From the NCBI GenBank assembly GCA_036845725.1, contig DAIUDK010000001.1, forward strand, positions 22,522 to 86,521: a DNA stretch of 64,000 nucleotides, written 5' to 3'. The notes beneath the pieces are model-generated. The model saw only the letters and a list, made by a program, of their open reading frames with translations, had not been told where the DNA came from and ran no database searches. The DNA comes from Chloroflexota bacterium (GTDB lineage Bacteria; Chloroflexota; Anaerolineae; B4-G1; SLSP01). Made by a program: the position numbers and the translations under genes. This document shows, piece after piece, positions 1 through 64,000 of the stretch; the first letter of the stretch is position 1, and each line of letters begins with the position of its first letter.

Positions 1-459
1 TCGTGGCGCGCCACGATCCAGGGGAACGGTCCCGCAGAGGCTCGCCTGCGCGCGCTGGTGGAGCACTACAACCTGACGGCGCGCGTTACGTTCAGTCTGC
101 CGGTCCCCTCCGTGGATATGCCGGCGTTCTACCAGGGCCTCGACGTGCTGGTACTCCCCTCACGCACTCAGGAGAACTGGACCGAGCAATTTGGGCGCGT
201 GCTGGTGGAGGCGATGGCCTGCGGTGTGCCGGTGGTCGGCTCCGCTGCGGGTGAAATTCCGCACGTTATCGGCGATGCCGGGATCGTCTTCCCCGAAAAT
301 GACGTCCAGGCGCTGCGTGCCGCGCTGGTCCGCTTGATCCACAACCAGGCGTTGCGGCGGGACTTAGGCGCACGAGGCCGCGCGCGTGTGCTGGCAGAGT
401 ACACGCAGCAGCACGTGGCGCAGCAGACCATCCAGGTTTATCAGGAGATGCTCGCATGA
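1..459 (+). CDS. Glycosyltransferase family 4 (GT-B fold), C-terminal part; 5' end lies outside the window
   Basis: The frame is open from nt 1. The protein ends ...VLVEAMACGVPVVGSAAGEIPHVIGDAGIVFPENDVQALRAALVRL..., a typical GT4 C-terminal domain (E-x7-E region). The stop overlaps the start of the next gene (ATGA). Confidence 0.75.
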   Translation, partial: SWRATIQGNGPAEARLRALVEHYNLTARVTFSLPVPSVDMPAFYQGLDVLVLPSRTQENWTEQFGRVLVEAMACGVPVVGSAAGEIPHVIGDAGIVFPENDVQALRAALVRLIHNQALRRDLGARGRARVLAEYTQQHVAQQTIQVYQEMLA

Positions 460-905
460 AGCTCCTATCGATACCGGAAAAACTATTCAAAGCCTTAATG
501 GCGCACAGCTACTACCTGATCGGCATCGTCCACCGCTACATCGGCAACTCGCGCGGCGTGCGTTGGGAGTACGAAGCCGCTATCGACGCCTTCACCCGCG
601 CGCTGGAATGGAAGCCCGATTTCGCGCAAATCTACCTGGATCGCGGCATCCTCTATTGGCGCGAAATCGATCACCCGCGCAAGGCCATCCACGACCTGAC
701 CACGGCAATGAACCTCGACCCGCGCCTGGTTGAGGCGCAGTTCAACCGCGCCATCGCGCACCAACAACTGCGCGAATACGCCGAAGCCATCGCCGATTTC
801 CAGGCTTACCTGGCCGTCGGCGAACATCCTTACTGGCGGGAACATGCCGAATCGATGATACGGGAGTTAAGCGAATGGGTGCCGAACGCAGAAGTCGATC
901 GATAA
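456..905 (+). CDS. Tetratricopeptide (TPR) repeat protein
   Basis: 149 aa with repeated 34-residue A/Y/L-rich helical pairs (AIDAFTRALEWKPDFAQIYLDRGILYW..., AIHDLTTAMNLDPRLVEAQFNRAIAH..., AIADFQAYLAV). Translationally coupled to the upstream GT4 gene. Confidence 0.7.
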   Translation: MKLLSIPEKLFKALMAHSYYLIGIVHRYIGNSRGVRWEYEAAIDAFTRALEWKPDFAQIYLDRGILYWREIDHPRKAIHDLTTAMNLDPRLVEAQFNRAIAHQQLREYAEAIADFQAYLAVGEHPYWREHAESMIRELSEWVPNAEVDR

Positions 906-2050
906 ATATCGCTGGCGTTGTCCTGGTGTGCGGCCTCTTGGGGCTGCTCGCCGCCTGCACGTCGACAAGGGTGCCGCCGCCCGCCCCCACGCCGCTTTCC
1001 CCGCCCCAGGTCACGTTCGACACGGCCCCGGATACGGTATGCCAGGCCGCGACACAAATCCGCTTCACCCCGGAGGCACTCGATGTTTGGCCCATCACGG
1101 TGAAGGCGCAGTGGATGCTCAGCCGTGAAAGCGAGAGCGCCGTCCTCAGCCAGGGCGAATGGCAGCCCGGCATGGGCGAGTTGCTCATCGCCTTTCCCAA
1201 AGGCGAAGCGCTGCCGCCAGGGCGCTACACGTTGGCGCTGCACGCGGACGGTGTCGCCTTAGGCGCACACACGTTCACCATCGCCGAAGACACCGCTGCC
1301 ATTACGTCAATGGAGCTGGCACTCACGCCCTCCGGCCCGACGTTGACCCGGCTGCCAGATGGCACGCAGCACTTCTACCTGCGCTTCACCTACCAGGGTG
1401 CATGCCCCGGCGCGCCGTACTGGATCGCCATCCGGCAAGAGAACGCAATCATCTGCACCCATAACGCCACCTTGCTCCAGGCAGAGGGCACAGAGAGTGT
1501 GGCCTGTTACCGCAAAAACGGCGCGCCGTTAGAAGACGGCGATTACCACTCCGAACTTACGCTGATGGGACGCACGGAACACACCTTCGCCTTTGCGGTT
1601 GGCGAGCCCCCTGTCCCCGATCCGACCGCCACGGCGACTCCCGCGCCGACCGCCACGCCTGAACCGCTGCCCTCGCTCACCTGCGCGCCGCTCTTCGCCG
1701 CCGCCGGACTGACGCCCGCAGGCGAGCCGTTCCTGCCCCAAGATCGCTTCGAATGGTATTCACAGGTCATCTATGTGGGGACGCAGTGCGCGGGACTTTC
1801 GGCCGGTACAACGTGGGAGAGCGCGTGGTACCGCAATGGCGTCAACGTACGTGCAGCCAGCGGCGTGTGGAATGAAACGGGCAATACAGGGGTTATCTGG
1901 GACAGCATCACCGGCATTCCGGGCGCGCCGTTCCTGCTGCCCGGCGAGTACACCGTCACCCTGACCCTGGACAACACGCGCCCGCTCACCGCCACCTTCC
2001 GCCTGATTGCCTACATCAAACCCGAACCGGAGGCAACGACGGGACCGTGA
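875..2050 (+). CDS. Hypothetical lipoprotein (secreted; Pro/Thr-rich linker)
   Basis: N-terminal lipoprotein-type signal (...VVLVCGLLGLLAACTS). Contains a PT-rich linker (PVPDPTATATPAPTATPEPLP). A GGGAG motif lies 7 nt 5' of the ATG. No recognisable catalytic motif. Confidence 0.55.
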   Translation: MGAERRSRSINIAGVVLVCGLLGLLAACTSTRVPPPAPTPLSPPQVTFDTAPDTVCQAATQIRFTPEALDVWPITVKAQWMLSRESESAVLSQGEWQPGMGELLIAFPKGEALPPGRYTLALHADGVALGAHTFTIAEDTAAITSMELALTPSGPTLTRLPDGTQHFYLRFTYQGACPGAPYWIAIRQENAIICTHNATLLQAEGTESVACYRKNGAPLEDGDYHSELTLMGRTEHTFAFAVGEPPVPDPTATATPAPTATPEPLPSLTCAPLFAAAGLTPAGEPFLPQDRFEWYSQVIYVGTQCAGLSAGTTWESAWYRNGVNVRAASGVWNETGNTGVIWDSITGIPGAPFLLPGEYTVTLTLDNTRPLTATFRLIAYIKPEPEATTGP

Positions 2051-2120
2051 AATATTGACACACAGCGCATCAAATGCTAACATTAAGGTAGAACCGACGG
2101 GAACTTAACATCACAAAGAC

Positions 2121-2173
2121 ACCAAACCACGAAGCTGTCGGGGTCTCCCTGGTGTTTTCGTGTTTTGGTGGTT
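2121..2173. repeat. Related hairpin element (ACCAAACCACGAA ... TTCGTGTTTTGGTGG)
   Basis: Imperfect 14-bp stem sharing the CCACGAA/TTCGTGG core. Lies between the lipoprotein gene and the cytidylate-kinase-like gene. May serve as a terminator (T-rich 3' arm). Confidence 0.35.
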
Positions 2174-2195
2174 TACCTACATAAGGAGAATGACC

Positions 2196-2936
2196 ATGAG
2201 CATCATAATCACCGTCTCAAGGCAATTAGGCAGCCGTGGCAGTTACATTGCGACGGCCGTCGCCAAAAAACTCAACCTGCGCTATATCGACCGGGAAATC
2301 CTCAACCGCGCCGCAGAAATGGCCGGTTTCCCCGATGAATCCATGGTTGAAGAATTGGAAAAGCGCGAGCGCGTCCCCGGATTTTTAGAGCGCATCATCG
2401 ACTCGATGAATACCATGCCCGCCATCCCCACTATCGCCAGCGCCACGTTACGTGAGGGCTATGCTTACGACGAGCAGGTCGCCGCGCTGATCCTGCAAGA
2501 TAACCTGAGCCGCGACGAGGCACTCCACCATCTCACCGAGCAGCAGCGCCGCGTCGAGGCCGGTGCGTCCTACGGGGAACTCATCCGGCGGGTCATCCAG
2601 GAGTATGCCCAAACAGGGGGCGTCATTATCGCGGGACGAGGCGGGCAGGTGGTGCTAAAGGATTTCGCCAACGCGCTGCACGTGCGCATCCACGCGCCAG
2701 AAGACCTGCGCATCCTGCGTCTCACCGAGCGCCTGGGGTTGGATCAGAAAGAGGCCGAACGGCAAATCCACCAGGCCGACAAAGAACGCGTGCGCTACAT
2801 GAAACACTTCTACGACGCCAGATGGGACGATCCCGATCTCTACCATCTGACCATCAACACAGGTAAAATCGCGGCAGATCTGGCGACGCAAATCATCTGC
2901 GACACGGCGCAACGCCTCGCCCGGCCGATACCGTAA
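2196..2936 (+). CDS. Cytidylate kinase-like family protein (PF13189-type P-loop fold, predicted)
   Basis: MSIIITVSRQLGSRGSYIATAVAKKLNLRYIDREIL... matches the degenerate P-loop N-terminus of the cytidylate_kin2 family. SD AAGGAG lies 6 nt upstream of the ATG at 2196; the ATG at 2190 is too close to the SD. Confidence 0.6.
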   Translation: MSIIITVSRQLGSRGSYIATAVAKKLNLRYIDREILNRAAEMAGFPDESMVEELEKRERVPGFLERIIDSMNTMPAIPTIASATLREGYAYDEQVAALILQDNLSRDEALHHLTEQQRRVEAGASYGELIRRVIQEYAQTGGVIIAGRGGQVVLKDFANALHVRIHAPEDLRILRLTERLGLDQKEAERQIHQADKERVRYMKHFYDARWDDPDLYHLTINTGKIAADLATQIICDTAQRLARPIP

Positions 2937-2951
2937 AACACACTACCCCCA

Positions 2952-2990
2952 GCGAAGGTGCAGGCGAACCCTCGGTTCGCCCACCTTCGC
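2952..2990. terminator. Nested GC-rich stem-loop between convergent genes (no U-tract)
   Basis: gcgaaggtg-ca-ggcgaacc-ctc-ggttcgcc-caccttcgc gives 9 + 8 bp of perfect nested stems. Confidence 0.5.
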
Positions 2991-3005
2991 AAGGGCAGAA
3001 TCAAA

Positions 3006-3668
3006 TCAATATCCGGTCAGCAGGCCGCCTTCGGTTGAATCGGTGAAGACGGCGCCCAACAGGCGCACGTGGACCCGCTCCAGCAGTTCTTTGGCCTGGG
3101 CAATGCGGTCGCGGCGTGTGTGTCCGGCACGCACGACCAGCAGCAGGCCATCCGTCCGCGCCGCCAGCACCGAAGCATCCACCGCGACCGTGACCGGCGG
3201 CGCATCGAACACCACCACGTCGGCGCGCGCCTTCAGATGCGCCAGCAATTGCTCCATCTTCTGCGCGCCGAGGATGTCGGCGGGATTGGGCGGCAGCGCG
3301 CCGCTCGGCAGCAGTTGCAAACCCGGCACGTCAGTCTCCACAAGCGCCAATGCCTCTTCCCCATCGTGACTCACCATGTAGCCTGTCAACCCCGGTTCCT
3401 GAGGCGCGTCAAAGCAGGTGTGCAGGCTGGGACGGCGCAGGTCGGCGTCCACCAAAATCACCCGCTGCCCGGATTGCGCCATAACAACCGCCAGGTTCAC
3501 CGCCACCTGTGACTTGCCATCGTCGGGGGACGGTGATGAGACTACCAGCGTCTCTAAAGGTTTGTCGAGGCTGGTAAACGTCAAATTCATCCGCAGAGCA
3601 CGGTAAGCTTCCGCCGCCGGCGAGCGCGGCTCAGCCAGGGTCACTACACTTGCTTTATCCATCGTCAC
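3006..3668 (-). CDS. BY-kinase-like P-loop ATPase (CapB/CpsD/YwqD family), polysaccharide co-polymerase partner
   Basis: Walker A is SSPSPDDGKS and Walker A' is VILVDADLRRP; a Walker B-like VVVFDAPP is present. RBS AAAGGAG lies 6 nt upstream. Sits immediately downstream of a Wzz/CapA-like gene, the classic capA-capB order. The C-terminus ...LLTGY has a single Tyr only. Confidence 0.8.
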   Translation of the reverse strand: MTMDKASVVTLAEPRSPAAEAYRALRMNLTFTSLDKPLETLVVSSPSPDDGKSQVAVNLAVVMAQSGQRVILVDADLRRPSLHTCFDAPQEPGLTGYMVSHDGEEALALVETDVPGLQLLPSGALPPNPADILGAQKMEQLLAHLKARADVVVFDAPPVTVAVDASVLAARTDGLLLVVRAGHTRRDRIAQAKELLERVHVRLLGAVFTDSTEGGLLTGY

Positions 3669-3690
3669 TCCTTTAGATTCAAGACTACAA

Positions 3691-3770
3691 AGGTCTCAGC
3701 ACGCACTGGCACTACGCAAGATAGAGCTTGGCACAGATAAATGCGCGACAAAACACGTCGTAAGACTTTT
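3691..3770. repeat. Pair of near-identical 15-bp palindromic sites (agactacaaaggtct / agacttttgtagtct) 50 bp apart in the Wzz to BY-kinase spacer
   Basis: The second site is the reverse complement of the first with one mismatch. Each is an AGACT-N5-AGTCT palindrome. Confidence 0.4.
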
Positions 3771-3794
3771 GTAGTCTGTAACCAAAATTCTTTG

Positions 3795-4448
3795 CTACTG
3801 TGCCGGCGGGATCACGCCGAGGACGGTCACGCCGGTCTCGCGCTCCAAGTCTTGCGGCAGATGCACAATCCCGGCTTCCAGCCATTCGAGCACGAACACG
3901 ATGACCACGCCGATGACGAGGCCAAAAATCCCCCCCGCCGCCACGTTGATCATCGTTTTGGGCCGCAACTGCCGGTAAGAGGCCGGATCGATGGCTTTGG
4001 CAAATACACGGTCCTCCTTGTTCTGAAGTGCGTTTTGCTCGTTGCGCCATTCCTGGAACAACTGTGCCCAGGTGTTGGCGATATTGTTGGCCTGCTCGCC
4101 GTCGTAGTCATCCACGTCGATCTTGATCACCATGCGAGCATCGTCGACGGCGAAGGTCACATCGCCCTTTAAATCTTTAGCGGTGCGCATCAAGGTCCGT
4201 CGGTCGATGACCTCCTGCGCATACTGCTCCGACCACATTGTCGCTGAGAAGTTATTCAGCAACAACTTGGCCGATTGCGCCAAGCCAAAGTCAGGCCGCG
4301 CGAGCTGGATTGAAACCTCAATACTGGAACGGTAGACCGGCGTCTGCACTTTACTGAAGACAAAGGCGCTCGCTGCAGCCACAACCGCCGCCAGCAGGAT
4401 GATCCATCCGCGGTAGCGAAGGATACGCACGTAGTCTTGAATTTTCAC
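3795..4448 (-). CDS. Wzz/CapA-like polysaccharide chain-length determinant (membrane modulator of the BY-kinase)
   Basis: GTG start at 4448 preceded by AGGAGTGAGCGA. Has an N-terminal TM segment (WIILLAAVVAAASAFVF), a periplasmic domain and a C-terminal TM segment (GGIFGLVIGVVIVFVLEWL). This is PCP2b/Wzz topology. The ORF-track extension upstream to 4691 is probably not translated. Confidence 0.7.
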   Translation of the reverse strand: MKIQDYVRILRYRGWIILLAAVVAAASAFVFSKVQTPVYRSSIEVSIQLARPDFGLAQSAKLLLNNFSATMWSEQYAQEVIDRRTLMRTAKDLKGDVTFAVDDARMVIKIDVDDYDGEQANNIANTWAQLFQEWRNEQNALQNKEDRVFAKAIDPASYRQLRPKTMINVAAGGIFGLVIGVVIVFVLEWLEAGIVHLPQDLERETGVTVLGVIPPAQ

Positions 4449-4469
4449 TCGCTCACTCCTTAAAAATAG

Positions 4470-4505
4470 TTGCGTAGTCGTTAATCTGATAGTCGGATAG
4501 TCAGT
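4470..4505 (-). repeat. Three GACTA units (GACTATC...CGACTATC...CGACTAC) upstream of the Wzz SD
   Basis: The minus strand reads cactGACTATCcGACTATCagattaacGACTACgcaactatttttAAGGAGtgagcgagGTG. Confidence 0.35.
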
Positions 4506-4519
4506 GAAACAATGCCATC

Positions 4520-4828
4520 TCAAGAACTCTGACGACCGCGCAGTCGCGCGCGCACTTCCCGGCAATGTGGACAATCCACATCCGTGTACGGTCGCCCGCA
4601 TGTCTGGCAAACACGGGTTTGCATTGGACGACTCTCCTGCATCGGCAGTAAAATCATCGTCACATCTTCGTTTTCGTGACGCGACATCCACTCTTCCACG
4701 AGGATGTTACCTACCAGCCACCGCCCGCTGTCTGGATCGCGGCTCACGACGCCTTGCATAAACCGACCCTCCAGCGCATACGCCGCGTTGGTCAAATCCC
4801 GAATGCTTGCTTTACGATATGCTGTCAT
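4520..4828 (-). CDS. Small zinc-ribbon protein (CxxC...CxxC), function unknown
   Basis: 103 aa beginning at the internal ATG at 4828 (MTAYRK...) with RBS GGGAGG upstream. The C-terminus is ...VCQTCGRPYTDVDCPHCREV. Lies between the GT-C-like membrane protein gene and the Wzz gene on the same strand. Confidence 0.45.
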   Translation of the reverse strand: MTAYRKASIRDLTNAAYALEGRFMQGVVSRDPDSGRWLVGNILVEEWMSRHENEDVTMILLPMQESRPMQTRVCQTCGRPYTDVDCPHCREVRARLRGRQSS

Positions 4829-4852
4829 AGACCTCCCGTGATGGGTCTGGGA

Positions 4853-4880
4853 CGAATTTCGCCGGGCGAATTTCGCCCAC
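4853..4880. repeat. Two tandem palindromes GRCGAATTTCGYC (gacgaatttcgcc + gggcgaatttcgccc)
   Basis: Both are perfect or near-perfect 13-15 bp palindromes. They sit in the spacer between the GT-C-like membrane protein gene and the zinc-ribbon gene. Confidence 0.45.
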
Positions 4881-4952
4881 CCACAAGGGCACATTATAAA
4901 CGAAGCGGGCAGGAGAGCAAGATGCAGGGTCAAGGGCAGGAAGCAAGAGCCC

Positions 4953-6728
4953 TTAGCGAGCACGCCACAGGATCATCTGCTCGGATGCAGGCATGGTTGG
5001 CGTCTGGCGGAAGAGATACCAGCGCGCCAGATCCTTGCATGCCAGCGGGAGTATAGATTGGCAGGCTGGAATGCGCGCAGTCCCACGGGTCAACGCGGTG
5101 AAAGCCATCCCTTCCCACGTCTGTACTGCTGTGTCAGGCGGGATCGCGTCAGGCGCAGCCACCACCGCCCCGGTGACATCCGCCGGCCAGAATTCGGCGA
5201 CGCGCAGGCGCGCAAAATCGCGCAGCGCCCAGCGCATCACCGCCGCCGTCGCCGCATCCCGCGCCACCACCGTGACCGGGAAGGCATCCCGCCGCTGCCC
5301 GCTCTGCACCGCCATCCGGTCTAGCATAGTGCGTAGCGCACGCAAGTCCGGCGAGACCGCTGCCGGCACTGCCGGTTCTGCGATAGAATCGGGACGCACG
5401 AACGCCAGTCCCCAGGCAAAACCCGCCTGTGTCACCAATAGGGCCAGCGTCAGCCCCAACATCGCGCCGCGCCACACCAGATGCAAGGGCATCTTCAAGG
5501 AGAACAACAGCGCGATCAGGGCTTGTAACGCCAGCAAGGTCACGCTACCGAGAAGCAAAACCAGGTTGACGTTATCGAATGCGCCTCCGAGGGCTGAGGT
5601 TCCAGTTCCATTTGCATGCCACGCCAATGCTAACCCCACCGGCTGCCAGAAGATAAAGCCCACCAGCCCGTGTAATGCCGTCCACTTTAGAACCGGACCG
5701 GCGGTGGCGCGGTTGGAGAGCGGCCATAGTAGCGCCTGCTGCACGCCGTACCCGGCGAACAATGTCAAGGGCAAAACGACCACCACCAAAGCCGAAGGTG
5801 TCGCGCCGGGACGCAGGCTCACCAGCAGCAGCCCGAAGACGCCCCACAGTGCCAACGCCAGGGGCAGAGAAGCCGTTTTCCTCACAGTGTAGGTGCGCAA
5901 CAACATCACAACCAACCCGAGCAGCACCAGCAGCAGCGTAACCGGCTCGTAGAGGAATAGAAGGACGACCGGCGGAAGCCCGGCGCGAGGCGCGCGCCAA
6001 GAGGTCAACCACGCCGCCAGTCCATCGGCGACACCGCTCCAGCCATTCCAACGCAGTCCCAAAGCAATTGTGATTAGCAGCGCGCTCAACAGTCCCCAGA
6101 GAGCAGGTCTGATCCACGCTCGCAAAGACATACCGTCGCGCAAGGAAACAGTCGGCGAGCTGAAAATCCAGCGGTAAATCACCCACGCCAGCGCCCCGGC
6201 GAGCAATCCGTCGTAGAATACGGAGCCGCTCGTCAACCCAATCGCCAGCCCGGCAACGACGAGCGCGGAGGAGCATCCTGCAGGCCACCCCTCCGCATCG
6301 CGCGCCAGCAGCGCCGTGAGCAGCAGCCCCGCGCCGAGCAAACCCAGGCTCGCGCCATCCACGCGCCGGGTCGCGAAGAGCGCCAATGGCGAGCAAAGCA
6401 GCAGTCCGGCCGCAACCAATGCGCCAACCTCGCCCAGACGTTTTCGCCAGAACCAGGGCAATCCCACCAGCGCCACGCCCGCCAGCGCGGGCAGCAGACG
6501 CGCCATCCCATCCCCGCCGCCGAAGAGCAGGAATAGCAATCCGTTGCCCACCAGCAGCAGCGGGCTTTCCACCCTACTGACCCACTCCGCGCCGCGCGCC
6601 GCATCCAAAGAGGCCAGCGCCGCCGTTGCCTCATCCGGTGCCAGCAGAACGCTGTTCAATGCCACCAGGCGTAACAACAGCGCCAAGACAATCATCGTTA
6701 CCCAAGCCCAACGCGCATATCGTTCCAT
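4953..6728 (-). CDS. Large polytopic membrane protein, GT-C-like (PMT/ArnT-type putative glycosyltransferase; COG4745-like)
   Basis: At least 13 predicted TM helices. The first extracytoplasmic loop carries a D-E motif (LLAPDEATAAL), typical of GT-C enzymes. Start ATG at 6728 with GAGGAAG upstream. An alternative start is the ATG at 6803, coupled to the upstream gene's stop. Confidence 0.5.
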   Translation of the reverse strand: MERYARWAWVTMIVLALLLRLVALNSVLLAPDEATAALASLDAARGAEWVSRVESPLLLVGNGLLFLLFGGGDGMARLLPALAGVALVGLPWFWRKRLGEVGALVAAGLLLCSPLALFATRRVDGASLGLLGAGLLLTALLARDAEGWPAGCSSALVVAGLAIGLTSGSVFYDGLLAGALAWVIYRWIFSSPTVSLRDGMSLRAWIRPALWGLLSALLITIALGLRWNGWSGVADGLAAWLTSWRAPRAGLPPVVLLFLYEPVTLLLVLLGLVVMLLRTYTVRKTASLPLALALWGVFGLLLVSLRPGATPSALVVVVLPLTLFAGYGVQQALLWPLSNRATAGPVLKWTALHGLVGFIFWQPVGLALAWHANGTGTSALGGAFDNVNLVLLLGSVTLLALQALIALLFSLKMPLHLVWRGAMLGLTLALLVTQAGFAWGLAFVRPDSIAEPAVPAAVSPDLRALRTMLDRMAVQSGQRRDAFPVTVVARDAATAAVMRWALRDFARLRVAEFWPADVTGAVVAAPDAIPPDTAVQTWEGMAFTALTRGTARIPACQSILPLACKDLARWYLFRQTPTMPASEQMILWRAR

Positions 6729-6804
6729 AGCTTCCTCAGTGGTTGTTACTCGTTGCTCAATACTGGTTACTGGGTGCTGGGATAATTCAGCTTTCCCCAC
6801 CATT

Positions 6805-7947
6805 CTATACCTGTCTACCGTCTGCCTCTTCCCCCGCCGTGCGGATATCCGCCTCTTGCGCCTCGATGCTTTCAACGAGTTTGAACTGGACAAGCGCCCG
6901 TGTGAGGTTGTGGCACGCGCGCTTTATCTTGTAGTAAACATTGCCTTCCAAATAGTCGGTGAAGAAGCGCAACGCCTGTTCCAGCGCGAGAAGGCGCACC
7001 GCGGCGTACAGGTATGTATAATCATCCACAGTATAGAACCCGTGCACGAGCGGCAAGTAGCCTTGCAAAATCGCCCGGCACAAGTCCATGTCGAAATATA
7101 CAGCGTCGATGTCCTCCGTCTCCTCGCCCAACGGATTACATCCGGAGCGCAGGCAATCGCCGATGTCGTATTGGACAAGCCCCGGCTTGATCGTGTCCAG
7201 GTCGATAAGGCCCACGGCCTGCCCGGTGACGTCATCAATCATCACGTTATCCACTTTGGGATCGCCGTGGGTCAGGCGCAGACGCAGCCTGCCCCGCGCC
7301 TGTGCGTCTTCCAACACGGGGATGATGTCCCGCCGCGCCGCGACAAAGCGCAGGCCGTATTCCACCTCTGGCGACCGGGCGAAGTCACCGCGCTCCACCA
7401 CCGCATCGTGGTACGCCAGATAGCGCGACGTGACATGATAGCCCGCGAGCGTGTCGTACAACCGTCCGGCGTCCAGATCGCTGATAAGGCTGTGGAAACG
7501 TCCCAGCGCATAGCCGACCTCGTGAGCATGGTATGCGTCCCGTATTTTGGGATACGTTCGCGCGCCCTCGATGAAGGTAAGCGCGCGCCAGAATCCGCCC
7601 TCCGTATCGAGCGCGTAATCGCGCCCATCCTGGGCTGAGACGATCTGCGGCGTCTCCCAACGACGTCCTGCCTTCGCCGTCTGCGGCAGCTCACCTTCCA
7701 CCACCATCCGTGCCGCCACATGCTCGCCGTACACGCGGATGTTGGACATAATCCATTCAGGTTGTTTGAACACCCGCCGGTTGATTTGCTGCAAGACGAA
7801 CCGCCGCCCCGATGCCGTTGTCACCAGATACGTGTCGTTGATGTTGCCCGCGCCGTATTCGCGGACGTCCGCAAGGGCGTCGGCGGGCAGGATGAAGTGG
7901 GCAGCCAGGGTAGAGATGTTTTCTTTGTTCGCCGTATCCGTTATCAT
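6805..7947 (-). CDS. Phosphotransferase-family kinase (APH/ChoK-like fold)
   Basis: Catalytic-loop motif LTHGDPKVDNVMIDD (HGD-x4-N) and downstream IDLDT (DxD) match the aminoglycoside phosphotransferase / sugar-kinase fold. The start is uncertain: ATG at 7947, or TTG at 8040. Confidence 0.65.
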   Translation of the reverse strand: MITDTANKENISTLAAHFILPADALADVREYGAGNINDTYLVTTASGRRFVLQQINRRVFKQPEWIMSNIRVYGEHVAARMVVEGELPQTAKAGRRWETPQIVSAQDGRDYALDTEGGFWRALTFIEGARTYPKIRDAYHAHEVGYALGRFHSLISDLDAGRLYDTLAGYHVTSRYLAYHDAVVERGDFARSPEVEYGLRFVAARRDIIPVLEDAQARGRLRLRLTHGDPKVDNVMIDDVTGQAVGLIDLDTIKPGLVQYDIGDCLRSGCNPLGEETEDIDAVYFDMDLCRAILQGYLPLVHGFYTVDDYTYLYAAVRLLALEQALRFFTDYLEGNVYYKIKRACHNLTRALVQFKLVESIEAQEADIRTAGEEADGRQV

Positions 7948-8095
7948 CCGTTCGGTTTTCGCACTCGCACGGGATTGTGATTGCACGCCGGTAATTCTAT
8001 CCCGAAAGGCAGGCTTTGCAACATTTGATTCGTAATCCAATAGAACTGGCCTGTGTGAGAATAAAAGTTATAATTCTTTCGGAGGATAAACTCAA

Positions 8096-8482
8096 ATGAA
8101 GAAAGTCATCGTGATGCTCATTGGAAGTGTAGGCGCAATCCTGCTGGGGCTGCCCTACATCTTCCATGCCTTCGGTCCAACCGAGGCAGAAGTGGTGTCG
8201 TGGGGCGAGGTTTCTCTGTACACCGGCATCGCCCTCACGCTGGTGGCTGTGGTCATCGGGCGCAGTGCGAATAAGCTTTCCCGAGGTGTCCTGGCGCTCG
8301 GTTACCTATTTTTGGCACTTCTGCAGGTGCTGCCAATTTACCTATGGTTTACCTTCCACGGCACGGGGATATCCGATGGCACACCGCCCAGTCTGTTTGT
8401 GGCGCACTGGGTCTACGCGATTCCGCACCTAGCGTTACTGATCGTCAGTCTCGTAGTGATTGCATCGATGTTCAAAGAGTAG
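8096..8482 (+). CDS. Small integral membrane protein (4 TM), hypothetical
   Basis: SD GGAGGA lies 8 nt upstream of the ATG. Four hydrophobic helices. Divergent from the kinase gene. Confidence 0.55.
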   Translation: MKKVIVMLIGSVGAILLGLPYIFHAFGPTEAEVVSWGEVSLYTGIALTLVAVVIGRSANKLSRGVLALGYLFLALLQVLPIYLWFTFHGTGISDGTPPSLFVAHWVYAIPHLALLIVSLVVIASMFKE

Positions 8483-8494
8483 TGCGAAACACCT

Positions 8495-11032
8495 TCACTG
8501 CCCAACGCTGTAAATCACCACATCTCCACCCTCGTACACCACTGGGAACATCGCGGTAAACTTATCCAGCCCTTCGGCGGGATAGCGCTCGCGTTCGACT
8601 TGGCCGATGTAAATGTAGGCGACGTTGTAGCGCGCTAGAATCGCCTGTGCTTCGGTGGGGTCGAGTGTGGTGAATAGCGTTTCCAGCTCGACCTCGCGAC
8701 GCCCAGGCTCATCGTAGTTGCCGCGCCATTGCCTTTGGTGGCCGCCCCAACCCAACATGGTCGGCAAGCCGGTTAACGCAGAGACGCGCCCCTCGTAGAT
8801 GTAGGCGCGATGTTGGTCGCCCGGCGCTTCGACGATGACCGGCGCGCCCTCCACGTTGGCATTGAGCCACCGAATCGCGGCATAGTCGGTCGGTCGAGAC
8901 GTCGCCAGCCACGCTGCGCCGTCCAGGGTCCACGGTGTGCCGTGTTCGTGTGCCCGCGCCGGAACGGCCAACACGGTGTAGAGCAAGCCCACAGCGATCA
9001 ACAGGCAGGAAAGTCCCACCGCCAGCGCCCGCCAGGGAAAGCACTCTCCGTTCCGGGCTTCATGTGGTTCCAACCAGCGCGCAATCTGCCACGCACCCGC
9101 CAGGCTCCACAAGATCCACGCCTGAAAGTAGAACTTAAAAATTGTGTTCATCCGCGTCATAAACACGTCTTTGAGGTACACGTACTCCGGCGCCAACGTG
9201 AGCAGCAGGCCGATGAGGACGAGGAGGAGGGGGAATTGGGAGTAGGGAGTAGAGAATAGGGAGTAAGGGGGAGGTGGAGATTTTGGATTGTGGATTGTGG
9301 ATTGTGGATCTGGGATTGTGGATTCAGGGCCAGGGGCTACAGACTCAGAACTGACCGCTGACGGCTGATCGCTGACCGCTGATCGCTTCAACAACGCCAA
9401 AACCACCGCCGCGACGCCAAGCGCGAGCGCGAGTCCTACCCAAGGACGCAGCCAGCGCGCAACGATGCCTTCGACGACCATCTCTGGTGCGATGGATAAT
9501 CCCTGGACCGGTTCGCCGCGCCAGACGCTCTGCAGATAAGGATACGCAGCGCCCGCGCCTACCAACAGGCCAAGCAACGCAATGGCGAGCACCAGCCCCA
9601 CGCCGCCGATCAACACCCACTGCCACGGCACACCCGCGTCACGCGCTGCGCCGGCGATCACACCGAGTAGCGGGATCAGCAGCGGGGCAAACATCACCAC
9701 GAACTGCGGCCAGTGCGTAGCGTTGAAGAGATTGGGCAGCACGCCCCCAGCTTGCGAGCGCAGCGCGTACCAGAACGGGAAATACAAAAACACGCTCAAC
9801 ACACCCAGGATAACCCCTTCAGGCAGCGTCCTCCACAGCGCATCAAAAAACCGCGTCCACATATGCCGGAAGGTGGACGCCCCGCCCGCCGAGCGCGCAT
9901 ATCGCGCCAACACGATCCCGCCCACCATCAACACCCAATAGATTGGAAAATCCCACGTGTTGAGAAAACCGAGCGCGCCCAAAGTGAGCGCGTAGCCTGC
10001 CAGCGGTGCAAGCCGCGCCCCCCAACCCTTGCTAAATTCGCCCTCCCGCAACGTCCGGTACAGGTTGAGCGTCAGCGCAACCGCCAGCAGCACAAAAGGC
10101 AGCGCCAAAACGTGCGGGTGCATATCGCCCAGGGTGAAACTGAACGCGGGGAACTCGTCGATGATCTCGATGCGGTCGCCCCAGGGTGCATAGTCGGTGA
10201 GGACGCGCGATCCTTGCCACCACCAGAAGAAGCGCGTGGGAATCCAGGAGAACGGCGGCTGTGGCGTGGTGTTGATATTGCGGATATCCAGCCATGTCCA
10301 AAATTCGGCGGACAGCAATCCACGCGCGTGCAGCACCTCGAGCAAACCGGCAGCGTTGCCGGTCAGCAAGAGCAGCAAAGGCGCGAACAACGCACGCAAC
10401 ACGCCACGTCGTTCCAGCAGATCGTAGACGATGCCGTAAGCGCCCACTGCCGCCAATGCGAACCACCCCGCGCACCCCAGGTTGAAGGCCACCGTCGCCG
10501 GGAGCGCCGACAACCGCGTGAGCATCCCCAACAGGAAATAGCCCAGATAATAATACGAAATTGCGTAGCCGGAAAGCCAGGGATCGTGCGGTGGAACCTG
10601 CGGCGCGCGCAAAACCGCATTGAGGAACGCGATCTCCATCCACTTTTCGCCGCCCGCCGTCTCCAACTGCGGCTGAGAGGCGCGCACCACCGTCCACAAC
10701 AGCAACGCGCCGAAGAAGAGCGCCTCTGTGGTGAGGATGAACACCCGCTGCTCCTGCAACCAGGGACGGATCTCCACCCGGTATCGCCGTAGTGCCCATA
10801 GGCCCACGGCGAATACAAGGCCCGCCGCGACGAGGATGGCGGACGTCGTGTTCTCCCACAAGTGTAGGATACCACCCCACCAAACCACCACGCCGGTCAG
10901 CAACAAGCCCAGCGCCTTTGCCGCCGCATAGCCCCGCGAGCGCAAACGCCGCAACCACACAAACGCTAGTGGCAATCCCGCCAGCGCGAAAACTTGCATC
11001 GTCAGATACCACGTGAGAAACGGTCCAAGCAT
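8495..11032 (-). CDS. DUF2298-family large membrane protein (Chlor_Arch_YYY / TIGR03662-like; predicted GT-C glycosyltransferase)
   Basis: About 845 aa and more than 14 TM helices. Hallmark segment FFWWWQGSRVLTDY...IDEFPAFSFTLGDMHPHVLALPF; C-terminal soluble domain ...TLFTTLDPTEAQAILARYNVAYIYIG. The ATG at 11032 has GGAG 7 nt upstream; the TTG at 11056 has no RBS. Confidence 0.7.
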   Translation of the reverse strand: MLGPFLTWYLTMQVFALAGLPLAFVWLRRLRSRGYAAAKALGLLLTGVVVWWGGILHLWENTTSAILVAAGLVFAVGLWALRRYRVEIRPWLQEQRVFILTTEALFFGALLLWTVVRASQPQLETAGGEKWMEIAFLNAVLRAPQVPPHDPWLSGYAISYYYLGYFLLGMLTRLSALPATVAFNLGCAGWFALAAVGAYGIVYDLLERRGVLRALFAPLLLLLTGNAAGLLEVLHARGLLSAEFWTWLDIRNINTTPQPPFSWIPTRFFWWWQGSRVLTDYAPWGDRIEIIDEFPAFSFTLGDMHPHVLALPFVLLAVALTLNLYRTLREGEFSKGWGARLAPLAGYALTLGALGFLNTWDFPIYWVLMVGGIVLARYARSAGGASTFRHMWTRFFDALWRTLPEGVILGVLSVFLYFPFWYALRSQAGGVLPNLFNATHWPQFVVMFAPLLIPLLGVIAGAARDAGVPWQWVLIGGVGLVLAIALLGLLVGAGAAYPYLQSVWRGEPVQGLSIAPEMVVEGIVARWLRPWVGLALALGVAAVVLALLKRSAVSDQPSAVSSESVAPGPESTIPDPQSTIHNPKSPPPPYSLFSTPYSQFPLLLVLIGLLLTLAPEYVYLKDVFMTRMNTIFKFYFQAWILWSLAGAWQIARWLEPHEARNGECFPWRALAVGLSCLLIAVGLLYTVLAVPARAHEHGTPWTLDGAAWLATSRPTDYAAIRWLNANVEGAPVIVEAPGDQHRAYIYEGRVSALTGLPTMLGWGGHQRQWRGNYDEPGRREVELETLFTTLDPTEAQAILARYNVAYIYIGQVERERYPAEGLDKFTAMFPVVYEGGDVVIYSVGQ

Positions 11033-11099
11033 AAAAACTCCAAAGAGAATGAGCAAATCAGTGAATCAGCAAGACCCCTTACTCCATACTCCTTACTTC

Positions 11100-11807
11100 C
11101 TACTCCACCGTTATCAACGGTGCCAGGTCCCTGTAGCGCGTCTCCCCAATGCCCTCGACTTCCTGCAAGTCTTCGACCCGTTCGAAAGGGCCATGAGCTT
11201 CGCGGTAGGCGATGATGCGCTGCGCCATTGCCGGGCCGATGTGCGGTAGTGTCTCCAATTCGACGGCAGAAGCCGTGTTGATGTTCAACAACGTGGTCGC
11301 GGAAGCTCCCCTCGCAGCCGAAACCACCTCGACTGCCGACTGTGGCGTGGGCGTACAACGAGGCACAATCACGTGTTGGTTGTCCACAAGCGATGCCGCC
11401 AGGTTGACGCTGTACAGGTCGGCATCGGCAGCCGCACCGCCAACAGCGTCCAACGCGTCGGCGAGCAAGCTATCCGCAGGCAGCGTCACAACACCGGGAT
11501 GCGCTACTGCGCCACTGACGTAGACTCGCAACGGCTGTGGCGTCACCGTAGCATCGACGATGCTACTCTCCACACATGCCACAGGAGCACACATCTCCCC
11601 CCAATACGGTGGTGGGGTAAGCACACTACTGGGCTGCGCCTGCTCCCGCATTATGGCTGCAACAATCGCCCCGCCAACAAACAGGCATATGAAAGCAAGG
11701 ACAACACCATAGATGCGATACTGTTTTCGCACCTGAGCCTGCAGCTGCTCACGGATCTCCGCACGAAGTTCATCAACATCAATCAGCGTAGAAGGTACAG
11801 CGTTCAT
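11100..11807 (-). CDS. comEA: ComEA-like competence protein (SLBB domain plus tandem helix-hairpin-helix DNA-binding domain)
   Basis: C-terminus INTASAVELETLPHIGPAMAQRIIAYREAHGPFERVEDLQEVEGIGETRYRDL is a canonical ComEA HhH domain. Has an N-terminal TM anchor. Confidence 0.8.
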   Translation of the reverse strand: MNAVPSTLIDVDELRAEIREQLQAQVRKQYRIYGVVLAFICLFVGGAIVAAIMREQAQPSSVLTPPPYWGEMCAPVACVESSIVDATVTPQPLRVYVSGAVAHPGVVTLPADSLLADALDAVGGAAADADLYSVNLAASLVDNQHVIVPRCTPTPQSAVEVVSAARGASATTLLNINTASAVELETLPHIGPAMAQRIIAYREAHGPFERVEDLQEVEGIGETRYRDLAPLITVE

Positions 11808-11828
11808 CGACCACCAGCCCGCCCGTCT

Positions 11829-12914
11829 TCAGGCCGATTCAGGCTCCGGCATTTCCGGCGGGGAGGCCTCGGGAGATGCAGATTTGGCAGCACGGCGGCG
11901 AAGCAGCCGGCGGGGTGCCAGACGGCGCATCTGTTGGTACAGGCCACGCAGTTCCGGTCCCTTGATCGCGCGACCAGCCTCGAAGTAACGGCGCGCGGCT
12001 TGCCCGATACCCCACGTGCTAACTGCCGAAATCGCCGCCGAAACGATCCAGCCCAGGCCAGGGACGAGTTTAGCTGCCTGCGATCCCAGATAACGCGAGA
12101 GAAGACTGCCCGCCATCGTCGTCAACAGCTCGCGCGCGTGTGAGACGTTCATCGATTCGCCATACGCCGCCGCGATGCGCAGCACCATCCGCGTCTGCGA
12201 AGCCAACAGGATGGGGATATCCAGCCCGGGAACCGGTTGCAGCGAGATCGCCGCGTTCATCCATGCGGTGCGCCGCACAATGCGGTTGACGATATGCACA
12301 CGCACATCGGGGAGCGCTCGCGCCATCGCCACGGCAACTGCCGGCTGTGCGTTCAGAATCGCGGGCAATAGCCCGTCCACAATGCCCATCCCCGTCTGCG
12401 CCGAGATCGGTATGGGGCGCACACCGAGCAGTTTCTCGGCGTCCTCCAGAATCCACGGCACATCCTTCTTCACCAGATCGGCCTTGTTCAAAGCGATGAC
12501 CACCGGACGTTGCAAGTCGCGCAGCGTCATATAGAGGTCGTGGTCGCTCTGGCGGACACCGGCTGCCGCATCCAACAGCAACAAAACCAAATCCGCGTCC
12601 GCCGTCGCCTCGCGGGCGATCTCGGCACGGTCAACGCCCCACACCTCGCCAAAACCGGGAGTATCTACAAGCAGAAACGGACCAATTGGATGTTCGACGA
12701 CGCCCTTCGTCGTGCCAGGTACGGCGCTCACTGCCGATATATTCTGTCCGTGTAAGCGATTGAAAAGCGTCGACTTACCGCTATTAACTGGGCCGACGAT
12801 AGCCAGCCGGGCCAGCGTCTCCTGCGCCACTTCATAATTGAGCGCGTGCCAATCCAACGACCGCAGCAGCGTATGAACGTCATCCATCTTTTTGGGCAGC
12901 AGCAAAATGCTCAT
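11829..12914 (-). CDS. GTP-binding protein with a C-terminal DUF697 membrane-associated domain (YcjF/YeeP-like)
   Basis: G1 is GPVNSGKST, G3 is DTPG and G4 is NKAD. The start ATG at 12914 is preceded by GGAG-AAAA. Confidence 0.7.
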   Translation of the reverse strand: MSILLLPKKMDDVHTLLRSLDWHALNYEVAQETLARLAIVGPVNSGKSTLFNRLHGQNISAVSAVPGTTKGVVEHPIGPFLLVDTPGFGEVWGVDRAEIAREATADADLVLLLLDAAAGVRQSDHDLYMTLRDLQRPVVIALNKADLVKKDVPWILEDAEKLLGVRPIPISAQTGMGIVDGLLPAILNAQPAVAVAMARALPDVRVHIVNRIVRRTAWMNAAISLQPVPGLDIPILLASQTRMVLRIAAAYGESMNVSHARELLTTMAGSLLSRYLGSQAAKLVPGLGWIVSAAISAVSTWGIGQAARRYFEAGRAIKGPELRGLYQQMRRLAPRRLLRRRAAKSASPEASPPEMPEPESA

Positions 12915-12930
12915 TTTTCTCCATACATGT

Positions 12931-12958
12931 TCAGGTGGAACGCACGTGCGTTCCACCT
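12931..12958 (-). terminator. Perfect 14-bp hairpin between the histidine kinase stop and the GTPase start
   Basis: caggtggaacgcac|gtgcgttccacctg is a perfect inverted repeat with no U-tract. Could act as a terminator or an RNA-processing element. Confidence 0.4.
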
Positions 12959-12967
12959 GGATTCAAT

Positions 12968-15082
12968 CTAGGATAGGGAACCGGCTAACGGCAGCGTGAA
13001 GATAAATGTCGTTCCATCCTGCGAGGTATTCGACACCCAAATACGTTCGCCGTGAGCCTCCAATACCATCCGGCAGAAGGCCAACCCCAGGCCGCTCCCA
13101 TGCTCACTCTGCTGTCCCGCCACAAATTTGGTGAATAGATTGCGACGAATTTCTGGGGGAATGCCCGGCCCGGTATCGGAAACGGAGATGCGCAGCTTAT
13201 CGGGCATTTCAGGTTCCACCTCAGCCCGCACCAACACTTCCCCACCCGGCGGGGTAAATTTGAACGCATTGCCCATCAGGTTCTGCAGCACGCGCTCGAC
13301 CAATTCCCTATCGGCCCGCACCAACGGCACATCCTCGGGTACAGCATTGACAAAAGTCAACTCGTGTTGGTTGATCGCCAACTTTTGCAGTTCTACCGAA
13401 TCGCGCACGACATCCGAGAAGCGGAAAACGACCGGTTTTAACGGCATCTGCCCGGTCTCCAGACGGCTGATATCCAGAATCGCGTTGACCAGCTTGACCA
13501 TGCGTTCAGTGCTGAGCAAGGCGATGTTGATGATACGCCGCTGCCCCTCCATCAATGACTCGCCGACCGCACGCGAAAGCAGGGTGAGTGCCGCGTGGAT
13601 ACCGGTCAGCGGGTTGCGCAGGTCGTGGACCATCGTGTGTGTCAAATCGTCACGGAATTGGTCCAAAAGCCGCGCGTCGGTGACATCGCGCACCATGAAA
13701 AGCCGTCCCAAAGGCTCTGCATCCCCCCGCACGGGCCAACTAACCCATTGGATGATTCGCAGCCCGACTTTCACTTCACCATCGTGCGGCTGGTCGTCGC
13801 CATCGCGGATGCGGCGCATCTCACCGAGAACGACCCTGACCACGTGCCGCGCATGGTCGCGCAGCGTGTACACAATATCCCACAACGAACGATCGACCCA
13901 GGTTTCTGGCTCACCGAGCAGGCCTAGGAAGCGCAACGCCGGCCGGTTGACCACCAACAGACGCAGATCGGTCCCCAGCAATATGATCCCATCGCGGCTG
14001 GATTGGACCACCGTACGCAGGCGCTCACGCTCTTCCTCGATTGTCCGGAAAAGCTCCGCTTGCTGTATCGCAGCTGTGATTTGTGCCGCAATCGCCATCA
14101 GTAGATCGACGTCCTGCTGGGTAAAATCCGGCTGATCGGAACGATTAACCGCCAGCAGCACCCCACAGGACTGGTCTTGAACCAACAACGGGGCCACGGC
14201 GATCGATCCACCCATTTCGGGCGTATACCACGGCTGCGTTTCTCCCGCCCACCCGCGCGCTTCCATCGCCGTTTTGGTTAGGTAAAGGGGACGCCCATCC
14301 CGCAGCACCTCGCCCACCACCCCTTGCGATATATCGTCGAAGTCTAATAGTGGCAAGATAGGCGGAGTGGCCCCGCCCACAAGTAAAGCACAGGTCTGCC
14401 GATTCGCGGGATTGCCGCGCACCAACCAGACGAGATTGGCGCGCAGCGCGTTGGCGATGCTGTTCAGAACCGCCGGCAGAACATCGTCTAAGTAGCGTGA
14501 AGCGATCAGGGCGCGAGTGACGAAATACAACGTTTCCGTCTTGCGCGTCGTCGCCCAAAACCGATCTTCGGTTTGTCGGCGCTCGAACGCCTCCTGCCGC
14601 AGCGAAATGTAAAGCTCCGTATTCTGCAAAGCCGCCGACAGGACTTCGCTCAACGACGATGCCAACAGCCGCGCGTCCACATCGAAAGCATCGGGCACAT
14701 CACTCACAACGTAAAGCAACAGGTGAACCCATTCGCCCCGTTTGAGTGGAACGAGCACGGCACTGGCCTGCTCGATTTCAAGGGGAAACACCAGCGCAGC
14801 GCCAGGAATAGCAGGGGCATAGTGGAAATATTTGGTCTGAAGTACGGTAACGACCAACGGTTGATCGGTAGGCGCGACGGCGTCGAGCGGTGGGGCCAGC
14901 GCTCCGGTCGAGGCCGTGACGCGCACCACACCCGATTCGTGATCCGGCGATAGCAAAGCAAGACCCGCCCAACCAGTCAACTGGGCTATAAAGGCGAGGC
15001 TTTCCTGCATCAAACGTTCCGTGCGTTGGAAACGACGCAAGAACTGCAAGACCTCATTGAGAATCGCCAAATGGTTGTTCAC
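12968..15082 (-). CDS. Sensor histidine kinase with GAF/PAS sensory domains
   Basis: H-box HTMVHDLRNPLTGI. N/G1/G2 boxes are LQNLMGNAFKFT, VSDTGPGI and GSGLGLAFCR. GTG start with GAGGAG upstream. Confidence 0.85.
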   Translation of the reverse strand: MNNHLAILNEVLQFLRRFQRTERLMQESLAFIAQLTGWAGLALLSPDHESGVVRVTASTGALAPPLDAVAPTDQPLVVTVLQTKYFHYAPAIPGAALVFPLEIEQASAVLVPLKRGEWVHLLLYVVSDVPDAFDVDARLLASSLSEVLSAALQNTELYISLRQEAFERRQTEDRFWATTRKTETLYFVTRALIASRYLDDVLPAVLNSIANALRANLVWLVRGNPANRQTCALLVGGATPPILPLLDFDDISQGVVGEVLRDGRPLYLTKTAMEARGWAGETQPWYTPEMGGSIAVAPLLVQDQSCGVLLAVNRSDQPDFTQQDVDLLMAIAAQITAAIQQAELFRTIEEERERLRTVVQSSRDGIILLGTDLRLLVVNRPALRFLGLLGEPETWVDRSLWDIVYTLRDHARHVVRVVLGEMRRIRDGDDQPHDGEVKVGLRIIQWVSWPVRGDAEPLGRLFMVRDVTDARLLDQFRDDLTHTMVHDLRNPLTGIHAALTLLSRAVGESLMEGQRRIINIALLSTERMVKLVNAILDISRLETGQMPLKPVVFRFSDVVRDSVELQKLAINQHELTFVNAVPEDVPLVRADRELVERVLQNLMGNAFKFTPPGGEVLVRAEVEPEMPDKLRISVSDTGPGIPPEIRRNLFTKFVAGQQSEHGSGLGLAFCRMVLEAHGERIWVSNTSQDGTTFIFTLPLAGSLS

Positions 15083-15147
15083 CCGCCTCGGCTCCTCATC
15101 GAGGAATGTAATATACTGCTAACAAAAGTGTAGCACAAAATACAGGA

Positions 15148-15185
15148 CAAGCAAAACACAAAGAGGAACCTTTCCAGGTTCCTCT
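15148..15185 (-). terminator. Rho-independent terminator downstream of ftsK
   Basis: Stem agaggaacct/aggttcctct of 10 bp with loop ttcc. On the minus strand it is followed by UUGUGUUUUGCUUG. Confidence 0.6.
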
Positions 15186-15214
15186 CGTCCTCTCACCTGA
15201 CCAGGCTGAACAGC

Positions 15215-17638
15215 TCAAAAGTCATCGTCCCCACCGAGGATGACGTGCCGTTTGCGTCCGGCGCTTTCCTGCGGGCCAACGAGACCCATCTGCTCCATCT
15301 CCTCCATCAACCGTGCCGCGCGGGGATAACTGATGCGCAACTGCCGCTGCAAACCGGACGTCGAAATATTGCCCCGACTTTTCGCAAGAGCCATGGCGCG
15401 CTCCAACAGGTCCGCATCTTCCGGCTGTCCTTCCATCCGCAGGGAATCAGGGCCTTTCGCCCGCACGATCGCTTCCCAGGGCGGTTTGGCCGGGGTGGCG
15501 CCGGCACTCTTCTGCCAAAAGCGGATAATGGCCTCCAGCTCATCGTCCGAAATGTAGCAGCCCTGCACGCGCAGCGGCGCAGAGGCATCCGGCGGCAAAA
15601 AGAGCATATCGCCGCGCCCCAACAGCGATTCCGCGCCCGGCGTGTCAATGATAACGCGCGAATCGACATTGCTGGTGGTCGCAAAGCTCACGCGCGCAGG
15701 GAAATTGGCCTTGATCAACCCTGTCACCACGTCGGTGCTGGGACGCTGTGTGGCGACAACCAGATGAATACCGGTCGCGCGCGCCATCTGCGCGATGCGC
15801 GTCAGCGTGCGCTCCGTCTCCTCCGGGGTGGACATCATCAGGTCCGCCAGCTCGTCGATGAAGACGACGATGCGCGGCAGCGTCTCCTCGCCTTTGCGTG
15901 TCATTTTGCGGTTGTAGTCGTCCAGGTTGCGCGCTACCGTCTCCGAGAACAGCTTGTAACGCTGATCCATCTCATGCGCCACCCAGCGCAACGTCCGGAT
16001 GATGTTTTCCATATCGGATTCGGCCCGGCCCAACAGGTGCGGCAGGCCGTTGAGGTGACTCAATTCCACCATCTTCGGGTCGATGGCGACCAGGCGTAAA
16101 TTGTCCGGATGGTTGTGCATGATCAGACTCGCTGCCAGCGCCTTGATGAAGATGCTTTTACCGCTGCCGGTCGTCCCGGCGACGAGCAGGTGCGGCATCG
16201 CCGAAAGATCAGTGACAATGGCAGAACCGGCCACATCCAGCCCAATCGCCACGCAGAGCGGTTTGCCGCACTTGCGAAATTCCTCGCTTTCCAGTACCAC
16301 GCGCAGCGAAACCAGGCTGATCTCGCTGTTGGGCACTTCGATACCGACAACCGCGCGGCCAGGCACGGGCGCTTCGACGCGCAGCGATTTTGCCGCCAGC
16401 GCCAGGGCCAAGTCGTCGGACAGCGACGCGATCTGGCTGACGCGCACTTTACGCTGTTCCTCACCATCCGGCCCTCGGCTGATGTAGCCCGGCGCGACGC
16501 CAAATTGTGTGACCGTGGGACCGGGGCGTACCTCCGTCACCTGTGCGGGCACGCCAAACTGCGCCAGCGTCTCTTCGATGATGCGGCTCTTACGGCGCAA
16601 GTCATCCTGATCCGTCCCCACGCGCCGGGCTTGCCTCAACAGGGTAAACGGCGGCAGGGTATCCACTCGCAGTGCAGGATCGAGCGCTGCTTTGGAACTC
16701 ATCGGTAACGGCACAGAAGGAACTTTCACATCCGGGGACGGCGACATCGGCGGGGGTTCGACCACCGGGGCAGGCGTCTCGTGGCGCTGCGAGATTGGTG
16801 AGACCGCCACACCGGAAGTCATTCGTGCCGGCGCGGCAGATTTGGAAGTGGAAATGGCTTCTTCCAGATCACTGTCGGATCGCCGCTCACGCCAGGCCGC
16901 GCCGATCTCGACGAGACGCTGCCCGAAGATGCGCAAGTCTTCTTTCGTCACATCGAACGCGAGCGCAAGGCCGATCAGCATCACTACCGCCATCAAAAAG
17001 CCGGTGATCAACGAGCCAACCGCTTCATCCAGCAGCACGTAGAATGCCCAGCCGATCACGCCACCGCCCCGGCCCGACTCGACCAATCCCCAGCTACTGG
17101 GACGATTCGCCACCCCGCTGATGAGTGTCGCAGTGAGAGTCAGCAGGGCGATGAAGGTCAATTCAAAGCCCAACACCGGACGCCAGCGCCAAATCATCGG
17201 CTGGTGGACGAGGTGACGCAGCCACAGCAAGCCCAATCCGACAATCATCGCCGCAACGGGATAGGCACCCCACCCAAACACAAACACCAGGACATGCACC
17301 CACCCATTGATCAACACACCGGAGTTCACACCGGCGACTTTGCCGGTAAGCGCCACAATCGTCAGCAATCCAAAAAGGATGAGTGCCACCGCCAACAGTT
17401 GTTGTCCGGTCGGCCCCTTGATCCAGTTGAAGAAGAGCTGCACGCCTTTGCTCAAGACATCCCACACCGTGACCTTCTTTACGGCAGTCCGCGTCCTGGA
17501 GGCCGTCCGGTTCTGGGCGGATGTCCGCGTTGATGTGCCCGTGGAGGCCCGCGGCGACGCAGTCATCTTCTTGCTGCGGGGCGTGGATCCCCCGCTGCCA
17601 GAAGGCCGGGCCATCGATGCGGCTTTACGCCGTGTCAT
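15215..17638 (-). CDS. ftsK: DNA translocase FtsK/SpoIIIE
   Basis: N-terminal TM helices, a Pro-rich linker, a motor domain (Walker A GTTGSGKS; ...LVVATQRPSTDVVTG...) and a C-terminal gamma winged-helix. RBS GAGGGAG. Confidence 0.9.
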   Translation of the reverse strand: MTRRKAASMARPSGSGGSTPRSKKMTASPRASTGTSTRTSAQNRTASRTRTAVKKVTVWDVLSKGVQLFFNWIKGPTGQQLLAVALILFGLLTIVALTGKVAGVNSGVLINGWVHVLVFVFGWGAYPVAAMIVGLGLLWLRHLVHQPMIWRWRPVLGFELTFIALLTLTATLISGVANRPSSWGLVESGRGGGVIGWAFYVLLDEAVGSLITGFLMAVVMLIGLALAFDVTKEDLRIFGQRLVEIGAAWRERRSDSDLEEAISTSKSAAPARMTSGVAVSPISQRHETPAPVVEPPPMSPSPDVKVPSVPLPMSSKAALDPALRVDTLPPFTLLRQARRVGTDQDDLRRKSRIIEETLAQFGVPAQVTEVRPGPTVTQFGVAPGYISRGPDGEEQRKVRVSQIASLSDDLALALAAKSLRVEAPVPGRAVVGIEVPNSEISLVSLRVVLESEEFRKCGKPLCVAIGLDVAGSAIVTDLSAMPHLLVAGTTGSGKSIFIKALAASLIMHNHPDNLRLVAIDPKMVELSHLNGLPHLLGRAESDMENIIRTLRWVAHEMDQRYKLFSETVARNLDDYNRKMTRKGEETLPRIVVFIDELADLMMSTPEETERTLTRIAQMARATGIHLVVATQRPSTDVVTGLIKANFPARVSFATTSNVDSRVIIDTPGAESLLGRGDMLFLPPDASAPLRVQGCYISDDELEAIIRFWQKSAGATPAKPPWEAIVRAKGPDSLRMEGQPEDADLLERAMALAKSRGNISTSGLQRQLRISYPRAARLMEEMEQMGLVGPQESAGRKRHVILGGDDDF

Positions 17639-17642
17639 GTTG

Positions 17643-18569
17643 TTATTCTCCCTCGACTATCCCTAACGCAATGCGATGTTCTTCGGGCACAATCTCCAAA
17701 ACGCGCACCGCAACCTCTTGTCCCACAGCATACACATCGTGATCGACGCCGGCGCCGTCGTTGCGCTCCAACTCGGAGGCATGCAGCAAACCCTCAAGGC
17801 CATCGACCAATTCCACAAAGACGCCAAAGCGCTCGACGCTGGCGACAGTGCCAGTAAGCACATCGCCCGCCCTGATCCGCGTGTGGACGGACATCCAGGG
17901 GTTCGGGTTAAGCCGCTTCAGGCTCAGGCCCACACGCTGGTGCTCCAAATCGATGTTGAGGATTTTGACACACACGTCCTGCCCCGGCTGCAAGAAATCC
18001 TGGGGATCGCGTACCCGGCCCCACGAAATCTCAGAGATATGCACCATGCCCTCCAACGGGCCGATATCGACGAAAGCTCCGAACGGTCGCACACTGGTGA
18101 CCTTCCCCATGCAGGTTTGACCGGTGCATAACCATTCCGGCCATTCGGGCTGTATCATCTCGCACTCCGACACCTGGCGCTCCGAGAGCAGGATGCGATT
18201 GCGAATTGGCTCGACTTCGATGATGCACAGCCGCAAGTGCTGCCCGACGTAGTCTTCGAAGCAGCGCTCGCGCGCGTCGGGATCGGCGGGAAACGGGTAA
18301 CCAACCAAGTGCGAAGCAGGAATAAAACATTCCACGCCCTTCCAATGCGCCATCAATCCGCCCCGGTTGAAACCATCAACGACCAGCTCCAAAATCGTGT
18401 GCGTGTGGAAAAGCTGTCGGGCTTCATCCCACACGGCCATCGGCACATCAGGCGCTTCGACCCACTCCCAGGTGACGGTGGTACGCCCCTGACTGATTGG
18501 GCCTTCATCCAAAATAACGTCCCAATAACTCTCACTAAGCGGCGAATGCGGGGGAACATAATGATCCAT
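17643..18569 (-). CDS. S1 RNA-binding domain protein (three S1 repeats)
   Basis: Repeated S1-fold signatures (GKVTSVRPFGAFVDIG, GTVASVERFGVFVEL). The ATG at 18569 has AAAGGAG 8 nt upstream. Confidence 0.7.
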   Translation of the reverse strand: MDHYVPPHSPLSESYWDVILDEGPISQGRTTVTWEWVEAPDVPMAVWDEARQLFHTHTILELVVDGFNRGGLMAHWKGVECFIPASHLVGYPFPADPDARERCFEDYVGQHLRLCIIEVEPIRNRILLSERQVSECEMIQPEWPEWLCTGQTCMGKVTSVRPFGAFVDIGPLEGMVHISEISWGRVRDPQDFLQPGQDVCVKILNIDLEHQRVGLSLKRLNPNPWMSVHTRIRAGDVLTGTVASVERFGVFVELVDGLEGLLHASELERNDGAGVDHDVYAVGQEVAVRVLEIVPEEHRIALGIVEGE

Positions 18570-18638
18570 AAAGACAACTCCTTTTGTCACCAACCCTGCA
18601 AAGCTCCAACCTGTGCAAGGCTCCTGTCAAAGTCAAGA

Positions 18639-20573
18639 TTATATAACACTTTGCTGATGATGGCTACCGTGCAAATCGACCGGCAACACACTTTGGTCAT
18701 GATGTACCTCTTCTTCCATCACAACAATGATCTCGGCCAGGTTTTCAATCGCCACCCGCTGTTTTCGATACAGGTCCGACTCACTTACCGCCAGCCGCAT
18801 CGCCACCTCACGGACTTTGTGCCCACGTAGAAACTTCATTTCAAGTATATTGTATAGCAGCCATTCCGGTGCTGTCAACTTGCGTTCGCCATCTGGACGC
18901 AGGCGCTCGATAGCGTCGGCCAACACCACCCGCAGCCCTTTGACGACATTCCCATCGTAATCGGCGGCGGCCTGTTTGACGACTTCCAGGTCCAGCAGTG
19001 GGTTTTCAGTGAGACGCGGTCCACCCCAGTAGTGCGCGAGTGCATCGTGGACCCACTGCGGCAGCTCCGGCGACCGGGTCAGCGTGAAACCGCCTACCGC
19101 CTCGCCCGTGTATCGCAGGATACTCCCACGACGCTGGATGTCCGTCAATTCCGAGAGCAGCGGTGAGAACGCGCCGAACACCACCTGCTGCAGTCGCCGG
19201 TCTTCCAGCGCGGCGCTGGCCTGCAGGAGCAGATCATCCAACAGCACTCCCAGCTCTACCGGCAGCGGCAAACGAATTTCGGGCGACCGCAATCCGATGA
19301 GACCAAGCATGTCATTCCCGCTCTTGTCGTAAATGACAAGCACCCAATAGCCGTCCCAAAAGATGAAGCGGTCCTGCTTATGCGCGAAGGCGACCTCCGC
19401 CAGCGGAATTTGGGCGATATCCTCCGGCGAGAGCGACCAGTTACAGCGGACGTCCCAGTGCAATTCGCCATTGTCCAACGTCGCTAGGAAGCCGCCACCG
19501 CTGTGGAGGATTTCGCAGACCGCAGCCAGAACGTTCTCCAAAAACTGTCGCAGATCGGCAGTGGTCAACAGGCGTTGGCTCAGTTCCTGCACCCGCACCA
19601 CCTCTTCGCGCCCCTCACGGTAGAGGAGCAAGTCGATCACAGGTTTGGCTAGTTCCACGCCCAACTGCATCACAATCACGGTTGCGGCACAGACGATCAA
19701 TGAGAGCGTGTACTGGCGCAGGCCCAGCACCGGCTCCAACGTCAAGCCGATGCCAAACATCACCAAGGCGAGGCTCGCCGTCAACGGGCCGCGCAGAAGA
19801 AAGCGCACCATCCGGTGCTTGATCACTCGATCGGGTGTCAGCGCACCGATGAAAGCAACACTGTAGGCCATCAACACCAGCATCGCCGCGACAGCGACGT
19901 TCCCCACAATCAATAGGAGCCAGAACAAGGCTCCGGGAAGACGCGTCGGCCAGCCAATCAACAGCAGATAAGGGAACACACCCATGGCCGGAGCGACAAA
20001 ACTGACGAGCAAGTACGCCATGCGGCGCCGCGCCGCGTGGGTATAGCAGCGCCCGCGCGCGACCAGCATTTCCCGTAATCCCCACAACGCCACACCGGCA
20101 AAAGCGAAGGCGAAGGGATAAAAGAGCGGGCCAGGCAGCAAATGCTGCGCTCCGACTAAGATGGTGCTGGGCAGGAACATGCCATCGCGAACGACCAAAT
20201 CGGTGAAAAGGGCCAGCAGCGCCACAACAGCACTGATCAGGAAACCTGCCCAGCGCAACCAGCCGGGGAAGCGATCCTCCATAACCGAAAGACGGATCGC
20301 GCGAACAAACTCGATGTAGAACGGCGGTGTAAAGGCGATGCCCAGCCACTGCAACCGGAGCAGCGTCCCCGTCGGTACCAGAACCGCGTCACTGGGCGGG
20401 AGCAGATCAACCAGATAAACAATAATCACGCATCCCAGCAACCCCCCAAAAGTGCTCGAGACACGGCTCTGACGATTATAAAAGAAAAGATAGAGCGCAA
20501 GCGCGAAAGCGGTAGCCGCTACACCCGCCATCAACACATCGTTCGCTTTAATAAGGAAATGCAGCCAGTCCAT
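18639..20573 (-). CDS. Membrane sensor/regulator: N-terminal 7TM (HisKA_7TM-like) domain, central GAF-like region, C-terminal sigma-70 region-4-like HTH
   Basis: N-terminus MDWLHFLIKANDVLMAGVAATAFALALYLF... with about seven TM helices. The C-terminus ...TAPEWLLYNILEMKFLRGHKVREVAMRLAVSESDLYRKQRVAIENL resembles an HTH. Confidence 0.5.
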   Translation of the reverse strand: MDWLHFLIKANDVLMAGVAATAFALALYLFFYNRQSRVSSTFGGLLGCVIIVYLVDLLPPSDAVLVPTGTLLRLQWLGIAFTPPFYIEFVRAIRLSVMEDRFPGWLRWAGFLISAVVALLALFTDLVVRDGMFLPSTILVGAQHLLPGPLFYPFAFAFAGVALWGLREMLVARGRCYTHAARRRMAYLLVSFVAPAMGVFPYLLLIGWPTRLPGALFWLLLIVGNVAVAAMLVLMAYSVAFIGALTPDRVIKHRMVRFLLRGPLTASLALVMFGIGLTLEPVLGLRQYTLSLIVCAATVIVMQLGVELAKPVIDLLLYREGREEVVRVQELSQRLLTTADLRQFLENVLAAVCEILHSGGGFLATLDNGELHWDVRCNWSLSPEDIAQIPLAEVAFAHKQDRFIFWDGYWVLVIYDKSGNDMLGLIGLRSPEIRLPLPVELGVLLDDLLLQASAALEDRRLQQVVFGAFSPLLSELTDIQRRGSILRYTGEAVGGFTLTRSPELPQWVHDALAHYWGGPRLTENPLLDLEVVKQAAADYDGNVVKGLRVVLADAIERLRPDGERKLTAPEWLLYNILEMKFLRGHKVREVAMRLAVSESDLYRKQRVAIENLAEIIVVMEEEVHHDQSVLPVDLHGSHHQQSVI

Positions 20574-20575
20574 AA

Positions 20576-20598
20576 AAAGTTTAAAGTCTAAAGTCGAT
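20576..20598 (-). repeat. Tandem heptad array CGACTTT-AGACTTT-AAACTTT abutting the start codon of the 7TM sensor gene
   Basis: The minus strand reads gatatCGACTTTAGACTTTAAACTTTttATG. Confidence 0.45.
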
Positions 20599-20668
20599 AT
20601 CAGCAGTCAATTTGGGAGCAAACACGCCCCCCTGTCCCTTGCAGCCAACATTCTGCAACATACACGCT

Positions 20669-21199
20669 TTACCGTATGCGCTTGCGGAAGAAAATCCCCA
20701 CTTCCTGACCCGGCCAATACCCATCCTGATACCCGCAAAAGACGAACCGGTGTTTGAGCGCAAAAGTGATTGCCGGCTGCGCCTTAAGCGGACACTCGAA
20801 AATCAAATGCTCTACGTCTTTGCGTAAAGCCCACTCGATGGCATGGTTCAGCAAATCCGTAGCAACCCCACGTCGGCGAAAGGCCTCATCTACCACCAGA
20901 TCGTTGATACGCGCTTCAGCGCGCTCGGCTGCCACCGACAGCGCCATGTAACCAATCACTTTGCGCCCTTCGACAGCAACCCAAAAGATATCGCTGCGCA
21001 CCCAGCACCGCGCCCGTGCCTCCAGGGTAAGAAAAGAAATGATGCGTTGTTTGCGCGGCAAACGCACTTCACGGAAAAGCGCGCCCCACTCGCCATCGCC
21101 ACGCAGCCCTTCCATCTGCCACGCGGATTCGGTCTCATACGAGCCGTCGATTGCCAAACACGCTTTCCAATCGTCTTCACGAGCCACACGTATACGCAT
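20669..21199 (-). CDS. GNAT family N-acetyltransferase
   Basis: Acetyl-CoA binding motif DLVVDEAFRRRGVATDLL (Q/R-x-x-G-x-G/A). The start ATG at 21199 is preceded by AGGGGGA. Confidence 0.75.
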   Translation of the reverse strand: MRIRVAREDDWKACLAIDGSYETESAWQMEGLRGDGEWGALFREVRLPRKQRIISFLTLEARARCWVRSDIFWVAVEGRKVIGYMALSVAAERAEARINDLVVDEAFRRRGVATDLLNHAIEWALRKDVEHLIFECPLKAQPAITFALKHRFVFCGYQDGYWPGQEVGIFFRKRIR

Positions 21200-21265
21200 A
21201 ATTCCCCCTATATTTAGAACCTGAAGGCACAATATCGTACCCGGCGAGTTTTCGGATGGATTCTC

Positions 21266-21300
21266 AGTCAAAGTCGTTAGTCAATATCCAAAGTCACCCA
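21266..21300 (-). repeat. Heptad array GTGACTT TGGATAT TGACTAA CGACTTT GACTGAG, 70-100 nt upstream of the GNAT gene
   Basis: Same 7-nt GACT periodicity, seen on the minus strand. Confidence 0.35.
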
Positions 21301-21340
21301 CAGATAGCCCAAAAATCCAAAATCACAAATCTAACATCAT

Positions 21341-21372
21341 CGTCTACGGTGTGACGCGTCTACGGTGTGACG
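21341..21372. repeat. Perfect 16-bp tandem duplication (cgtctacggtgtgacg x2) spanning the stop codon of the 21360 membrane-protein gene
   Basis: Two identical adjacent copies. The second copy overlaps the last four codons and the stop. Confidence 0.6.
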
Positions 21373-22154
21373 ATGTTGAGCGGGATGATACACATAAGCG
21401 TGTTGCCGTAGATGTCCACGACGACCAACTGGAAGCGGTACGGTCCGCCCGGAGGATAACGGCTGGGGTCCGAGACGTCCCACGTCCCTAAAATTCCATT
21501 CGTCACCGGCGCGTCGTATTGCGAGACAAAGTTGGGCGTGTCCGATCCCGGGAACTGCACCTCGAACTTGTAATACGAAAAGGCGTTGACGTTGGCCGTG
21601 CCCACCACCTGCACTTCCCCCGCCACGTTGCTCCCAGCGGTAGGCAATGTCAACTGCGCTTCGGCCGACGGGCAATCGGGCTGATAGACGTCAGGTGGAA
21701 CCGGCGTGTCCGTGGGTACTACAACGTCCGTCGGCGTCGGCTGCGTCGCGGGGATCACCACCGTGGTGAGCATCTCCGTGGCGGTCAGGGTCGAACCGGG
21801 CATTCCGACACCCGGGGTTTCAACACCCGGCGTCCCCAGTGGTCTGAGCGGTGTAGGTGTGAGGGTGAACAGCCCCACCCCCAACGTAGGCACCGGCGTC
21901 GACGTCACCGGCAGAGCAGGCAGCATGTAAGCGCGCAGCAGGAACACAGCCGAGCCAAGCCCGAGGAACAATACCGCCGTCATCCAGGCGCGGATCATCC
22001 GCTGCTGGTAAACCTCGCGCTCCAACGAGAACTGCGCGACGTCACGTCGGCGTTTGGTGGAGATGGCGGTGACGACGTAGCCAAGCGCACCCAACAGGCA
22101 GATCACGCCAATCCACAGGGCCTGCCGCCCTAGCCAGGAAAGTACAATCGTCAT
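21360..22154 (-). CDS. Membrane-anchored hypothetical protein with a Pro/Thr-rich linker and C-terminal beta domain
   Basis: Two N-terminal TM segments, a PT-rich spacer and a C-terminal domain ...FSYYKFEVQFPGSDTPNF... The start overlaps the PNP stop (ATGA). Confidence 0.5.
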   Translation of the reverse strand: MTIVLSWLGRQALWIGVICLLGALGYVVTAISTKRRRDVAQFSLEREVYQQRMIRAWMTAVLFLGLGSAVFLLRAYMLPALPVTSTPVPTLGVGLFTLTPTPLRPLGTPGVETPGVGMPGSTLTATEMLTTVVIPATQPTPTDVVVPTDTPVPPDVYQPDCPSAEAQLTLPTAGSNVAGEVQVVGTANVNAFSYYKFEVQFPGSDTPNFVSQYDAPVTNGILGTWDVSDPSRYPPGGPYRFQLVVVDIYGNTLMCIIPLNIVTP

Positions 22155-22990
22155 AGACGGCGCAGCACTCCCCGGATGATCGTCTCCAAACGGGGCGTCA
22201 GCACACGCCCGGCTTCCAATACCTCTTCGTGATTGGGTGACGGCGCGCCCTCCTCACCCACCAGGGTGTTGCTGATTCCTGAGAGTCCCAACACGCGCAT
22301 CCCGCTGTGCCGGGCCGCGATCACTTCCGGCACAGTGGACATCCCTACAGCATCCGCACCGATAAGGCGCAGGAAACGTACATCGGCAGGCGTCTCGAAG
22401 CTTGGTCCCGCCAGGCACATGTAGATACCGAGATGTGCCGGAATGGCAGCTTCCAAGGCGATCTCCTGAGCCAGCCGGCGCAACGCGGGCTCGTAGGCGT
22501 CGTTCATACTGGGGAAGCGGGGGCCGAACTCGGCCAGATTCGGGCCGCGCAGGGGATTCAGACCGGCCATGCCGATCAGGTTGATATGATCGCGGATAAT
22601 CATCACGTCACCGGCGCGGAAGGTCATGTTCAACCCACCCGCGGCGTTGGTCACGACGAGCATTTCGCAGCCGAGAAGGCGCATCACGCGGACCGGCAGC
22701 CCGACCCGCCCCATGCTGTAGCCCTCGTAGTAATGCGCGCGCCCTTGCATCACTACCAGTGGGACGCCCTCCAGCATACCGAAAATCAAACGCCCGGAGT
22801 GACCCTCCACGGTGGAGACGGGGAAATGCGGAATATCCGCGAAAGGAATCGATGTCGCGCCCTCCACCGACTCGGCCAAGGCGTTGAGGCCCGAGCCGAG
22901 GATCAATCCCACGCGCGGCTGCACATCGGTATGGCGGCGAATCGCCGTCACCGCCGCATTGAACTCGTGCATTGTAAAGAATTCTTCCAT
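22151..22990 (-). CDS. punA: Purine nucleoside phosphorylase (PNP/MTAP family, trimeric type)
   Basis: ...LILGSGLN...FPVSTVEGHSGRLIFG...VVTNAAGGLN...GMSTVPEVIAARHSGMRVLGLS... match the PNP-I family. Perfect SD AGGAGG 6 nt upstream of the ATG at 22990. Confidence 0.85.
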   Translation of the reverse strand: MEEFFTMHEFNAAVTAIRRHTDVQPRVGLILGSGLNALAESVEGATSIPFADIPHFPVSTVEGHSGRLIFGMLEGVPLVVMQGRAHYYEGYSMGRVGLPVRVMRLLGCEMLVVTNAAGGLNMTFRAGDVMIIRDHINLIGMAGLNPLRGPNLAEFGPRFPSMNDAYEPALRRLAQEIALEAAIPAHLGIYMCLAGPSFETPADVRFLRLIGADAVGMSTVPEVIAARHSGMRVLGLSGISNTLVGEEGAPSPNHEEVLEAGRVLTPRLETIIRGVLRRL

Positions 22991-23002
22991 CGAAAACCTC
23001 CT

Positions 23003-23037
23003 GATCGTCACCAGTCGTTGGCCGTCAGTCGTTAGTC
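23003..23037 (-). repeat. Five-unit 7-nt periodic GAC array (GACTAAC GACTGAC GGCCAAC GACTGGT GACGATC) immediately 5' of the PNP Shine-Dalgarno
   Basis: The minus strand reads ...GACTAACGACTGACGGCCAACGACTGGTGACGATC-AGGAGGT-tttcg-ATG. Confidence 0.45.
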
Positions 23038-23050
23038 GCGCTGACGCGGG

Positions 23051-23962
23051 TTATGATTCTTCGGCATCCAGATGAGCGCGCGGGTGAGCGCGGTCGTAGG
23101 CCTCGCGCTTGCGCTGGCTCGAAATTTCTGTGTAAATCTGCGTCGTAGTGATGTTGGCGTGTCCCAAAAACTGTTGGACCTCACGCAAATCAGCTCCACC
23201 ATCCAACAAATGCGTGGCGAACGTATGGCGCAGCGTGTGCGGCGTCACCGGCGCTTCCAGACCTGCCGCCTGAGCGTAATACTGCACCAGAAACCAGAGA
23301 CCCTGCCGGGTCAAGGCGTCACCCACTTTGTTGAGAAACAGCGTCTTTTCGGCAGTCTCGCGCAGCAGGAAGGGGCGGCCTTCTTCAATATAACGTCGCA
23401 CGCAATCTCGCGCTGCCGGATAAAGAGGAATCTGGCGCTCCTTGCTGCCCTTGCCCATGCACAGCACGATATTATCTGCCAGGTCTACATCTCCCACGCG
23501 GAGATTGAGCACCTCGCTCGCCCGCATCCCCGTAGCATACAACATCTCCAACAGTGCGCGATCCCGCAATGCCAGCGGTGTCTCCTCGACCGAAGCTGCA
23601 TCCAACAATCGCTGCACTGCTTCGCGGGAAAGGGTATGCGGCAAGCGCTTGCCCAGCTTCGGTTGATGCACCCAATCGGCCAACTCGTTCGCAATCACTC
23701 CCTCAGCAAAGAGAAAATGCAAAAACGAGCGCATCGCCGCGACCTTTCGGCCCACCGTCGCCGTGCTATACCCCTGATCCTGAAGCGAGGTCACAAAGCT
23801 TTCAAGTACATCAGCCCTGAGCGCGCTCCACTGCGTCAGCCCAAAGGCTTGCACAAATTCCCGGAACTGCATCAAATCCCGCTCATAAGCAACCAGCGTG
23901 TTGGCAGCATACCCACGCTCGAACCTCACGTACTGCAAGAAACGGTGTAAATCGGTATCCAT
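23051..23962 (-). CDS. xerC: Tyrosine recombinase XerC/XerD
   Basis: ...R...HTLRHTFATHLLDGGADLREVQQFLGHANITTTQIYTEI contains the R-H-R-Y catalytic residues. The start ATG at 23962 is deduced from homology (MDTDLHRFLQYV...). Confidence 0.85.
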   Translation of the reverse strand: MDTDLHRFLQYVRFERGYAANTLVAYERDLMQFREFVQAFGLTQWSALRADVLESFVTSLQDQGYSTATVGRKVAAMRSFLHFLFAEGVIANELADWVHQPKLGKRLPHTLSREAVQRLLDAASVEETPLALRDRALLEMLYATGMRASEVLNLRVGDVDLADNIVLCMGKGSKERQIPLYPAARDCVRRYIEEGRPFLLRETAEKTLFLNKVGDALTRQGLWFLVQYYAQAAGLEAPVTPHTLRHTFATHLLDGGADLREVQQFLGHANITTTQIYTEISSQRKREAYDRAHPRAHLDAEES

Positions 23963-23979
23963 GTCTGAAACATTATACT

Positions 23980-25137
23980 TTAACGCCTCAAATCCCACAA
24001 ATGACGGGCGATTTCTGTGGTGGCGTGCGGGCGCGCCAACGCCTGCGAGCACGCCGCCATCGCCGCGCGCTGCTCCGGATGCGTGAGCAAATCCATCACT
24101 GCATCCGCTGCGGCCTGAGGTTTGGGCGTCCACACCCCGGCGTGATTTTCGACGACGTGGAGGATATTGCCCTCTTCCTGGCCCGGAATCGCGGCATACA
24201 GCACCAACGGCAGCCCAGCGATGAAGGCCTCCGACAGTGTGTTGGGGCCGGCCTTGGTGACGAGCACATCCACCGCGCGCATCCACACAGCGATATTGGT
24301 GATAAACCCTTCCACCCGCAACGGAACAGGGACATCCAACACGCGCAGCGCGTTATAGAGCATCTGATTGCGCCCGGCGATGACCACCAAGTGCGCGTCC
24401 GGTTTGCGCTCGGCAATCGCCCGCACGACAGGAACCAATGGCCCCATCCCCTCGCCGCCGCCGATCATCAGGACGATTGGGCGATCCTGTGGCAGCCCCA
24501 AAAGATCGCGGGCCTCGCTCTGGGGCATGGCGCGGACTTCGACGAAGGCACGGCGGGTGGGCATCCCGATCACATGGATGCGCTTTGGCGTTACCCCGGC
24601 ACGCAAAGCCCGCTGCCGGGCCGCCTCTGTAGGAACGATGTACATGTGCGCCCCCGGCGTGAACCATCCCGCGTGAACGCTTACCAAATCCAGCGTCACG
24701 ATGGCGAACGGGCTACGCAGCGCCAGCTTGCGCCGCGCGAACAACAGCGCCGCATTCGGCACCCCGTGAAAGGAGACCATCACATCGGCGGGGTGCTGTC
24801 CCAACAGGTGACAAAGAGACGGTCCGGCGTAAGGCCACGCCGCACCTGAGAGCAGCTTCACCATTGGCATCGTATCAGAGAGATGATAGCCTACGTACCA
24901 TGGGATCCCGTTCATCCCCACGGCGACCGGATACAACTTCGGGAACCTATCGAACGGCCAGCGCCGCATCTCAACGAAGACGTCCACCATCTCGACGATG
25001 GCAGCATCGCCGTACAGACGCGCCATTTCATCTTTGACCGCCTGTGCGGAGGCGCGATGTCCGCCGCCGGTATCGGAGAAGAGGAAGAGAAAGCGCGTGG
25101 GAGAAACAGCAGATCGCGATGAACGCGCCAGGCTCAT
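23980..25137 (-). CDS. GT28-family glycosyltransferase (monoglycosyl-diacylglycerol synthase / MGDG-synthase-like, UgtP/YpfP-type)
   Basis: N-terminus FLFSDTGGGHRASAQAV. C-terminal GT-B half ...LVTKAGPNTLSEAFIAGLPLVLYAAIPGQEEGN. SD GGAGGGGGA. Confidence 0.75.
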   Translation of the reverse strand: MSLARSSRSAVSPTRFLFLFSDTGGGHRASAQAVKDEMARLYGDAAIVEMVDVFVEMRRWPFDRFPKLYPVAVGMNGIPWYVGYHLSDTMPMVKLLSGAAWPYAGPSLCHLLGQHPADVMVSFHGVPNAALLFARRKLALRSPFAIVTLDLVSVHAGWFTPGAHMYIVPTEAARQRALRAGVTPKRIHVIGMPTRRAFVEVRAMPQSEARDLLGLPQDRPIVLMIGGGEGMGPLVPVVRAIAERKPDAHLVVIAGRNQMLYNALRVLDVPVPLRVEGFITNIAVWMRAVDVLVTKAGPNTLSEAFIAGLPLVLYAAIPGQEEGNILHVVENHAGVWTPKPQAAADAVMDLLTHPEQRAAMAACSQALARPHATTEIARHLWDLRR

Positions 25138-25364
25138 GATTCCCCCTCCGGCGTGCCGGAGACCCGTTCGACAAAACGCTTAACGCGCGCCTCAAAGCGG
25201 CTGCGAGGCACCATCACGTAGCGGCCACACGTCAAACACTCCATGCCAACATCCACGCCGACCCGCATAATGCGCCAGGTGTAGCCGCCACACGGATGAC
25301 TTTTGCGCAGTTCAACCACGTCACCCACATTCAAAGACAAAGGCGTTTTACCCGCCATAACCAT
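25134..25364 (-). CDS. DUF951-family small protein
   Basis: ...VGDVVELRKSHPCGGYTWRIMRVGVDVGMECLTCGRYVMVPRSRFEARVKR matches the conserved DUF951 core. Confidence 0.65.
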   Translation of the reverse strand: MVMAGKTPLSLNVGDVVELRKSHPCGGYTWRIMRVGVDVGMECLTCGRYVMVPRSRFEARVKRFVERVSGTPEGES

Positions 25365-25382
25365 CTCGCCTTTGAAACCACT

Positions 25383-26009
25383 TCACAATGTCACATGCCG
25401 TTGCTGGACACGGCAGTGTTCGGCGGAGATAATGTGCAAAACCTGATCTACCGTCTCATCCAGCTCGGACTCGTGGTTGATGACCACGTAATCGAACTCG
25501 CCGACGCGTCGCATTTCCTCACGCGCCAGTCCCATACGGTAATGCAACTGCTCTTCGGACTCGGTCCGACGGCGTTGGAGGCGCTCGTACAGCTCATCTT
25601 CCGAAGCCGCGGTCAAAAAAACGAGAATTGCCTCCGGAGCCATCCGCTTGACCGTCGCCGCACCCTGCACATCCAGACGCATAATCACATCCTTGCCGCT
25701 GTTCAACGCGTCACGCACCTGCTGCTTGGGAATGCCCTTGTACTGCCCGTAAACCATCGCGTGTTCCAGGAGTTCATCCTGCCTGATCATCTCCTGGAAC
25801 TCAGCCTCGGAAACGAAGAAATAATCCACGCCGTGCACCTCGTCGGGACGCGGCGGGCGCGACGTCGCCGTGACTACAAAATGGAACGAAGATTGGCGGC
25901 GCTGCATTTGCATAACGACGCTGTCTTTCCCCACCCCTGAAGGCCCGGAAATGACGATCAACAGCGGGTAATGCGGGCGTTGGTACAAATCGGTCGCGTT
26001 TTCCCCCAT
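25383..26009 (-). CDS. gmk: Guanylate kinase
   Basis: P-loop SGPSGVGKDS, plus a TTR...E...Y and a D/EY...VN motif. RBS GGAGGGAG. Confidence 0.9.
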   Translation of the reverse strand: MGENATDLYQRPHYPLLIVISGPSGVGKDSVVMQMQRRQSSFHFVVTATSRPPRPDEVHGVDYFFVSEAEFQEMIRQDELLEHAMVYGQYKGIPKQQVRDALNSGKDVIMRLDVQGAATVKRMAPEAILVFLTAASEDELYERLQRRRTESEEQLHYRMGLAREEMRRVGEFDYVVINHESELDETVDQVLHIISAEHCRVQQRHVTL

Positions 26010-26013
26010 AAAA

Positions 26014-26042
26014 CTTGCTCTCCCTCCATATTTTCGGTATAA
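26014..26042 (+). promoter_or_regulatory. Candidate sigma-70-type promoter for the FmdB-like gene
   Basis: The -35 is TTGCTC, followed by a 17-nt spacer and a perfect -10 TATAAT. This is about 40 nt upstream of the 26084 start. Confidence 0.45.
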
Positions 26043-26083
26043 TACCTCACTACACTATACCACAGTTGCTAAAGGAGAGAAAG

Positions 26084-26494
26084 ATGCCGATTTACGAATA
26101 CCGCTGCCAGAAGTGCCGCCGCCGGTTCTCGGTATTTTGGCGCTCTTTTTCCGCCATCGACGAGAGCACGGTGACGTGCAAGTACTGCCACGGCGCAGAA
26201 GTGCGCCGCCTGGTCTCGCGCGTGCGCGTCGTGCGCTCAGAAGACAGCCGGATGGAAGATATGGCCGATCCGAGCGCCTGGGGTGACTTCGACGAGAACG
26301 ACCCCAAGAGCATGGGGCGCTTCATGCGCAAAATGGTCAACGAGATGGGCGACGAAGCTGGGGACCTCGGTTCGGAATTCGACGAGGTCATTGATCGCTT
26401 AGAGGCCGGACAGGACCCGGAGCAGATCGAAAAAGAGATTCCCGATCTGGCCGGAGATGCCGGACCGATGGGCGGGGACATGGACTTCGGTTAA
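26084..26494 (+). CDS. FmdB-family zinc-ribbon regulatory protein with a long acidic C-terminal tail
   Basis: MPIYEYRCQKCRRRFSV...CKYCHG matches the CxxC-x-CxxC FmdB signature. RBS AAAGGAGAGAAAG. Confidence 0.7.
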   Translation: MPIYEYRCQKCRRRFSVFWRSFSAIDESTVTCKYCHGAEVRRLVSRVRVVRSEDSRMEDMADPSAWGDFDENDPKSMGRFMRKMVNEMGDEAGDLGSEFDEVIDRLEAGQDPEQIEKEIPDLAGDAGPMGGDMDFG

Positions 26495-26500
26495 AAACTT

Positions 26501-26697
26501 AACCACGAATCCCCACGAATATTCACCAATTTTCTCCGTCTGTGCAGATTTGTGATAGTCAAAAGTTCATGAATTGTACACGGATTTGATGGATTTTTGG
26601 ATTTTTAAGGAAAAAATCCGCATTTTGCAGTGTGCATCCGTGTACCAGAACGGCAAAATGATCTCGATTAGTACACTATTCGTGTAGACTCGTGGTT
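26501..26697. repeat. MITE/REP-like intergenic element with 20-bp imperfect terminal inverted repeats (AACCACGAATCCCCACGAAT ... ATTCGTGTAGACTCGTGGTT) and nested internal palindromes
   Basis: About 197 bp with no coding capacity. Nested inverted repeats are gtacacggat/atccgtgtac (26576-85 and 26636-45) and ggattttt/aaaaatcc (26599-26619). A tandem ggattttt repeat is present. Confidence 0.45.
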
Positions 26698-26714
26698 TCT
26701 TTCTAGGAGGGCGT

Positions 26715-27533
26715 ATGAACGGACAGGACACTTCGCTAAAAGGGCGTTGGGCGTTGATTTTGGGCGCCTCGAGCGGATTCGGGGCGGCGACGGCGCGGGC
26801 GGTGGCGCAGGCCGGGATGCACGTCTTTGGCGTCCACCTGGACCCCCGCCGTAGCATCGACCAGGCCGAGGCCGTCATCGCCGACGTGGAAGCCGCCGGC
26901 AGCCGAGCCGTCTTCTTCAACACGAACGCCGCCGATGCGCGCCGACGTGCGCGCGTCATCGAGGCCATCGCCGCGACGTTGCGGGACGCCGAACACACCA
27001 CAATCCACCTGATGGTCCACACCCTGGCCTTCGGTAGCCTGCGCCCGTACATCACCGAGTCGCCGGAGAACGCGACCAGCGAGGAACAGATGGATATGAC
27101 GCTGCGCGTCATGGCACACAGCCTCGTCTACTGGACGCAGGACTTGGTGCAGGCGAACCTGTTGGGAGCGGGAAGCCGTATCTATTCGATGAGCAGTATG
27201 GGAGCGCAGCGGGCCGCGCCACACTACGGGGCCGTCTCGGCGGCCAAAGCTGCCCTGGAAGCGCACACGCGCCAGTTGGCGCTCGAACTGGCCCCGCGCG
27301 GCGTCGCCGTCAACTGCCTGATGCCCGGCGTCACCGACACGCCTGCGCTGCGCGCCATCCCCGGTCATGAAAAGATCATCGAGACCGTGCTGACCCATCA
27401 TCCGGCGCGCCGGTTGACCACACCGGAAGACGTGGCGCAAGTGCTCGTGGCGCTGTCCGATCCGCGCGTCACATGGATCTCGGGGACGTCGATTCCGGTC
27501 GATGGCGGGGAGGCGGCAATCAGCATTGCCTGA
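26715..27533 (+). CDS. SDR-family oxidoreductase (FabL/FabI-like enoyl-ACP reductase type)
   Basis: Cofactor motif ILGASSGFGAATARA; catalytic Y-x3-K in YGAVSAAKAALE. RBS AGGAGGG. Confidence 0.8.
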   Translation: MNGQDTSLKGRWALILGASSGFGAATARAVAQAGMHVFGVHLDPRRSIDQAEAVIADVEAAGSRAVFFNTNAADARRRARVIEAIAATLRDAEHTTIHLMVHTLAFGSLRPYITESPENATSEEQMDMTLRVMAHSLVYWTQDLVQANLLGAGSRIYSMSSMGAQRAAPHYGAVSAAKAALEAHTRQLALELAPRGVAVNCLMPGVTDTPALRAIPGHEKIIETVLTHHPARRLTTPEDVAQVLVALSDPRVTWISGTSIPVDGGEAAISIA

Positions 27534-27537
27534 AAGT

Positions 27538-27565
27538 TTGACATTATGCCTTGGTATGATAGAAT
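27538..27565 (+). promoter_or_regulatory. Candidate promoter for the S1-like (rpsA) gene
   Basis: Perfect -35 TTGACA, a 16-nt spacer, then -10 TAGAAT. This is about 70 nt upstream of the start. Confidence 0.4.
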
Positions 27566-27634
27566 ACGGGAAATTTTAGCAGACCGTCCAAGTTGCACGT
27601 GTAACACAAGTTTGCAATACTGGGTGGAAGAGGA

Positions 27635-29005
27635 GTGAAAGTGGAAGAACTAAAGGCGACCCCAACCGAGCCTGTCTCAATGGAACAATGGGAGGATCAA
27701 CTCGAAGAATCGTTAGTAGGCACAGAACTTCGGCGCGGAGAACTTCGCGAAGGCATTGTCCTGGCGCTCAAGGATGGCGGACTGGTTGTTGATATCGGTT
27801 CAAAACGCGATGGGTTTGTCCCCCGTGAAGACCTTGAGGACCTCGAAAACAAAACGTTCACTGTAGGTGAGACCGTTAACGTCATCGTGACCCGGTTCCG
27901 CGATTCGGACGGCAACGTTGAACTGTCTGCCTCGCAAGCAATGCTCCAGGAGGACTGGATCAAGGCCGAGAAACTGCGCGAAGACGAATCCGTTTACGAA
28001 GCGTTGGTGTTGAATGCTAACCGCGGTGGTCTAACCGTCGAGTTTGGCCATCTACGGGGATTCATCCCGATGTCCCAACTGATCGGCTTCTCCCGCATCC
28101 GGCAGGCTGCCGAACGGCATCGCCGTTTGCGCGCGATGGTTGGGCAAACGATTATGCTCAAAGTTATCGAGGTTAATCGCCGTCGCCGCCGCCTCATCCT
28201 CTCCCAGCGGGCCGCCGCCAAAGAGTGGCGCTCGGCGCGTCGCCACCAACTGATGGAAGAGCTAGAAACCGGGCAAGTCCGGCGTGGACGCATCAGCCAG
28301 ATCACCGACTTTGGCCTGTTCGTCAATCTCGGAGGGTTGGATGGCCTGGTACACATCTCGGAACTGTCATGGGGCCGTATCGAAGACCCGCGCGAGGCCT
28401 ATCACGAAGGCCAGCGCATCAAGGTCAAAGTCCTGAGTGTAGACCGTGATCGCCAGCGCATCGCCCTGAGCATCAAGGCACTCGCTCCGGACCCGTGGGA
28501 CATCGCACCCGAAAAATACGAGGAAGGGACGCTAGTCGAAGGCAAAGTCACCCAGGTGGTGGATTTTGGCATTTTCGTTGAGCTGGAGCCGGGCGTCGAG
28601 GGGCTGCTGCACAATTCTGAGCTTGGTGATGTGGAGCAACGCAACGAACTGGAACCGGGCGCGGCTGTCTTGGTGAAAGTCATTCGCGTTGAACCGGACC
28701 GCCGCCGCATTGGGCTGAGCGTCCGGCAAGTCCGCCGCGACGAATGGGAAGAGTGGGCGCTCGCAAAGGCCGCAGCCGAGGCGCAGAGCGAAGTCGCAGT
28801 CGAAGAGGAAGAGTTCGACGACCTTGCGGAAGCTGACGAAGATGAGGATGAATTCGGACTGGAATTGCCGGATGAAGTAGACGAAGACGCAGAGGCCATC
28901 GAGGCCGATGAAAAAGAATTCGACGAAACGCCGCTGCCAGAAGATACCGAAGAGGCCACGCCCAGCGCTGATGAAGGTGACGAGGCGGCTGAGGCCGAAG
29001 ATTAA
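27635..29005 (+). CDS. rpsA: Ribosomal protein S1-like protein (4 S1 domains) with a 90-aa acidic C-terminal tail
   Basis: Four S1 repeats ([16 protein letters not shown]..., [16 protein letters not shown]..., [15 protein letters not shown]...). GTG start within the GGAAGAGGAGTGAAAGTG context. Confidence 0.7.
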
Positions 29006-29022
29006 AGGAGATCACAAACCGG

Positions 29023-29280
29023 ATGGCTGGCAAAGAAGAAAAGATTGTGGTCGAAGGGACCATTGTAGAGGCGTTGCCCGGCACGCAATTCCGTGTGCAG
29101 TTGGATTCAGGGCACGAAATCCTGGCCTACCTATCCGGGAAAATGCGCAAGTACTACATCCGCATTCTGTTAGGGGATCGCGTGCGTGTGGAACTTTCTC
29201 CATATGACCTGACCCGCGGGCGGATTGTTTACCGCCACAAGAAACAACGCGGGGCCAGCGAAGAAGAAGAAGAGGGATAA
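29023..29280 (+). CDS. infA: Translation initiation factor IF-1 (with a short acidic C-terminal extension)
   Basis: [71 protein letters not shown] matches IF-1 nearly end to end. Confidence 0.9.
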
Positions 29281-29309
29281 TCGTCGATTGATTATCCGGC
29301 GACTATGCA

Positions 29310-29343
29310 CAACGCCGACCATAAAGGTCGGCGTTGTTTTTTT
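29310..29343 (+). terminator. Rho-independent terminator after infA
   Basis: Stem caacgccgacc/ggtcggcgttg of 11 bp, loop ataaa, then a TTTTTTT tract. Confidence 0.8.
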
Positions 29344-29380
29344 GTCAACGGATTGAACGGATTTAACGGATGAAACAGAT

Positions 29381-30286
29381 TTACATATGATTTCCGTGCG
29401 GCTTGCGTGCCACCAGAGCGATCCAGTCCTCACACTGCCGGCGCTCAACAACGGACAGCCCCTGCGCAGCCAGCGCCGCCGTAACCTCATCCGCCTGCTC
29501 CGCCAAAATGCCCGAGACCACCAGTGTGCCCGCACGCCGAATCCGCGTATCCAACCCTGACGATGCCATGTCAATGATGATGTGCGCGAGAATGTTCGCC
29601 ACGACCAGATCGTATGGCTCGCCGACCTCCGCCAGCGAGCCGTGCAACACTCGTATCTGATGCGCTGCATCGTTGACACGCGCGTTCCGCCGAGCGACTG
29701 CCACCGCGTTGACGTCGTTATCAACGGCAAGAATGTCCGCCGCCCCCAGTTTCGCCGCGACCAGCGCCAGGATGCCCGTACCGGTTCCCAGGTCCAACAC
29801 ACGCATCCCTGGCTGCACCAGGTCTTCCAACGCTTCGACGCACAACTGCGTTGTCGGGTGCAAACCGGTGCCGAACGCCATGCCGGGATCCATTTCTAAA
29901 AGTAGCTCACCGGCCTGCGCGGCGTATTCACGCCATGAGGGCTTGATGACTACCTGCCGGCCCAAGTGCAGCACGGGGATGCTTTCCTTCCAGCCGGACG
30001 TCCAATCCTGATCAAGGATCGGCGCAAAAATCGGCTCGGGGATGACAGGCCAGATGTGGTGCAGATGCCAGAGCGCCTCCTCCACTTTCCGACGCCGCTC
30101 GACAATGTCATCGTCTACAGCGAGATAGGCTTTGACGGTCACTTGCTGCGGTGTGGCCTCTTCGCCGGTGCCCAGATCAATGACCACACCCTGCGGCGCG
30201 TAACGACTGAACACCTCGGCGACGGCTTCCGCCGCTTCGGGGACCACTGCGACGCTAACCTCGAGCCATTCCATCTGTGCTGTCAT
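29381..30286 (-). CDS. prmA: Ribosomal protein L11 methyltransferase
   Basis: SAM-binding motif [20 protein letters not shown]; ...AVDNDVNAV...; DLVVANI. Confidence 0.85.
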
Positions 30287-31407
30287 AGTCCCAACGCTTC
30301 TTTGACACGATCCACGAAGCCGAGTTTCTCCTCGACAACCACCTCGGTGCCGAGCGTCCCTGACAATTCCTGAAACAATTCCTTCTGCCTTGCCGAAAGG
30401 CGAGTCGGGATAGCGACTTGCACCACAATCAACTGATCCCCCCGCCCGTTGCCGCGCAGGAAGGGAATGCCCAGATTGCGCAGGCGGAAGATCGCGCCGG
30501 ACTGCGTTCCGGCAGGCATGGTGATCTGCCGTTCGCCCTCCAACGTGGGCACTTTGACCGAGTCACCCAGCGCCGCCTGCGCCACGTTGATCTGCATTTC
30601 GAGGATGACGTCGTTATTGTGACGCTTGAAGTAGGCATGTGGCTTGACGCTGAGCGTGACGTACAGATTCCCGGACGGCGCACCGCGCTCGCCCTGCTCG
30701 CCCTGTCCCGCCAGGCGAATCGTGACGCCGTCATCCACGCCCGCCGGGATCGCCACTTTAATCCGCCGTCGCCGGTAGACACGGCCCTGGCCATTACACT
30801 CATGGCACGGTTTGGTGACGATCGTCCCCTTGCCATTACAGCGCGGGCAAGTGACGATGTTGACGAACGATCCCAGGAATGTGCGCTGCGTGTGGCGCAC
30901 CTGCCCCGCCCCACCACATTCCGGGCACTGTTCTGCTACTGTCCCTGGTTCGGCCCGCGAGCCATTACAGGTCGGGCAGATTTCCTGCCGCTGGATATCG
31001 ACTTCTTTTTCGACACCGAACACCGCTTCTTCGAAAGTGATCTCAACGGTGCTACGCAGATCTCCGCCGCGCCGTGGACCGGAGCGGCTCGCCTGCCCAA
31101 AACCACCAAATCCGCCCAGGTTGCCGAACACCTCGGCGAAGATGTCGAAGGGATCGCGCCCACCGCCGAAGTCGAAGCCGCCGAAGCCGTTCGGAACTTC
31201 TGTGCCAAAGCGGTCGTACATCGAACGCTTCTCAGGATCGGACAGCGCTTCATACGCGGAATTGACTTCCTTGAAACGCTCTTCCGCATCTGGCTCAGAA
31301 CTGACATCAGGGTGATATTTGCGTGCCAACTGACGATATGCACGTTTGATATCTTCCTGGCTGGCTTCCCGCTGAACACCTAACACTTCATAGTAATCTC
31401 TGCTCAT
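30283..31407 (-). CDS. dnaJ: Chaperone DnaJ (J domain, G/F region, CxxCxGxG zinc fingers, C-terminal domain)
   Basis: [11 protein letters not shown]...HPD has the J-domain HPD motif. Four CxxCxGxG repeats ([32 protein letters not shown]). Confidence 0.95.
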
Positions 31408-31422
31408 ACACCATCTCGTACT

Positions 31423-32172
31423 TTACGCCGCGTCTTGACAGTCACAGGGTTCGTCGTTCCCGCAACAACAGGCTTCCTGTTCGGTTGCGCCAGGTTCGTC
31501 GTCACAACAACAAGGTTCATCCTCGATAACGACTGCATCCACCACTTCCAATTTCGCTTCTGGTTCCGGGACACGGGATGACGCCTTTGCAACCACCACC
31601 GATGAAGGCCGCAACACACGTTCGCCCAGGATGTAGCCGCGCTCGACCTCGGCGACGATCTGCCCATCTTCGAAGCCCGGTATCTCCTGGTAGAGCACGG
31701 CCTGATGATAAAGCGGATCGAAGGCATCACCGGGTTGAAGCCCTATGGGTGTTACGTTCTCGGCTTCGAGAACACCAGCGATTTTGCGCTGGATGAGCCT
31801 GATTCCACCCAGCCACGGGTGTTCCGCCAAATCCTGCGGCAAGGCCTGGAATGCACGTTCGAAGTCGTCCAGCACCGGCAGGAAGCGGCTCAACAACGCG
31901 GCATTGGCCACGCTGCGCCACGAAACCTGCTCGGCCTCCGTACGCTTGCGATAGTTGACAAAGGAAGCCTGCGAACGCTGCAAACCGTCGAGGTATTCCG
32001 CCGCTTTCTGCTCGGCTTCGGCCAATTGCGCCGCAAGCTGCCGGATTTTTTCCTCAAGGGGCGGTTCTTCAGAAACACTTACTTCGCCCGGTTCGTGTTC
32101 TTCTGTCACAACGTCTTCAACGTCTGTTTCTTCAAGTTCGGTTTGGTTTTCTTCATGGATTTCTTCTGTCAT
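31423..32172 (-). CDS. grpE: Nucleotide exchange factor GrpE with an atypical Cys-cluster C-terminal tail
   Basis: Core ...FVNYRKRTEAEQ...DAFDPLYHQAVLYQEIPGFEDGQIVAEVERGYILGERVLRPSSVVVAK matches GrpE. Extra tail VIEDEPCCCDDEPGATEQEACCCGNDEPCDCQDAA. SD GGTGGAGGA. Confidence 0.85.
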   Translation of the reverse strand: MTEEIHEENQTELEETDVEDVVTEEHEPGEVSVSEEPPLEEKIRQLAAQLAEAEQKAAEYLDGLQRSQASFVNYRKRTEAEQVSWRSVANAALLSRFLPVLDDFERAFQALPQDLAEHPWLGGIRLIQRKIAGVLEAENVTPIGLQPGDAFDPLYHQAVLYQEIPGFEDGQIVAEVERGYILGERVLRPSSVVVAKASSRVPEPEAKLEVVDAVVIEDEPCCCDDEPGATEQEACCCGNDEPCDCQDAA

Positions 32173-32198
32173 ACTAAGCGATCCTCCACCAAATATTT

Positions 32199-33302
32199 TC
32201 AGGATGCGGTTATACTAGCATCATCTTCAGAATCGGGGAATACACCGCGGATCCCAGGCTGATACGTCTCATAAACCAGTTCACCGAGGATATTCGCCAC
32301 GAAACGCACAACGGAAATGGTACGACTGTAGGGCATACGCATCGGTCCGACGACGCCAAGCGCGCCGGTGGCGTAGTTTGTCACGCCGTAACGCGCCAGT
32401 ACAATGCTACATGTGCGCAGTTCATCCCAACGCCCCTCACCGCCAATAAGCACGCGCACGCTACCGACGCCCACCGCCGGGGTCAAGGTCTCAGCCAACA
32501 CCGCCTGGAGCAGGCTGCGCTCTTCCAACACCCTCACCACGGACGTGGAAGCGGCGTCGCCTTCGGTGAATTCCGGCTCTTGCAGCAGGTCGGAGAGACC
32601 GTGCTGGTAGATTTCGTCCGAGGGCGTGCCCTCGGCATTGTACATAATCGAAACGACCAACCGGGCGATGTCGGCCTCCAGCGTGGGCAGCTCACCTAGC
32701 CGCGCTTCGATAGCCGCGACGCGCAAACCGGCGAAAATCTGGTTGAGGCGGTCGGCGACGTCGCGCAGGGTCGTTTGCGTCAACGGTTCGGAGAGCGCCA
32801 GCATTTGCTGTTCGATGGTGCCGCCCTGCAACACCAGGATCAGCAGCACCGCCCGCCCGTGGGTGAGGACGAGTTCCAGGTGTTTGTACACCGGCTCCAT
32901 CGTGCGCGGCGCGGTCACGACCGAGGCTACGCCCGACGAGCGCGCCAGCACCGAAGCCGCCAGCGGCAACCACGCCTCGATGTGGTCGCGAGCCTGATGA
33001 AACTGGTGCGCGATGCGGCGCTGTTCCGGGACCGGCAGCGATTGCTCTTCCATCAAGCGCGCCACGAAGTAACGGAACCCGGCCTCGGTGGGTACCCGTC
33101 CCGCCGACGTGTGCGGCTGCGCCAGATAGCCGAGGTCTTCAAGGGCCGCCATCTCGTTGCGCACCGTCGCCGGGCTGAAGTCGAGCCGGTACTTGTCCAC
33201 CAGGGTGCGCGAAGCCACCGGGATCGTCGATTCGACGTGTTCCCGGACGATGAGCTTGAGCAGCAAGCCCTGACGTGAGGTTAGTTCTGGCGATTCGGTC
33301 AT
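32199..33302 (-). CDS. hrcA: Heat-inducible transcription repressor HrcA
   Basis: N-terminal winged helix ...LLKLIVREHVESTIPVASRTLVDKYRLDFSPATVRNEMAALEDLGYL. A CIRCE operator lies about 200 nt upstream. Confidence 0.9.
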   Translation of the reverse strand: MTESPELTSRQGLLLKLIVREHVESTIPVASRTLVDKYRLDFSPATVRNEMAALEDLGYLAQPHTSAGRVPTEAGFRYFVARLMEEQSLPVPEQRRIAHQFHQARDHIEAWLPLAASVLARSSGVASVVTAPRTMEPVYKHLELVLTHGRAVLLILVLQGGTIEQQMLALSEPLTQTTLRDVADRLNQIFAGLRVAAIEARLGELPTLEADIARLVVSIMYNAEGTPSDEIYQHGLSDLLQEPEFTEGDAASTSVVRVLEERSLLQAVLAETLTPAVGVGSVRVLIGGEGRWDELRTCSIVLARYGVTNYATGALGVVGPMRMPYSRTISVVRFVANILGELVYETYQPGIRGVFPDSEDDASITAS

Positions 33303-33309
33303 CGGTTCA

Positions 33310-33330
33310 TTAGTCCAAAGTCCTTAGTCC
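33310..33330 (-). repeat. Tandem heptad array GGACTAA-GGACTTT-GGACTAA abutting the hrcA start codon (no SD present)
   Basis: The minus strand reads ctgaGGACTAAGGACTTTGGACTAAtgaaccgATG. Confidence 0.5.
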
Positions 33331-33502
33331 TCAGAACCTATCCAAAAATTATCGCGGTTTCACACTGTCGTCAGTATGGGCGGCTAAAGCCGCTTTTCCC
33401 CCGCGCCTTTAGGCGCAAAATACTGCGTCCGGTGAATTTTCGGATAGATTCTAAGTCCGTCGTCGCAATTCGGACATTCAAAACTGTGAACATGGCATCA
33501 AA

Positions 33503-33529
33503 TTAGCACTCGGATATAGAGAGTGCTAA
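33503..33529. promoter_or_regulatory. CIRCE operator (HrcA binding site), perfect consensus TTAGCACTC-N9-GAGTGCTAA
   Basis: Sequence is ttagcactc-ggatataga-gagtgctaa. It lies about 200 nt 5' of hrcA on the minus strand, inside the hrcA/kdgK divergent intergenic region. Confidence 0.85.
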
Positions 33530-33649
33530 GCACAACACCTAAATGATACCATGAAGAAGGCGCATGTCAATCTGACAGATTTGGCATCTTCCCTTTTTGA
33601 GTACAATTAGGAGTAGGGTACGCTCTACAACGGATCAGGAGGTCTTTTT

Positions 33650-34687
33650 ATGGTGAAGAAAGTTGTGACGTTTGGCGAGATTATGATGCGGCTCGCGCCG
33701 CCCGGTTTTCTACGTTTTGGACAGGCGCGCTCGTTCGATGTAATCTACGGCGGCGGTGAAGCGAACGTCGCCGTCTCGCTGGCGAACTACGGTGTGCCGG
33801 TCAACTTCGTCACCCGGCTGCCCAACAACGACCTGGGCGAGGCGTGCATCCAGTTCGTGCGCCAATATGGCGTGGGGACGGATTATATCGTGCGCGGCGG
33901 CGAGCGGCTGGGCATCTATTTTCTAGAGACAGGAGCCGCGCAGCGTGGCAGCAAAGTCGTTTATGACCGCGCCAACTCCTCCATCGCCACGATCAAACGC
34001 GGGATGATCGACTGGTGGACGGTTTTCGCCGACGCGGACTGGTTCCACTGGACCGGCATCACGCCCGCGATTTCGGAAGGCGCTGCCGACGTCTGCCTGG
34101 AGGCCGCGCAGGTCGCCAAGGAGATGGGACTGACCGTGTCGTGCGATCTGAACTTCCGCGCCAAGCTGTGGAAGTGGGGCAAGAAGGCCGGCGAGGTGAT
34201 GCCGGAACTGGTACGCCACAGTGACGTCGCTATCGGCAATGAGGAGGATGCGGACAGGGTGTTCGGCATCAAAGCGCCCGATGCGGATGTGTCGTCGGGG
34301 AAAGTCGAGGCGGAGGGTTACAGGTACGTCTGCGCGACGCTCGCGGAACGCTTTCCCAACCTCAGCGCCATCGCCATCACGCTGCGCGGATCGCTCTCGG
34401 CGAGTCACAACACGTGGTCGGGTGTGCTGTGGCGCAAGGGCGCGTTTTACAGCGCGCCGGTGTACGACATCGTGCACATCGTGGATCGCGTCGGCGGCGG
34501 CGATTCTTTCGGCGCGGGGCTGATCTACGGCCTGCGCAGCTACGGCGAGGATGTGCAGAAGGCGCTCGACTTTGCCGTGGCGGCGTCGTGCCTCAAGCAC
34601 TCGATCCTCGGCGATTTCAACCTCGTCAGCGTGGATGAAGTCGAAAAGCTGATGGGCGGCGACGCCTCAGGCCGCGTCGCGCGGTAA
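33650..34687 (+). CDS. kdgK: 2-dehydro-3-deoxygluconokinase (PfkB family carbohydrate kinase)
   Basis: PfkB signatures (..GGGEANVAVSLA.. N-terminus; DRVGGGDSFGAGLIYG C-terminus). SD AGGAGG. Followed by the eda gene. Confidence 0.8.
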   Translation: MVKKVVTFGEIMMRLAPPGFLRFGQARSFDVIYGGGEANVAVSLANYGVPVNFVTRLPNNDLGEACIQFVRQYGVGTDYIVRGGERLGIYFLETGAAQRGSKVVYDRANSSIATIKRGMIDWWTVFADADWFHWTGITPAISEGAADVCLEAAQVAKEMGLTVSCDLNFRAKLWKWGKKAGEVMPELVRHSDVAIGNEEDADRVFGIKAPDADVSSGKVEAEGYRYVCATLAERFPNLSAIAITLRGSLSASHNTWSGVLWRKGAFYSAPVYDIVHIVDRVGGGDSFGAGLIYGLRSYGEDVQKALDFAVAASCLKHSILGDFNLVSVDEVEKLMGGDASGRVAR

Positions 34688-34693
34688 ATTAAA

Positions 34694-34766
34694 CCACGAA
34701 TCTTCACGAATTGACACTAATTTTGCTTTCTATTCGTGAAGATTCGCGTCAATTCGTGGTTAATCT
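34694..34766. repeat. Short member of the same element family: AACCACGAAT...ATTCGTGGTT termini with a perfect 15-bp inner stem
   Basis: aaccacgaat-cttcacgaat-TGACAC-loop-ATTCGTGAAGATTCG-cgtca-ATTCGTGGTT. The inner stem cgaatcttcacgaat/attcgtgaagattcg is perfect. Lies between kdgK and eda. Confidence 0.5.
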
Positions 34767-34781
34767 TGATAGGAGAGTATT

Positions 34782-35456
34782 ATGGCACGCTTTGATCGAA
34801 TGACGGTTTTGAACAAGATTATGGAATTGGGCCTCATCCCAATATTTTATCACGCGGATGTGGAAGTGGCCGCGAAGATTGTGGCGGCGTGCGCGGCGGG
34901 CGGGGCGACGGTGGTGGAGTTCACCAACCGGGGCGATTTTGCACCGCAGGTGTTCCTCGAATTGAGCAAGCATTTCGCCAAGTCCGATCCCAACATCATC
35001 CTCGGCGCCGGCTCAATTGTGGACGCGCCTACGGCGGCGCTCTACATCGCCTACGGCGCGAACTTCATCGTCGGCCCGAACCTCAACCCCGAAGTGGCGC
35101 GGCTGTGCAATCGCCACAAGATTCCTTATTCGCCGGGCTGCGGCAGCGCCACGGAGATCGGCGAGGCGGAGGAACTCGGCGTGGAAATCGTCAAGATCTT
35201 CCCCAGCAAGGGGGTAGGCGGGCCGGATTTCGTCAAGGCGGTGTTGGGTCCGTGCCCGTGGACGCGCATTATGCCCACCAGCGGCCCGGACGCCACACAG
35301 GAGAGCATCCATACCTGGTTCAAAGCGGGCGTGGCCTGCGTGGGGCTTGGCTCGCAGCTCATCACCAAGCAAATCGTCGCGTCGGGCGACTTCGAGGGGC
35401 TGGCGCAGAAGACGGCGCAGATTTTGCAGTGGATCCGCGAGGCGCGCGGGAAGTAG
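34782..35456 (+). CDS. eda: KDPG / KHG aldolase (2-dehydro-3-deoxy-phosphogluconate aldolase)
   Basis: ...IPIFYHADVEVAAKIVAACAAGGATVVEFTNRG...VGPNLNPEV...KIFPS... match the Eda (beta/alpha)8 class I aldolase family, including the Schiff-base Lys region. SD TAGGAGAG. Confidence 0.85.
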   Translation: MARFDRMTVLNKIMELGLIPIFYHADVEVAAKIVAACAAGGATVVEFTNRGDFAPQVFLELSKHFAKSDPNIILGAGSIVDAPTAALYIAYGANFIVGPNLNPEVARLCNRHKIPYSPGCGSATEIGEAEELGVEIVKIFPSKGVGGPDFVKAVLGPCPWTRIMPTSGPDATQESIHTWFKAGVACVGLGSQLITKQIVASGDFEGLAQKTAQILQWIREARGK

Positions 35457-35477
35457 GCAGGCGCGTTGGTTCCATCA

Positions 35478-35514
35478 ACACGCCCCGCAAGAGATCGCGG
35501 GGCGTGTGTTTTGG
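35478..35514 (+). terminator. Rho-independent terminator after eda
   Basis: Stem acacgccccgc/gcggggcgtgt of 11 bp, followed by GTTTTGG. Confidence 0.65.
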
Positions 35515-35539
35515 CGAGTCCGTGGCCATTCTCACAATT

Positions 35540-36865
35540 TCAATAAACGTTGAAGTTCCCGCTGGCGATCAGCAGCGACATAAAATAGAGCAGGCCGTCG
35601 TAGTACCGGTATTGTCCCGAAGGGGCGCTTTGGTTCCACAGCGCCTGTACGAATTCGACGCGATGTGCTTCTGTGGAAGCAACCGCAGCCGCAGCGCCGT
35701 TGATCGAAATCAGTCCGGCCCCACTGTGCGACGCAAGCGCCTTGCCATCCAGGGTGTATTCCGCTTTGTAGCTGTTGATTCCTTCGTTGTAGAAAAAGTT
35801 GAGGACGCGGTTGACGTGTTCGACCTGCCACGGATCCGCCCCATTCCAGGCGTGATCGAGGGCTATATTCATGGTCGTGCGCCACGCATCGTACGCAAAG
35901 GCGTCATGGTTGCCGCCGCCAAACTTGACCGGCGTGCCGTCGAATTCGGCGTAGTCGGACATCAGGCCGGTTTCGGGATGTTCGGCCAGTTTCAGATAGG
36001 CGCGGCTGGCGGCTGTGGCTTCGCGCCAGAAGTCGTTGTCCGCTTTGGCCCATTGGGCCCACAGATTGTAGTAGTGCGGGACGTTATATGAGGGATCCGA
36101 GAACTGGCTGACTCGTCCCCGCCCCGGCACAAAGACGACGAGCTTCGTCTCCGGGTCGAACATGGCCGTAGCCGCGCCGCCCTCTTCACCCTTGTGGAGC
36201 ATGGTGTGCAGAATGGCGTTGGCTTCGGCTTCATAGTCGAAGATGCCCTCCCCGTTCCCCCAGCGGTGCGCGGCAAAGAAGAGCGCCATCGTCATCCAAA
36301 TCTCGCCATCCGAGGCGGGACCCTGATCGATAGGTGTCCCATCAGTGCGGTTGTGCCATGAGAAGTAGCCGGCGTTGGGGCCTTCGGTTCGATACATATA
36401 GGTTTTGGCCCACTTCCAAATGCGGTTGAACTCTTCCTGCTTGTCCATTTGCACCGCGATCATCATCCCATAAGAGATACCTTCCGAGCGTATATCGTTG
36501 TTGTTGACATCCAAAATATACGCCATGTCGTCGCCCACCTCATAGTAGACGCGCTCACGCTCGTCATCGCCGTAGAACAGGTGTTGCCATGCGGCGTCGA
36601 TTTTGGCCTGGACTTGCGCTTCACTTTTACCCAACAGGGTCTGAAACGTGTTTCCATCGTTTGGAGTCACCTCGGCTGTTGCCTCAGGTGTTGGCTCGAC
36701 CGTTGCCTCAGGTGGTGGCTCGGATGTTACCGCCGCTGTTGGCTCGGGTGTCACCTCAGTTGTTAGCTCCGGTAACACCTCGGGGGTCGCTGTTGACCTG
36801 ATACACCCAGCCCACAACGTGACAAACAAAAACAGCAAACCTAAAAACAGTGAGTTACGCATCAA
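35540..36865 (-). CDS. Glycoside hydrolase family 8 (Rex/endoglucanase-like), lipoprotein
   Basis: Lipobox ...LWAGCIRS. GH8 catalytic segment DIRSEGISYGMMIAVQMD. Pro/Glu/Thr-rich linker. SD AAGGAGG. The start is either TTG at 36865 or ATG at 36862. Confidence 0.75.
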   Translation of the reverse strand: MMRNSLFLGLLFLFVTLWAGCIRSTATPEVLPELTTEVTPEPTAAVTSEPPPEATVEPTPEATAEVTPNDGNTFQTLLGKSEAQVQAKIDAAWQHLFYGDDERERVYYEVGDDMAYILDVNNNDIRSEGISYGMMIAVQMDKQEEFNRIWKWAKTYMYRTEGPNAGYFSWHNRTDGTPIDQGPASDGEIWMTMALFFAAHRWGNGEGIFDYEAEANAILHTMLHKGEEGGAATAMFDPETKLVVFVPGRGRVSQFSDPSYNVPHYYNLWAQWAKADNDFWREATAASRAYLKLAEHPETGLMSDYAEFDGTPVKFGGGNHDAFAYDAWRTTMNIALDHAWNGADPWQVEHVNRVLNFFYNEGINSYKAEYTLDGKALASHSGAGLISINGAAAAVASTEAHRVEFVQALWNQSAPSGQYRYYDGLLYFMSLLIASGNFNVY

Positions 36866-36908
36866 TAAATCGGCCTCCTTTTAATTTGTCACCCACCCGC
36901 TGCGAAAA

Positions 36909-37742
36909 TCAATCTCCCGCCGCGAATTCCGAAACTCTGTCTAACCACTCTTTCACCAGCGCGCCAAAGAGAACGTCTTGCTCGATCTGCAAATTGTGAC
37001 CGGCTCTGTCCAATACCACAAACGATGCTCTGGGGAAGTTCTCGATCAACTGCCATTGATCTCTATAGCCGACCGCAGAATCCTGCCTGCCCATCACCAT
37101 CAGGGTCGGCTGTTGATAGGGGTGCTCGATCAAATCGACGTCGTGCGCAAAAGAGACGTGCTGGCTCAGGCTGTGCTCCAGGAATGTGTAATCCGCGACC
37201 TTCAGTCCCGGCATAATGTCTTCCTTGAATCTCTCCCAAACCCTCCGGTCCTGAATGACGTTTATCCCTTCGAAATACTGTCTGTCTTCTGCGGATAAGC
37301 TGTCAAGAAGCGCTTCATCCTTCACAAAGACCTGGAAAGCGGTCGCATTGCGTTCTCGCGTTTCCTGAACGGCCACGGGGCAGATGAGCAGCAGCCCATC
37401 GGCGAACGCCGTTCGCTCTTTGATCACGCCTCTTGCCAGATAGCCGCCATAAGATTCTCCGGCGACGACAAAGTGCTGATTGGGGATGATGCCATCGATA
37501 AACTCCAGGACCACCTCAAGCATTTGATCCGAGCCGGTAATCCACGGAGCGCCTTTGGTCCGGCCCATACCCGGCAGATCGAAATAGATGCGCTGCCAGG
37601 GTTGGTCGATTTCCGCAAAGATCGGTTCCATACACCCCTTCATCAGCCTGTGATCCGGGCTCCACCCATGAATCATCAACACGGGCGTACCCGAACCGTG
37701 TATTTCATAGTAGATGTCGATGTCCCTAACTGTGTATTCCAT
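36909..37742 (-). CDS. Alpha/beta-fold hydrolase
   Basis: HGWSPDH oxyanion region; nucleophile elbow GESYGG (G-x-S-x-G); C-terminal ...DRAGHNL His. Confidence 0.75.
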   Translation of the reverse strand: MEYTVRDIDIYYEIHGSGTPVLMIHGWSPDHRLMKGCMEPIFAEIDQPWQRIYFDLPGMGRTKGAPWITGSDQMLEVVLEFIDGIIPNQHFVVAGESYGGYLARGVIKERTAFADGLLLICPVAVQETRERNATAFQVFVKDEALLDSLSAEDRQYFEGINVIQDRRVWERFKEDIMPGLKVADYTFLEHSLSQHVSFAHDVDLIEHPYQQPTLMVMGRQDSAVGYRDQWQLIENFPRASFVVLDRAGHNLQIEQDVLFGALVKEWLDRVSEFAAGD

Positions 37743-38142
37743 AGGTATTCAGTCCCTCACTCTCCAACTTCAAGAAATCCTGGATTTTCATCAGTCGCAA
37801 ACCGGAGCGAAACAGCGCCGGAAAGGCCGTCAAACCGATCTCCTTGTCGATGAATTCAGGATGAACAAGCTGGAAATCCTTGTTCTTCCACCTCAACAAG
37901 CAGCCACCTTTGGCCGCGACGTTTTTGTACCAGTCCACGTTTTTCCCGTACGTCAATGCAATCACAAAGCCGTTCTGGAACGGTTCGGCGACAACCGGTA
38001 TCCGGTACAGTGTGCCGCTCTTGCGACCGGTATGCCCCAAGACTGCGAAATGGCCGAAGCGCTTCCCGGCGATGTGAATCATCAGCTTGTTCGTCACACG
38101 CTTGTTGATGATTCTGATTCGATCCAGCAGGGCTTGTTTCAT
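37726..38142 (-). CDS. DUF385 / deazaflavin-dependent nitroreductase-family oxidoreductase (PNPOx-like split barrel)
   Basis: ...GKRFGHFAVLGHTGRKSGTLYRIPVVAEPFQNGFVIALTYGKNVDWYKNV matches the DUF385 core. A 17-nt overlap with the downstream hydrolase gene, in another frame. Confidence 0.6.
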   Translation of the reverse strand: MKQALLDRIRIINKRVTNKLMIHIAGKRFGHFAVLGHTGRKSGTLYRIPVVAEPFQNGFVIALTYGKNVDWYKNVAAKGGCLLRWKNKDFQLVHPEFIDKEIGLTAFPALFRSGLRLMKIQDFLKLESEGLNTYGIHS

Positions 38143-38246
38143 TGGCGTTTCTTATCCTCAGAGACTAGAAGCGGGAATGCAATGAGTGCCGAAGACGTAA
38201 GTCGGGTAAAACATTTTTTGGGTAGCATAGCAACTCAATATCCATT

Positions 38247-39350
38247 TCATTGCCCTGACAATCGATAAAGCGCCACCGTACCGCCTTCCATTTTGACAGC
38301 AAGAACCTCATCCGATAAGAAAGCTACTGCATCTGCCTCGATCTCCCAGATTCGCAGTAATTCCCCATCTTCCACACGCCACAATCGCATCTCAGCTCCC
38401 GACGCGGAGGCAAGGCGTTGTCCATTGCGCGAGAGAGCTATGCTGGTTATCGTATTCGGATGCCCCTCCAGCCTGTGCAAGAGAGTCCCATCCGCGACTC
38501 GCCATAGATACATCCCATTGATCCCTGCCGCCACTAGAATTGTCCCGTCTCTGGAGTAAGCGAGGGGGCCATTCCCCCCAGGTAATACGCGTATAGGCGT
38601 TCTATCAGTAAGTAACCATAGGATCACCCCATCGTTATTCCCTAGTGCTAGCGTCGTTCCGTCCGGCGAGAAGGCCATATCGCTCCGATGTCCTTCAGCC
38701 TCAGTATGGAGGGTCTGGAGCAGAGTATGATCTGAGACTTGCCACAGTTGAACCTGTGTGCCATTATGTGAGGCTAACAAAGCCCCATCGGAGGAGAAGG
38801 CAATGTCAGCTGCTTCCACAGGTGCAAGCATCTCGGATGACCATCCCTGTTGCGGAGGTATTTCCCACAGAATAATGCCGTTCCAGGTGGCCAGAGCTAC
38901 CATCCTGCCGTCAGGTGACAGCGCCATGCTGTGAACATAGTCGGTAGTCCATTCCAGTAACGGAGTGAAACTTCCGCCAGATGTCTTCCACAACTCCACA
39001 CTCGTCCTGAGTTGACTACCGCCTTTCTTCCCATTCGAGCCATACAATAAGCTGCTTGAGGCCATAGCTGTGCCGTTTTCAGAAAGGACAAAGTCGACAC
39101 TGTATCCGCGTCCATCAAGCACTTCGTGCATTTCCAGCACCTGAAAGCACCCACTACGCCTGAGTGCAATGTCAAGCCAACCGCAGGGTTCTAGCGCTGG
39201 CTGGAGCAGGTAATCGTAAAGCAGCATGCATACCAGTAACACTAATGCTGCCATCCGCCAAGGTAGGATTTTTCTTCCCAACGCGACCTTAAGTCCACTG
39301 GATGATTCTGGCGAGATCCTATCTGATTGATTGTAGTCGGACATAGCCAC
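38247..39350 (-). CDS. WD40 / beta-propeller repeat protein, N-terminally membrane-anchored
   Basis: Seven or more repeats of the ...S.DG..LA....DG.I.LW type. TM helix near the N-terminus. GTG start with GAGGAG upstream. Confidence 0.7.
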   Translation of the reverse strand: MAMSDYNQSDRISPESSSGLKVALGRKILPWRMAALVLLVCMLLYDYLLQPALEPCGWLDIALRRSGCFQVLEMHEVLDGRGYSVDFVLSENGTAMASSSLLYGSNGKKGGSQLRTSVELWKTSGGSFTPLLEWTTDYVHSMALSPDGRMVALATWNGIILWEIPPQQGWSSEMLAPVEAADIAFSSDGALLASHNGTQVQLWQVSDHTLLQTLHTEAEGHRSDMAFSPDGTTLALGNNDGVILWLLTDRTPIRVLPGGNGPLAYSRDGTILVAAGINGMYLWRVADGTLLHRLEGHPNTITSIALSRNGQRLASASGAEMRLWRVEDGELLRIWEIEADAVAFLSDEVLAVKMEGGTVALYRLSGQ

Positions 39351-39421
39351 CTTACTCTCCTCGACTCAGCGCAAACTTGCAATCATTCGATGCTACCCGG
39401 CATAGTTTGTAGACTAGGTGC

Positions 39422-39898
39422 CTACATCAACACCACCGCCAACACGATCGTCAACACGCCCATCACCACGTTGGCGACGCCGAATAACAGCACGGTATTG
39501 TGCATTCTTGGTTTCTCTACCTTCAGGGCAGCCTGCTCCGGGACGTCAGGGTTATACCGCACGGTGACGGCCTTGCCCGCCGGGAACGCCGCAACAATCT
39601 CCTTCGCTTTGCGCTCGTCAGTGAACGTCGCGCAGTCGTACGGCGCAAAATCGCGTTTCTCGGAGGTATAGCGTTGTTCCCCGATGGTGTAGGCGTATTC
39701 GACAACGGGGGTGAAGGTGATGCTGGTTTCCTGCGGCGTCCGGCGCTCGTGGCGGTAGACGAACGCCCGCTGAACCTGCCCGACAGCCTTCGGCCAGTTC
39801 GCCGTCCCCTGGAAACTGCGCTTAGTCACAATCGTGGAAATGATGTAGACCGCACCAAAAACGATCAAACACCCGCCAAAAACGATCAAGAATGGCAT
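39422..39898 (-). CDS. DUF3592 domain membrane protein
   Basis: N- and C-terminal TM helices flank a small beta domain (...WPKAVGQV...VVEYAYTIGEQRYTS...). SD AGGAGGTG. Confidence 0.6.
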   Translation of the reverse strand: MPFLIVFGGCLIVFGAVYIISTIVTKRSFQGTANWPKAVGQVQRAFVYRHERRTPQETSITFTPVVEYAYTIGEQRYTSEKRDFAPYDCATFTDERKAKEIVAAFPAGKAVTVRYNPDVPEQAALKVEKPRMHNTVLLFGVANVVMGVLTIVLAVVLM

Positions 39899-39977
39899 TG
39901 CACACCTCCTACGAATAAATCGTTGGAACGTTATCGTATATGCAAAATTATAGCGTCAGGCCAAGACAAGTCAAAAA

Positions 39978-41162
39978 TCAACGCTGACAGGCATAGCGAT
40001 ACGCAGCTTCGGCGACGGGCGCGAGTGCCTCCCAGGCGAAGCGCTCACGCGCATCGCGGGTGGCATATTCGCTAAGAGATTGGCGCAGTGAGGCATCACG
40101 CAACAGCGACGTCACGGCCTCGATGAACGCCGCATCATCTCCGGGGGGAACGAGCCAGCCCGATTCGCCATGGCGGATGCTCTCCGCCACCTGGCCCACC
40201 GCGTCGGCGACGACCGGAACGCCCGCCGCCAGCAAATCCAGCAGCTTGACCGGGCATTTGGTGCGGTTGAGCAGCGTGTCGTCGAAGGGATAGAGCGCCA
40301 CGTCGGCCTGGACGAAGTGCGCGGGCAGGTCTTCCGCCGGAACCAACCCCGCGTAGACCAAATCGGCGTCCAGTGCGGGCGATGCCCCCTCTGTCACCTG
40401 CCATCCCGCCGCGCGGGCCAATGCCAGCAGTGTCTCCTCCTCCGCGAAGAAGCCCTTCCCCACCACCCACAGCCGCGCGTCGGGAATGCGCGCCCACACA
40501 CCCTCGACGATGCGCCATAGCCGTTCTACGTTGTACTCGAAGAAGCGCGTGTAGAGCAAAAGTGTCGGACGTCGCCCACCCTTGGCGGCGCGTGAAACCG
40601 CCGGGCGCGGGATGCAGCCGTTCGGCAGATAGAAGACGCGCTCCGGCGGGCCGCCCATCGCCCAGACGAGCGTTTGCAGAGCGCGACTGGCGACGGTGAC
40701 CGCAGCCGCGCGCGTCAGTCCCCAGCGCTCCTGCCAGGCGAAGAAGCGCTTGAGCAATACCGGATAGGGGTTGAGGTCGTTCCAGCCGCCGTAGCCCTCC
40801 CAATCGTCGGTATCCACCACCACCGGGAAACGTCGTCGCAGCGCCAGATGCGCCAGTCCCGCGTAGGCTTTGGGCTTAAAAGTGTGGATCATGTCCGGTT
40901 TGAGTGCCACGGCGCGGCGGACCAACGCCGCCGCCAGCCGCCAGTGGAACCACCCCGGCACACCCGCCGGGAGTGCGACGTTTTCGATTTGCACGCCGCC
41001 TTCGTCCCAGGATTTTCCCGCATCCTCGGGATTCTGCCACGGGGGGAGCAGCAGCGTCACGGTATGCCCACGCGCGACGAGTGCCTGCGCCAGCGGCAAG
41101 GCTCGCACACTCATCGTGCCGCGCGGGCGCAGACCAAACGGGCCGATCATCACGATGCGCAC
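39978..41162 (-). CDS. Glycosyltransferase family 4
   Basis: N-terminal GT-B half (MRIVMIGPFGLRPRG..., HTFKPKAY). C-terminal E-x7-E region (...PFDDTLLNRTKCPVKLLDLLAAGVPVVADAVGQVAESIRHGESGWLV). Confidence 0.8.
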   Translation of the reverse strand: MRIVMIGPFGLRPRGTMSVRALPLAQALVARGHTVTLLLPPWQNPEDAGKSWDEGGVQIENVALPAGVPGWFHWRLAAALVRRAVALKPDMIHTFKPKAYAGLAHLALRRRFPVVVDTDDWEGYGGWNDLNPYPVLLKRFFAWQERWGLTRAAAVTVASRALQTLVWAMGGPPERVFYLPNGCIPRPAVSRAAKGGRRPTLLLYTRFFEYNVERLWRIVEGVWARIPDARLWVVGKGFFAEEETLLALARAAGWQVTEGASPALDADLVYAGLVPAEDLPAHFVQADVALYPFDDTLLNRTKCPVKLLDLLAAGVPVVADAVGQVAESIRHGESGWLVPPGDDAAFIEAVTSLLRDASLRQSLSEYATRDARERFAWEALAPVAEAAYRYACQR

Positions 41163-41707
41163 GGCGCCTCACGATAGCGGGTGATAAAATCGGGGTCGTG
41201 CACCAGCGCCCAAATCACGTCGGCGACTTCTTCGGGTGTTCGCGCTGTGGTATCCACCACGTATCCCAGGTCACCGTTGCGCGCCGCCGCTTCTTGGATA
41301 CGAACCAGTTCCACGGCGCGGTCGAGATGCCAAGCCACCTCATCGGGTGAGCGCGAAGAATCACGGAGGCGTTGTTCGATCACTTGCGCGTCGCACACCA
41401 GGCGGAAGGCGTAAATCTCATCATCCAGGTCGGCAAGTAGCGTCCGCAAGCGCGCCAGCGATTCCGGTGACTCGAAGACGTAGGGGATCACGAAGTTGTG
41501 ATAGTCGCCATGCTCGATGTGGAACGCGATAAGAACCCGCAACGTCTGATAAAGATGCTCGATACGCACCTCATCGTAGATCTCGAAGGGATGTACCCAT
41601 CCGATGTAATCGCCATCGAGGAAGACGGCGCGGTCGAATTTCGAGGTCACATGCTCGCCCGTCGTGCTCTTGCCGATGCCGCATGGGCCGTTGATAATCA
41701 CAATCAT
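41150..41707 (-). CDS. P-loop NTPase / small-molecule kinase-like protein (AAA_33 / chloramphenicol-phosphotransferase-like)
   Basis: Walker A INGPCGIGKST. SD AAGGAGG. Overlaps the GT4 gene start by 13 nt. Confidence 0.6.
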   Translation of the reverse strand: MIVIINGPCGIGKSTTGEHVTSKFDRAVFLDGDYIGWVHPFEIYDEVRIEHLYQTLRVLIAFHIEHGDYHNFVIPYVFESPESLARLRTLLADLDDEIYAFRLVCDAQVIEQRLRDSSRSPDEVAWHLDRAVELVRIQEAAARNGDLGYVVDTTARTPEEVADVIWALVHDPDFITRYREAPCAS

Positions 41708-41730
41708 GGTGCGAGAGCCTCCTTACAAAA

Positions 41731-41795
41731 AACCGCGAATCTCGCCAATCTACGAGAATCCCCTAAAAATTAGCGAAGATTCGCGTGATTTGCGG
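41731..41795. repeat. Related CGCGAATCT / AGATTCGCG inverted repeat overlapping the 3' end of rnhB
   Basis: cgcgaatct (41734-42) and agattcgcg (41778-86). It shares the gaagattcgcg core with the 34694 element. Confidence 0.3.
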
Positions 41796-42441
41796 TCTCA
41801 ATCTTCATATTTGTTGCCGCCACACACACCGCAACAGGACGAAAAGTCAACCGGTGCAGTGGGCAGACACCCAGGCGGACCAACGCCTCCCGATGCTGTT
41901 GCGTGCCGTAACCCTTGTGTTGCGCGAAGCCGTAGCCGGGGAAATCAATCTCCGCTACGTCCACCATCCAGCGATCCCGTGCCACTTTCGCGATGATGCT
42001 GGCTGCCGCCACCGACAGCGAACGCGCGTCGGCGTAGGGGAACGCGTCCTGCGGCAGATTCACACCGGGCAAGCGCAGCGCGTCAATCACCAGGGCTTCT
42101 GGTGAGACAGACAATGCCGCCAGCGCGCGCTGCATCGCTAATCGCGTCGCCGGGACGATGCCGAGCGCGTCGATTTCCTGCTGCTCGCCGCGCCCTACCC
42201 CTACGGCCAACGCCACGTCGAGGATGCGCGTTACCAATCGCTGACGGACCACGGATGACAACTGCTTGGAATCGCGCACACCGGCCAAAGCCGCACACAC
42301 GCCATCTCCACAAGGCAGAATCACCGCCGCGGCGACCACCGGCCCGGCCCACGCCCCGCGCCCGGCCTCATCCAGTCCGGCTACGCGTTGCATCCCGCGC
42401 GCCCAAAATCGCTCTTCCGCTTCCAGTGTAGGTAAATTCAT
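41770..42441 (-). CDS. rnhB: Ribonuclease HII
   Basis: ...[21 protein letters not shown]... with the DEAGRG catalytic motif; DSKQLS; ...HKGYG... C-terminal region. Confidence 0.85.
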
Positions 42442-42465
42442 AAGTCAAAAGCCAAAAGTCCAACG
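42442..42465 (-). repeat. Tandem heptad array TTGGACT-TTTGGCT-TTTGACT abutting the rnhB start codon
   Basis: The minus strand reads ggcgTTGGACTTTTGGCTTTTGACTtATG. Confidence 0.45.
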
Positions 42466-42527
42466 CCGAACACCGATTCGCTGATTCGCTTATTCTGCCA
42501 CACTCTGCCCGATTGCCAAATGAATAT

Positions 42528-42556
42528 TTGCTTTTTCGCCCATGTCGTTTTATACT
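42528..42556 (+). promoter_or_regulatory. Candidate promoter for the TPR gene at 42621
   Basis: The -35 is TTGCTT, followed by a 17-nt spacer and -10 TATACT. Confidence 0.35.
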
Positions 42557-42620
42557 AGGTTTGTGTAGGAAATGGCGGGCACAAACCATGTGCCAGAGAT
42601 ATGGACGATGGAGGTAAGAT

Positions 42621-43946
42621 ATGGGGTTGCTCGACGATAAACGCAGTGCAAAGCAACAACCAGATGAGGAACTGTGGGAAGGTCTGTTCGGCGAAGAAGA
42701 ACTCGAAGCGCCATCTGAGCCAGCCGACGCTGCATCCGCTAAAAAAAAGGAACGGGGCAGCAAGCGCCAAAAACGCGAGAAAGCACCGCCAAAACGCAAG
42801 GCCCCTGTCACAAAGGCCCCAAAGCCGAAACGCACACGTGCCAAAGGCAAAGGGCTTACACCTGGACAACTGCTCATCCTGCTGCTGTTAGGGATAGGCA
42901 TTATTGTGGCCTACCTGCTACTTGCGTCGATGATTAAAGGGACGCTGTCGACAAATCCTCCCCCAAGTGGCGACGTCATTCCAACAGCCCTTCCCGGTAC
43001 GGAGGCCACCGCGCAGACATCGTCGAGACCAATCCCACCTACCCCCACCCCGCTCCCAACTCGCTCTCTGGCAGACATTGCTACGCTTACGCCAACGCCA
43101 CTTCCACTGGTGACAACGCGATTTGACCAAAACGTCATCCTCAACCCTGATGATATTGAACTACGCTTGCAGCGTGGCGCGGAATACTTAAGCCTGGGAG
43201 CCTACGAAGCAGCGCTGGCCGACTTCGAACACGCGCAAACCCTCGACGAGAAACACGCCGAAACCTATGTCGGTATTGGCCAGGCGCAGTACCATCTACT
43301 CAACTGGCCGGCGGCTGAGAGCGCTTTTCTCACCGCGATCTCTTTCAAAGAGAACCTGCCTGACCCCTATTTCGGCATCGGCATGATTTACTACCTGCAA
43401 GGGCGCTATCCCGAAGCAGCCAAGGAATTCGACCGGGCAGCAGAGAAAAACCCCGAATTTGCCGAGGCCGAAGCCTGGTTAGCCATCGCCACTTCTCTGG
43501 CCGGCGATTCGGGAGAGGCTATGGCCGCGGCGGATCGGGCTTTTGGCCTCGCGCAGGAAAGCGCCATCATTCACATCGCACGCTCCTGGGCCTATCGCGT
43601 ACAAAGTCCCCCCGACATTGACGCGGCCCAAGGCGATCTCCTTCAGGCACAAAAACTGGCCCCGTATAGCCTGGAATTGCTCATCGCCCTGGCACAGTTC
43701 TATACCGATTACCGACCTGAACGTATAGCTGAAGCGGAGCAGCTAGGGCACTACGCCATTCAATGGGCGAAAACCGATCTGGAACGCGCGCGCGCTTTGC
43801 ACATTCTGGGGCACGTCTACCTGGCGCAGGACCGCAAGGAAGAGGCTAAAAAGGTGCTGGCCGAAGCCGCCGCTCTGACGACTTACGAAGGCCAGGTGTT
43901 ATTGAGTGGCGTGGTTGAGGATTTGGATCGCGCGCTGGCGCCGTGA
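42621..43946 (+). CDS. TPR-repeat protein with a Lys-rich N-terminal region and one TM helix
   Basis: KR-rich N-terminus (KKKERGSKRQKREKAPPKRKAPV...), a TM helix (LLILLLLGIGIIVAYLLLA), a PT linker and then TPR repeats. SD GGAGGTAAG. Confidence 0.7.
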   Translation: MGLLDDKRSAKQQPDEELWEGLFGEEELEAPSEPADAASAKKKERGSKRQKREKAPPKRKAPVTKAPKPKRTRAKGKGLTPGQLLILLLLGIGIIVAYLLLASMIKGTLSTNPPPSGDVIPTALPGTEATAQTSSRPIPPTPTPLPTRSLADIATLTPTPLPLVTTRFDQNVILNPDDIELRLQRGAEYLSLGAYEAALADFEHAQTLDEKHAETYVGIGQAQYHLLNWPAAESAFLTAISFKENLPDPYFGIGMIYYLQGRYPEAAKEFDRAAEKNPEFAEAEAWLAIATSLAGDSGEAMAAADRAFGLAQESAIIHIARSWAYRVQSPPDIDAAQGDLLQAQKLAPYSLELLIALAQFYTDYRPERIAEAEQLGHYAIQWAKTDLERARALHILGHVYLAQDRKEEAKKVLAEAAALTTYEGQVLLSGVVEDLDRALAP

Positions 43947-43970
43947 GTGGAAGTTCTCTGGCTAAACACA

Positions 43971-44006
43971 TCGTCCCGAAGACAATTTCTTCGGGACGAT
44001 TGTTTT

Positions 44007-44007
<1 letters not shown>
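43971..44007. terminator. Bidirectional terminator between the TPR gene (+) and uvrA (-)
   Basis: Stem tcgtcccgaaga/tcttcgggacga of 12 bp, loop caatt. Followed by TTGTTTTT on the plus strand, and an A-rich run precedes it. Confidence 0.75.
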
Positions 44008-46928
<2,921 letters not shown>

Positions 46929-46991
46929 ACCTGCCCCCACTATGATGCTCACTGCAACCGGTTATTATAACACACTTTCCCGGCGCGAGTA

Positions 46992-47005
46992 GGAACAAGT
47001 GTTCT
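46992..47005. promoter_or_regulatory. Putative LexA/SOS box (Cheo-box-like GAAC-N4-GTTC palindrome) upstream of uvrA
   Basis: Sequence is aGGAACaagtGTTCta, a perfect GAAC-N4-GTTC. It lies 40-65 nt 5' of the uvrA start, just upstream of a TATAAT (minus strand, 46961-46966). Confidence 0.5.
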
Positions 47006-47117
47006 ACAAACGCAACGATAATTGACAATCTACGCGACAAGTGGTAACCTATGAGATGAGCTTTGCAACTCAACTTTTCACGTTCAACCTGTGACGATTC
47101 TCGAAGGAGCAACAGCG

Positions 47118-47501
47118 ATGCACTGGATCACCTCATTGGCTTGTCTTGGCGTTTTTACGCTAACTGCTGTAGGGCGTACGCTGGAAAGCGGCGTTTGGGA
47201 AGGCCACGTGACCTTTGGCCGGGGAGGCAGCAGCTTCAACCCATGCGGATCGAAAGAGACCTGGTGGGTGAAAAGCAAAGGATTCAGCAAAACCGCCGAG
47301 AAGCTCCAGGAGGACTATAACAGCATCGCGCAAAAACCCTACGAGCCGGTCTACGTCCGTGTAAGCGGCGACGTCAGCCGCAAAGGGCAGTACGGGCGAC
47401 TCGGCTCATACCAACGCGTGCTCTATATTGAAGAAGTGCTCGAAATCCGCCCCAAGAAAGATGATGATTGCAAGTCGGTAAAACGAATGAGCGAAATCTA
47501 A
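47118..47501 (+). CDS. Hypothetical small secreted protein / lipoprotein
   Basis: Signal peptide MHWITSLACLGVFTLTA. SD AAGGAG. No recognisable motif. Confidence 0.45.
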   Translation: MHWITSLACLGVFTLTAVGRTLESGVWEGHVTFGRGGSSFNPCGSKETWWVKSKGFSKTAEKLQEDYNSIAQKPYEPVYVRVSGDVSRKGQYGRLGSYQRVLYIEEVLEIRPKKDDDCKSVKRMSEI

Positions 47502-49942
47502 GGCAAAAACACAGTCCCTGCTGATTTCAGAACCAATGGCAGATACAGCCTGTACGACGTCACAGTCACAATCCACTGGATACTTCCCTCGCTGCAGGAA
47601 TTCGTGGCCGTCATGATGACGGTGTACGGGAGTGTTATGGTCGCTACCGGGAAGGTATACGTAACGACCTCGCCATAAACGAGCGGACTTCTATCCCCGA
47701 AATCCCACGCGAAATCAACCGGCGGCGTGCCCTCCGCCACCGTGCCGGTAAATGTAGCCGTCTGCCCAACAGCCAGATAGGACGGCGTGTAACTGAAAAA
47801 CGGCTCGACCACCGGAAAACACTCTGCGGCAATCGCGACAGTCGTCAAATCGCTGTAGGCCGAAACGCCTGTCCCAGATGCCGTCACCCGCACCGTATCC
47901 GTGAACCCCGTAAAAGCATTCCAGGGGACCGTGACCAGTGTTGTGACCGGTGTGCTCGCTTGCGGCGCTAATGTCACCTGCGTGGGAGTCAGCGTCGTCG
48001 CCAACGCCGCACCGGAGAACGCCAGACTATAGTCATCGGTGATATTGCCGATGTTGGTCAATGTGAGCGTGTACACCAGCGTTTTTCCCGCGTCGCCGTT
48101 AGCACTTATTTCCGGCGGCCAAAGCTCCAGGCCGTACACCGCATCCGCCGTCGTGCGGAGCGTGGCGCGCGCGCTGCGGGAGGGGTCGCCTGCCGACGTC
48201 GCCGTCACCGTGACCCTGTCCGATGCCCCGGACAATGCATCTGTGGGGATGGTGACCGTCACAGGCAGTGGCGCGGTCGCCCCGGCAGACAACGGCCCGA
48301 TTCGGGTCGGTGCGGTCGTCTGCCAGCCGGCACTGGTCAATGTGACGGTGAAGTTGTCCGCCGTCGTCCCGGTATTCGTGACGCGAAAGGCAACACTCAC
48401 CGCCTGGCCCGGCGCGCCGTGCTGTTCAACCGTCGCCGGCGCAATGGCGACGCCGTATTCGACCGAGGCGAGCGCCGCATCCACTGCCGATTTGATGTCC
48501 AGCCGCCCGTAACCGTAGACGTTGTTGGGCCAGCCGCTGCTGCTACACGCGGTCGAGTTGATGTGGAACGCATTGTCATTCAGCAGTTGCTCCGTTGCAT
48601 CGATCTGGTTCTTAAGCACCGGAACCGCCGACCACAACAGCGCCACGGCCCCGGCGACGTGCGGCGCGGCCATCGAGGTGCCATTCTTGGCGCCGTAGCC
48701 GCCGTTGGGAATACACGAGCGGACACTCGTCCCTGGCGCGGCAAGGTCGGGCTTGCGGCGGTTGCTGCCGTCCACCATCACCGGGCCGCGACTGCTCGAT
48801 GACCAGATCGTATCTGTGCCGGTGCTCAACGCCCCCACCGTGTACGCGGCGGCGTAAATCGCGGGAGGATCGTTCACCGTCGAACAATTCGAACCGGCGT
48901 TCCCTGCCGAGACGACGGTCATAATGCCCGCCGCGCGCTGCGCTTCCATCGCGTCTTGCAGCGTGCTCCACGAGCAGCCTTCGCCGCTAGGGCACGTCCA
49001 CGAGTTGTTGGTCACGTCGGGCGCTTTGCTCGGATCGCCCTGGGCAGACGTCCCACCCACCGGATACGGCGCGAGGAAGAACTCGAAACATTCCAGATAT
49101 GTGGCCGGTGTCCCGTACCCCACGTTCATATTGCGACAGCCGATCCACTGCGCGCCGGGCGCCATCCCGATCTGGTTCATCCCACCGTCATCGCCGACAG
49201 CCGTGCCCATCGTGTGCGTGCCGTGGCCGTAGTCGTCGCATGGCACAAACGAGTCTGCGCCGCACGAGCCGCCGCCGCTGTGAATGGCATCGTGCCAGTT
49301 GTAATCGTGGTTGGCCGTTGTCCCGTTCCAGCCGCGATAGTGTGGCTTCAGTGCCGGATGCGTCCAGTCGTAGCCCGTATCCTGCCCACCAACGACCACG
49401 CCCTGCCCGGTAAAGTCCATCGCCCAGACTTCCGGTGCGCGCACGTAGGTGATGTTCAGTTCGATAGCGGTAGGGGCGGCGGCGAGCAGCGCGTCGAGCG
49501 GGCGCGCGGGCTGCGGCAGCACGTTCTGGATGCGCGGGTTGCCCTCGATGCGCGCCACGTCGGGCCGTGCAGCCAACGCTCGCACCAGGTCGGCATCTCC
49601 TTTCACCCAGATCAGGTTGACGATGTAGTAGGCGCGATGTTCCACGCCGCGCGCGGCAAGCCACTTGAGCAGCGGCCTTTGCGAGGTCTGTGCGGTGCGC
49701 CACAGCGTCTCGTAGACGTAACGGCCCTTTTCCGCTTTCATTTGCAGTCGTGCCGCGCCGCTGAGATCCGCCTGCGCCGCCAGCACGACGAGGAACTCGG
49801 CCTCTGCGCCGCCGGCGGTGTGCGCGAGAACCCACGGGGCGATTTTATCGAGAGCCGGAGCAGCGCGCAGTGCGGTGGAAGGCGCACCGAACAGGCCGAG
49901 CAACAGCACAACAAACAAAACGACGCGGTAGAGTCGATTCAT
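47498..49942 (-). CDS. S8-family subtilisin-like serine peptidase with C-terminal Ig-like/PKD domains and a conserved YLPLV C-terminal tail
   Basis: Catalytic triad context GGQDTGYDWTHPAL (Asp), HGTHTMGTAVGDDG (His) and GTSMAAPHVAGAVALLWSA (Ser). Signal peptide from MNRLYRVVLFVV. PKD signature WDFGD. Ends ...SYRLYLPLVLKSAGTVFLP. Confidence 0.85.
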   Translation of the reverse strand: MNRLYRVVLFVVLLLGLFGAPSTALRAAPALDKIAPWVLAHTAGGAEAEFLVVLAAQADLSGAARLQMKAEKGRYVYETLWRTAQTSQRPLLKWLAARGVEHRAYYIVNLIWVKGDADLVRALAARPDVARIEGNPRIQNVLPQPARPLDALLAAAPTAIELNITYVRAPEVWAMDFTGQGVVVGGQDTGYDWTHPALKPHYRGWNGTTANHDYNWHDAIHSGGGSCGADSFVPCDDYGHGTHTMGTAVGDDGGMNQIGMAPGAQWIGCRNMNVGYGTPATYLECFEFFLAPYPVGGTSAQGDPSKAPDVTNNSWTCPSGEGCSWSTLQDAMEAQRAAGIMTVVSAGNAGSNCSTVNDPPAIYAAAYTVGALSTGTDTIWSSSSRGPVMVDGSNRRKPDLAAPGTSVRSCIPNGGYGAKNGTSMAAPHVAGAVALLWSAVPVLKNQIDATEQLLNDNAFHINSTACSSSGWPNNVYGYGRLDIKSAVDAALASVEYGVAIAPATVEQHGAPGQAVSVAFRVTNTGTTADNFTVTLTSAGWQTTAPTRIGPLSAGATAPLPVTVTIPTDALSGASDRVTVTATSAGDPSRSARATLRTTADAVYGLELWPPEISANGDAGKTLVYTLTLTNIGNITDDYSLAFSGAALATTLTPTQVTLAPQASTPVTTLVTVPWNAFTGFTDTVRVTASGTGVSAYSDLTTVAIAAECFPVVEPFFSYTPSYLAVGQTATFTGTVAEGTPPVDFAWDFGDRSPLVYGEVVTYTFPVATITLPYTVIMTATNSCSEGSIQWIVTVTSYRLYLPLVLKSAGTVFLP

Positions 49943-50066
49943 AGTTTCACCCTCAAAAAGTTTCATGTCAACGCTCAAGGCAGGTCACAATCCACGGTCT
50001 CCGCAGCCCCCCCCTTTAATCCCCCCCTCTAAGGGGAAACTAAAGGGGGGAATCAGTCCTTGCACA

Positions 50067-53000
50067 CTATTGGCCGCGCAAAATCACGGGCAAATAGACG
50101 TAGACAGTCTTTTGCTCAAGCGCGGTCGTCAGAACAGCTTGCGCCTGCACGGTTGGCGATTCAAGAATAGTGGCGGTTACGGTCAATATGTGCGGTGCTG
50201 CATCCAAGAGTGTTCCTGACTCAGGGATCGTCACTGTGACCGTCACGGGGGCAATGCCACCAACTGGCAAAGAAACCTGCGTTGGAACGATCTGCACCGG
50301 CCAGATACTCGACGGCGTAGTTAAGGCAACCGTTATAGGCAACGTCCCGACGTTGGTCACGGTCAGGTAATGAGACGCGGTTGCCCCAGGCAGCCCTGAC
50401 CGGTATGATACCGGCGGCGACAGTTCCAGGTCATAGGGAGCGGCCACCTCCGATGTTAGCACCAGCTCCGCCGGTGCCGTTATGCCCGGCCAGGAGGCAG
50501 TGACGCGGCTGGCGAACACGTTCAGATCGGTCCCGGTCGGGATCAGCACCGTCCAGGTGAAGGTCTGCACGGCCTCAGAATCCGACGCCAGATCACGCCA
50601 GATCAACGTTCCCAGCGCAACACTCGTGGCTGCCGGCGAATGAGACAATATCGTCACCGACGAGGGTAATGTGAGGGTCAAAACGCCATCTGTCATCGGC
50701 AACAGGCTATCGTTGAGCACCGTCAGAGTATAGGTGAGGGGAATACCAGGCCACACGCGAGCCGGCTGGGGTGTCAGCGCCAGCTCCAGGCGGGCCGGGG
50801 GCTGCGACAGACCCAACCATGCCAACCCGTCACGCAGGATAGTGGTCCGTTGCGCGCTATCGGCAACACCCTCCAGGCCAAACGCAAGGTAGATGAGACG
50901 GTGCGCGCCGTCGTCCACGGCCAACCCTGCCGCGCCGGTGGTATAGGTGAAGACCGGCGTCGCCGCCACATTATAAGGGGCAATCACGTCTGGGCTGGTT
51001 TGGTTGTCGGCCCCGCTTCCACCGGTCAACGTGACGTTCAGTCCGCTGTAGAACGAGAGGCCGACGGTTTCTGTCTCCCCGGCATTGTCCTGAATGAACG
51101 CAGCGTGCAAAACGTCGCGGAAGAAAGCGCCGTTGTCGTTCTTGATGTCCATCCCGATGTTCTGCCCGGTCACGAAGAGCCGCCCGCCGGCGTCGAGGTA
51201 AGTGAGCAGGGCGGTCTGCTCAGCGCGATTCAGGCTGTTGAGCGCATCGTCGCCGGTGAACCAGAACACACCCGTATAAGCCGCCAGCGTCTGGGGCGAC
51301 AACGGACCTTGCGTTGCTATCGTCCACGTCGCGTACGGAATTCTCAGTGCATCCAACGCCGGCAGGAGATAAGTCTCGTAGGACGCGCCGGCGTCGTCAT
51401 CCACGACCAGGAGCGCTGGCTTGGGATGCAGGCGCAAGGTGTGCGTCACCCACGCCCCCTCGGTGATGGTGACAGAGTAGGAACGCGGCCAATGCTCTGC
51501 CGCCGTCGCCGTGAACGTGTACACGTCAACCGGCAGCTCCAATGTCAGGGTCGGCGCTGCAGTCCAGGCCGTCCCCAATCCTTCCAGGGCGACGGTCGCC
51601 GTCAACGGTTGCGCCGATCCCAACTCGGCTACTATCAGAGAAAGCGTTCCCCAGGGCAACCGTTCCAGAGCAAAATCCTGCACAGAGGTCTCGCCGATAG
51701 CCATAGAAACGGTCGCCATGCTGCTTGCGTAGCCCAGCAGCGAAGCGGTCACGGTATACGTTCCGGCGTACAAAGGCAGGGTGTACTGTCCGGTGACATC
51801 GGTCTGGGTGACGTACTGGGCCGTGCCGCTGTCTGCTGTAACCTGCGCGCCGGATAGCGGAGTCGCCGTTCCCGAGACAACGACGGTACCGGTCAAAGCG
51901 CTGTCGTCCACCAACTGCACGAAGGCGGCAGAGATCGGGCCCCAGAAGCCATCGGCGTCCCGGCCTCGCACATAGACGAGATGTCGCCCGCGCGCCATGC
52001 CGGTCGTATCGATCTGAACCTGGGCGGCCTCTTCCGTTTCGTTGAAAGCGCCATCCAGCGCGAACATCGGAATGGGCGTACCGCCATCCCAGGGAGGTGT
52101 CCCCACGTAGATCTCCGCCGCCACAACTGCCTGGCCGGTATTCTTGCTATCGGCGTCATTGAGCGTCGCCTGCACGGTGATGGGCTGCCCAATCAACACC
52201 GCATCCGGCATCGCTGTGACGGTTTGGACGTGAGGGCCAAAGGACGTGAGATAGGGCGTCCGCGCGACTTTGGCGGCATAGAGGAGCGTGTCAACGTTCG
52301 GTTGGATCAAGGCATCGTAGCGCGAACAAGGTGGGTAAAATTCGTCGCTGCTCGAACCAATCTCAAAGGTGTAGGCCGCGACGCCCAATTCGCCGTAAGC
52401 CCAGTCATCGGTAGCGCCGCTAGTAGGATATAACGCGCTGGATTGCTGTGGGGTGAATCCGTTGAAGGACGCCATCCGCCGGCCGAGCATCTGCAATTGC
52501 GTGCCGTTCGGCGCGGGGGTGGAGGTATCTCCCCAAGGCCAAAGCACCAGATTACTGTAACTGTGCAGGGTGATGAAAACGCCGGTTGCATCGTCCGGCG
52601 CAGGGTCGGTGTCGTTGGGGCCGCGTTGATCGGGAAAAAGGGTAGCGACGAAGCTTTCCAATCGAATCGTTTCAATTTCAGAAGCCGCCGACGGCCCGCG
52701 ATAAGTTTCATCACAGGGGTTGGTGCTGGTGCCCGGCCCACCCCAATGGAAGCTGGAATTGCGGTTGAGGTCCACACCGTAGTCAGTGGAACTGCACGAT
52801 CCGTAAGGGTGGGTATTTTTGCGCCAGTAGGCCCAGGGTTGGCCCGGCTCGTTTTTTACGTGGCCGTCGGGATTGGCGCTGGTGAGAACGTAGATCAAGT
52901 GCTCGTCCAGCAACCAGGTCACGTCCGGGTCAACGTTGTAGTTCTCCAGCAAATACTGCATGAAGACCAACGCCGTCTCCGGGGTGATCAATTCGCGTCC

Positions 53001-53492
53001 GTGGATGTTCGCCACTAAGAAGAAAGTGGGTTTGTTGCTCGTCCCGGTCGCCTCGTTGGTCAAGCGCATCACCCGCAAAGGACGGCCCTCGTAACTCTGG
53101 CCGATGCTGAACAGTTGCGTAAAGTCGGGGTATGCTGCTGCCCACTGATCCAACTGCGCGTAGATCTCGTCCACCGTGCGGTAACACGGGAAACCGGGAA
53201 TAGTATCCGGCAGCGCGAGGTTCAGAGGCGATTCAGTGAAAGCAAAGCCAGCCGAGGTCAGCCACGCGTCGTCGGTGGTCGAGGTGTAGGCGACCACATA
53301 GCCGGTTTCCGGGTTCTGCGCGTCGCGGTGAACTTCCCACACATCCAGACGCGCCGTCAACGCCGCCAGTTCCTCCGCCGAAGCAAAGGTAATATGCACG
53401 ATACGGTCGCCGTCAGGGCTGTTGGCTTCGACAGGCAGGGCCGATATCAGGGTTATTCCTAATACAATGAGAAAAAGCCAGCATTTGCGCAT
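50067..53492 (-). CDS. M14-family zinc carboxypeptidase with CarboxypepD_reg-like and Ig-like domains, and a conserved C-terminal YLPVILR tail
   Basis: ...VANIHGRELITPE... carries the HxxE zinc ligands; ...ITLHSYS..., ...TFEIG... Signal peptide MRKCWLFLIVLGITLISALPVEA. SD GGAGGA. Ends ...KTVYVYLPVILRGQ. Confidence 0.8.
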   Translation of the reverse strand: MRKCWLFLIVLGITLISALPVEANSPDGDRIVHITFASAEELAALTARLDVWEVHRDAQNPETGYVVAYTSTTDDAWLTSAGFAFTESPLNLALPDTIPGFPCYRTVDEIYAQLDQWAAAYPDFTQLFSIGQSYEGRPLRVMRLTNEATGTSNKPTFFLVANIHGRELITPETALVFMQYLLENYNVDPDVTWLLDEHLIYVLTSANPDGHVKNEPGQPWAYWRKNTHPYGSCSSTDYGVDLNRNSSFHWGGPGTSTNPCDETYRGPSAASEIETIRLESFVATLFPDQRGPNDTDPAPDDATGVFITLHSYSNLVLWPWGDTSTPAPNGTQLQMLGRRMASFNGFTPQQSSALYPTSGATDDWAYGELGVAAYTFEIGSSSDEFYPPCSRYDALIQPNVDTLLYAAKVARTPYLTSFGPHVQTVTAMPDAVLIGQPITVQATLNDADSKNTGQAVVAAEIYVGTPPWDGGTPIPMFALDGAFNETEEAAQVQIDTTGMARGRHLVYVRGRDADGFWGPISAAFVQLVDDSALTGTVVVSGTATPLSGAQVTADSGTAQYVTQTDVTGQYTLPLYAGTYTVTASLLGYASSMATVSMAIGETSVQDFALERLPWGTLSLIVAELGSAQPLTATVALEGLGTAWTAAPTLTLELPVDVYTFTATAAEHWPRSYSVTITEGAWVTHTLRLHPKPALLVVDDDAGASYETYLLPALDALRIPYATWTIATQGPLSPQTLAAYTGVFWFTGDDALNSLNRAEQTALLTYLDAGGRLFVTGQNIGMDIKNDNGAFFRDVLHAAFIQDNAGETETVGLSFYSGLNVTLTGGSGADNQTSPDVIAPYNVAATPVFTYTTGAAGLAVDDGAHRLIYLAFGLEGVADSAQRTTILRDGLAWLGLSQPPARLELALTPQPARVWPGIPLTYTLTVLNDSLLPMTDGVLTLTLPSSVTILSHSPAATSVALGTLIWRDLASDSEAVQTFTWTVLIPTGTDLNVFASRVTASWPGITAPAELVLTSEVAAPYDLELSPPVSYRSGLPGATASHYLTVTNVGTLPITVALTTPSSIWPVQIVPTQVSLPVGGIAPVTVTVTIPESGTLLDAAPHILTVTATILESPTVQAQAVLTTALEQKTVYVYLPVILRGQ

Positions 53493-53562
53493 GGGATCCT
53501 CCAGAAAAGTGATGGGTAATGGGTAATGAGTTGGATAATGGGTCTTGAGTTTTGGGTTTTGC

Positions 53563-53597
53563 TGTGCGCCGCCTCCTTGTGGTGGAGGCGGCGCACA
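53563..53597 (-). terminator. Perfect 14-bp GC hairpin in the 118-bp spacer between the two giant-protein genes (no U-tract)
   Basis: tgtgcgccgcctcc-ttgtggt-ggaggcggcgcaca. Confidence 0.35.
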
Positions 53598-53610
53598 GGT
53601 TGAGAGCACG

Positions 53611-56600
53611 TTAGTCAGAAGCTCTTATGATTAACGGCAGGTATACCTGATACAGATGAACCGCAACGACTTGTTCTGCTACATCCCAGCCACAGGCGTT
53701 GGTCGCCGTCATCGCCACGGTGTAGGGGAAAATCGCGGTCTCGGTGGAGAAGGTGTGCGTGACGACAGCGCCAGTCGCCGTACCGCCATCACCAAAATCC
53801 CAGGTATAGACGATGGGCGGCGTGCCCGCCGTCACCGTGCCGGTGAACGTCGCCGTCTCACCGCCGAAGGGTTGTGCGGGTGTAAAAGTGAACGCCGCAC
53901 CGGATACGGAGATGCAGTCGAGCGTTGTTGTCAACAAGCTGGTCGTGGAAACCCCCGTACCCGCAGCGACGACACGGGCTGTATCGAGTGAGGCGGCCGT
54001 AGCAACCGGCACCGCGACCGTCGCCGTCACCGTGAGCGTCTGGCCGGGAGCCAGAGAAGCCATCTGTGAATTGAGTGTCGTCGACCAGGCAGCGTCCTCG
54101 ACGGAGAGTGTATAGGTATCGGCGGCATTGCCCATGTTCGACAGGGTCAATGTGTAGACCACCGTTTCGCCAGGGTCTGCATCCATCGACGCCGTCTGCG
54201 GGGAGAGCGCCACACCGTACACCGCGTTCGCGGTCGTGGTCACGGTTGCTGTCGCGCGCACGGCGGCATTGGCCTGTGACATCGCCGCCAACGTCGTCGC
54301 GGCGGCATCGCCAGCCAGGGCGCTCGCCGGGATTGTCACCGTCACCGGGACGGCGATCCCAACACCAACCTCCAGCGCGCCCGTTGTCGCCGTGACATCG
54401 ACCGGCCATACGCTTGTTGGGTACAGCGCGAACGTGTCCACGCAATTGCCGGTGTTCGTCACCCACAACGTGGTTTGCAGCACCGCAGCGGGATCGCCAG
54501 TAAGTTGCAATGGGTTCACGACGGCCTGCACGGCATATACGGCCCGGGCAGACGTCGTAGCCGTCGCTGAGACAAAACGGGAGGGACTTCCCTGCGATGC
54601 GACAGTTACCGTCAGTGTGTCCAACGCATCACACAAAGCGGCGTTGGGCACGGTCACGGTCACAGTGACCGGGGCGCTTTCTCCTGCAGCCAGCGGGCCA
54701 ACCATGGGTGTAGCGGTCGCGATCCAGTCGTCGCCGGAGAGCGTTACCGTGTAGGTGTCCGTCTCCAACCCTTCATTCGTCAGCATGAAGGTGTATGTCA
54801 CTTGCGCACCGGGCAAGCCACTTTGTGCCGCAGCAGAGGGCGACAACGCCACGGCGTAGGGTTGTACCACCGTCAGCGTGATGGGAACGCTCAACTCACC
54901 ATAGGGTGTACTGTTAGCAACGCGCAGATGAGCAGGGTAGACACCCGCGTCCATACCGCTCGCGTCGAAGTGTAGGGTTACGGCCTGCTCGCCGCCGATC
55001 CCAACCGTGCCCGTCACCGGATCGCTGGTCAGCCACGCCACCTCCTGCCAGGCGCAAACGCCGGTCTCGCCGGAAATGGCCTGGATGACCTGCCCCGTGA
55101 CCTGATTGACCGCCCACAGATTGCCGTCGCAATCCAGTGAGAGGCCGGCCTGCTCGAAGCTGCCCAGGCCATCAATGTCGAAGCCGCCAATGATGGTATA
55201 GCCGGCCGCCGTGTCGATGACGTACACGTCGCGCCCTATCGCAGCGTTGGACATCACAAACAAGTGGCGGGTCGCGGGGTTGTAAGCCAGACCGGCGATG
55301 TTCAGCTTTAGATCGTAGGAGTCCAACAAGCGCCCGGTCGCATCGAAGTGGTAGACAATTTGATCGTTCCACGAGCCGCTGTAGAAGGTGTCGGTCGTGG
55401 GATCGTAGGCCAGACCGCGCTCGGATACGCCGAAGGGCGGGCAAAGCGCGCGCCCGGTTGCCGCCGCCGTCCCCGGCGCGGTTGCTGGATCCAGTTCGTA
55501 CACGCAGCCATCTTCACCCACGTTGATCTGCCAGAGATTGCCGGTGATGGGGTTGTAGGCAATGTCGGCGGCAAACAGTGCAACCCACGGTGAGGTCGGC
55601 AGGGATGCGCCGGTGGGCGTACCGTCGGGTTCAAAAGCGACGTTGCGATCTTCGCCGCCGCCGAGACGGGTATCACTTAGCCAAAGCAGACCGGCAGCCG
55701 TGTCATAGGCGACGCCCCATGGCGAAACCAGGCCACTATCCCAGGTCTGGATGACGGTCCCTGCATCCAACAACGGCACGTCGGGCGGATCGTATTGGCG
55801 GACAGTAGTGGCATTGAGGTCGTGCAAGTGCTTGGGTGAGACGCGGCGCGTCATCCCGGCAAACGGCCCGGTGACGGTAATCGGCGTGAACGGCGCGTTG
55901 ATCTCCTGCAAGGTGAAACTGGCGCTAAACCCGCCGCTGTTGCTGAGCGTGATCGCGCGCGTGGTCATCGTATCGGCAGTCATCGTCAATGTAAGCGCAT
56001 TCGGCGCGACTGCAAGCTGTCCCGCATCGAGAGCGATGTCGTGGGCAACCGCTACACCGGCAGTCACAGTCGCCGTGACGACGCCAGGCGCGTAGCCGGT
56101 CGCCGTCGCGGTGACGACGTGTGTCCCGGCAGGCGCGAAGAGCGTGTAGAAGGCCCCCACGCCGGGTGCATTGTGCGTGCTGGCCTGAGCGGTGTAGCCC
56201 GCATCGTCGCGCAACACCGCAGCGACCGCTGCTCCGGTGTTGGCATCGGTCACTTCACCGACGATTAAGCCGCCCGCTGTGGGAGCACACGTCGAGGTCC
56301 CGACGAACACGTCATCCACTTGCCACCACCATTCGTAGTTGGCGTTGTAGTAGTGGAAGCGCACGCGCACGTCAGATTTCCCGACCGCCAGGGCGGAAAG
56401 GTTCACGCGCGCGGTTTTGGGGCCGCGGTCGTTGGCGCCGCTGCGCTGCCAAACGTTGGTCCAGGTCGTTCCCCCGTTCACACTCACGTCCACGTCGGCA
56501 ATTTCATTCTCGCCATAACTGTACCAACGAAAGTCATACTTGAATTCGAGGATGACCGCCGTCTGGGAAGAGAAATCCATAACGGGCGAGTATAAGACGG

Positions 56601-59007
56601 CGTCCACATTTTTCGCGCCCGCGTGGTCGCTATCGATGAGAGCAAACGATCCCGTCCCGCCAGTGCGGTTACCAAGCGACTTCGAGTCATCGAAGCGCCA
56701 CACCACGCCGGCCCCGGCGTTATCCACCAGTGACCAACCGGCAGGCAGAGCGCCACCATCGAAGGATTCTGTCGTCCCAACACGGCTGAGACTATAACCC
56801 GGCGCACGGCAGGTGACCGTATCCGCATGCAAAGCCACATTGCGCGTCACATTGCCCATCAACGGGCCGAGGGAAAAACTGGCGGGCAGGTAGCCGGAGA
56901 CCCAGGCTTCGACCTCCAGCGTGTAGGTGACTCCAGCCGCCAGCGTGAGGGTGTACGCGCCGCTGAGCGGATCGGTCCACACGACGTCGTTAGGCGCGGG
57001 CGGGTTGTAGGGCACACCCTGCACGCGGATGCGCGCGTAGAGCGGCCAACCGGTGAGCGCGTCGGTGACGGTCCCAGAAACGACGTAGGTCGGCGCGGGG
57101 GTGAGGGACAGGTTGAGTGTGGTGGTCGCGTTGCTGGTGACTTCGACGCCGGTTTGCGTGCGCGGGAAATAGCCATAAGCGCTGGCGGTGACGGTGTAAG
57201 TCTCCGGTTCAAGCAACAACACGTAGGAACCATTGCCGGCGCTGGTGGTGGCTTCCGTTCCGGATGGGCCGACAGCTTCGACGCGCGCGCCGCTCACGGG
57301 TGAAGATGTGGCGGCATCGGCGACAACACCGCGCAGCGTGCCGGGTTCGGCAGCCGTGCAGCCCGGAAAGCGAAAGGAGCCGATACGCGTCGACCACGAC
57401 GCGTATCCTGTCGTCGCCATGTACTCCTGCGTATACCAGAAGGTGCAATCGTCCACCGGGTCGATGCCCATCATACTGTAATCGCCCCAGCGATTGTAGG
57501 AACTACTCTGGTAACCGCTACCGGCAACTAACGAGACTTCATCCTGGGGCAACGTCCCCAGGGGATCGTTCGCCAGCCGCCCGGCGTACCGCACAGAGGG
57601 ATAAACACTGCTGCTGGAGACGCTGTAGCCCAGGGCCATGTTGCCCTCTCCATCCATCGCCACACTGCCCATCCAGCGGTGATGGGAATCCGGGGCGTAC
57701 GTGCCTTGCTGGTAAATGACGGGTGAACCACCGGGGTCGCGGACTTCGTACCAGCGCACGCCGGCGATGCCACTTCCGGCGTTGACCGTGTGGTTGACCA
57801 CGAGCGATTCGTGCGTGCCGAAGTTGCGGTAGGCCAGCCGGTACATCAGCCGGTCGCCGATGGCATCCAGCCGCACCGACGTGCCCGGCTGAGGGATGCA
57901 ATTGCGCGTGCTAGAACAGATCGGCGTCCACTCGGCCACGGGGATGACAAAGTTAGGCTGTCCGTTAAGGCCAAACGTCGTATTGGCAGGGTTGGCCCAA
58001 TCGACGTGGAATTCCCAGATCCGCATGGCGTCGTTCGGCCTGATCCAGGAACCATCATCCACTTCCATAAAGTAGTTGGGCGCACCCGCCGGCGGCAGCG
58101 TAGCGCCATCGAGGTCGGAGGGCAACATCCCGCCGAAATTATCGTTGACGTTATAAAGGTCAAAGAATTGAAAGGATGCCGTGGGGTCGCCGGTGAGCAT
58201 CTTATCACGCTCGAAGACGAAGACGCCCGCCCCACCCCAGTACTCGCTGTTGGTGAACTGGTTGACCGTCATATAGTACCCATCGGGCCAGACACCGAAC
58301 TTGGGGTAGTCGTTCATTTTGGTGGCGCTAACCTGAAAAGCATAACGATACCAGGCGCCGGTGGGGTCGGCGGTCTGGGAGACGGCGATACATTGGTAGT
58401 ACGGGCCATCGACGGAGAACTGAGTCATCAGCCAGCGATTGGCGATGGGATCAAAGAGGGTAATCGGGTCACCGTCGTTGGTGTTCGCACAAACACCGCC
58501 GAAGCCCTGCCAGATTGTGTTGCCGGTGACAGGGCCGTAGACCAGCGTAGGCGTGTTGGTCACGTCCCAGACGGCAAAGGAGAGGTTGACCCATTGCACA
58601 TAGTATTTCGTCCCGGTAGCCGGATCGTAGCCGATGTCGCCCTGGGTGTCAGGCGGATGCACGCCGTTGATGTTATCCAGGCCATCGAAGCTGGTGAGCG
58701 GCGATGGCATCGCCATGGGACCGGTTACGCTTTGCAGGACGCGGTCCGTCGTGTAAAACGCATCCGACTGGACAGCTTTAGGAAGGCGGAACGAAAACGC
58801 AGTTTCGTCTCCCCCTATCGCCTGCTGGCCGCTGTCTATTGATAGCGCGCGTAACGCCGGAGAGACGTCCATGCGCTCGGCGTACCCCACGGTGGGCGTC
58901 AGCGGCGCGGGCGGGGCGGCGAAGGCCAGGCGCGGGGGTATGGCCAGCGCGCCGAAAAACAAAACGAGCAACAATGATAAACAAAGATTCTTTTTCACGT
59001 TTGTCAC
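53611..59007 (-). CDS. Giant (about 1800 aa) secreted multidomain protein: N-terminal unknown domain, CarboxypepD_reg-like domains, MAM/jelly-roll-like domain, beta-propeller region, CARDB/Ig-like repeats, PKD domain, and a conserved C-terminal YLPLIIR tail
   Basis: Signal peptide ...KKNLCLSLLLVLFFGALAIPPRLAFA. GTG start at 59007 with GAGGGAG 5 nt upstream. PKD signature WDFGDGG. Ends ...HLYQVYLPLIIRASD. Confidence 0.6.
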   Translation of the reverse strand: MTNVKKNLCLSLLLVLFFGALAIPPRLAFAAPPAPLTPTVGYAERMDVSPALRALSIDSGQQAIGGDETAFSFRLPKAVQSDAFYTTDRVLQSVTGPMAMPSPLTSFDGLDNINGVHPPDTQGDIGYDPATGTKYYVQWVNLSFAVWDVTNTPTLVYGPVTGNTIWQGFGGVCANTNDGDPITLFDPIANRWLMTQFSVDGPYYQCIAVSQTADPTGAWYRYAFQVSATKMNDYPKFGVWPDGYYMTVNQFTNSEYWGGAGVFVFERDKMLTGDPTASFQFFDLYNVNDNFGGMLPSDLDGATLPPAGAPNYFMEVDDGSWIRPNDAMRIWEFHVDWANPANTTFGLNGQPNFVIPVAEWTPICSSTRNCIPQPGTSVRLDAIGDRLMYRLAYRNFGTHESLVVNHTVNAGSGIAGVRWYEVRDPGGSPVIYQQGTYAPDSHHRWMGSVAMDGEGNMALGYSVSSSSVYPSVRYAGRLANDPLGTLPQDEVSLVAGSGYQSSSYNRWGDYSMMGIDPVDDCTFWYTQEYMATTGYASWSTRIGSFRFPGCTAAEPGTLRGVVADAATSSPVSGARVEAVGPSGTEATTSAGNGSYVLLLEPETYTVTASAYGYFPRTQTGVEVTSNATTTLNLSLTPAPTYVVSGTVTDALTGWPLYARIRVQGVPYNPPAPNDVVWTDPLSGAYTLTLAAGVTYTLEVEAWVSGYLPASFSLGPLMGNVTRNVALHADTVTCRAPGYSLSRVGTTESFDGGALPAGWSLVDNAGAGVVWRFDDSKSLGNRTGGTGSFALIDSDHAGAKNVDAVLYSPVMDFSSQTAVILEFKYDFRWYSYGENEIADVDVSVNGGTTWTNVWQRSGANDRGPKTARVNLSALAVGKSDVRVRFHYYNANYEWWWQVDDVFVGTSTCAPTAGGLIVGEVTDANTGAAVAAVLRDDAGYTAQASTHNAPGVGAFYTLFAPAGTHVVTATATGYAPGVVTATVTAGVAVAHDIALDAGQLAVAPNALTLTMTADTMTTRAITLSNSGGFSASFTLQEINAPFTPITVTGPFAGMTRRVSPKHLHDLNATTVRQYDPPDVPLLDAGTVIQTWDSGLVSPWGVAYDTAAGLLWLSDTRLGGGEDRNVAFEPDGTPTGASLPTSPWVALFAADIAYNPITGNLWQINVGEDGCVYELDPATAPGTAAATGRALCPPFGVSERGLAYDPTTDTFYSGSWNDQIVYHFDATGRLLDSYDLKLNIAGLAYNPATRHLFVMSNAAIGRDVYVIDTAAGYTIIGGFDIDGLGSFEQAGLSLDCDGNLWAVNQVTGQVIQAISGETGVCAWQEVAWLTSDPVTGTVGIGGEQAVTLHFDASGMDAGVYPAHLRVANSTPYGELSVPITLTVVQPYAVALSPSAAAQSGLPGAQVTYTFMLTNEGLETDTYTVTLSGDDWIATATPMVGPLAAGESAPVTVTVTVPNAALCDALDTLTVTVASQGSPSRFVSATATTSARAVYAVQAVVNPLQLTGDPAAVLQTTLWVTNTGNCVDTFALYPTSVWPVDVTATTGALEVGVGIAVPVTVTIPASALAGDAAATTLAAMSQANAAVRATATVTTTANAVYGVALSPQTASMDADPGETVVYTLTLSNMGNAADTYTLSVEDAAWSTTLNSQMASLAPGQTLTVTATVAVPVATAASLDTARVVAAGTGVSTTSLLTTTLDCISVSGAAFTFTPAQPFGGETATFTGTVTAGTPPIVYTWDFGDGGTATGAVVTHTFSTETAIFPYTVAMTATNACGWDVAEQVVAVHLYQVYLPLIIRASD

Positions 59008-59132
59008 ATTTTCTCCCTCAGTCTGAATACCAACCACAGCGTACTATACCATTGAGCGATGTGAAGTCCAATGCAGTGCGAGCCAGAGTCTTTTCATTCT
59101 CCTGGTGCAACGTATCTCCTCTCCCACAAAGT

Positions 59133-59163
59133 GAGGGCCACCAGGGTAGCCCTGGTGGCCCTC
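59133..59163 (-). terminator. Perfect 14-bp GC hairpin 3' of the 59197 giant-protein gene (no U-tract)
   Basis: gagggccaccaggg-tag-ccctggtggccctc. Confidence 0.35.
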
Positions 59164-59196
59164 TTGAGAAAGCAACGTGTTAGAGCAGGTTACCTG

Positions 59197-62100
59197 CTAC
59201 TGCGCGTTGCGCATCACGAGCGGCAGATAGATGGTGTGCATCACCCGCCCAACTCGCACCACAGCCTCAGCGGTAAACGGCAGATCGTTCGCCGTTACCG
59301 TGACGGTGTTCGTGATCAACGTACCCAACTCCACATCATCGTTCACGCGAACGACGAAGCTGAAGGTAACGGTTGCGCCTGCTTCGAGCGACCCGGCCCA
59401 CGTCACCGCGTTGCCCGGCGGATCTGCCACAGTTGCGCCGGAGACGCTGCCCAACACGTAGGTCGTGTTGGCGGGAACGGGATCGGACGCCGTTAGATCG
59501 AGTGGCATATCGTAGCTGTTGGTGAAGACCACGGTGTAGGTGATCAGCTCGCCGGGCAGCACGAAGTCCGCCGGATCGGCAGTCTTGACGACATCCACCC
59601 GGACCGCCGGTTCATCGAGCACAGTCAGCCGCACGGGGCGGACGAACAGACGTTCCACCGCCGCGTTCGTGTGCGCGATTTCCAGGACGGTTGAGTAGAC
59701 GTCGCCGGCGACCAGGCCGGTCGAGTCGAACGTCAACACCACCGGCACACTGCTATCCGCCGGGACGACGCCCGTCTTGGGCGCCACCGACAGCCACAGA
59801 CTGGAGCCGGAGATGTCGTCGTAGGCGAAGTCGCCCGCACCAACGTTGTGGATGGTGAGAGTGCGCGTGAGGGTGCGTTCCTTGGGCAGTGTCTCGTCGA
59901 AGCTGGTCGGCGTGACGCTGACGCAAGGCAGATCGATACGCAGGCTCACGTTGCGCGGCAGCATCCCCGTTTGCGCCGTTCCATTCGCCGTGACCGGTAC
60001 GTAGCCAGGATGCGAAACGGTTATGGTGTAAGCATCACCGGTCGCGAGCCAGGCCGCGTAGGTGCCATCAGCGCCCGTGGTAAGTATGAAGCTGTCACCC
60101 GAGCTGGTCGAGACGGCGACTTGCACGCCCTCCAGCGTTTCGCTGACCTCGTCACACTGCGACCAGGCGGTGACAACACCTTCGAGTCTCACCTGCGCCG
60201 CCTGCAGCACGGTCATCGTCACAGGGATAACGAATAGCGCTTGCTGCGGATCATTGGTCTCTACCCACAGTTCGGCCAGATAGTCGCCCGGTAAGGTGAC
60301 TTCAGGCACGGACGCGTCGAGCGTGACCACGACCGTCGCATCGTCGTGAGCGGCGATGTCGCCTTCGTCCACATCCACCGACAACCACGTGACTTGATCG
60401 GACCGGCAATTCGTCTCCTCGCCAGGGTAAGCGAAGCAGATCGCCAGTTCGTCGGCCAGCGCCGGCCCGTAGTTGAGGCCGACGATGCCGAGCGCGTCTT
60501 CGATGCCGGTGCTCGCGTCAGGTGCATCCACCGTCTCGTACTGCATCAGGATGCTGCCGGAGCGGAAGAGAATGGCCTGGAAGGTTCCTGCCGGAGCGCC
60601 GCCAGCGTGCGTGAAGTCGTCGTACTGCACGATGAAGCAGGCGTCCACGGCAGTCCCTGCCGGGTTGTACGGACACTGCGGGAAGTTCTGAACGTAGACG
60701 GTTCCCGGAAGCAGATCGTCCCAGGCGACGGCGATGAGGTTGTTGGGCAGCGTCGGGCTAGGCAGCGCGTCGGGGCTGAGGTCGGTGGAGCCGGCGCCGA
60801 AGGAGAGGAAGCCGTTGCTGTTGACGAAGACGGAGTCGTAGAGATTGGGATCGACGTCGCTATCGCCGTAGAACTTGAAGTCGAAGCCGATGTCCACTTC
60901 AACGGAGTCATTGTCGCCGAGCGTTACCGGCGTGCCGATGCCGGAGATGTCCACGAAGCCGTAGGCCGGGCCGACGCCCGCGCTGTTGGAGTCGGCGAAC
61001 TCATAGCCGAAGCCATCCGGGCCGCCGGCGGCCAACGGGCCGAGTATGTCGAAGCCCAGGCTGCGCTCGTCGATCTCGAACGTGCCGGTGAAGGCGCCCA
61101 GGTTCGCCAGGTTGAGGTCCACCGTAGTGACGGCGCCCATCTCCACAGAGACGGCCAGCGCGTCCGGCGCGACCGTGATGCACGGCTGCATGAAGAGCAG
61201 GTCAGCGTTCTGCGTGGTCACTTCACCGCCGGCGATCTCGACACCGGTGAACACCTGCGCGTCGTAACCGGCCTCATAGGAAATAGTAACGGTGAACGGG
61301 CTATACATCCCGTCGATCCAGATACCGTAGATACCGGCGGCATCGGTTTCGACGGCCCAGGTGTCGGTGGTCACGGTGCTTTCGACGAAGATGACGGCGC
61401 CTTCCAGCGGCATGGTCATCGCGTTACAGTAGCCAAGACCCTGCACCAGGCCGCCGATCTTGCCCCACGTAGCGGGCGGTTCGACGGTCATGGTGACGGG
61501 CATGACGATTTCGTTGCTGCCTTTGAAGGTCAACGTGGCGTAGTAATCGCCAGGTTGTGTCACTTCCGGCACGCTCGCGTCGAAGGTGAGGGTGACGGGG
61601 GCGGTGGCGTCAGGCGCGACCGTTCCAGAGGTCGGATCTTCGTCCAGCCACGGGACGCCGCCCGCTGCCAGGAAGTCCATAGCCCGCTCAACGATGGCCG
61701 TTTCTACCGGATCGCCTACGGCGCTGCCGCCGGCGTAGTAGAAGTCCCAAGCCAGATAGATGGCCTTGTAGCCCAGACGCTCCACCTTAATGCCCGCGCA
61801 GTTGAGGCTAGGCGCGTCGAAGATACAGGTTCCTTCGGCGCCCACGGTAAAGTCATCGGGGTACGGGTCGGCGCTGATGTCAGGATCGATGCCGGCCATG
61901 ATATCCAGGCCGGTCAACTGTCCATCCGATCCACTGTCGCTCACGTAGGTGGACTGGAGGTAGGTCTGGTAGAAGGTGGTAGGGGCAGTACGATTGCTGT
62001 ACCCCAGATCGTTGTCGGCGATCAGGAACGAGCCGCCAGCATCCAGGTAGGCCAAGGCCTTAGCCCAACTGTCGCCAGAATAACCACCGGCGTAGAAGAC

Positions 62101-64000
62101 GGCCTGGTATTCCAGCAGATCGGCCAGCGCCATCGCCTGGAAGGCATCTCGGGTTACGCGCAGATAGCTGTAGCCCAGGTTGGTCAGCGCCGTCTCCATA
62201 GCCGTCGCTGGGGTGGTGTCATACGCGACGACCAGGACATCCTCGCCGGCCGTCGGCGCCATCACCTGGAAGCCACCCGATTTCTCCCGCACCTCCCAGT
62301 CAAGATCCGCCGCGCCTGTGTTAGACACGGTGATCGGCAGCGTGGTGCTCACGCCCATCGCCACGGTAACGTGCGCGTCGGCGGGTGTCACGCTCATGCA
62401 CGGCGCTTCGGAGCTAAGATCGAAGTCCTGTATTGTGGTCATGCCAGAGATAACTTCGACATCGGCCACAAACTCCGTCACATAGCCGTCCGCGTCTACC
62501 GTGATGGTGACAGGGCTGTGCGCCTCATCCAGCCAGAGGGCGTAAGCGCCGTCAGCGTCGGTCAGTAACGTCCAGGTCTGGGTCGCACTTTGGATCGTGA
62601 CTTCCGCGCCTTCCAACGCCTCAGCGGTCGCCGGGTCATCGCACGGGCCAAGGCCCATGACGGTGCCGGTGATCTGACCGTAGGTTTCGGGGAGCGTGAC
62701 GTGCATGGTCACGGGGATGCTGAATCCGTCCCACACGGGGTCGCTGTTGTTGACGGTCAGGACGCCGGCATAGGTGCCGGGCTGCGTCACTTCAGGCACG
62801 CCCGCGTCGAAGGTGATGTCGGCTACACCACTCGTCGCAGACGGCACCGCGCCCGATTCTGGATCTTCGAAGAGCCAGGGGATATCAGCTGCCTCAAGCA
62901 ATTGGATGGACAGCTCGGTAGCCCCATCATAGTTCCAACCAGACCCGGGCACTGTCGCAGCCCACACTGAGCCGGTCAAACCGTTCACCGGATCCAGATC
63001 GCCAGTCTCCCAGAAGAAATCGTCTGTGCCAGTCCCGGTGTTGTTGTAGATCTCGATCCAGTAGTTTCCGGGCGCCAGAATCACTGGGGAAGCCAGGGTC
63101 AACGTATGCATCCACTCATGCACGCCGAACAGCACTACGCCGGTTTGAACGCGCTCGTAATCCACATTGGTCTCGACGTAGATATTCGCGCCCGGTAAGC
63201 CGGCATCATCAGAGTGGAAGATGACCGTAAGGTTATCCGGATCGATGGGTGTGTCGGTAGAGTAATAGCCGGTCCAGAAGACGATCTGACCGATAGCTTT
63301 CCCCTCACTCAGAGTAAAGTTCTCAGCTATGGCCTGCGCGCCAGTAGAACAGTTATCACAACCGGCATCGCTGAAGAGGCCATTATCCTGGTTCGGGATC
63401 TGGTCCAGCAGGGTCGACGCCGAAGTCGCCAGCGGTGCAGACGCGTGTCCGACCACCTCAGCCTCGGAATATTGCAACAGGCTATGCGCCTGTCCATCCG
63501 AAGCAGCCGGCGGTTGATACGGCGTTAACGTTCGCAACGTCGGGACAAAGCCGGCGGTCACCTCCGAGAAGGCGAAGTCCAGCGCGCCCGCGCCGTCGTT
63601 GGTCATCGTCAGCGGCAGGGTCGTGCTCATCCCCATCGCCACGGTGACTTCCATAGCGGACGGTTCGATGCTGGTCACGCACGGACCGAGCCAGGTCAGG
63701 CTGAAGTCCTGCGCGACTGCGCCAGAAGCGGGTACGGCCACCACCGCGGAAGCGCCAACGTGATCAGCAGCCGCAACGGTGACGGTGTAAGTCCCGTTCA
63801 GGAGCCAGTAGCTATACGCGCCAGCCGCATCTGTGGTCAGGGTGACGACAGCCGTACCGCCGGCCTCCCAGATGACGACTTCTGCGCCTTCCAGCGCAGC
63901 GGTCGTCACATCACAGTGACCCAGGCTGGAGACGACGCCGGCCACCTGCCCCCAGGAAGCGGGCGGCGTGACGGTCATCGTCACCGGCAGGATGATGGGC
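59197..64000 (-). CDS. Giant secreted multidomain protein (over 1590 aa; N-terminus outside the window) with a five-fold repeated CarboxypepD_reg-like plus 'SVPEVTQPGDY' module, and a conserved C-terminal YLPLVMR tail
   Basis: Open to the window end. Repeats of WG.I.G.V.GLG.CD....LEGA.V.I......TDA.G.Y..WL..G.YT.T and DASVPEVTQPG.Y.A.L.......IPVTMTV. Ends ...VMHTIYLPLVMRNAQ. Confidence 0.6.
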   Translation of the reverse strand, partial: PIILPVTMTVTPPASWGQVAGVVSSLGHCDVTTAALEGAEVVIWEAGGTAVVTLTTDAAGAYSYWLLNGTYTVTVAAADHVGASAVVAVPASGAVAQDFSLTWLGPCVTSIEPSAMEVTVAMGMSTTLPLTMTNDGAGALDFAFSEVTAGFVPTLRTLTPYQPPAASDGQAHSLLQYSEAEVVGHASAPLATSASTLLDQIPNQDNGLFSDAGCDNCSTGAQAIAENFTLSEGKAIGQIVFWTGYYSTDTPIDPDNLTVIFHSDDAGLPGANIYVETNVDYERVQTGVVLFGVHEWMHTLTLASPVILAPGNYWIEIYNNTGTGTDDFFWETGDLDPVNGLTGSVWAATVPGSGWNYDGATELSIQLLEAADIPWLFEDPESGAVPSATSGVADITFDAGVPEVTQPGTYAGVLTVNNSDPVWDGFSIPVTMHVTLPETYGQITGTVMGLGPCDDPATAEALEGAEVTIQSATQTWTLLTDADGAYALWLDEAHSPVTITVDADGYVTEFVADVEVISGMTTIQDFDLSSEAPCMSVTPADAHVTVAMGVSTTLPITVSNTGAADLDWEVREKSGGFQVMAPTAGEDVLVVAYDTTPATAMETALTNLGYSYLRVTRDAFQAMALADLLEYQAVFYAGGYSGDSWAKALAYLDAGGSFLIADNDLGYSNRTAPTTFYQTYLQSTYVSDSGSDGQLTGLDIMAGIDPDISADPYPDDFTVGAEGTCIFDAPSLNCAGIKVERLGYKAIYLAWDFYYAGGSAVGDPVETAIVERAMDFLAAGGVPWLDEDPTSGTVAPDATAPVTLTFDASVPEVTQPGDYYATLTFKGSNEIVMPVTMTVEPPATWGKIGGLVQGLGYCNAMTMPLEGAVIFVESTVTTDTWAVETDAAGIYGIWIDGMYSPFTVTISYEAGYDAQVFTGVEIAGGEVTTQNADLLFMQPCITVAPDALAVSVEMGAVTTVDLNLANLGAFTGTFEIDERSLGFDILGPLAAGGPDGFGYEFADSNSAGVGPAYGFVDISGIGTPVTLGDNDSVEVDIGFDFKFYGDSDVDPNLYDSVFVNSNGFLSFGAGSTDLSPDALPSPTLPNNLIAVAWDDLLPGTVYVQNFPQCPYNPAGTAVDACFIVQYDDFTHAGGAPAGTFQAILFRSGSILMQYETVDAPDASTGIEDALGIVGLNYGPALADELAICFAYPGEETNCRSDQVTWLSVDVDEGDIAAHDDATVVVTLDASVPEVTLPGDYLAELWVETNDPQQALFVIPVTMTVLQAAQVRLEGVVTAWSQCDEVSETLEGVQVAVSTSSGDSFILTTGADGTYAAWLATGDAYTITVSHPGYVPVTANGTAQTGMLPRNVSLRIDLPCVSVTPTSFDETLPKERTLTRTLTIHNVGAGDFAYDDISGSSLWLSVAPKTGVVPADSSVPVVLTFDSTGLVAGDVYSTVLEIAHTNAAVERLFVRPVRLTVLDEPAVRVDVVKTADPADFVLPGELITYTVVFTNSYDMPLDLTASDPVPANTTYVLGSVSGATVADPPGNAVTWAGSLEAGATVTFSFVVRVNDDVELGTLITNTVTVTANDLPFTAEAVVRVGRVMHTIYLPLVMRNAQ

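Follow-up and report, generated by a model that had tools for sequence, protein, structure and literature searches.

GrpE is among the best-studied co-chaperones, and its known inputs are temperature, for which it serves as a thermosensor, and, in mitochondria, the oxidation of single residues. Hsp33 is a zinc-thiolate redox switch of the form CxC...CxxC, CopY repressors bind Zn(II) or two Cu(I) at a C-terminal CxC-x4-CxC thiolate site, and the Cd-metallothioneins of ciliates carry CCC motifs. In H. pylori, the GroES protein HspA ends in a His/Cys tail that binds nickel, which it stores and detoxifies, and deletion of this tail is viable, lowers nickel content and nickel tolerance, and impairs hydrogenase maturation (PMC3856676). 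The His/Cys tail of SlyD binds Ni2+ and Zn2+ (PMC3292732). Two GrpE homologues, Mge1 (PMC3596242) and GRPEL2 (PMC6089081), are redox-controlled, and in the GrpE of Mtb (8GB3) the C-terminal 48 residues are a disordered tail, invisible in the DnaK-GrpE complex (PMC10803776).

We analyzed a 64,000-nucleotide stretch of DNA from a Chloroflexota bacterium (the window, taken at its full length) in which a first-pass annotation had noticed an unusual end to the grpE gene. The tail encoded there is genuine, lineage-restricted, selectively maintained, predicted to be disordered, and acidic, and it carries eight cysteines.

The grpE gene and its operon

The grpE coding sequence (31423..32172, minus strand; 249 codons plus stop) was identified from the open reading frame list together with Pfam, NCBIfam, and PDB matches. 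The GrpE domain model PF01025 is matched end to end, at residues 34-196 and model positions 4-165 of 165, with an E value of 4.9e-39 and a score of 134 bits against a cut-off of 25.8. The NCBIfam GrpE equivalogs also match (best E 2.8e-34), all with scores under their curated cut-offs, as do the GrpE chains of PDB entries 4ani, 8gb3, 1dkg, and 3a6m (best E 8.9e-23). The conserved domain (aa 34-196; 31585..32073, minus strand) comprises the long helix, the four-helix bundle, and the beta-domain, and has 65 invariant columns when the 37 relatives described below are aligned.

The domain is preceded by a disordered acidic tail (aa 1-33; 32074..32172, minus strand) with pLDDT below 50 over aa 1-34; 18 of the first 45 residues of the protein are Asp or Glu. 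This stretch had been described as an acidic N-terminal extension. GrpE proteins normally have a disordered acidic N-tail that matters for function, and that of Mtb GrpE is needed for substrate release (PMC10803776). Because acidic N-tails are normal in GrpE and the alignment with E. coli GrpE (1DKG) already opens at query residue 18, equivalent to chain residue 14, the stretch reads as an ordinary GrpE N-tail with nothing added.

Upstream of grpE lies hrcA, the first gene of the operon (32199..33302, minus strand; Pfam HrcA, E 2.3e-44). Downstream, dnaJ (30283..31407, minus strand) starts 15 nt past the grpE stop, matches the Pfam models DnaJ, DnaJ_CXXCXGXG, and DnaJ_C, and encodes a normal zinc-finger domain with four CxxCxGxG motifs. 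The last gene of the conserved cluster encodes a prmA-like methyltransferase (29381..30286, minus strand), assigned by synteny and by a PF06325 PrmA match on contigs that encode the identical GrpE. About 200 nt upstream of hrcA is a CIRCE operator, TTAGCACTC-N9-GAGTGCTAA (33503..33529, unstranded), with 0 mismatches, where 0.01 matches would be expected by chance; a sigma-70-like promoter site, TTGACA-N17-TATCAT, sits just upstream of it. Operon and perfect operator together place this GrpE in an Hsp70-system context under heat-shock control.

The order grpE-dnaJ-prmA was found in 19 of 19 Anaerolineae loci, with or without Cys tails. In 18 of these hrcA is syntenic as well, and the remaining contig (L013) begins within 90 nt of grpE, with hrcA beyond its edge. 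Because the Cys and Cys-free loci share one operon, the window gene is the single housekeeping grpE of a CIRCE-controlled hrcA-grpE-dnaJ-prmA operon, and not a paralogue. The gene for DnaK is absent from the operon and from the whole window. No isc or suf genes occur in the operon, and no metal-homeostasis genes are linked to it on the identical contigs or in the 19 Anaerolineae loci.

The cysteine-rich tail and its conservation

Past the end of the GrpE domain the protein continues for 53 residues (aa 197-249; 31426..31584, minus strand), which read ASSRVPEPEAKLEVVDAVVIEDEPCCCDDEPGATEQEACCCGNDEPCDCQDAA. The part first noticed, 31423-31530 on the minus strand, translates as VIEDEPCCCDDEPGATEQEACCCGNDEPCDCQDAA followed by the stop, and is the C-terminus of the 249-aa GrpE. 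A Pro/Glu linker leads into a hydrophobic-acidic motif, EVVDAVVIEDE (aa 209-219; 31516..31548, minus strand), which is conserved as EVVDAEVVEDE in the clade. There follow Cys block 1, CCCDDEP (aa 221-227; 31492..31512, minus strand), a short linker, Cys block 2, CCCGNDEPCDC (aa 235-245; 31438..31470, minus strand), and a QDAA terminus. Block 2 holds the core module CCC-x5-C-x-C, which ends 4 residues before the C-terminus.

Nine cysteines had been counted in the tail; there are eight, at aa 221-223, 235-237, 243, and 245, which fall within 25 residues. The rest of the protein has none. About 40 likely genes in the window have an overall Cys frequency of 0.94%, from which a stretch of 25 residues with at least 8 Cys has a probability of 5.5e-11; multiplied by the full 18,928 positions, this becomes about 1e-6. 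The clustering is far above chance expectation, and the initial observation of a Cys-rich C-terminal tail on GrpE is borne out by both the reading frame and this density. The tail is the densest Cys cluster across every reading frame of the window, and no other Cys-rich or acidic-Cys terminus was found in its remaining real genes.

The Cys region of the window protein (34 residues, aa 216-249) is about 41% Asp/Glu and has no His, Lys, Arg, Phe, Trp, or Tyr. Its make-up is Cys with Asp/Glu/Pro/Gly, at about 28% Cys, in CC, CCC, and CxC motifs. Freedom from aromatics and His holds for the window protein; a few relatives carry one Phe, Trp, Tyr, or His here, and His is seen in a handful of the 37 (for example P0004, P0025, P0036, P0037, and P0040).

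A direct repeat of 21 nt had been proposed to encode the two Cys blocks. A repeat does exist, but it is longer and imperfect: copy 1 is 26 nt (GAACCTTGTTGTTGTGACGACGAACC; 31493..31518, minus strand) and copy 2 is 29 nt (GAAGCCTGTTGTTGCGGGAACGACGAACC; 31448..31476, minus strand), and when aligned they match at 23 of 26 bases, differ at the other 3, and are offset by a single 3-nt indel. When codon order was shuffled 2000 times, only 6 shuffles scored as high. As protein the pair reads CCC-D-DEP versus CCC-GN-DEP, and the Cys cluster is internally duplicated.

A short direct repeat inside the tail region is also what might accompany an artefact, in which faulty assembly, frameshifting, or loss of a stop codon created a spurious Cys-rich extension, and the tail of one relative (P0038) does look frameshifted. 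Against such an artefact, at least 24 contigs from independent ENA, JGI, and Logan assemblies (65 index blocks) encode the identical protein, and all of them share the arrangement hrcA-grpE-dnaJ-prmA. We also compared 37 relatives, each representing a 90%-identity cluster and ranging from 88% down to about 55-60% identity, all from uncultured Anaerolineae/Chloroflexota MAGs or metagenomes. The Cys-rich tail is kept in these 37 representatives, and both the frame and the Cys columns persist down to about 55% identity. Together with a substitution pattern of purifying selection, described below, these observations leave the artefact a negligible chance; we regard it as ruled out, and with it the scenario, raised as a possible refutation in the first-pass annotation, of a frameshifted tail absent from relatives.

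The clade consensus reads EVVEDExxCCDDEPxECxxPxTEQDxCCCGDDEPCDCQDAA. Of its Cys columns, the five terminal ones hold Cys in 31, 36, 34, 33, and 27 of the 37 sequences, and the terminal module, CCC-x5-C-x-C-x4-COOH, stands at a fixed distance from the C-terminus throughout these relatives. Block 1 is more variable. Most relatives have CC-DDE(P/S)-x-E-C, that is CC-x6-C, with Cys in 21-23 of the 37 per column, whereas the window copy and its 88% relative (L001) have lost a 5-aa 'ECPAP' segment and gained the third Cys of block 1. The window pattern is therefore CCC ... CCC-x5-C-x-C, against a consensus of CC-x6-C ... CCC-x5-C-x-C-x4-COOH.

We calculated dN/dS by region with the Nei-Gojobori method on eight DNA sequences. 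Values were 0.05-0.16 for the GrpE core, 0.09-0.39 for the Cys region, 0.08-0.40 for the whole C-terminal tail, and 0.2-1.07 for the N-tail, which is the least constrained part of the gene. Conserved Cys codons switch synonymously between TGT and TGC among the same eight sequences. Because of these switches and the low dN/dS, the tail must be coding and kept by purifying selection, with a constraint below that of the core and above that of the N-tail.

A neighbour-joining tree of the core domain, built from 120 homologues, groups the proteins with Cys tails in a single subclade of the Anaerolineae GrpEs. The alignment with relatives that the first-pass annotation had called for thus confines the Cys tail to one narrow Anaerolineae lineage. 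In sister lineages the tail is acidic, 20-60 residues long, and devoid of Cys, and it often has a -D-A(A) end and a comparable hydrophobic-acidic motif. Because these Cys-free sister lineages already carry acidic tails, the acidic tail is ancestral and the Cys cluster a later addition. The hydrophobic-acidic motif also predates the Cys cluster, with related (D/E)(I/V)(I/V)EGE(V/I) motifs in Cys-free Anaerolineae tails; this motif is tandemly expanded in P0026, P0027, and P0029. Within the Cys-tail clade, most or all Cys were secondarily lost in P0035, P0039, P0041-P0045, and P0016, and since there were several such losses, the function of the tail is dispensable.

The same comparison bears on the view that the tail is a partner-docking or entropic element, in which the EVVDAEVV motif and the QDAA end would mainly provide protein-protein contact or solubility and the Cys would be an addition peculiar to this lineage, tolerated in a low-complexity region that grows by slippage and duplication. 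The Cys-free acidic tails with their shared motif and -D-A(A) ends fit this view, as do the loss of Cys in several sublineages and the repeat dynamics seen in the internal duplication and the variable block 1. Against it, five Cys columns are conserved though synonymous sites are near saturation and dN/dS is well below 1, as neutral residues should not be, and Cys is otherwise rare in the window and nil in the rest of GrpE. We consider this explanation improbable.

A profile was searched exhaustively against 1.84 billion representatives clustered at 50% identity and yielded 31,028 GrpE-like proteins. At 50% identity the entire Cys clade collapses to one representative (P0042), and 0 of 146 other best GrpE representatives exceed 2 Cys in the last 45 residues. 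None of seven solved GrpE-family sequences has such a Cys tail; the solved structures end near residue 195-204 of the window protein, except for the disordered Mtb tail. The Pfam and NCBIfam GrpE models end by about residue 204; two models of actinobacterial type are the exception and reach 219 and 228, still before the Cys blocks begin. A profile built from the tail by itself, which is short and compositionally biased, gave 0 matches at E<=10 in an index of 5.8 billion proteins; it missed even its own source GrpEs and is uninformative on the spread of the tail. We found no paper describing a Cys-rich GrpE tail: where 'cysteine-rich' appears beside GrpE in the papers retrieved it is not a feature of GrpE, and the chaperone papers among them mean the DnaJ zinc finger. 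Metal, zinc, and C-terminal extensions go unmentioned in a 2025 review of GrpE-like exchange factors (PMC12987570). The early remark that no standard GrpE carries such a tail agrees with the comparisons of GrpE representatives, solved structures, family models, and papers.

Candidate functions of the tail

An AlphaFold2 model built on the 37-sequence alignment has pLDDT below 50 for aa 1-34 and 190-240. Since its pLDDT is this low, the tail is predicted to be disordered, in a model whose mean pLDDT is 58 and in which even the beta-domain is poorly modelled. Three tail sequences gave no Pfam match at E<=10 and no NCBIfam match at E<=1, so the tail lies outside the curated metallothionein and zinc-finger families. 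The label 'metallothionein-like' given to it earlier is apt for composition and for the CC, CCC, and CxC motifs, and goes too far as a family assignment, as no metallothionein family model matches. Eight Cys in 25 residues and a Cys region without aromatics are as expected of a metallothionein; a small free-standing protein it is not, since the tail belongs to a 249-aa GrpE.

The best reading, to which we give somewhat less than even chances, is that the tail binds soft metals through its thiolates and serves the Hsp70 machine, in the manner of a metallothionein, as a store, a buffer, or a means of protection. In a reduced cytoplasm its cysteines would form a metallothionein-like set of thiolate ligands for soft metal ions such as Zn(II), Cd(II), Cu(I), and possibly Ni(II), at perhaps 1-3 ions per tail and with two tails per GrpE dimer. 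With GrpE abundant and its expression induced through HrcA/CIRCE, the tail would act as a stress-inducible metal buffer or store on that machine. It might keep thiophilic metals away from unfolded clients and from the zinc centres of DnaJ, or keep metal ready to be handed on, much as HspA, the Helicobacter GroES, would do with its His/Cys tail and SlyD with its own, while nucleotide exchange by the GrpE domain would be unaffected.

A real and reproducible tail, conserved Cys positions, purifying selection, a composition of Cys with Asp/Glu/Pro/Gly in CC, CCC, and CxC motifs free of aromatics, a heat-shock-controlled operon, and the precedents of HspA and SlyD all speak for metal binding, as does predicted disorder, which is usual in apo metal-binding tails. 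Speaking against it are the absence of His from the tail, unlike HspA and SlyD, an acidity far above that of classical metallothioneins along with the lack of a metallothionein model match, repeated Cys loss within the clade, and the absence of a metal gene linked to the operon.

SlyD, ArsD, and COG0523 proteins are metallochaperones. We scanned metagenome contig DNA for CCC-x-[DE]3-x-C-x-C and obtained at least 120 matches, mostly out-of-frame or low-complexity noise or chance; no GrpE gene was among the matches listed. Those listed include a SlyD-type PPIase (L059) whose C-terminus ends in ...HECCCGEDEDCDCDH, with the tail HECCCGEDEDCDCDHDGSCDCDH and 33 preceding residues that match Thermus SlyD at E 6e-8; an ArsD-like protein (L074; Pfam ArsD, 7.8e-13) with CCCGDDDGCCC and a His/Cys-rich end; and a CobW/COG0523 GTPase (L094; Pfam cobW, 1.4e-35) with H6-D6-ECCCDDDECCCC, in which HHHHHHDDDDDDECCCDDDECCCC is followed by a zinc ribbon. 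Also among the matches listed are a family of proteins of about 160-190 aa with the same module of poly-Cys and zinc ribbon, two RidA proteins (L128 and L130) with a CCCGEDDECCC tail, and small membrane-anchored proteins with acidic poly-Cys stretches.

Because SlyD, ArsD, and COG0523 proteins are metallochaperones, this class of poly-Cys stretch keeps company with metal handling. The similar stretches on SlyD, ArsD-like, and CobW proteins among the matches listed count in favor of a metal role for the GrpE tail. The link comes from a motif scan rich in chance matches and counts against that role to this extent; the relation of the GrpE tail to the metallochaperone stretches is one of analogy, not homology.

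The main rival to metal binding is a thiol redox switch, which we judge rather unlikely. Disulfides within a tail or between subunits would form when the (probably anaerobic) cell meets oxidants, altering GrpE dimer geometry or DnaK binding and slowing exchange, and DnaK would then hold its clients under oxidative stress; such a switch would be compatible with zinc binding, which Hsp33 combines with redox control. GrpE-family redox sensors are known in yeast Mge1 (PMC3596242) and in human GRPEL2, through a Cys87 disulfide (PMC6089081; reviewed in PMC12987570), and in the window protein every Cys sits in the tail, where a conserved CxC pair and vicinal Cys are available. The tail is nonetheless predicted to be disordered and follows a Pro/Glu linker, with no evident route from its oxidation to exchange activity. 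Two to four Cys would suffice for a switch, against the conserved eight, and the dense acidic surroundings should raise thiol pKa and lower reactivity.

Unlikely, too, is the proposal that the Cys cluster is a regulatory input, in which metal binding, or oxidative loss of metal, would alter contact of the tail with the beta-domain or DnaK and so tune exchange. Sensing of metal or redox state by the tail, which the first-pass annotation had raised, is suggested by analogy only.

Hsp70 systems such as HscA/HscB and mitochondrial Ssq1 with Mge1 take part in Fe-S biogenesis, and the tail offers an all-Cys ligand set with at least 4 conserved Cys. Alone or bridging subunits, it could carry a [2Fe-2S] or [4Fe-4S] cluster, which would involve the DnaK system in maturing Fe-S proteins or in sensing oxygen or iron. 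Adjacent CCC triplets and CxC spacing are atypical of Fe-S sites, however, the predicted model has no folded scaffold, no Fe-S family model in Pfam or NCBIfam matches, and the operon lacks isc and suf genes. We hold an Fe-S ligand to be very improbable.

Two further roles were considered and set aside. Membrane tethering, once suggested for the tail, or lipidation finds no hydrophobic segment or lipobox in a strongly acidic, cytoplasmic tail. DnaK disfavours acidic peptides, and a role of the Cys region as DnaK pseudo-substrate is unlikely for this reason.

The tail compared with known systems

By analogy, the window protein joins the co-chaperones whose tails bind metal, as a probable case with GrpE for a carrier and an unusual all-Cys/acidic chemistry. 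It would be the third independent core folding helper recruited for metal binding or redox response, after GroES/HspA and SlyD. In the Anaerolineae, which are widespread and uncultured, it would connect metal or oxidative stress to proteostasis. The CCC-x5-C-x-C sequence would represent a short, transferable tail module, and acidic poly-Cys stretches on SlyD, ArsD-like, CobW-like, and RidA proteins are an unannotated class of probable metal-binding add-ons. If the regulatory reading were true, there would be a direct metal or redox sensor on the bacterial Hsp70 exchange factor beside the known thermosensor, and a new mode of control of bacterial GrpE, evolved independently of the redox control of eukaryotic Mge1/GRPEL2. 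The impact on the field would be modest unless an effect of the tail on the DnaK cycle were demonstrated.

HspA resembles this GrpE as an essential, housekeeping co-chaperone of a heat-shock operon with a lineage-specific, dispensable C-terminal extension that has Cys-Cys motifs. It differs in belonging to the GroES system, and its tail is His-rich and basic whereas that of GrpE is His-free and strongly acidic. SlyD likewise has a disordered tail containing Cys and acidic residues on a folding helper, and the metagenomic SlyD end HECCCGEDEDCDCDHDGSCDCDH is almost the same as the GrpE sequence CCCG(D/N)DEPCDC. SlyD tails, however, have many His and Gly and an unrelated carrier domain, and we regard the shared composition as convergent. 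The GrpE tail thus agrees with the HspA/SlyD type in being a C-terminal, predicted disordered, lineage-specific extension of a co-chaperone, and departs from it in lacking the abundant His, of which the window tail has none.

Metallothioneins share with the tail a Cys content of about 28%, CC, CCC, and CxC motifs, the absence of aromatics, an internal duplication, and predicted disorder without metal. Unlike the tail, they are free-standing and Lys/Ser-rich rather than Asp/Glu-rich, and no Pfam or NCBIfam metallothionein model matches it. Read as CxC-x5-CxC, the GrpE module resembles the CopY site, with a one-residue difference in spacing and an unrelated protein context.

Hsp33, Mge1, and GRPEL2 all sense stress through oxidisable residues in a chaperone or exchange factor. 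The GrpE tail has a CxC (C243-D-C245) and is missing the CxxC half-site of Hsp33. Mge1 uses one Met and GRPEL2 one Cys in the helical stalk, in contrast to the terminal Cys cluster found here. Mtb GrpE shows that long disordered C-terminal tails occur on bacterial GrpE, with no Cys cluster reported in the tail of that protein (PMC10803776).

Heat-shock operon and acidic tails around grpE

The hrcA-grpE-dnaJ-prmA heat-shock operon (window 29381-33529) has a perfect CIRCE element and is without dnaK, and no Hsp70 signature motif was found across the whole 64-kb window. We observed an operon lacking dnaK in all 19 of the Anaerolineae loci that were compared. One of these, L013, begins within 90 nt of grpE, so that hrcA falls outside it; hrcA was present in the other 18.

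Acidic terminal tails seem to be common in the source genome. An S1-domain ribosomal protein (27635-29005, plus strand) ends in an extremely acidic tail of roughly 60-70 residues, and an IF-1 homologue (29023-29280, plus strand) has a 13-residue extension. Among the acidic terminal tails noted in the window, only that of GrpE contains Cys.

Variation in GrpE tails

The two Cys blocks of GrpE are preceded by a hydrophobic-acidic motif of the EVVDAEVV type (31516-31548, minus strand). This motif is expanded in tandem in the GrpE homologues P0026, P0027, and P0029, for example as VMDADVVDAEVVDAEIVED. Related (I/V)(I/V)EGE(V/I)(I/V) motifs and -QDA or -DAA ends are found among Cys-free GrpE tails of Anaerolineae. 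The EVVDAEVV-type sequence is possibly a short linear interaction motif that predates the Cys cluster.

For L006 (DYKY01000068.1, Thermoflexus sp. MAG SulCav_AS07-7), the genome collection has the DNA coding for the GrpE tail masked by consecutive Ns (locus ~3950-4120), and the sequence flanking this run matches P0028, a Cys-tail GrpE. The tail of homologue P0038 (ENA, 253 aa), ...VGVWGSVLRRRIGRVLLLR, is neither an acidic nor a Cys tail; P0038 adjoins the Cys-rich P0037 on the GrpE tree, and its tail is probably due to a frameshift in its assembly.

Large ORFs with a common C-terminal motif

Four very large ORFs lie in a row on the minus strand (47498-63984), and all four have a C-terminal 'YLP-hydrophobic-R' motif: 826 aa (47498-49978; ...YRLYLPLVLKSAGTVFLP), 1180 aa (50067-53609; ...VYVYLPVILRGQ), 1808 aa (53611-59037; ...LYQVYLPLIIRASD), and 1595 aa (59197-63984; ...HTIYLPLVMRNAQ). 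The tag appears to be a signal for sorting or anchoring that is specific to the lineage.

Acidic poly-Cys stretches on other proteins

Among the metagenome matches listed for the Cys-block DNA pattern, L055, L068, L093, L098, L100, L105, L108, L115, L121, L140, and L141 belong to a family of proteins of roughly 160-190 aa. Its members combine a LysW-like zinc ribbon (PVFYEITCPNC...) with a long poly-Cys acidic stretch of the CCC/DDDD kind, and their N-terminal part is coiled. The RidA/YjgF (Endoribonuclease L-PSP) proteins of L128 and L130, with a C-terminal PCSDCCCGEDDECCCEDDCEEDESTDQ tail, are a further case of a housekeeping protein bearing an acidic poly-Cys add-on. In L094, a CobW/COG0523 GTPase that has a His6 run carries the poly-Cys acidic and zinc-ribbon module as a fusion. 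The combination of poly-Cys acidic stretch and LysW-like ribbon looks like an unannotated metal-binding module.

Follow-up and report, generated by a model that had tools for sequence, protein, structure and literature searches.

Strand-specific tandem GACT repeats next to start codons in the 5' leaders of a clade of Anaerolineae

Leader arrays of the window

The window, a 64-kb stretch of Chloroflexota DNA from the metagenome-assembled genome of an uncultured Anaerolineae or Thermoflexales-like bacterium, contains several minus-strand genes whose start codons are preceded by short tandem repeats with a GACT core. The heat-shock repressor gene hrcA (32199-33302; Pfam HrcA) belongs to an hrcA-grpE-dnaJ-prmA operon and begins with an ATG at 33300-33302. 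Its leader carries the array GGACTAA GGACTTT GGACTAA(T) at 33309-33332 on the minus strand, ending 6 to 9 nt before the ATG, and the complete end of the leader reads CTGA GGACTAA GGACTTT GGACTAA TGAACCG ATG (33303-33335, minus strand). The RNase HII gene rnhB shows the array TTGGACT TTTGGCT TTTGACT T (42442-42465, minus strand), which abuts its ATG (42439-42441). A gene for a membrane protein is preceded by (GACTGCT GATATC) GACTTTA GACTTTA AACTTTT T ATG (20576-20608, minus strand); the core part of this array can also be phased as CGACTTT AGACTTT AAACTTT TT ATG (20576-20598, minus strand). As the initial annotation of the region had stated, none of these three genes has a Shine-Dalgarno (SD) sequence.

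Further arrays lie in front of three other genes of the same strand. The leader of the nucleoside phosphorylase gene (PNP) contains GACTAAC GACTGAC GGCCAAC GACTGGT GACGATC (23003-23037, minus strand), running directly into AGGAGG. This array had been described as five GAC heptads; it is present, but only four of the five heptads contain GAC, the third being GGCCAAC. The Wzz leader carries GACTATCC GACTATCA GATTAAC GACTACG CAACTAT, followed by TTTTAAGGAG and a GTG (4465-4502, minus strand), and GACTTTG GATATT GACTAAC GACTTT GACT (21266-21295, minus strand) lies upstream of a GNAT gene with its ATG at 21199. Both of these arrays had been claimed and are found in the sequence, that of Wzz at 4476-4502. 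The GNAT array is separated from its ATG by a decayed copy (about 21200-21264) of the hairpin element described below. In the spacer between the Wzz and BY-kinase genes, palindromes had been linked to the heptads. Two 15-nt sites, AGACTACAAAAGTCT and AGACCTTTGTAGTCT, do exist there as palindromes and as inverted copies of each other, but they are not heptad arrays and form a separate element. The assignments of hrcA, rnhB, PNP, GNAT, Wzz and a ParA-like kinase agree with Pfam, while the gene called a 7TM sensor, here the membrane-protein gene, has no Pfam match. The window yields no matches to Rfam 15 at the gathering score, and no tRNAs are found in it.

The quoted sequences of the hrcA, rnhB, membrane-protein and PNP arrays are recovered on the minus strand exactly where they had been placed. 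A search of the window with the pattern GACTN3GACTN3GACT, allowing at most one mismatch, gives 3 matches against 0.19 expected, and not one of 100 shuffles reaches 3. All three matches are intergenic, lie on the minus strand and end at an ATG, namely those of hrcA, rnhB and the membrane-protein gene. Period 7 is the peak among perfect and near-perfect GACT triples of the window, and 6 GACT pairs spaced by 7 nt occur on its minus strand, compared to about 0.6 expected from motif density. The claim of nonrandom, strand-specific arrays directly 5' of start codons is supported.

Promoters and leaders of hrcA and rnhB

The arrays were compared across a set of 80 hrcA loci from GTDB species genomes, comprising about 1.24 Mb, in which genes were called by a crude heuristic of longest open reading frame and GC3. 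Eleven of these loci (L004 to L012, L019 and L045), with HrcA proteins 83 to 95% identical, form a close clade that together with the window amounts to 240 kb.

Upstream of hrcA in the window lie a promoter, TTGACA-16-(TG)TATCAT (33543-33570, minus strand; 11 of 12 matches), and a perfect CIRCE operator, TTAGCACTC-N9-GAGTGCTAA (33503-33529, minus strand). The same promoter precedes CIRCE in many relatives, and relatives also show the same succession, in which promoter, CIRCE and array lead up to the ATG. Since promoter and CIRCE are upstream of the array, the array is placed within the hrcA transcript. Orthologous arrays of three to five units are found at L004, L006, L007, L008 and L012 and in a sister species, P0001, whose leader reads CGACTCT CGACTAT TGACTAT CGACTTT GGACTAA TAAACCG ATG. 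All five units of this last array differ from each other, and GACT is kept in each. The unit nearest to the AUG is GGACU in five of six hrcA orthologues, at about -14 to -10. At L005 the array has decayed and the leader still lacks an SD; in distant relatives without hrcA arrays, AGGAG-like sequences resembling an SD often precede the gene. The N terminus of HrcA, MTESPELT, is conserved in relatives. A permissive search of the hrcA leader against Rfam gives chance-level matches only.

A hairpin element of about 120 nt (33333-33452, minus strand) with terminal inverted repeats of about 20 nt (AGAATCTATCCGAAAATT and AATTTTTGGATAGGTTCT) resembles a miniature inverted-repeat transposable element (MITE). 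It is inserted between CIRCE and the hrcA array, is absent from the orthologous leaders of relatives and has a homologue at another locus, L015 (5645-5830). The element is separate from the GACT repeats. The hrcA leader of the window folds strongly (z = -6.3). An RNA thermometer or otherwise structured hrcA leader is nevertheless rejected, as the fold comes from the MITE-like insertion that relatives lack and not from the array.

The rnhB promoter, TTGGCA-16-(TG)gCAGAAT (42492-42519, minus strand), is shared by the window with five relatives. Close to it lies a second repeat, (AGCGAATC)x2.6 (42475-42495, minus strand), which grows to 4 to 14 units of GCGAATG or GGCGAATT in relatives. In the window and its relatives, 58 to 209 nt separate the -10 element from the ATG, and a tandem (GCGAATN)n array together with the (GACT...)n array downstream of it accounts for the whole difference. 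Orthologous GACT arrays of 3 to 12 units with a period of 7 or 8 nt occur at L005, L008, L011, L012, L019 and L045. Copy number goes from 3 heptads in the window to 6 to 8 heptads at L045 and 10 to 12 octamers at L005 and L011; the L011 leader contains about 14 repeats of 7 nt and 12 of 8 nt. Scanning metagenomes for the rnhB promoter and N terminus brought up only a contig that L019 already represents.

From the conserved upstream promoters and CIRCE, the arrays at hrcA and rnhB are assigned to 5' untranslated regions (UTRs), a placement left to be decided in the initial annotation. An interpretation as promoters or as the start of leaderless transcripts is discarded, given that no -35/-10-like match exists inside the arrays and that the conserved promoters are upstream. 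The array of L008 at 322-350 is located upstream of a promoter-like site and not in an obvious UTR.

Distribution and orientation in the clade

In the full 1.24 Mb, perfect GACT triples occur 12 times with period 7 and 31 times with period 8, almost all of them in the close clade, and never with periods of 5, 6, 9 or 10 nt. The 240 kb of the close clade and the window hold 22 arrays of 3 to 12 units each, with units of the type GACTWWN (7 nt) or GACTAYCY (8 nt) and sometimes both in one array. The strict 7-nt periodicity originally proposed does not hold, as orthologous sites carry 8-nt GACT arrays and both unit lengths mix within arrays.

All 22 arrays are oriented in the mRNA sense. At L007 and L008, sense arrays precede divergent genes on one contig, which indicates that orientation follows the gene and not replication. 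Twenty of the 22 either end at most 45 nt from a start codon or lead straight into an SD, and at many genes the array is flush against the SD without a gap. This proximity has P of about 1e-18 relative to intergenic strand-sites, and of 3e-7 when the arrays are merged into about 10 ortholog groups, orthologous arrays not being independent observations. Within 60 nt upstream of starts, GACT and its reverse complement AGTC occur in a ratio of 89:21 in the clade, compared to 80:82 in distant relatives (1 Mb). The GACT arrays are thus clade-wide, strand-specific 5' leader repeats next to start codons, of which the window offers one local view.

Orthologous sites differ in the unit, period and copy number of their arrays, but agree in the GACT core, the polarity and the position. 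Between a fixed promoter and a fixed start codon, the leader is assembled anew from GACT-core units of varying sequence, period and number. This core is common to 7- and 8-nt units and to arrays at unrelated genes. Within arrays, the fraction of minority bases is 0.05 to 0.07 for the core and 0.19 to 0.40 for positions 5 to 7, in a count with ascertainment bias. Near-perfect units are limited to L005 and L011, in their long 8-mer arrays; the units of short arrays differ at positions 5 to 7. Within species the leaders are stable: three independent assemblies of the strain of the window have an identical hrcA leader, and so do seven assemblies that represent the P0001 species and come from at least three studies. 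No copy-number variation within species is found in these seven plus three assemblies, which give consensus sequences that hide minor variants; as metagenome-assembled genomes (MAGs), they may also mis-size long arrays. Heterogeneous units together with identity across assemblies indicate that no active slippage is taking place and that the arrays have necessarily been maintained.

The GACT arrays are not the only repeats of their kind. Tandem Repeats Finder (TRF) detects many other arrays of 7 to 9 nt in intergenic regions of Anaerolineae, and period 7 is the largest class of intergenic tandem repeats in all 80 loci, with 58 per Mb in distant relatives. Many of these lie directly at a start codon or SD, for instance (CCGTCTA)11, (AACTTTC)6, (CAATGAR)9-13, (ACGCATT)5-9 and (CTGACTA)5, and GGAGTAN is a further unit family found at this position in other Anaerolineae. 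Inside a coding region, heptad arrays built from other units form an in-frame insertion. At least 120 loci on viral contigs have five GACT cores each, spaced by 7 or 8 nt. On the high-GC viral contigs L127, L099 and L214, the array is followed by an SD and then by an ATG. An unrelated phage family of about 45% GC carries GACTTTC and GACTATC arrays between stop codon and terminator, in the 3' UTR, so that the presence of an array alone does not imply a role at the start codon.

Shine-Dalgarno usage and leader structure

The absence of an SD at hrcA and rnhB is not the result of misplaced starts: in-frame stops close upstream of both ATGs rule out N-terminal extensions, and the N termini of both proteins are conserved in relatives. 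The statement that strong SDs precede most other genes holds approximately. When starts are chosen so as to favor SDs, 48% of the nonarray genes of the clade have an SD of 5 nt or more, and 74% have one of 4 nt or more. The upstream 4-mers with the greatest strand asymmetry are GGAG, GAGG and AGGA, in the clade and in distant relatives alike, from which we infer an ordinary SD usage and a canonical anti-SD.

Array retention differs between genes with and without an SD. The rnhB array is kept at every orthologue and the hrcA array at nearly every one, giving 13 of 14 orthologues of these SD-less genes, versus 9 of 25 for SD-bearing genes, here the groups PNP, MPFLI..., MARFD... and MIxIING... 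(Fisher p = 7e-4, with observations that are not phylogenetically independent). PNP, Wzz, MPFLI, MARFD and MIxIING keep their SD with the array flush against it, and about two thirds of the array-bearing gene groups retain an SD. Overall, there is no enrichment of arrays at genes without an SD, which make up about 3 of 10 ortholog groups.

The rnhB leaders of L011, L045 and the window show no fold beyond dinucleotide shuffles (z = +0.24, +2.69 and +0.65). A hairpin cut by RNase III as in the hmw genes of Haemophilus influenzae, described below, is rejected on this ground, and the same comparison gives no support to an hmw-like pairing between the two rnhB arrays. The predicted energy for opening the region from -20 to +12 averages 8.4 kcal/mol for array starts, compared to 13.5 kcal/mol for other predicted starts (p = 6e-6). 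Against array-less orthologous leaders, the difference is only marginal (8.4 versus 9.4 kcal/mol, p = 0.07), so that any AT-rich leader may do as well. The arrays are, by these predictions, compatible with an open initiation region, and not uniquely so. A G-poor sense strand across all start-proximal arrays of 7 to 9 nt is a trend only (35 versus 23, p = 0.15).

Comparison with known repeats

The phenomenon is not unprecedented, its closest known counterpart being the TAACTGA repeats (MacGregor 2015, Front Microbiol; PMC4679880). These are start-proximal direct heptamer repeats of marine Beggiatoaceae, some Cyanobacteria and Bacteroidetes, occurring in 2 to 6 or more forward copies, mostly a few nucleotides from the start and mostly without an SD (PMC4679880). 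S1, Csp and CsrA have been proposed as their readers (PMC4679880). The GACT arrays share with them the tandem 7-nt intergenic arrangement forward to the gene, the end near the start codon, one G per unit, the lack of predicted RNA structure and downstream genes without a functional theme. The TAACTGA repeats overlap the expected ribosome-binding site, as do the arrays at hrcA, rnhB and the membrane-protein gene, and "split" sets with related 7-mers are found in that class as well. TAACTGA-like units (AACTGAT AACTGAC ... AACTGAA) occur here only in the PNP leader of L011, where the arrays are of the AACTGAN type; the orthologous PNP leaders of L009 and L019 also carry arrays. Contrary to the single fixed heptamer of the TAACTGA class, the units described here consist of GACT plus three or four variable bases, with 7- and 8-nt units interchanging, and the hosts differ, being Anaerolineae of about 60% GC with strong SD usage.

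In a broader sense, the arrays resemble the long simple-sequence repeats (SSRs) with units of 5 to 11 nt described by Mrazek et al. in 2007, among which heptanucleotides are the most abundant class in many prokaryotes and for which polymerase slippage is proposed as the cause. Like these, the GACT arrays are longer than expected by chance, mostly noncoding and variable between related genomes. Rehm et al. described the G-rich heptamers GGGAATC in Xanthomonas and GGGGA(C/T)T in Nostoc, the latter of the STRR family (2015; PMC4692102). In both that study and that of Mrazek, heptamers dominate and are overrepresented in noncoding DNA, as they are here (PMC4692102). Further similarities to the repeats of Rehm et al. 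are the location within 50 bp upstream of open reading frames, a strand preference that leaves the mRNA G-poor, the occurrence between the same gene pairs in related species with variable length and sequence, and transcription in most cases. The Nostoc unit (GGGGACT)n even contains the GACT core. The sense strand upstream of open reading frames in Nostoc is, however, AGTCCCC, of opposite polarity to the core described here. G-quadruplexes can arise from the G-rich repeats, which favor four units, but not from GACT arrays; G-quadruplex heptamers of the GGGNATC kind need a G-tract of at least three per unit, compared to the single G of the GACT units, and are rejected as a model. The original STRR units are CCCCAGT, TTGGTCA and CAACAGT.

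HutP reads (UAG-N4)3, i.e., triplets at a 7-nt pitch; TRAP binds (GAG/UAG-N2-3)11; and CsrA binds GGA in loops. Their targets resemble the GACT arrays in consisting of several short, evenly spaced cores within a leader. Those sites control a terminator or antiterminator or occlude the SD in defined operons, and neither a terminator, an antiterminator, a conserved triplet of the HutP, TRAP or CsrA type nor an operon theme is found at the arrays. The only experimentally dissected case of a transcribed heptamer array in a 5' UTR is the pyrimidine-rich (ATCTTTC)n repeat of H. influenzae hmw1A and hmw2A, which affects expression posttranscriptionally (Rapun-Araiz et al. 2025, NAR; PMC12721329). There, a G-rich arm and the repeat pair in a hairpin that RNase III cleaves; the repeat has perfect units, numbers at least 11 copies and is phase variable within populations (PMC12721329). 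The GACT arrays likewise appear to be transcribed in 5' UTRs; in contrast to hmw, they have imperfect units in 3 to 12 copies and no pairing partner, and no within-species variation is seen. The literature searched contains no earlier description of GACT-type arrays in Chloroflexota.

Possible roles of the arrays

Several explanations compete. The arrays could act as DNA, either as sites for a regulator or roadblock or as copy-number contingency loci for phase variation. Heptamer repeats are reported to control the ctxAB and SARP-type promoters, the copy number of (ATCTTTC)n tunes hmw1A in H. influenzae (PMC12721329), and copy number differs between species in the clade. With a pitch of 7 to 8 bp, however, neighboring sites face different sides of the helix, the promoters and the HrcA operator are located upstream of the arrays, and strict polarity relative to the gene points to RNA, making a role of the DNA itself very improbable. 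Phase-variable contingency repeats in particular are rejected: no copy-number polymorphism is seen in the seven (at least three studies) or three consensus assemblies, imperfect units suppress slippage, and an hmw-like hairpin partner is missing. Scarcely credible at all is a reading as GGA sites of the CsrA/RsmA type or as weak SD substitutes pairing with 16S rRNA, which the sequences largely refute. The hrcA units are all GGACU, as is the AUG-nearest unit of most hrcA orthologues. C, T or A precedes GACT in the rnhB, membrane-protein, PNP and Wzz arrays and in all 8-mer arrays, so GGA is not part of the repeat, and no hairpin presents the motif, the leaders having no structure above shuffles. 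The initial annotation had judged CsrA a poor fit, and the lack of a conserved GGA and of a hairpin sustains that judgment. As a weak SD, GGA alone provides 3 bp with the anti-SD. GACUACC is complementary to 16S positions 797 to 803, which lie in the base-paired helix h24; a complementarity of 7 nt to 16S rRNA arises by chance for about one in ten 7-mers, and this pairing is treated as coincidence.

A sequence-specific protein binding single-stranded RNA might instead read one GACU per 7 to 8 nt and activate or repress the translation of a regulon. Such a reader is possible but doubtful. Candidates would be an OB-fold protein, with a cold-shock domain or of another type, or a protein that assembles into rings or filaments in the manner of HutP or TRAP. 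The nearly invariant core next to variable positions 5 to 7 argues for it, although that count is biased by the array-finding procedure, as do the common core of 7- and 8-nt units at unrelated genes and the restriction of the strand-specific GACT excess to the clade. The 7-nt pitch of HutP sites is a precedent. Another is CspB of Bacillus subtilis, which binds T-rich single strands with one protein per heptamer, as reviewed elsewhere (PMC4679880). No candidate protein is identified, however, the downstream genes (heat-shock repressor, RNase HII, nucleoside phosphorylase, Wzz, GNAT and membrane proteins) are unrelated, and the presence of an array at one gene flips between close relatives, which would be odd for a regulon. 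The range of 3 to 12 copies at one gene is also unlike the need of a defined oligomer. CAATGAR, ACGCATT, CCGTCTA, AACTTTC, GGAGTAN and other units occupy the same position, and separate readers for each are unlikely; the GACT arrays being one family among many 7- to 9-nt repeats of Anaerolineae, the case for a dedicated GACU reader is weakened. No better a prospect is that the arrays are functionally neutral products of slippage, with their orientation derived from counterselection or a transcription-coupled mutational asymmetry. This would fit the abundance of long heptanucleotide SSRs and the slippage proposed for them, as outlined by Mrazek (2007), and the dominance of 7-nt arrays among intergenic tandem repeats of the 80 loci. 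The turnover of unit, period and copy number, gain and loss at SD-bearing genes, the in-frame heptads within a coding region and the arrays in phage 3' UTRs point in the same direction. Neutrality does not readily account for the 22:0 orientation, the flush placement against SD or ATG, the retention at SD-less rnhB and hrcA, the same core recurring in independent arrays or heterogeneous units that are identical across seven and three assemblies.

The explanation favored here, tentatively and from sequence comparison, is that slippage-born repeats are retained as G-poor, structure-free leaders for ribosome loading. The arrays would arise and be remodeled by replication slippage over species-level time and would be retained only where the RNA reads GACU(W/Y)n. 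With one G per unit and no self-complementarity, such a transcript should be unable to fold. Flush against the SD or AUG, the array may keep the initiation region single stranded and offer the 30S subunit a place to load, probably through the OB-fold protein bS1. The array would add to the SD where one is present and replace it at hrcA, rnhB and the membrane-protein gene. A pure role as unstructured spacer does not explain why the GACT core is fixed while positions 5 to 7 vary, in a count that is ascertainment biased. A more specific version, in which the GACU repeats are a clade-specific, SD-less signal for ribosome recruitment with one OB-fold module of the bS1 or Csp kind per unit of 7 to 8 nt, is more speculative still and rather unlikely. 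If it is true, the TAACTGA repeats and the other repeat families of Anaerolineae would be convergent, repeat-built alternatives to the SD.

Implications

Heptamer repeats near start codons have long been noted in Proteobacteria, Cyanobacteria and Bacteroidetes; the arrays described here add a fourth phylum and a comparative series of orthologous leaders. Gene callers that expect an SD may misplace the starts of such genes in Chloroflexota MAGs. Persisting where an SD is lacking and dispensable where one is present, the arrays can be tested as a signal for SD-independent initiation of translation.

Elements at array-bearing loci

The 5' UTR of hrcA in the window carries an inserted MITE-like element (33333-33452, minus strand), with CIRCE, the HrcA operator, on one side and the repeat array on the other. 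The element is bounded by terminal inverted repeats of about 20 nt (AGAATCTATCCGAAAATT...) and contains the conserved internal hairpins GCGCCTAAAGGCGC and GCGGCTTTAGCCGC. A decayed copy lies at about 21200-21264, and another occurs at 5645-5830 of L015, a locus outside the close clade. GACT arrays immediately adjoin the element at both of its copies in the window. No Rfam match to the element was found.

The leaders of rnhB are built of two arrays, with (GCGAATN)n directly 3' of the promoter, followed by the GACT array. The former is richer in G and comprises 2.6 to 14 units; it occupies 42475-42495 in the window and, in the close clade, 4205-4301 of L011, 187-226 of L005, 3394-3445 of L045, and 1-30 of L012. 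The divergent TPR gene (42621-43946) is preceded by a promoter-like TTGCTT-17-TATACT at about 42523-42555 on the plus strand, which overlaps a conserved 12-codon ORF (MNICFFAHVVLY). The counterpart of this promoter-like site in the clade locus L008 lies at about 285-322 on the minus strand; there, a GACT array is found upstream of the site, the sole array with no obvious UTR location.

The spacer between Wzz and the BY-kinase contains two 15-nt palindromic sites on the minus strand, AGACTACAAAAGTCT (3762-3776) and AGACCTTTGTAGTCT (3692-3706), separated by about 70 nt. Because these are inverted copies of each other, their sequences may represent an operator pair or the arms of a hairpin. The palindromes are separate from the heptad arrays.

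Other tandem arrays

GACT heptads also occur in one phage family (IMG/VR contigs L087, L093, L103, L105, L108, L110, L113, and L124; GC content of about 0.45) as arrays of 5 to 12 units, either (GACTTTC)n or (GACTATC)n. These follow a conserved gene's stop codon and precede a terminator consisting of a hairpin and a T-run; their context is a 3' UTR.

The (GGAGTAN)4 array 5' of the DUF2298 gene (11080-11107, minus strand; TGGAGTA GGAAGTA AGGAGTA TGGAGTA AGGGG) belongs to a heptad family distinct from the GACT arrays, with an SD-like GGAG in each unit. The family is shared with the relative L081, whose HrcA is only 47% identical, at 6603-6631 and 13782-13810; in this locus, the array and its inverse (CCCTACT)n form a pair as a hairpin. 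Three consecutive heptad arrays, (GGGAGTA)4, (GATTGTG)6.6, and (CTGACCG)5.3 (9238-9390, plus strand), fall within the minus-strand DUF2298 ORF of 853 amino acids, where they add about 51 codons as an in-frame insertion flanked by Pfam model positions 421 and 443. Further short tandem arrays at 29347-29371, 26582-26606, and 53512-53561 are composed of (AACGGATTG)2.8, (GGATTTTT)2.8, (ATGGGTA)4.9, and (TGGGTTT)3.3, and the 9-mers AACGGATT and AATCCGTT are found again 5' of the SD-bearing MIxIING gene in L005 and L011.

A leader shared by different genes

GATTCGYG repeats are frequent and are related to a leader of about 50 nt (TAATTTTGCTTTCTATTCGTGAAGATTCGCGTCAATTCGTGGTT...) located 5' of the gene at 34782-35456 (about 34712-34781, plus strand). 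A near-identical leader occurs in L005 and L012 (about 2716-2785), and the downstream SD-bearing gene is MARFD... in the window and L005 and MPFLI... in L012. That near-identical leaders head different genes across relatives suggests a dispersed or mobile leader/promoter cassette.

Follow-up and report, generated by a model that had tools for sequence, protein, structure and literature searches.

Four consecutive genes on the minus strand of the window (the whole stretch of 64,000 nucleotides that was analysed) encode proteins that end in the YLP box, a C-terminal motif already catalogued in NCBIfam, and our data support the view that this tail is a real, selected and shared C-terminal signal on Sec-exported proteins. 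The S8 subtilase ends in YRLYLPLVLKSAGTVFLP, the M14 carboxypeptidase in VYVYLPVILRGQ, the 1798-aa multidomain protein in YQVYLPLIIRASD and the fourth protein in HTIYLPLVMRNAQ, each followed directly by the stop codon. The tails share the pattern [VIL]-Y-L-P-[LV]-[VI]-[LIM]-[RK], 2-8 residues from the stop, and, as originally predicted, neither a transmembrane segment nor a basic cluster follows the box in any of the four proteins. Carriers in general are equally short beyond the box: in 63 of 72, K/R is followed by 0-3 residues. A search of the six-frame translation of the 64 kb with Y[LIVM]P[LIVM]3[RK] returned exactly four matches, all at the ends of these ORFs; none of the approximately 45 other genes in the window has such a tail, and the box is absent from the window's two lipoproteins. 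The codons of the four boxes vary synonymously (TAT/TAC, CTG/TTG, CCA/CCC/CCG, CGC/AGA/AAA), and conservation is therefore at the protein level; a nucleic-acid-level element was rejected on the same grounds. The features of the locus are listed in Table 1.

Table 1. Genes, signal peptides, YLP boxes and intergenic hairpins of the locus (window coordinates)
Feature	Position	Strand	Remarks
S8 subtilase gene, 814 aa	47498..49942	-	Secreted; signal peptide, Peptidase_S8, two Ig-like domains, PKD, YLP box
S8 YLP box, YLPLVLK	47525..47545	-	Then 8 residues (SAGTVFLP), stop
S8 signal peptide, MNRLYRVVLFVVLLLGLFGAPSTALRAAP	49856..49942	-	Read from sequence
C/G-rich hairpin, ~20 bp, no U tract	50007..50052	-	Intergenic, 3' of M14 gene
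M14 carboxypeptidase gene, 1141 aa	50067..53492	-	Secreted; signal peptide, Peptidase_M14, CarboxypepD_reg, alpha/beta DUF4350-like domain, DUF11/Ig-like domains, YLP box
M14 YLP box, YLPVILR	50076..50096	-	Then GQ, stop
M14 signal peptide, MRKCWLFLIVLGITLISALPVEANS	53418..53492	-	Read from sequence
GC hairpin, 15 bp, no U tract	53562..53598	-	Intergenic, 3' of 1798-aa protein gene
1798-aa multidomain protein gene	53611..59007	-	Secreted; signal peptide, 560 aa without family match, CarboxypepD_reg, MAM, Ig-like domains, PKD, YLP box
1798-aa protein YLP box, YLPLIIR	53623..53643	-	Then ASD, stop
1798-aa protein signal peptide, VTNVKKNLCLSLLLVLFFGALAIPPRLAFAA	58915..59007	-	GTG start; read from sequence
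GC hairpin, 14 bp, no U tract	59133..59163	-	Intergenic, 3' of fourth gene
Fourth gene, C-terminal 1600 aa in window	59197..64000	-	Runs off window; CarboxypepD_reg repeats, BACON/Ig-like domains, DUF11/DUF7927, YLP box
Fourth protein YLP box, YLPLVMR	59209..59229	-	Then NAQ, stop

The original prediction held that the tail matches no known sorting signal. This proved incorrect, since two NCBIfam models already describe it under a single name, 'YLP-box putative sorting motif-containing protein': NF050076 (sort_motif_YLP) and NF053834 (ultrashort_CTERM). When tail peptides of 20-32 aa were scored against curated cutoffs of 15 bits for NF050076 and 10 bits for NF053834, all four reached the cutoff of NF053834 and three of the four that of NF050076, with respective scores for the two models of 17.8 and 14.5 bits (S8), 11.7 and 11.2 bits (M14), 18.7 and 17.6 bits (1798-aa protein) and 17.4 and 16.9 bits (fourth protein). 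At full length, NF050076 gave 11.5 bits for the 1798-aa protein, 11.6 bits for a second protein and no score for the other two, all below cutoff, and only the 1798-aa protein reached any cutoff (11.0 bits with NF053834). Alignments of the window tails cover model positions 1-11 and 1-10, the model ending on K or R. The curated models are narrow, matching 12 of 150 tails of M14 homologues (E up to 0.5) compared with 33 matched by a regular expression. The consensus of the YLP box is [VIL]-[YF]-L-P-[LIV]-[IVL]-x-[KR]-(N/G/P)-x0-3, and the four tails are instances of it that differ in nothing essential from the NCBIfam members; what is new here is further members of a known, uncharacterised kind. 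No paper or experiment on the YLP box or its partner was found in the literature, including Haft's 2023 orphan-signal preprint.

Signal peptides were recognised by heuristic reading on all three complete window proteins, the N-terminus of the fourth being outside the window, and metagenome contigs reveal that the fourth gene encodes a protein of 4175 aa with an S8 domain at its N-terminus. The S8 protein of the window has an exact copy on at least 24 metagenome contigs. The nearest named relatives are from Anaerolineae and Chloroflexota MAGs, with 76-78% identity for P0005 and P0006 and 73-74% for L159. The M14 orthologue in L159 (74% identical) ends in RIYLPLVLRNR, and in orthologues that are 73-74% identical the core of the box is kept and its flanks differ. 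A homologue search with the fourth protein gave identities of at most 78%, its nearest homologues P0005 and P0007 ending in YLPLVMRNAQ and YLPLVMRGN, respectively. GC-rich hairpins of 14-20 bp lacking a U tract, noted earlier between the genes, are present in all three spacers and were not called by a terminator scan because they have no U tract. The description of the four architectures as unrelated was overstated, since the C-terminal 313 aa of the S8 protein share 42% identity with the C-terminal end of the 1798-aa protein; moreover, Ig-like or CarboxypepD_reg modules are common to all four proteins. An alpha/beta domain with the motif LLVVDDD, said to occur in two of the proteins, is clear in the M14 carboxypeptidase (residues 686-880) but the fourth protein gives only a weak match (E 7e-7).

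In two of the four proteins the tail comes after PKD modules that are homologous to each other, as might be expected if the motif were a compositional coincidence or the final beta-strand of an Ig-like domain. Scanning genomes for DNA that encodes YLPLVLR yielded 120 matches, alongside a viral control of 120. Sixty-eight of the 120 matches were in Chloroflexota, and 54 of these 68 lie 0-8 residues before the stop codon of a long ORF; the corresponding figures were 2 of 52 for other phyla and 1 of 120 for the viral control. Expressed per ORF, a C-terminal box occurs in 68 of 1624 ORFs in Chloroflexota loci versus 1 of 1784 and 2 of 2420 control ORFs, and of 35 strict boxes in homologues totalling 224,539 residues, 33 are located within 12 residues of the end. 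In the genome scan, C-terminal YLPLVLR was essentially confined to Chloroflexota, and the YLP box is specific to the filamentous members of this phylum (Anaerolineae including Thermoflexales, Caldilineales; Chloroflexia such as Herpetosiphon). Carriers often occur in tandem, and 37 carriers from other loci have a signal peptide by heuristic reading; a protein query consisting of PKD plus tail returned 17 candidates. As many as 65 Pfam families precede the box (a choice-of-anchor Q domain is present in 15 of 67 carriers), which follows beta-helix, solute-binding protein (SBP), glycosidase, nuclease and P/T-linker contexts, and the spacer between the last PKD strand and the box varies from 5 to 10 residues, with indels. 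In AlphaFold2 models the box is coil outside the last domain, and in the 1798-aa protein it comes after the last PKD strand. Its block-mean pLDDT is 78-90 after PKD and below 50 after the SBP fold, and the intermediate confidence of the former would be compatible with some packing of the tail on the PKD domain. The window, viral, other-phyla, ORF and homologue controls contradict an artefact, as do the diverse preceding folds, the variable spacer and the predicted coil. The probability of this explanation is negligible, and both coincidence and a terminal domain strand are excluded as the origin of the tail. The data show that the box is an exposed, unstructured peptide appended after the last domain of Sec-exported proteins of any fold, with rare exceptions no more than about 10 residues from the C-terminus.

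We consider it fairly probable that the YLP box is a surface-retention tag read by a partner encoded elsewhere and that the window proteases are its cargo. A shared sorting or retention step with a partner encoded elsewhere had been among the original proposals; it is the most probable reading and is supported by the comparative data. Once the protein has been exported and its signal peptide removed, the exposed box would be recognised by a dedicated envelope component whose gene lies elsewhere in the genome, and this recognition would keep the protein on the surface of the cell or filament. We favour non-covalent docking of the linear peptide, possibly as an added beta-strand on a receptor of the wall, sheath, S-layer or membrane, rather than sortase-like cleavage, because there is no transmembrane segment, the box can end at its basic residue, and it seems to work in N-terminal and inter-domain positions. 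The cargo would then consist of the S8 subtilase, the M14 carboxypeptidase and the two giant multidomain proteins, forming a proteolytic and adhesive battery. Against this reading, extracellular hydrolases do not strictly need an anchor, and neither the window nor the surroundings of box genes in 67 loci yielded a partner gene.

The alternative that the box is a covalent sorting signal, cleaved in or beside the motif by an unlinked sortase-like transpeptidase or peptidase that attaches the protein to a wall polymer or lipid, would account for the Leu-Pro pair, which is invariant across 67 carriers, and for the alternation of the box with LAXTG-type, GlyGly-, IPTL- and MYXO-type signals in homologues. 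Moreover, in two hybrids (P0019 and P0045) the box is followed by a classical transmembrane segment and an Arg-rich tail, which is the classical tripartite layout; given these proteins, anchoring may sometimes involve more than the box. However, more than 95% of boxes have no membrane-retaining segment, and 12 of the 72 boxes tallied stop at the basic residue, so that no leaving group exists after K/R. In addition, the box stands just after the signal peptide (10-20 residues) in L241 and L245, being the sole box in L245, and between domains, beside P/T linkers, in L158, L165, L140, L218, L209 and P0098; cleavage at such N-terminal or inter-domain sites would release nothing of use or cut the protein in two. 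Neither the window nor the neighbours of box genes in 67 loci yielded a candidate enzyme: among the window's membrane proteins, Pfam scans revealed no sortase, rhomboid, CPBP or exosortase-type gene, clustering of 347 ORFs from the 67 Chloroflexota loci identified no recurrent non-YLP neighbour (no family was present in more than two loci), and the gene contexts of P0019, P0045 and one SBP hold no informative neighbours. The MYXO-CTERM enzyme is likewise never encoded beside its targets (10.1101/2023.06.07.544157), and the negative neighbour result therefore leaves an enzyme possible. On balance we regard covalent attachment as unlikely, though still credible.

The same absence of a partner gene beside the box genes of the 67 loci would be consistent with a self-sufficient sticky tail, in which the hydrophobic heptapeptide and its cation bind the membrane interface or an anionic wall polymer without a protein partner; the composition of the box (an aromatic residue, L-P, three aliphatic residues, K or R) and its function at either terminus or in linkers are also in keeping with this idea. 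Stickiness nevertheless needs less specificity than is observed, since besides the invariant Leu-Pro, 68 of 72 boxes have V, I or L at position -1, and the spacing to the basic residue is fixed. Furthermore, seven residues cannot span a bilayer and would, by our own estimate on standard interfacial hydrophobicity scales, contribute about 1-2 kcal/mol, and restriction to one lineage suggests a co-evolving reader. A tail that acts without a partner thus appears improbable.

The earlier suggestion that the co-encoded S8 or M14 protease cuts the tail, as a processing or quality-control tag, was not supported. The four genes are tightly packed on one strand, and the combination of M14 with CarboxypepD_reg resembles carboxypeptidases that trim basic C-termini (a resemblance that is partly family knowledge), but both proteases themselves carry the box, no S8 or M14 gene recurs as a neighbour of box genes in the 67 loci and the families in front of the box are unrelated and number more than 60. 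In many tails (12 of 72) the basic residue is the last one and nothing is left to cleave. This role for the proteases is very improbable. Several other candidates were rejected. The tails do not have the terminal aromatic residue of an OMP-type beta-signal, and the lineage is regarded as monoderm; the distance of the box to the carboxylate varies and N-terminal boxes exist, arguing against a PDZ-type C-terminal ligand; Asn is present at +1 in only 28 of 72 tails, and many end in K-P, which does not fit an Asn-dependent ligase site; and the position of the box varies and nothing supports arrest, in disagreement with a translational arrest peptide.

Homologues from other lineages carry known anchoring or docking devices where the box would stand. 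The box position is held by LAWTG followed by a transmembrane segment and RRRR in the actinobacterial homologue P0124, by a T9SS C-terminal domain in P0085 (Pfam PF18962) and, by tail resemblance, P0083, and by CTERM-type tails in P0015, P0106, P0321, P0341 and P0354; the tails at this position include an IPTL-CTERM-like tail and one of GG with a transmembrane segment and basic tail. At least five M14 homologues carry a Dockerin_1, scoring above the Pfam cutoff, at the end that bears the box in others, and four end in transmembrane-plus-basic tails. Lipobox and YLP box exclude each other in the SBP_bac_5 family: among close homologues, 28 of 30 carry the box but no convincing lipobox, and of 87 distant homologues none has the box, 30 have a lipobox and four are permease fusions. 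SBP genes with the box are orphans that have no adjacent permease genes, and the need to tether their products is therefore an assumption.

The YLP box resembles each of these systems in part. With the LPXTG/LAXTG signals of sortases it shares a short motif, an invariant Leu-Pro and a place on Sec-exported surface proteins (P0124 has LAWTG in the same position), but it has no T-G, transmembrane helix or basic tail, can be N-terminal or internal and is accompanied by no sortase gene that we could find; TIGR01167 matched none of the window proteins. PEP-CTERM/exosortase, GlyGly-CTERM/rhombosortase, MYXO-CTERM/myxosortase, IPTL-CTERM and PGF-CTERM/archaeosortase are similarly lineage-specific, numerous per genome and found on unrelated exoproteins, with an enzyme that is not necessarily linked. 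These tripartite signals need a membrane-spanning helix and a basic cluster, whereas the YLP box comprises 7-10 residues in all; no tripartite CTERM model matched the four proteins, and the window contains no exosortase, rhombosortase or myxosortase. Like the dockerin of dockerin-cohesin pairs, which docks secreted hydrolases non-covalently to a surface scaffold, the box is a C-terminal add-on, but dockerin folds into a domain of about 60 aa with a duplicated Ca-binding loop-helix and has a known receptor, whereas the box is a linear peptide without one; dockerin (PF00404) is absent from the four window proteins. The T9SS C-terminal domain is likewise a C-terminal sorting element of giant multidomain proteases and adhesins; it differs in being a beta-sandwich of 70-100 aa in diderm Bacteroidota. 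Pfam and NCBIfam searches gave no Por_Secre_tail on the four proteins, in which the last domain, PKD, Ig-like or DUF11, is followed by the box. The lipobox (Lgt/Lsp) is an alternative means of retaining exported proteins but is N-terminal and depends on lipid modification of a Cys.

A further possibility, which we hold to be real though doubtful, is that the box represents a mechanistically new sorting class: a linear motif of 7-10 residues, largely independent of position and of a membrane segment, that would be read by an envelope receptor or enzyme and would serve filamentous monoderm Chloroflexota as the main display device for dozens of exoproteins per genome (proteases, glycosidases, adhesins, binding proteins). 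In the window, the tag would label a surface-displayed battery of two S8 proteases, one M14 carboxypeptidase and one protein with no assigned function (1798 aa). Digesters, activated sludge, hot springs and sediments all harbour abundant monoderm Chloroflexota, and the YLP box, which NCBI names only as 'putative', is apparently the commonest tag by which these bacteria mark large surface enzymes and adhesins. Knowing its reader could provide a very small surface-display tag, would improve localisation calls for thousands of MAG proteins and would explain the surface biology of a phylum-level group.

Between positions 47498 and 64000 the minus strand carries four large consecutive open reading frames in head-to-tail order, encoding an S8 protein, an M14 protein, a 1798-aa protein and a fourth protein that reaches the window edge, and each ends in a short tail, [VIL]-Y-L-P-[LV]-[VI]-[LIM]-[RK], here called the YLP box. 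Six-frame translation of the whole window gave only four matches to Y[LIVM]P[LIVM]3[RK], one per large ORF and all 2-8 residues upstream of the stop, and no box-type tail was found in any other window gene. The codons of the four boxes vary synonymously, which implies selection on the peptide. All three complete window proteins carry an N-terminal signal peptide; on metagenome contigs bearing an identical S8 gene, the product of the fourth gene is 4175 aa long and also begins with an S8 domain. The nearest named relatives are Anaerolineae and Chloroflexota MAGs, and in another Chloroflexota MAG the M14 and S8 orthologues (74% and 73% identity, respectively) retain both the gene order and YLPLVL, with diverged flanks.

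Features of the window and of loci from the genome scan; bit scores are for isolated tails, full-length proteins scoring lower
Feature	Position	Strand	Description	C-terminal tail	NF050076 (bits)	NF053834 (bits)
S8 protein	47498-49942	-	814 aa, Peptidase_S8	...YRLYLPLVLKSAGTVFLP-stop	17.8	14.5
M14 protein	50067-53492	-	1141 aa, Peptidase_M14	...VYVYLPVILRGQ-stop	11.7 (below cutoff)	11.2
1798-aa protein	53611-59007	-	CarboxypepD_reg, MAM, Ig-like, PKD domains	...YQVYLPLIIRASD-stop	18.7	17.6
Fourth protein	59197-64000	-	1600 aa, ORF continues beyond window edge	...HTIYLPLVMRNAQ-stop	17.4	16.9
N-terminal 560 aa of 1798-aa protein	57328-59007	-	no Pfam family, no PDB sequence match
Alpha/beta domain of M14 protein	50853-51437	-	residues 686-880, 'LLVVDDD...YLDAGG'
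Intergenic hairpin	50007-50052	-	GC-rich, no U tract
Intergenic hairpin	53562-53598	-	GC-rich, no U tract
Intergenic hairpin	59133-59163	-	GC-rich, no U tract
127-aa gene	47118-47501	+	NlpE_C-like OB-domain protein
Predicted lipoprotein	734-2047	+	lipobox LLAAC, no YLP box
Predicted lipoprotein	35543-36880	-	lipobox LWAGC, GH8 enzyme, no YLP box
Putative envelope or exopolysaccharide region	1-12000
Small secreted protein	L151:1769-2134		terminal YLP box
Protein with box after signal peptide	L245:1974-4061		sole box of protein
Solute-binding protein	L229:1767-3437	-	DppA-like, box-bearing
Solute-binding protein	L249:1053-2711		DppA-like, box-bearing

Several other features of the region were observed. 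The N-terminal part of the 1798-aa protein listed in the table may represent a catalytic or binding domain that has yet to be described. The original claim that two of the proteins share an alpha/beta LLVVDDD domain has only weak support: the M14 domain weakly matches the fourth protein (E 7e-7, residues 649-751), and its own matches to DUF4350/DUF4159 are weak (E 0.01-0.03). Every spacer between the four genes contains a hairpin of 14-20 bp, none of the three being called by a terminator scan; candidate roles are termination, processing and mRNA stability. The 127-aa gene is convergent with the S8 gene and overlaps the stop of the latter by 4 nt, and the S8 orthologue in L159, a locus from the genome scan described below, is also adjoined by a small gene similar to it. 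The first 12,000 nt look like an envelope or exopolysaccharide region, containing a glycosyltransferase, an 856-aa DUF2298 membrane protein (Pfam match), large membrane proteins without a Pfam match and, judged by reading, putative Wzz-like and tyrosine-kinase-like genes.

The tail was originally described as matching no known sorting signal. At database level this does not stand, since NCBIfam contains two models for it: sort_motif_YLP (NF050076) spans 11 positions with a cutoff of 15 bits, and ultrashort_CTERM (NF053834) spans 10 with a cutoff of 10 bits, each bearing the name 'YLP-box putative sorting motif-containing protein'. It does stand in that no mechanism is known. When full-length proteins are scored, the 1798-aa protein alone passes a cutoff, with 11.0 bits on NF053834. 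It is near certain that the four tails are YLP boxes. The motif is already known to NCBI curators, and the four window proteins are therefore new members of an uncharacterised kind. A literature search found no paper on the YLP-box motif, and a preprint on orphan sorting signals (Haft, 2023, 10.1101/2023.06.07.544157) does not mention it.

A scan for DNA encoding YLPLVLR, in which each GTDB species was represented by one genome, returned at least 120 matches. Among the 120 matches listed, 68 are from Chloroflexota (Anaerolineae, Anaerolineales, Thermoflexia/Thermoflexus, Caldilineales and 'Chloroflexia'), 54 of them in a long ORF and 0-8 residues ahead of its stop. Of the 52 listed from other phyla, just 2 are so placed, one being an edge artefact, and the remainder are internal conserved sites, for example in an aminotransferase. 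In viral contigs, searched with a looser pattern, 1 of 120 matches was near a stop. Counting ORFs of 100 aa or longer, the Chloroflexota loci have a C-terminal box in 68 of 1624, compared with 1 of 1784 and 2 of 2420 in controls, and box genes in these loci are frequently arranged in tandem, as in the window. Across 72 boxes, the basic residue is followed by 0 (12 cases), 1 (6), 2 (31), 3 (14) or 4-8 (9) residues. At position -1, 68 of the boxes have V, I or L, and N or G are commonest at position +1. Endings of the R-N-x and of the K-P type form two flavours of the box. Homologues of the fourth protein (120 proteins, 224,539 residues) contain 35 strict boxes, 33 of which are within 12 residues of the protein end. 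Almost all complete box carriers have a signal peptide. A small secreted family of ~110 aa with GGGY...GGFWGG repeats and a terminal box recurs in L129, L151, L176 and L244.

The box does not belong to any domain. When the last 330 aa of each of 67 carriers were compared with Pfam, 65 families were matched, including beta-helix, DUF11, PKD, CARDB, fn3, GH5, GH123, nuclease and SBP_bac_5, and the NCBIfam 'choice-of-anchor Q' domain was found in 15 of the 67, with J, T and D types also present. In an alignment of 16 PKD-plus-box ends, the spacer that separates the box from the last PKD strand varies from 5 to 10 residues, with indels. AlphaFold2 modelled the PKD domain confidently, with residues 96-103 as its last strand, and the following box as coil (block-mean pLDDT 78-90); in a solute-binding protein the box had a pLDDT below 50. 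Nor is the box confined to the C-terminus: it lies elsewhere in 13 of the Chloroflexota matches listed, not counting the conserved aminotransferase site. In L241 and L245 it is 10-20 residues downstream of the signal peptide. Inter-domain boxes occur in L158 (two boxes), L165, L140, L218, L209 and the homologue P0098, flanked by P/T-rich linkers or with one extra CARDB or jelly-roll domain downstream. L131 is also among the loci with a box away from the C-terminus.

A YLP-like box ends at least 68 of the 120 homologues of the fourth protein. Others end in a T9SS domain (assigned by Pfam in P0085 and from the similarity of the tail in P0083), an IPTL-CTERM-like tail (P0106 of Halioglobus), LAWTG followed by a TM segment and RRRR (P0124, Amycolatopsis) or GG with a TM segment and basic tail (P0015). 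Among the best 150 representatives of the M14 protein, a regular expression detected the box in 33 and a box-like tail was recognised by eye in ~60; four end in TM-plus-basic tails, and five (P0250, P0255, P0271, P0353 and P0383) in a type I dockerin (Dockerin_1, above the Pfam cutoff) occupying the place of the YLP box in relatives. In a DppA-like clade of SBP_bac_5 solute-binding proteins (L229, L249 and P0125-P0153), a signal peptide, the lack of a convincing lipobox and a terminal box are combined in 28 of 30 close homologues; 87 more distant homologues include none with a box, 30 with a lipobox and four with a permease fusion. A caveat is that the box-bearing genes are orphans: ABC permease genes are absent from their immediate surroundings. 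Within the window, a small sample, exported proteins bear a lipobox or a YLP box, never both. From these anchor alternatives, the solute-binding clade and the lipoproteins without a box, we infer that the box serves in retention.

Its mode of action is the weakest step of the argument. We prefer a reading in which the box, as an exposed linear peptide, docks non-covalently, since a membrane segment is lacking, the basic residue is the last one in many tails, and N-terminal and linker positions are also used. A sortase-like covalent route is a serious rival: Leu-Pro is invariant, and in two homologues of the fourth protein (P0019 and P0045) a YLP-like box, TYMPLVR or VYLPFVIRGS, precedes a hydrophobic TM helix and an Arg-rich RRRR or RKRR tail, which reads as a hybrid of the ultrashort tag with a tripartite CTERM signal of the classical kind. 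No partner was found: genes for a sortase, rhomboid, CPBP or exosortase-type protein are absent from the window, non-YLP families recurred in two loci at most when all ORFs from 67 Chloroflexota loci were clustered, and three further gene contexts (both hybrids and one solute-binding protein gene) were uninformative. For MYXO-CTERM, too, linkage of the protease to its targets is never seen (Haft, 2023), which leaves room for an unlinked enzyme acting on the box. Processing of the tails by the S8 or M14 protease encoded next to them, as originally suggested, found no support; both are read as cargo.

As far as we found, four observations are new here: that no linked partner is present, that the box can vary in position, that it occurs in hybrids with a TM segment, and that other anchors (lipobox, dockerin, T9SS, LAXTG, IPTL and GlyGly types) can take its place. 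The box would be a lineage-specific tag on exported proteins, and its recognition by an unlinked envelope component would hold the cargo on the cell surface.
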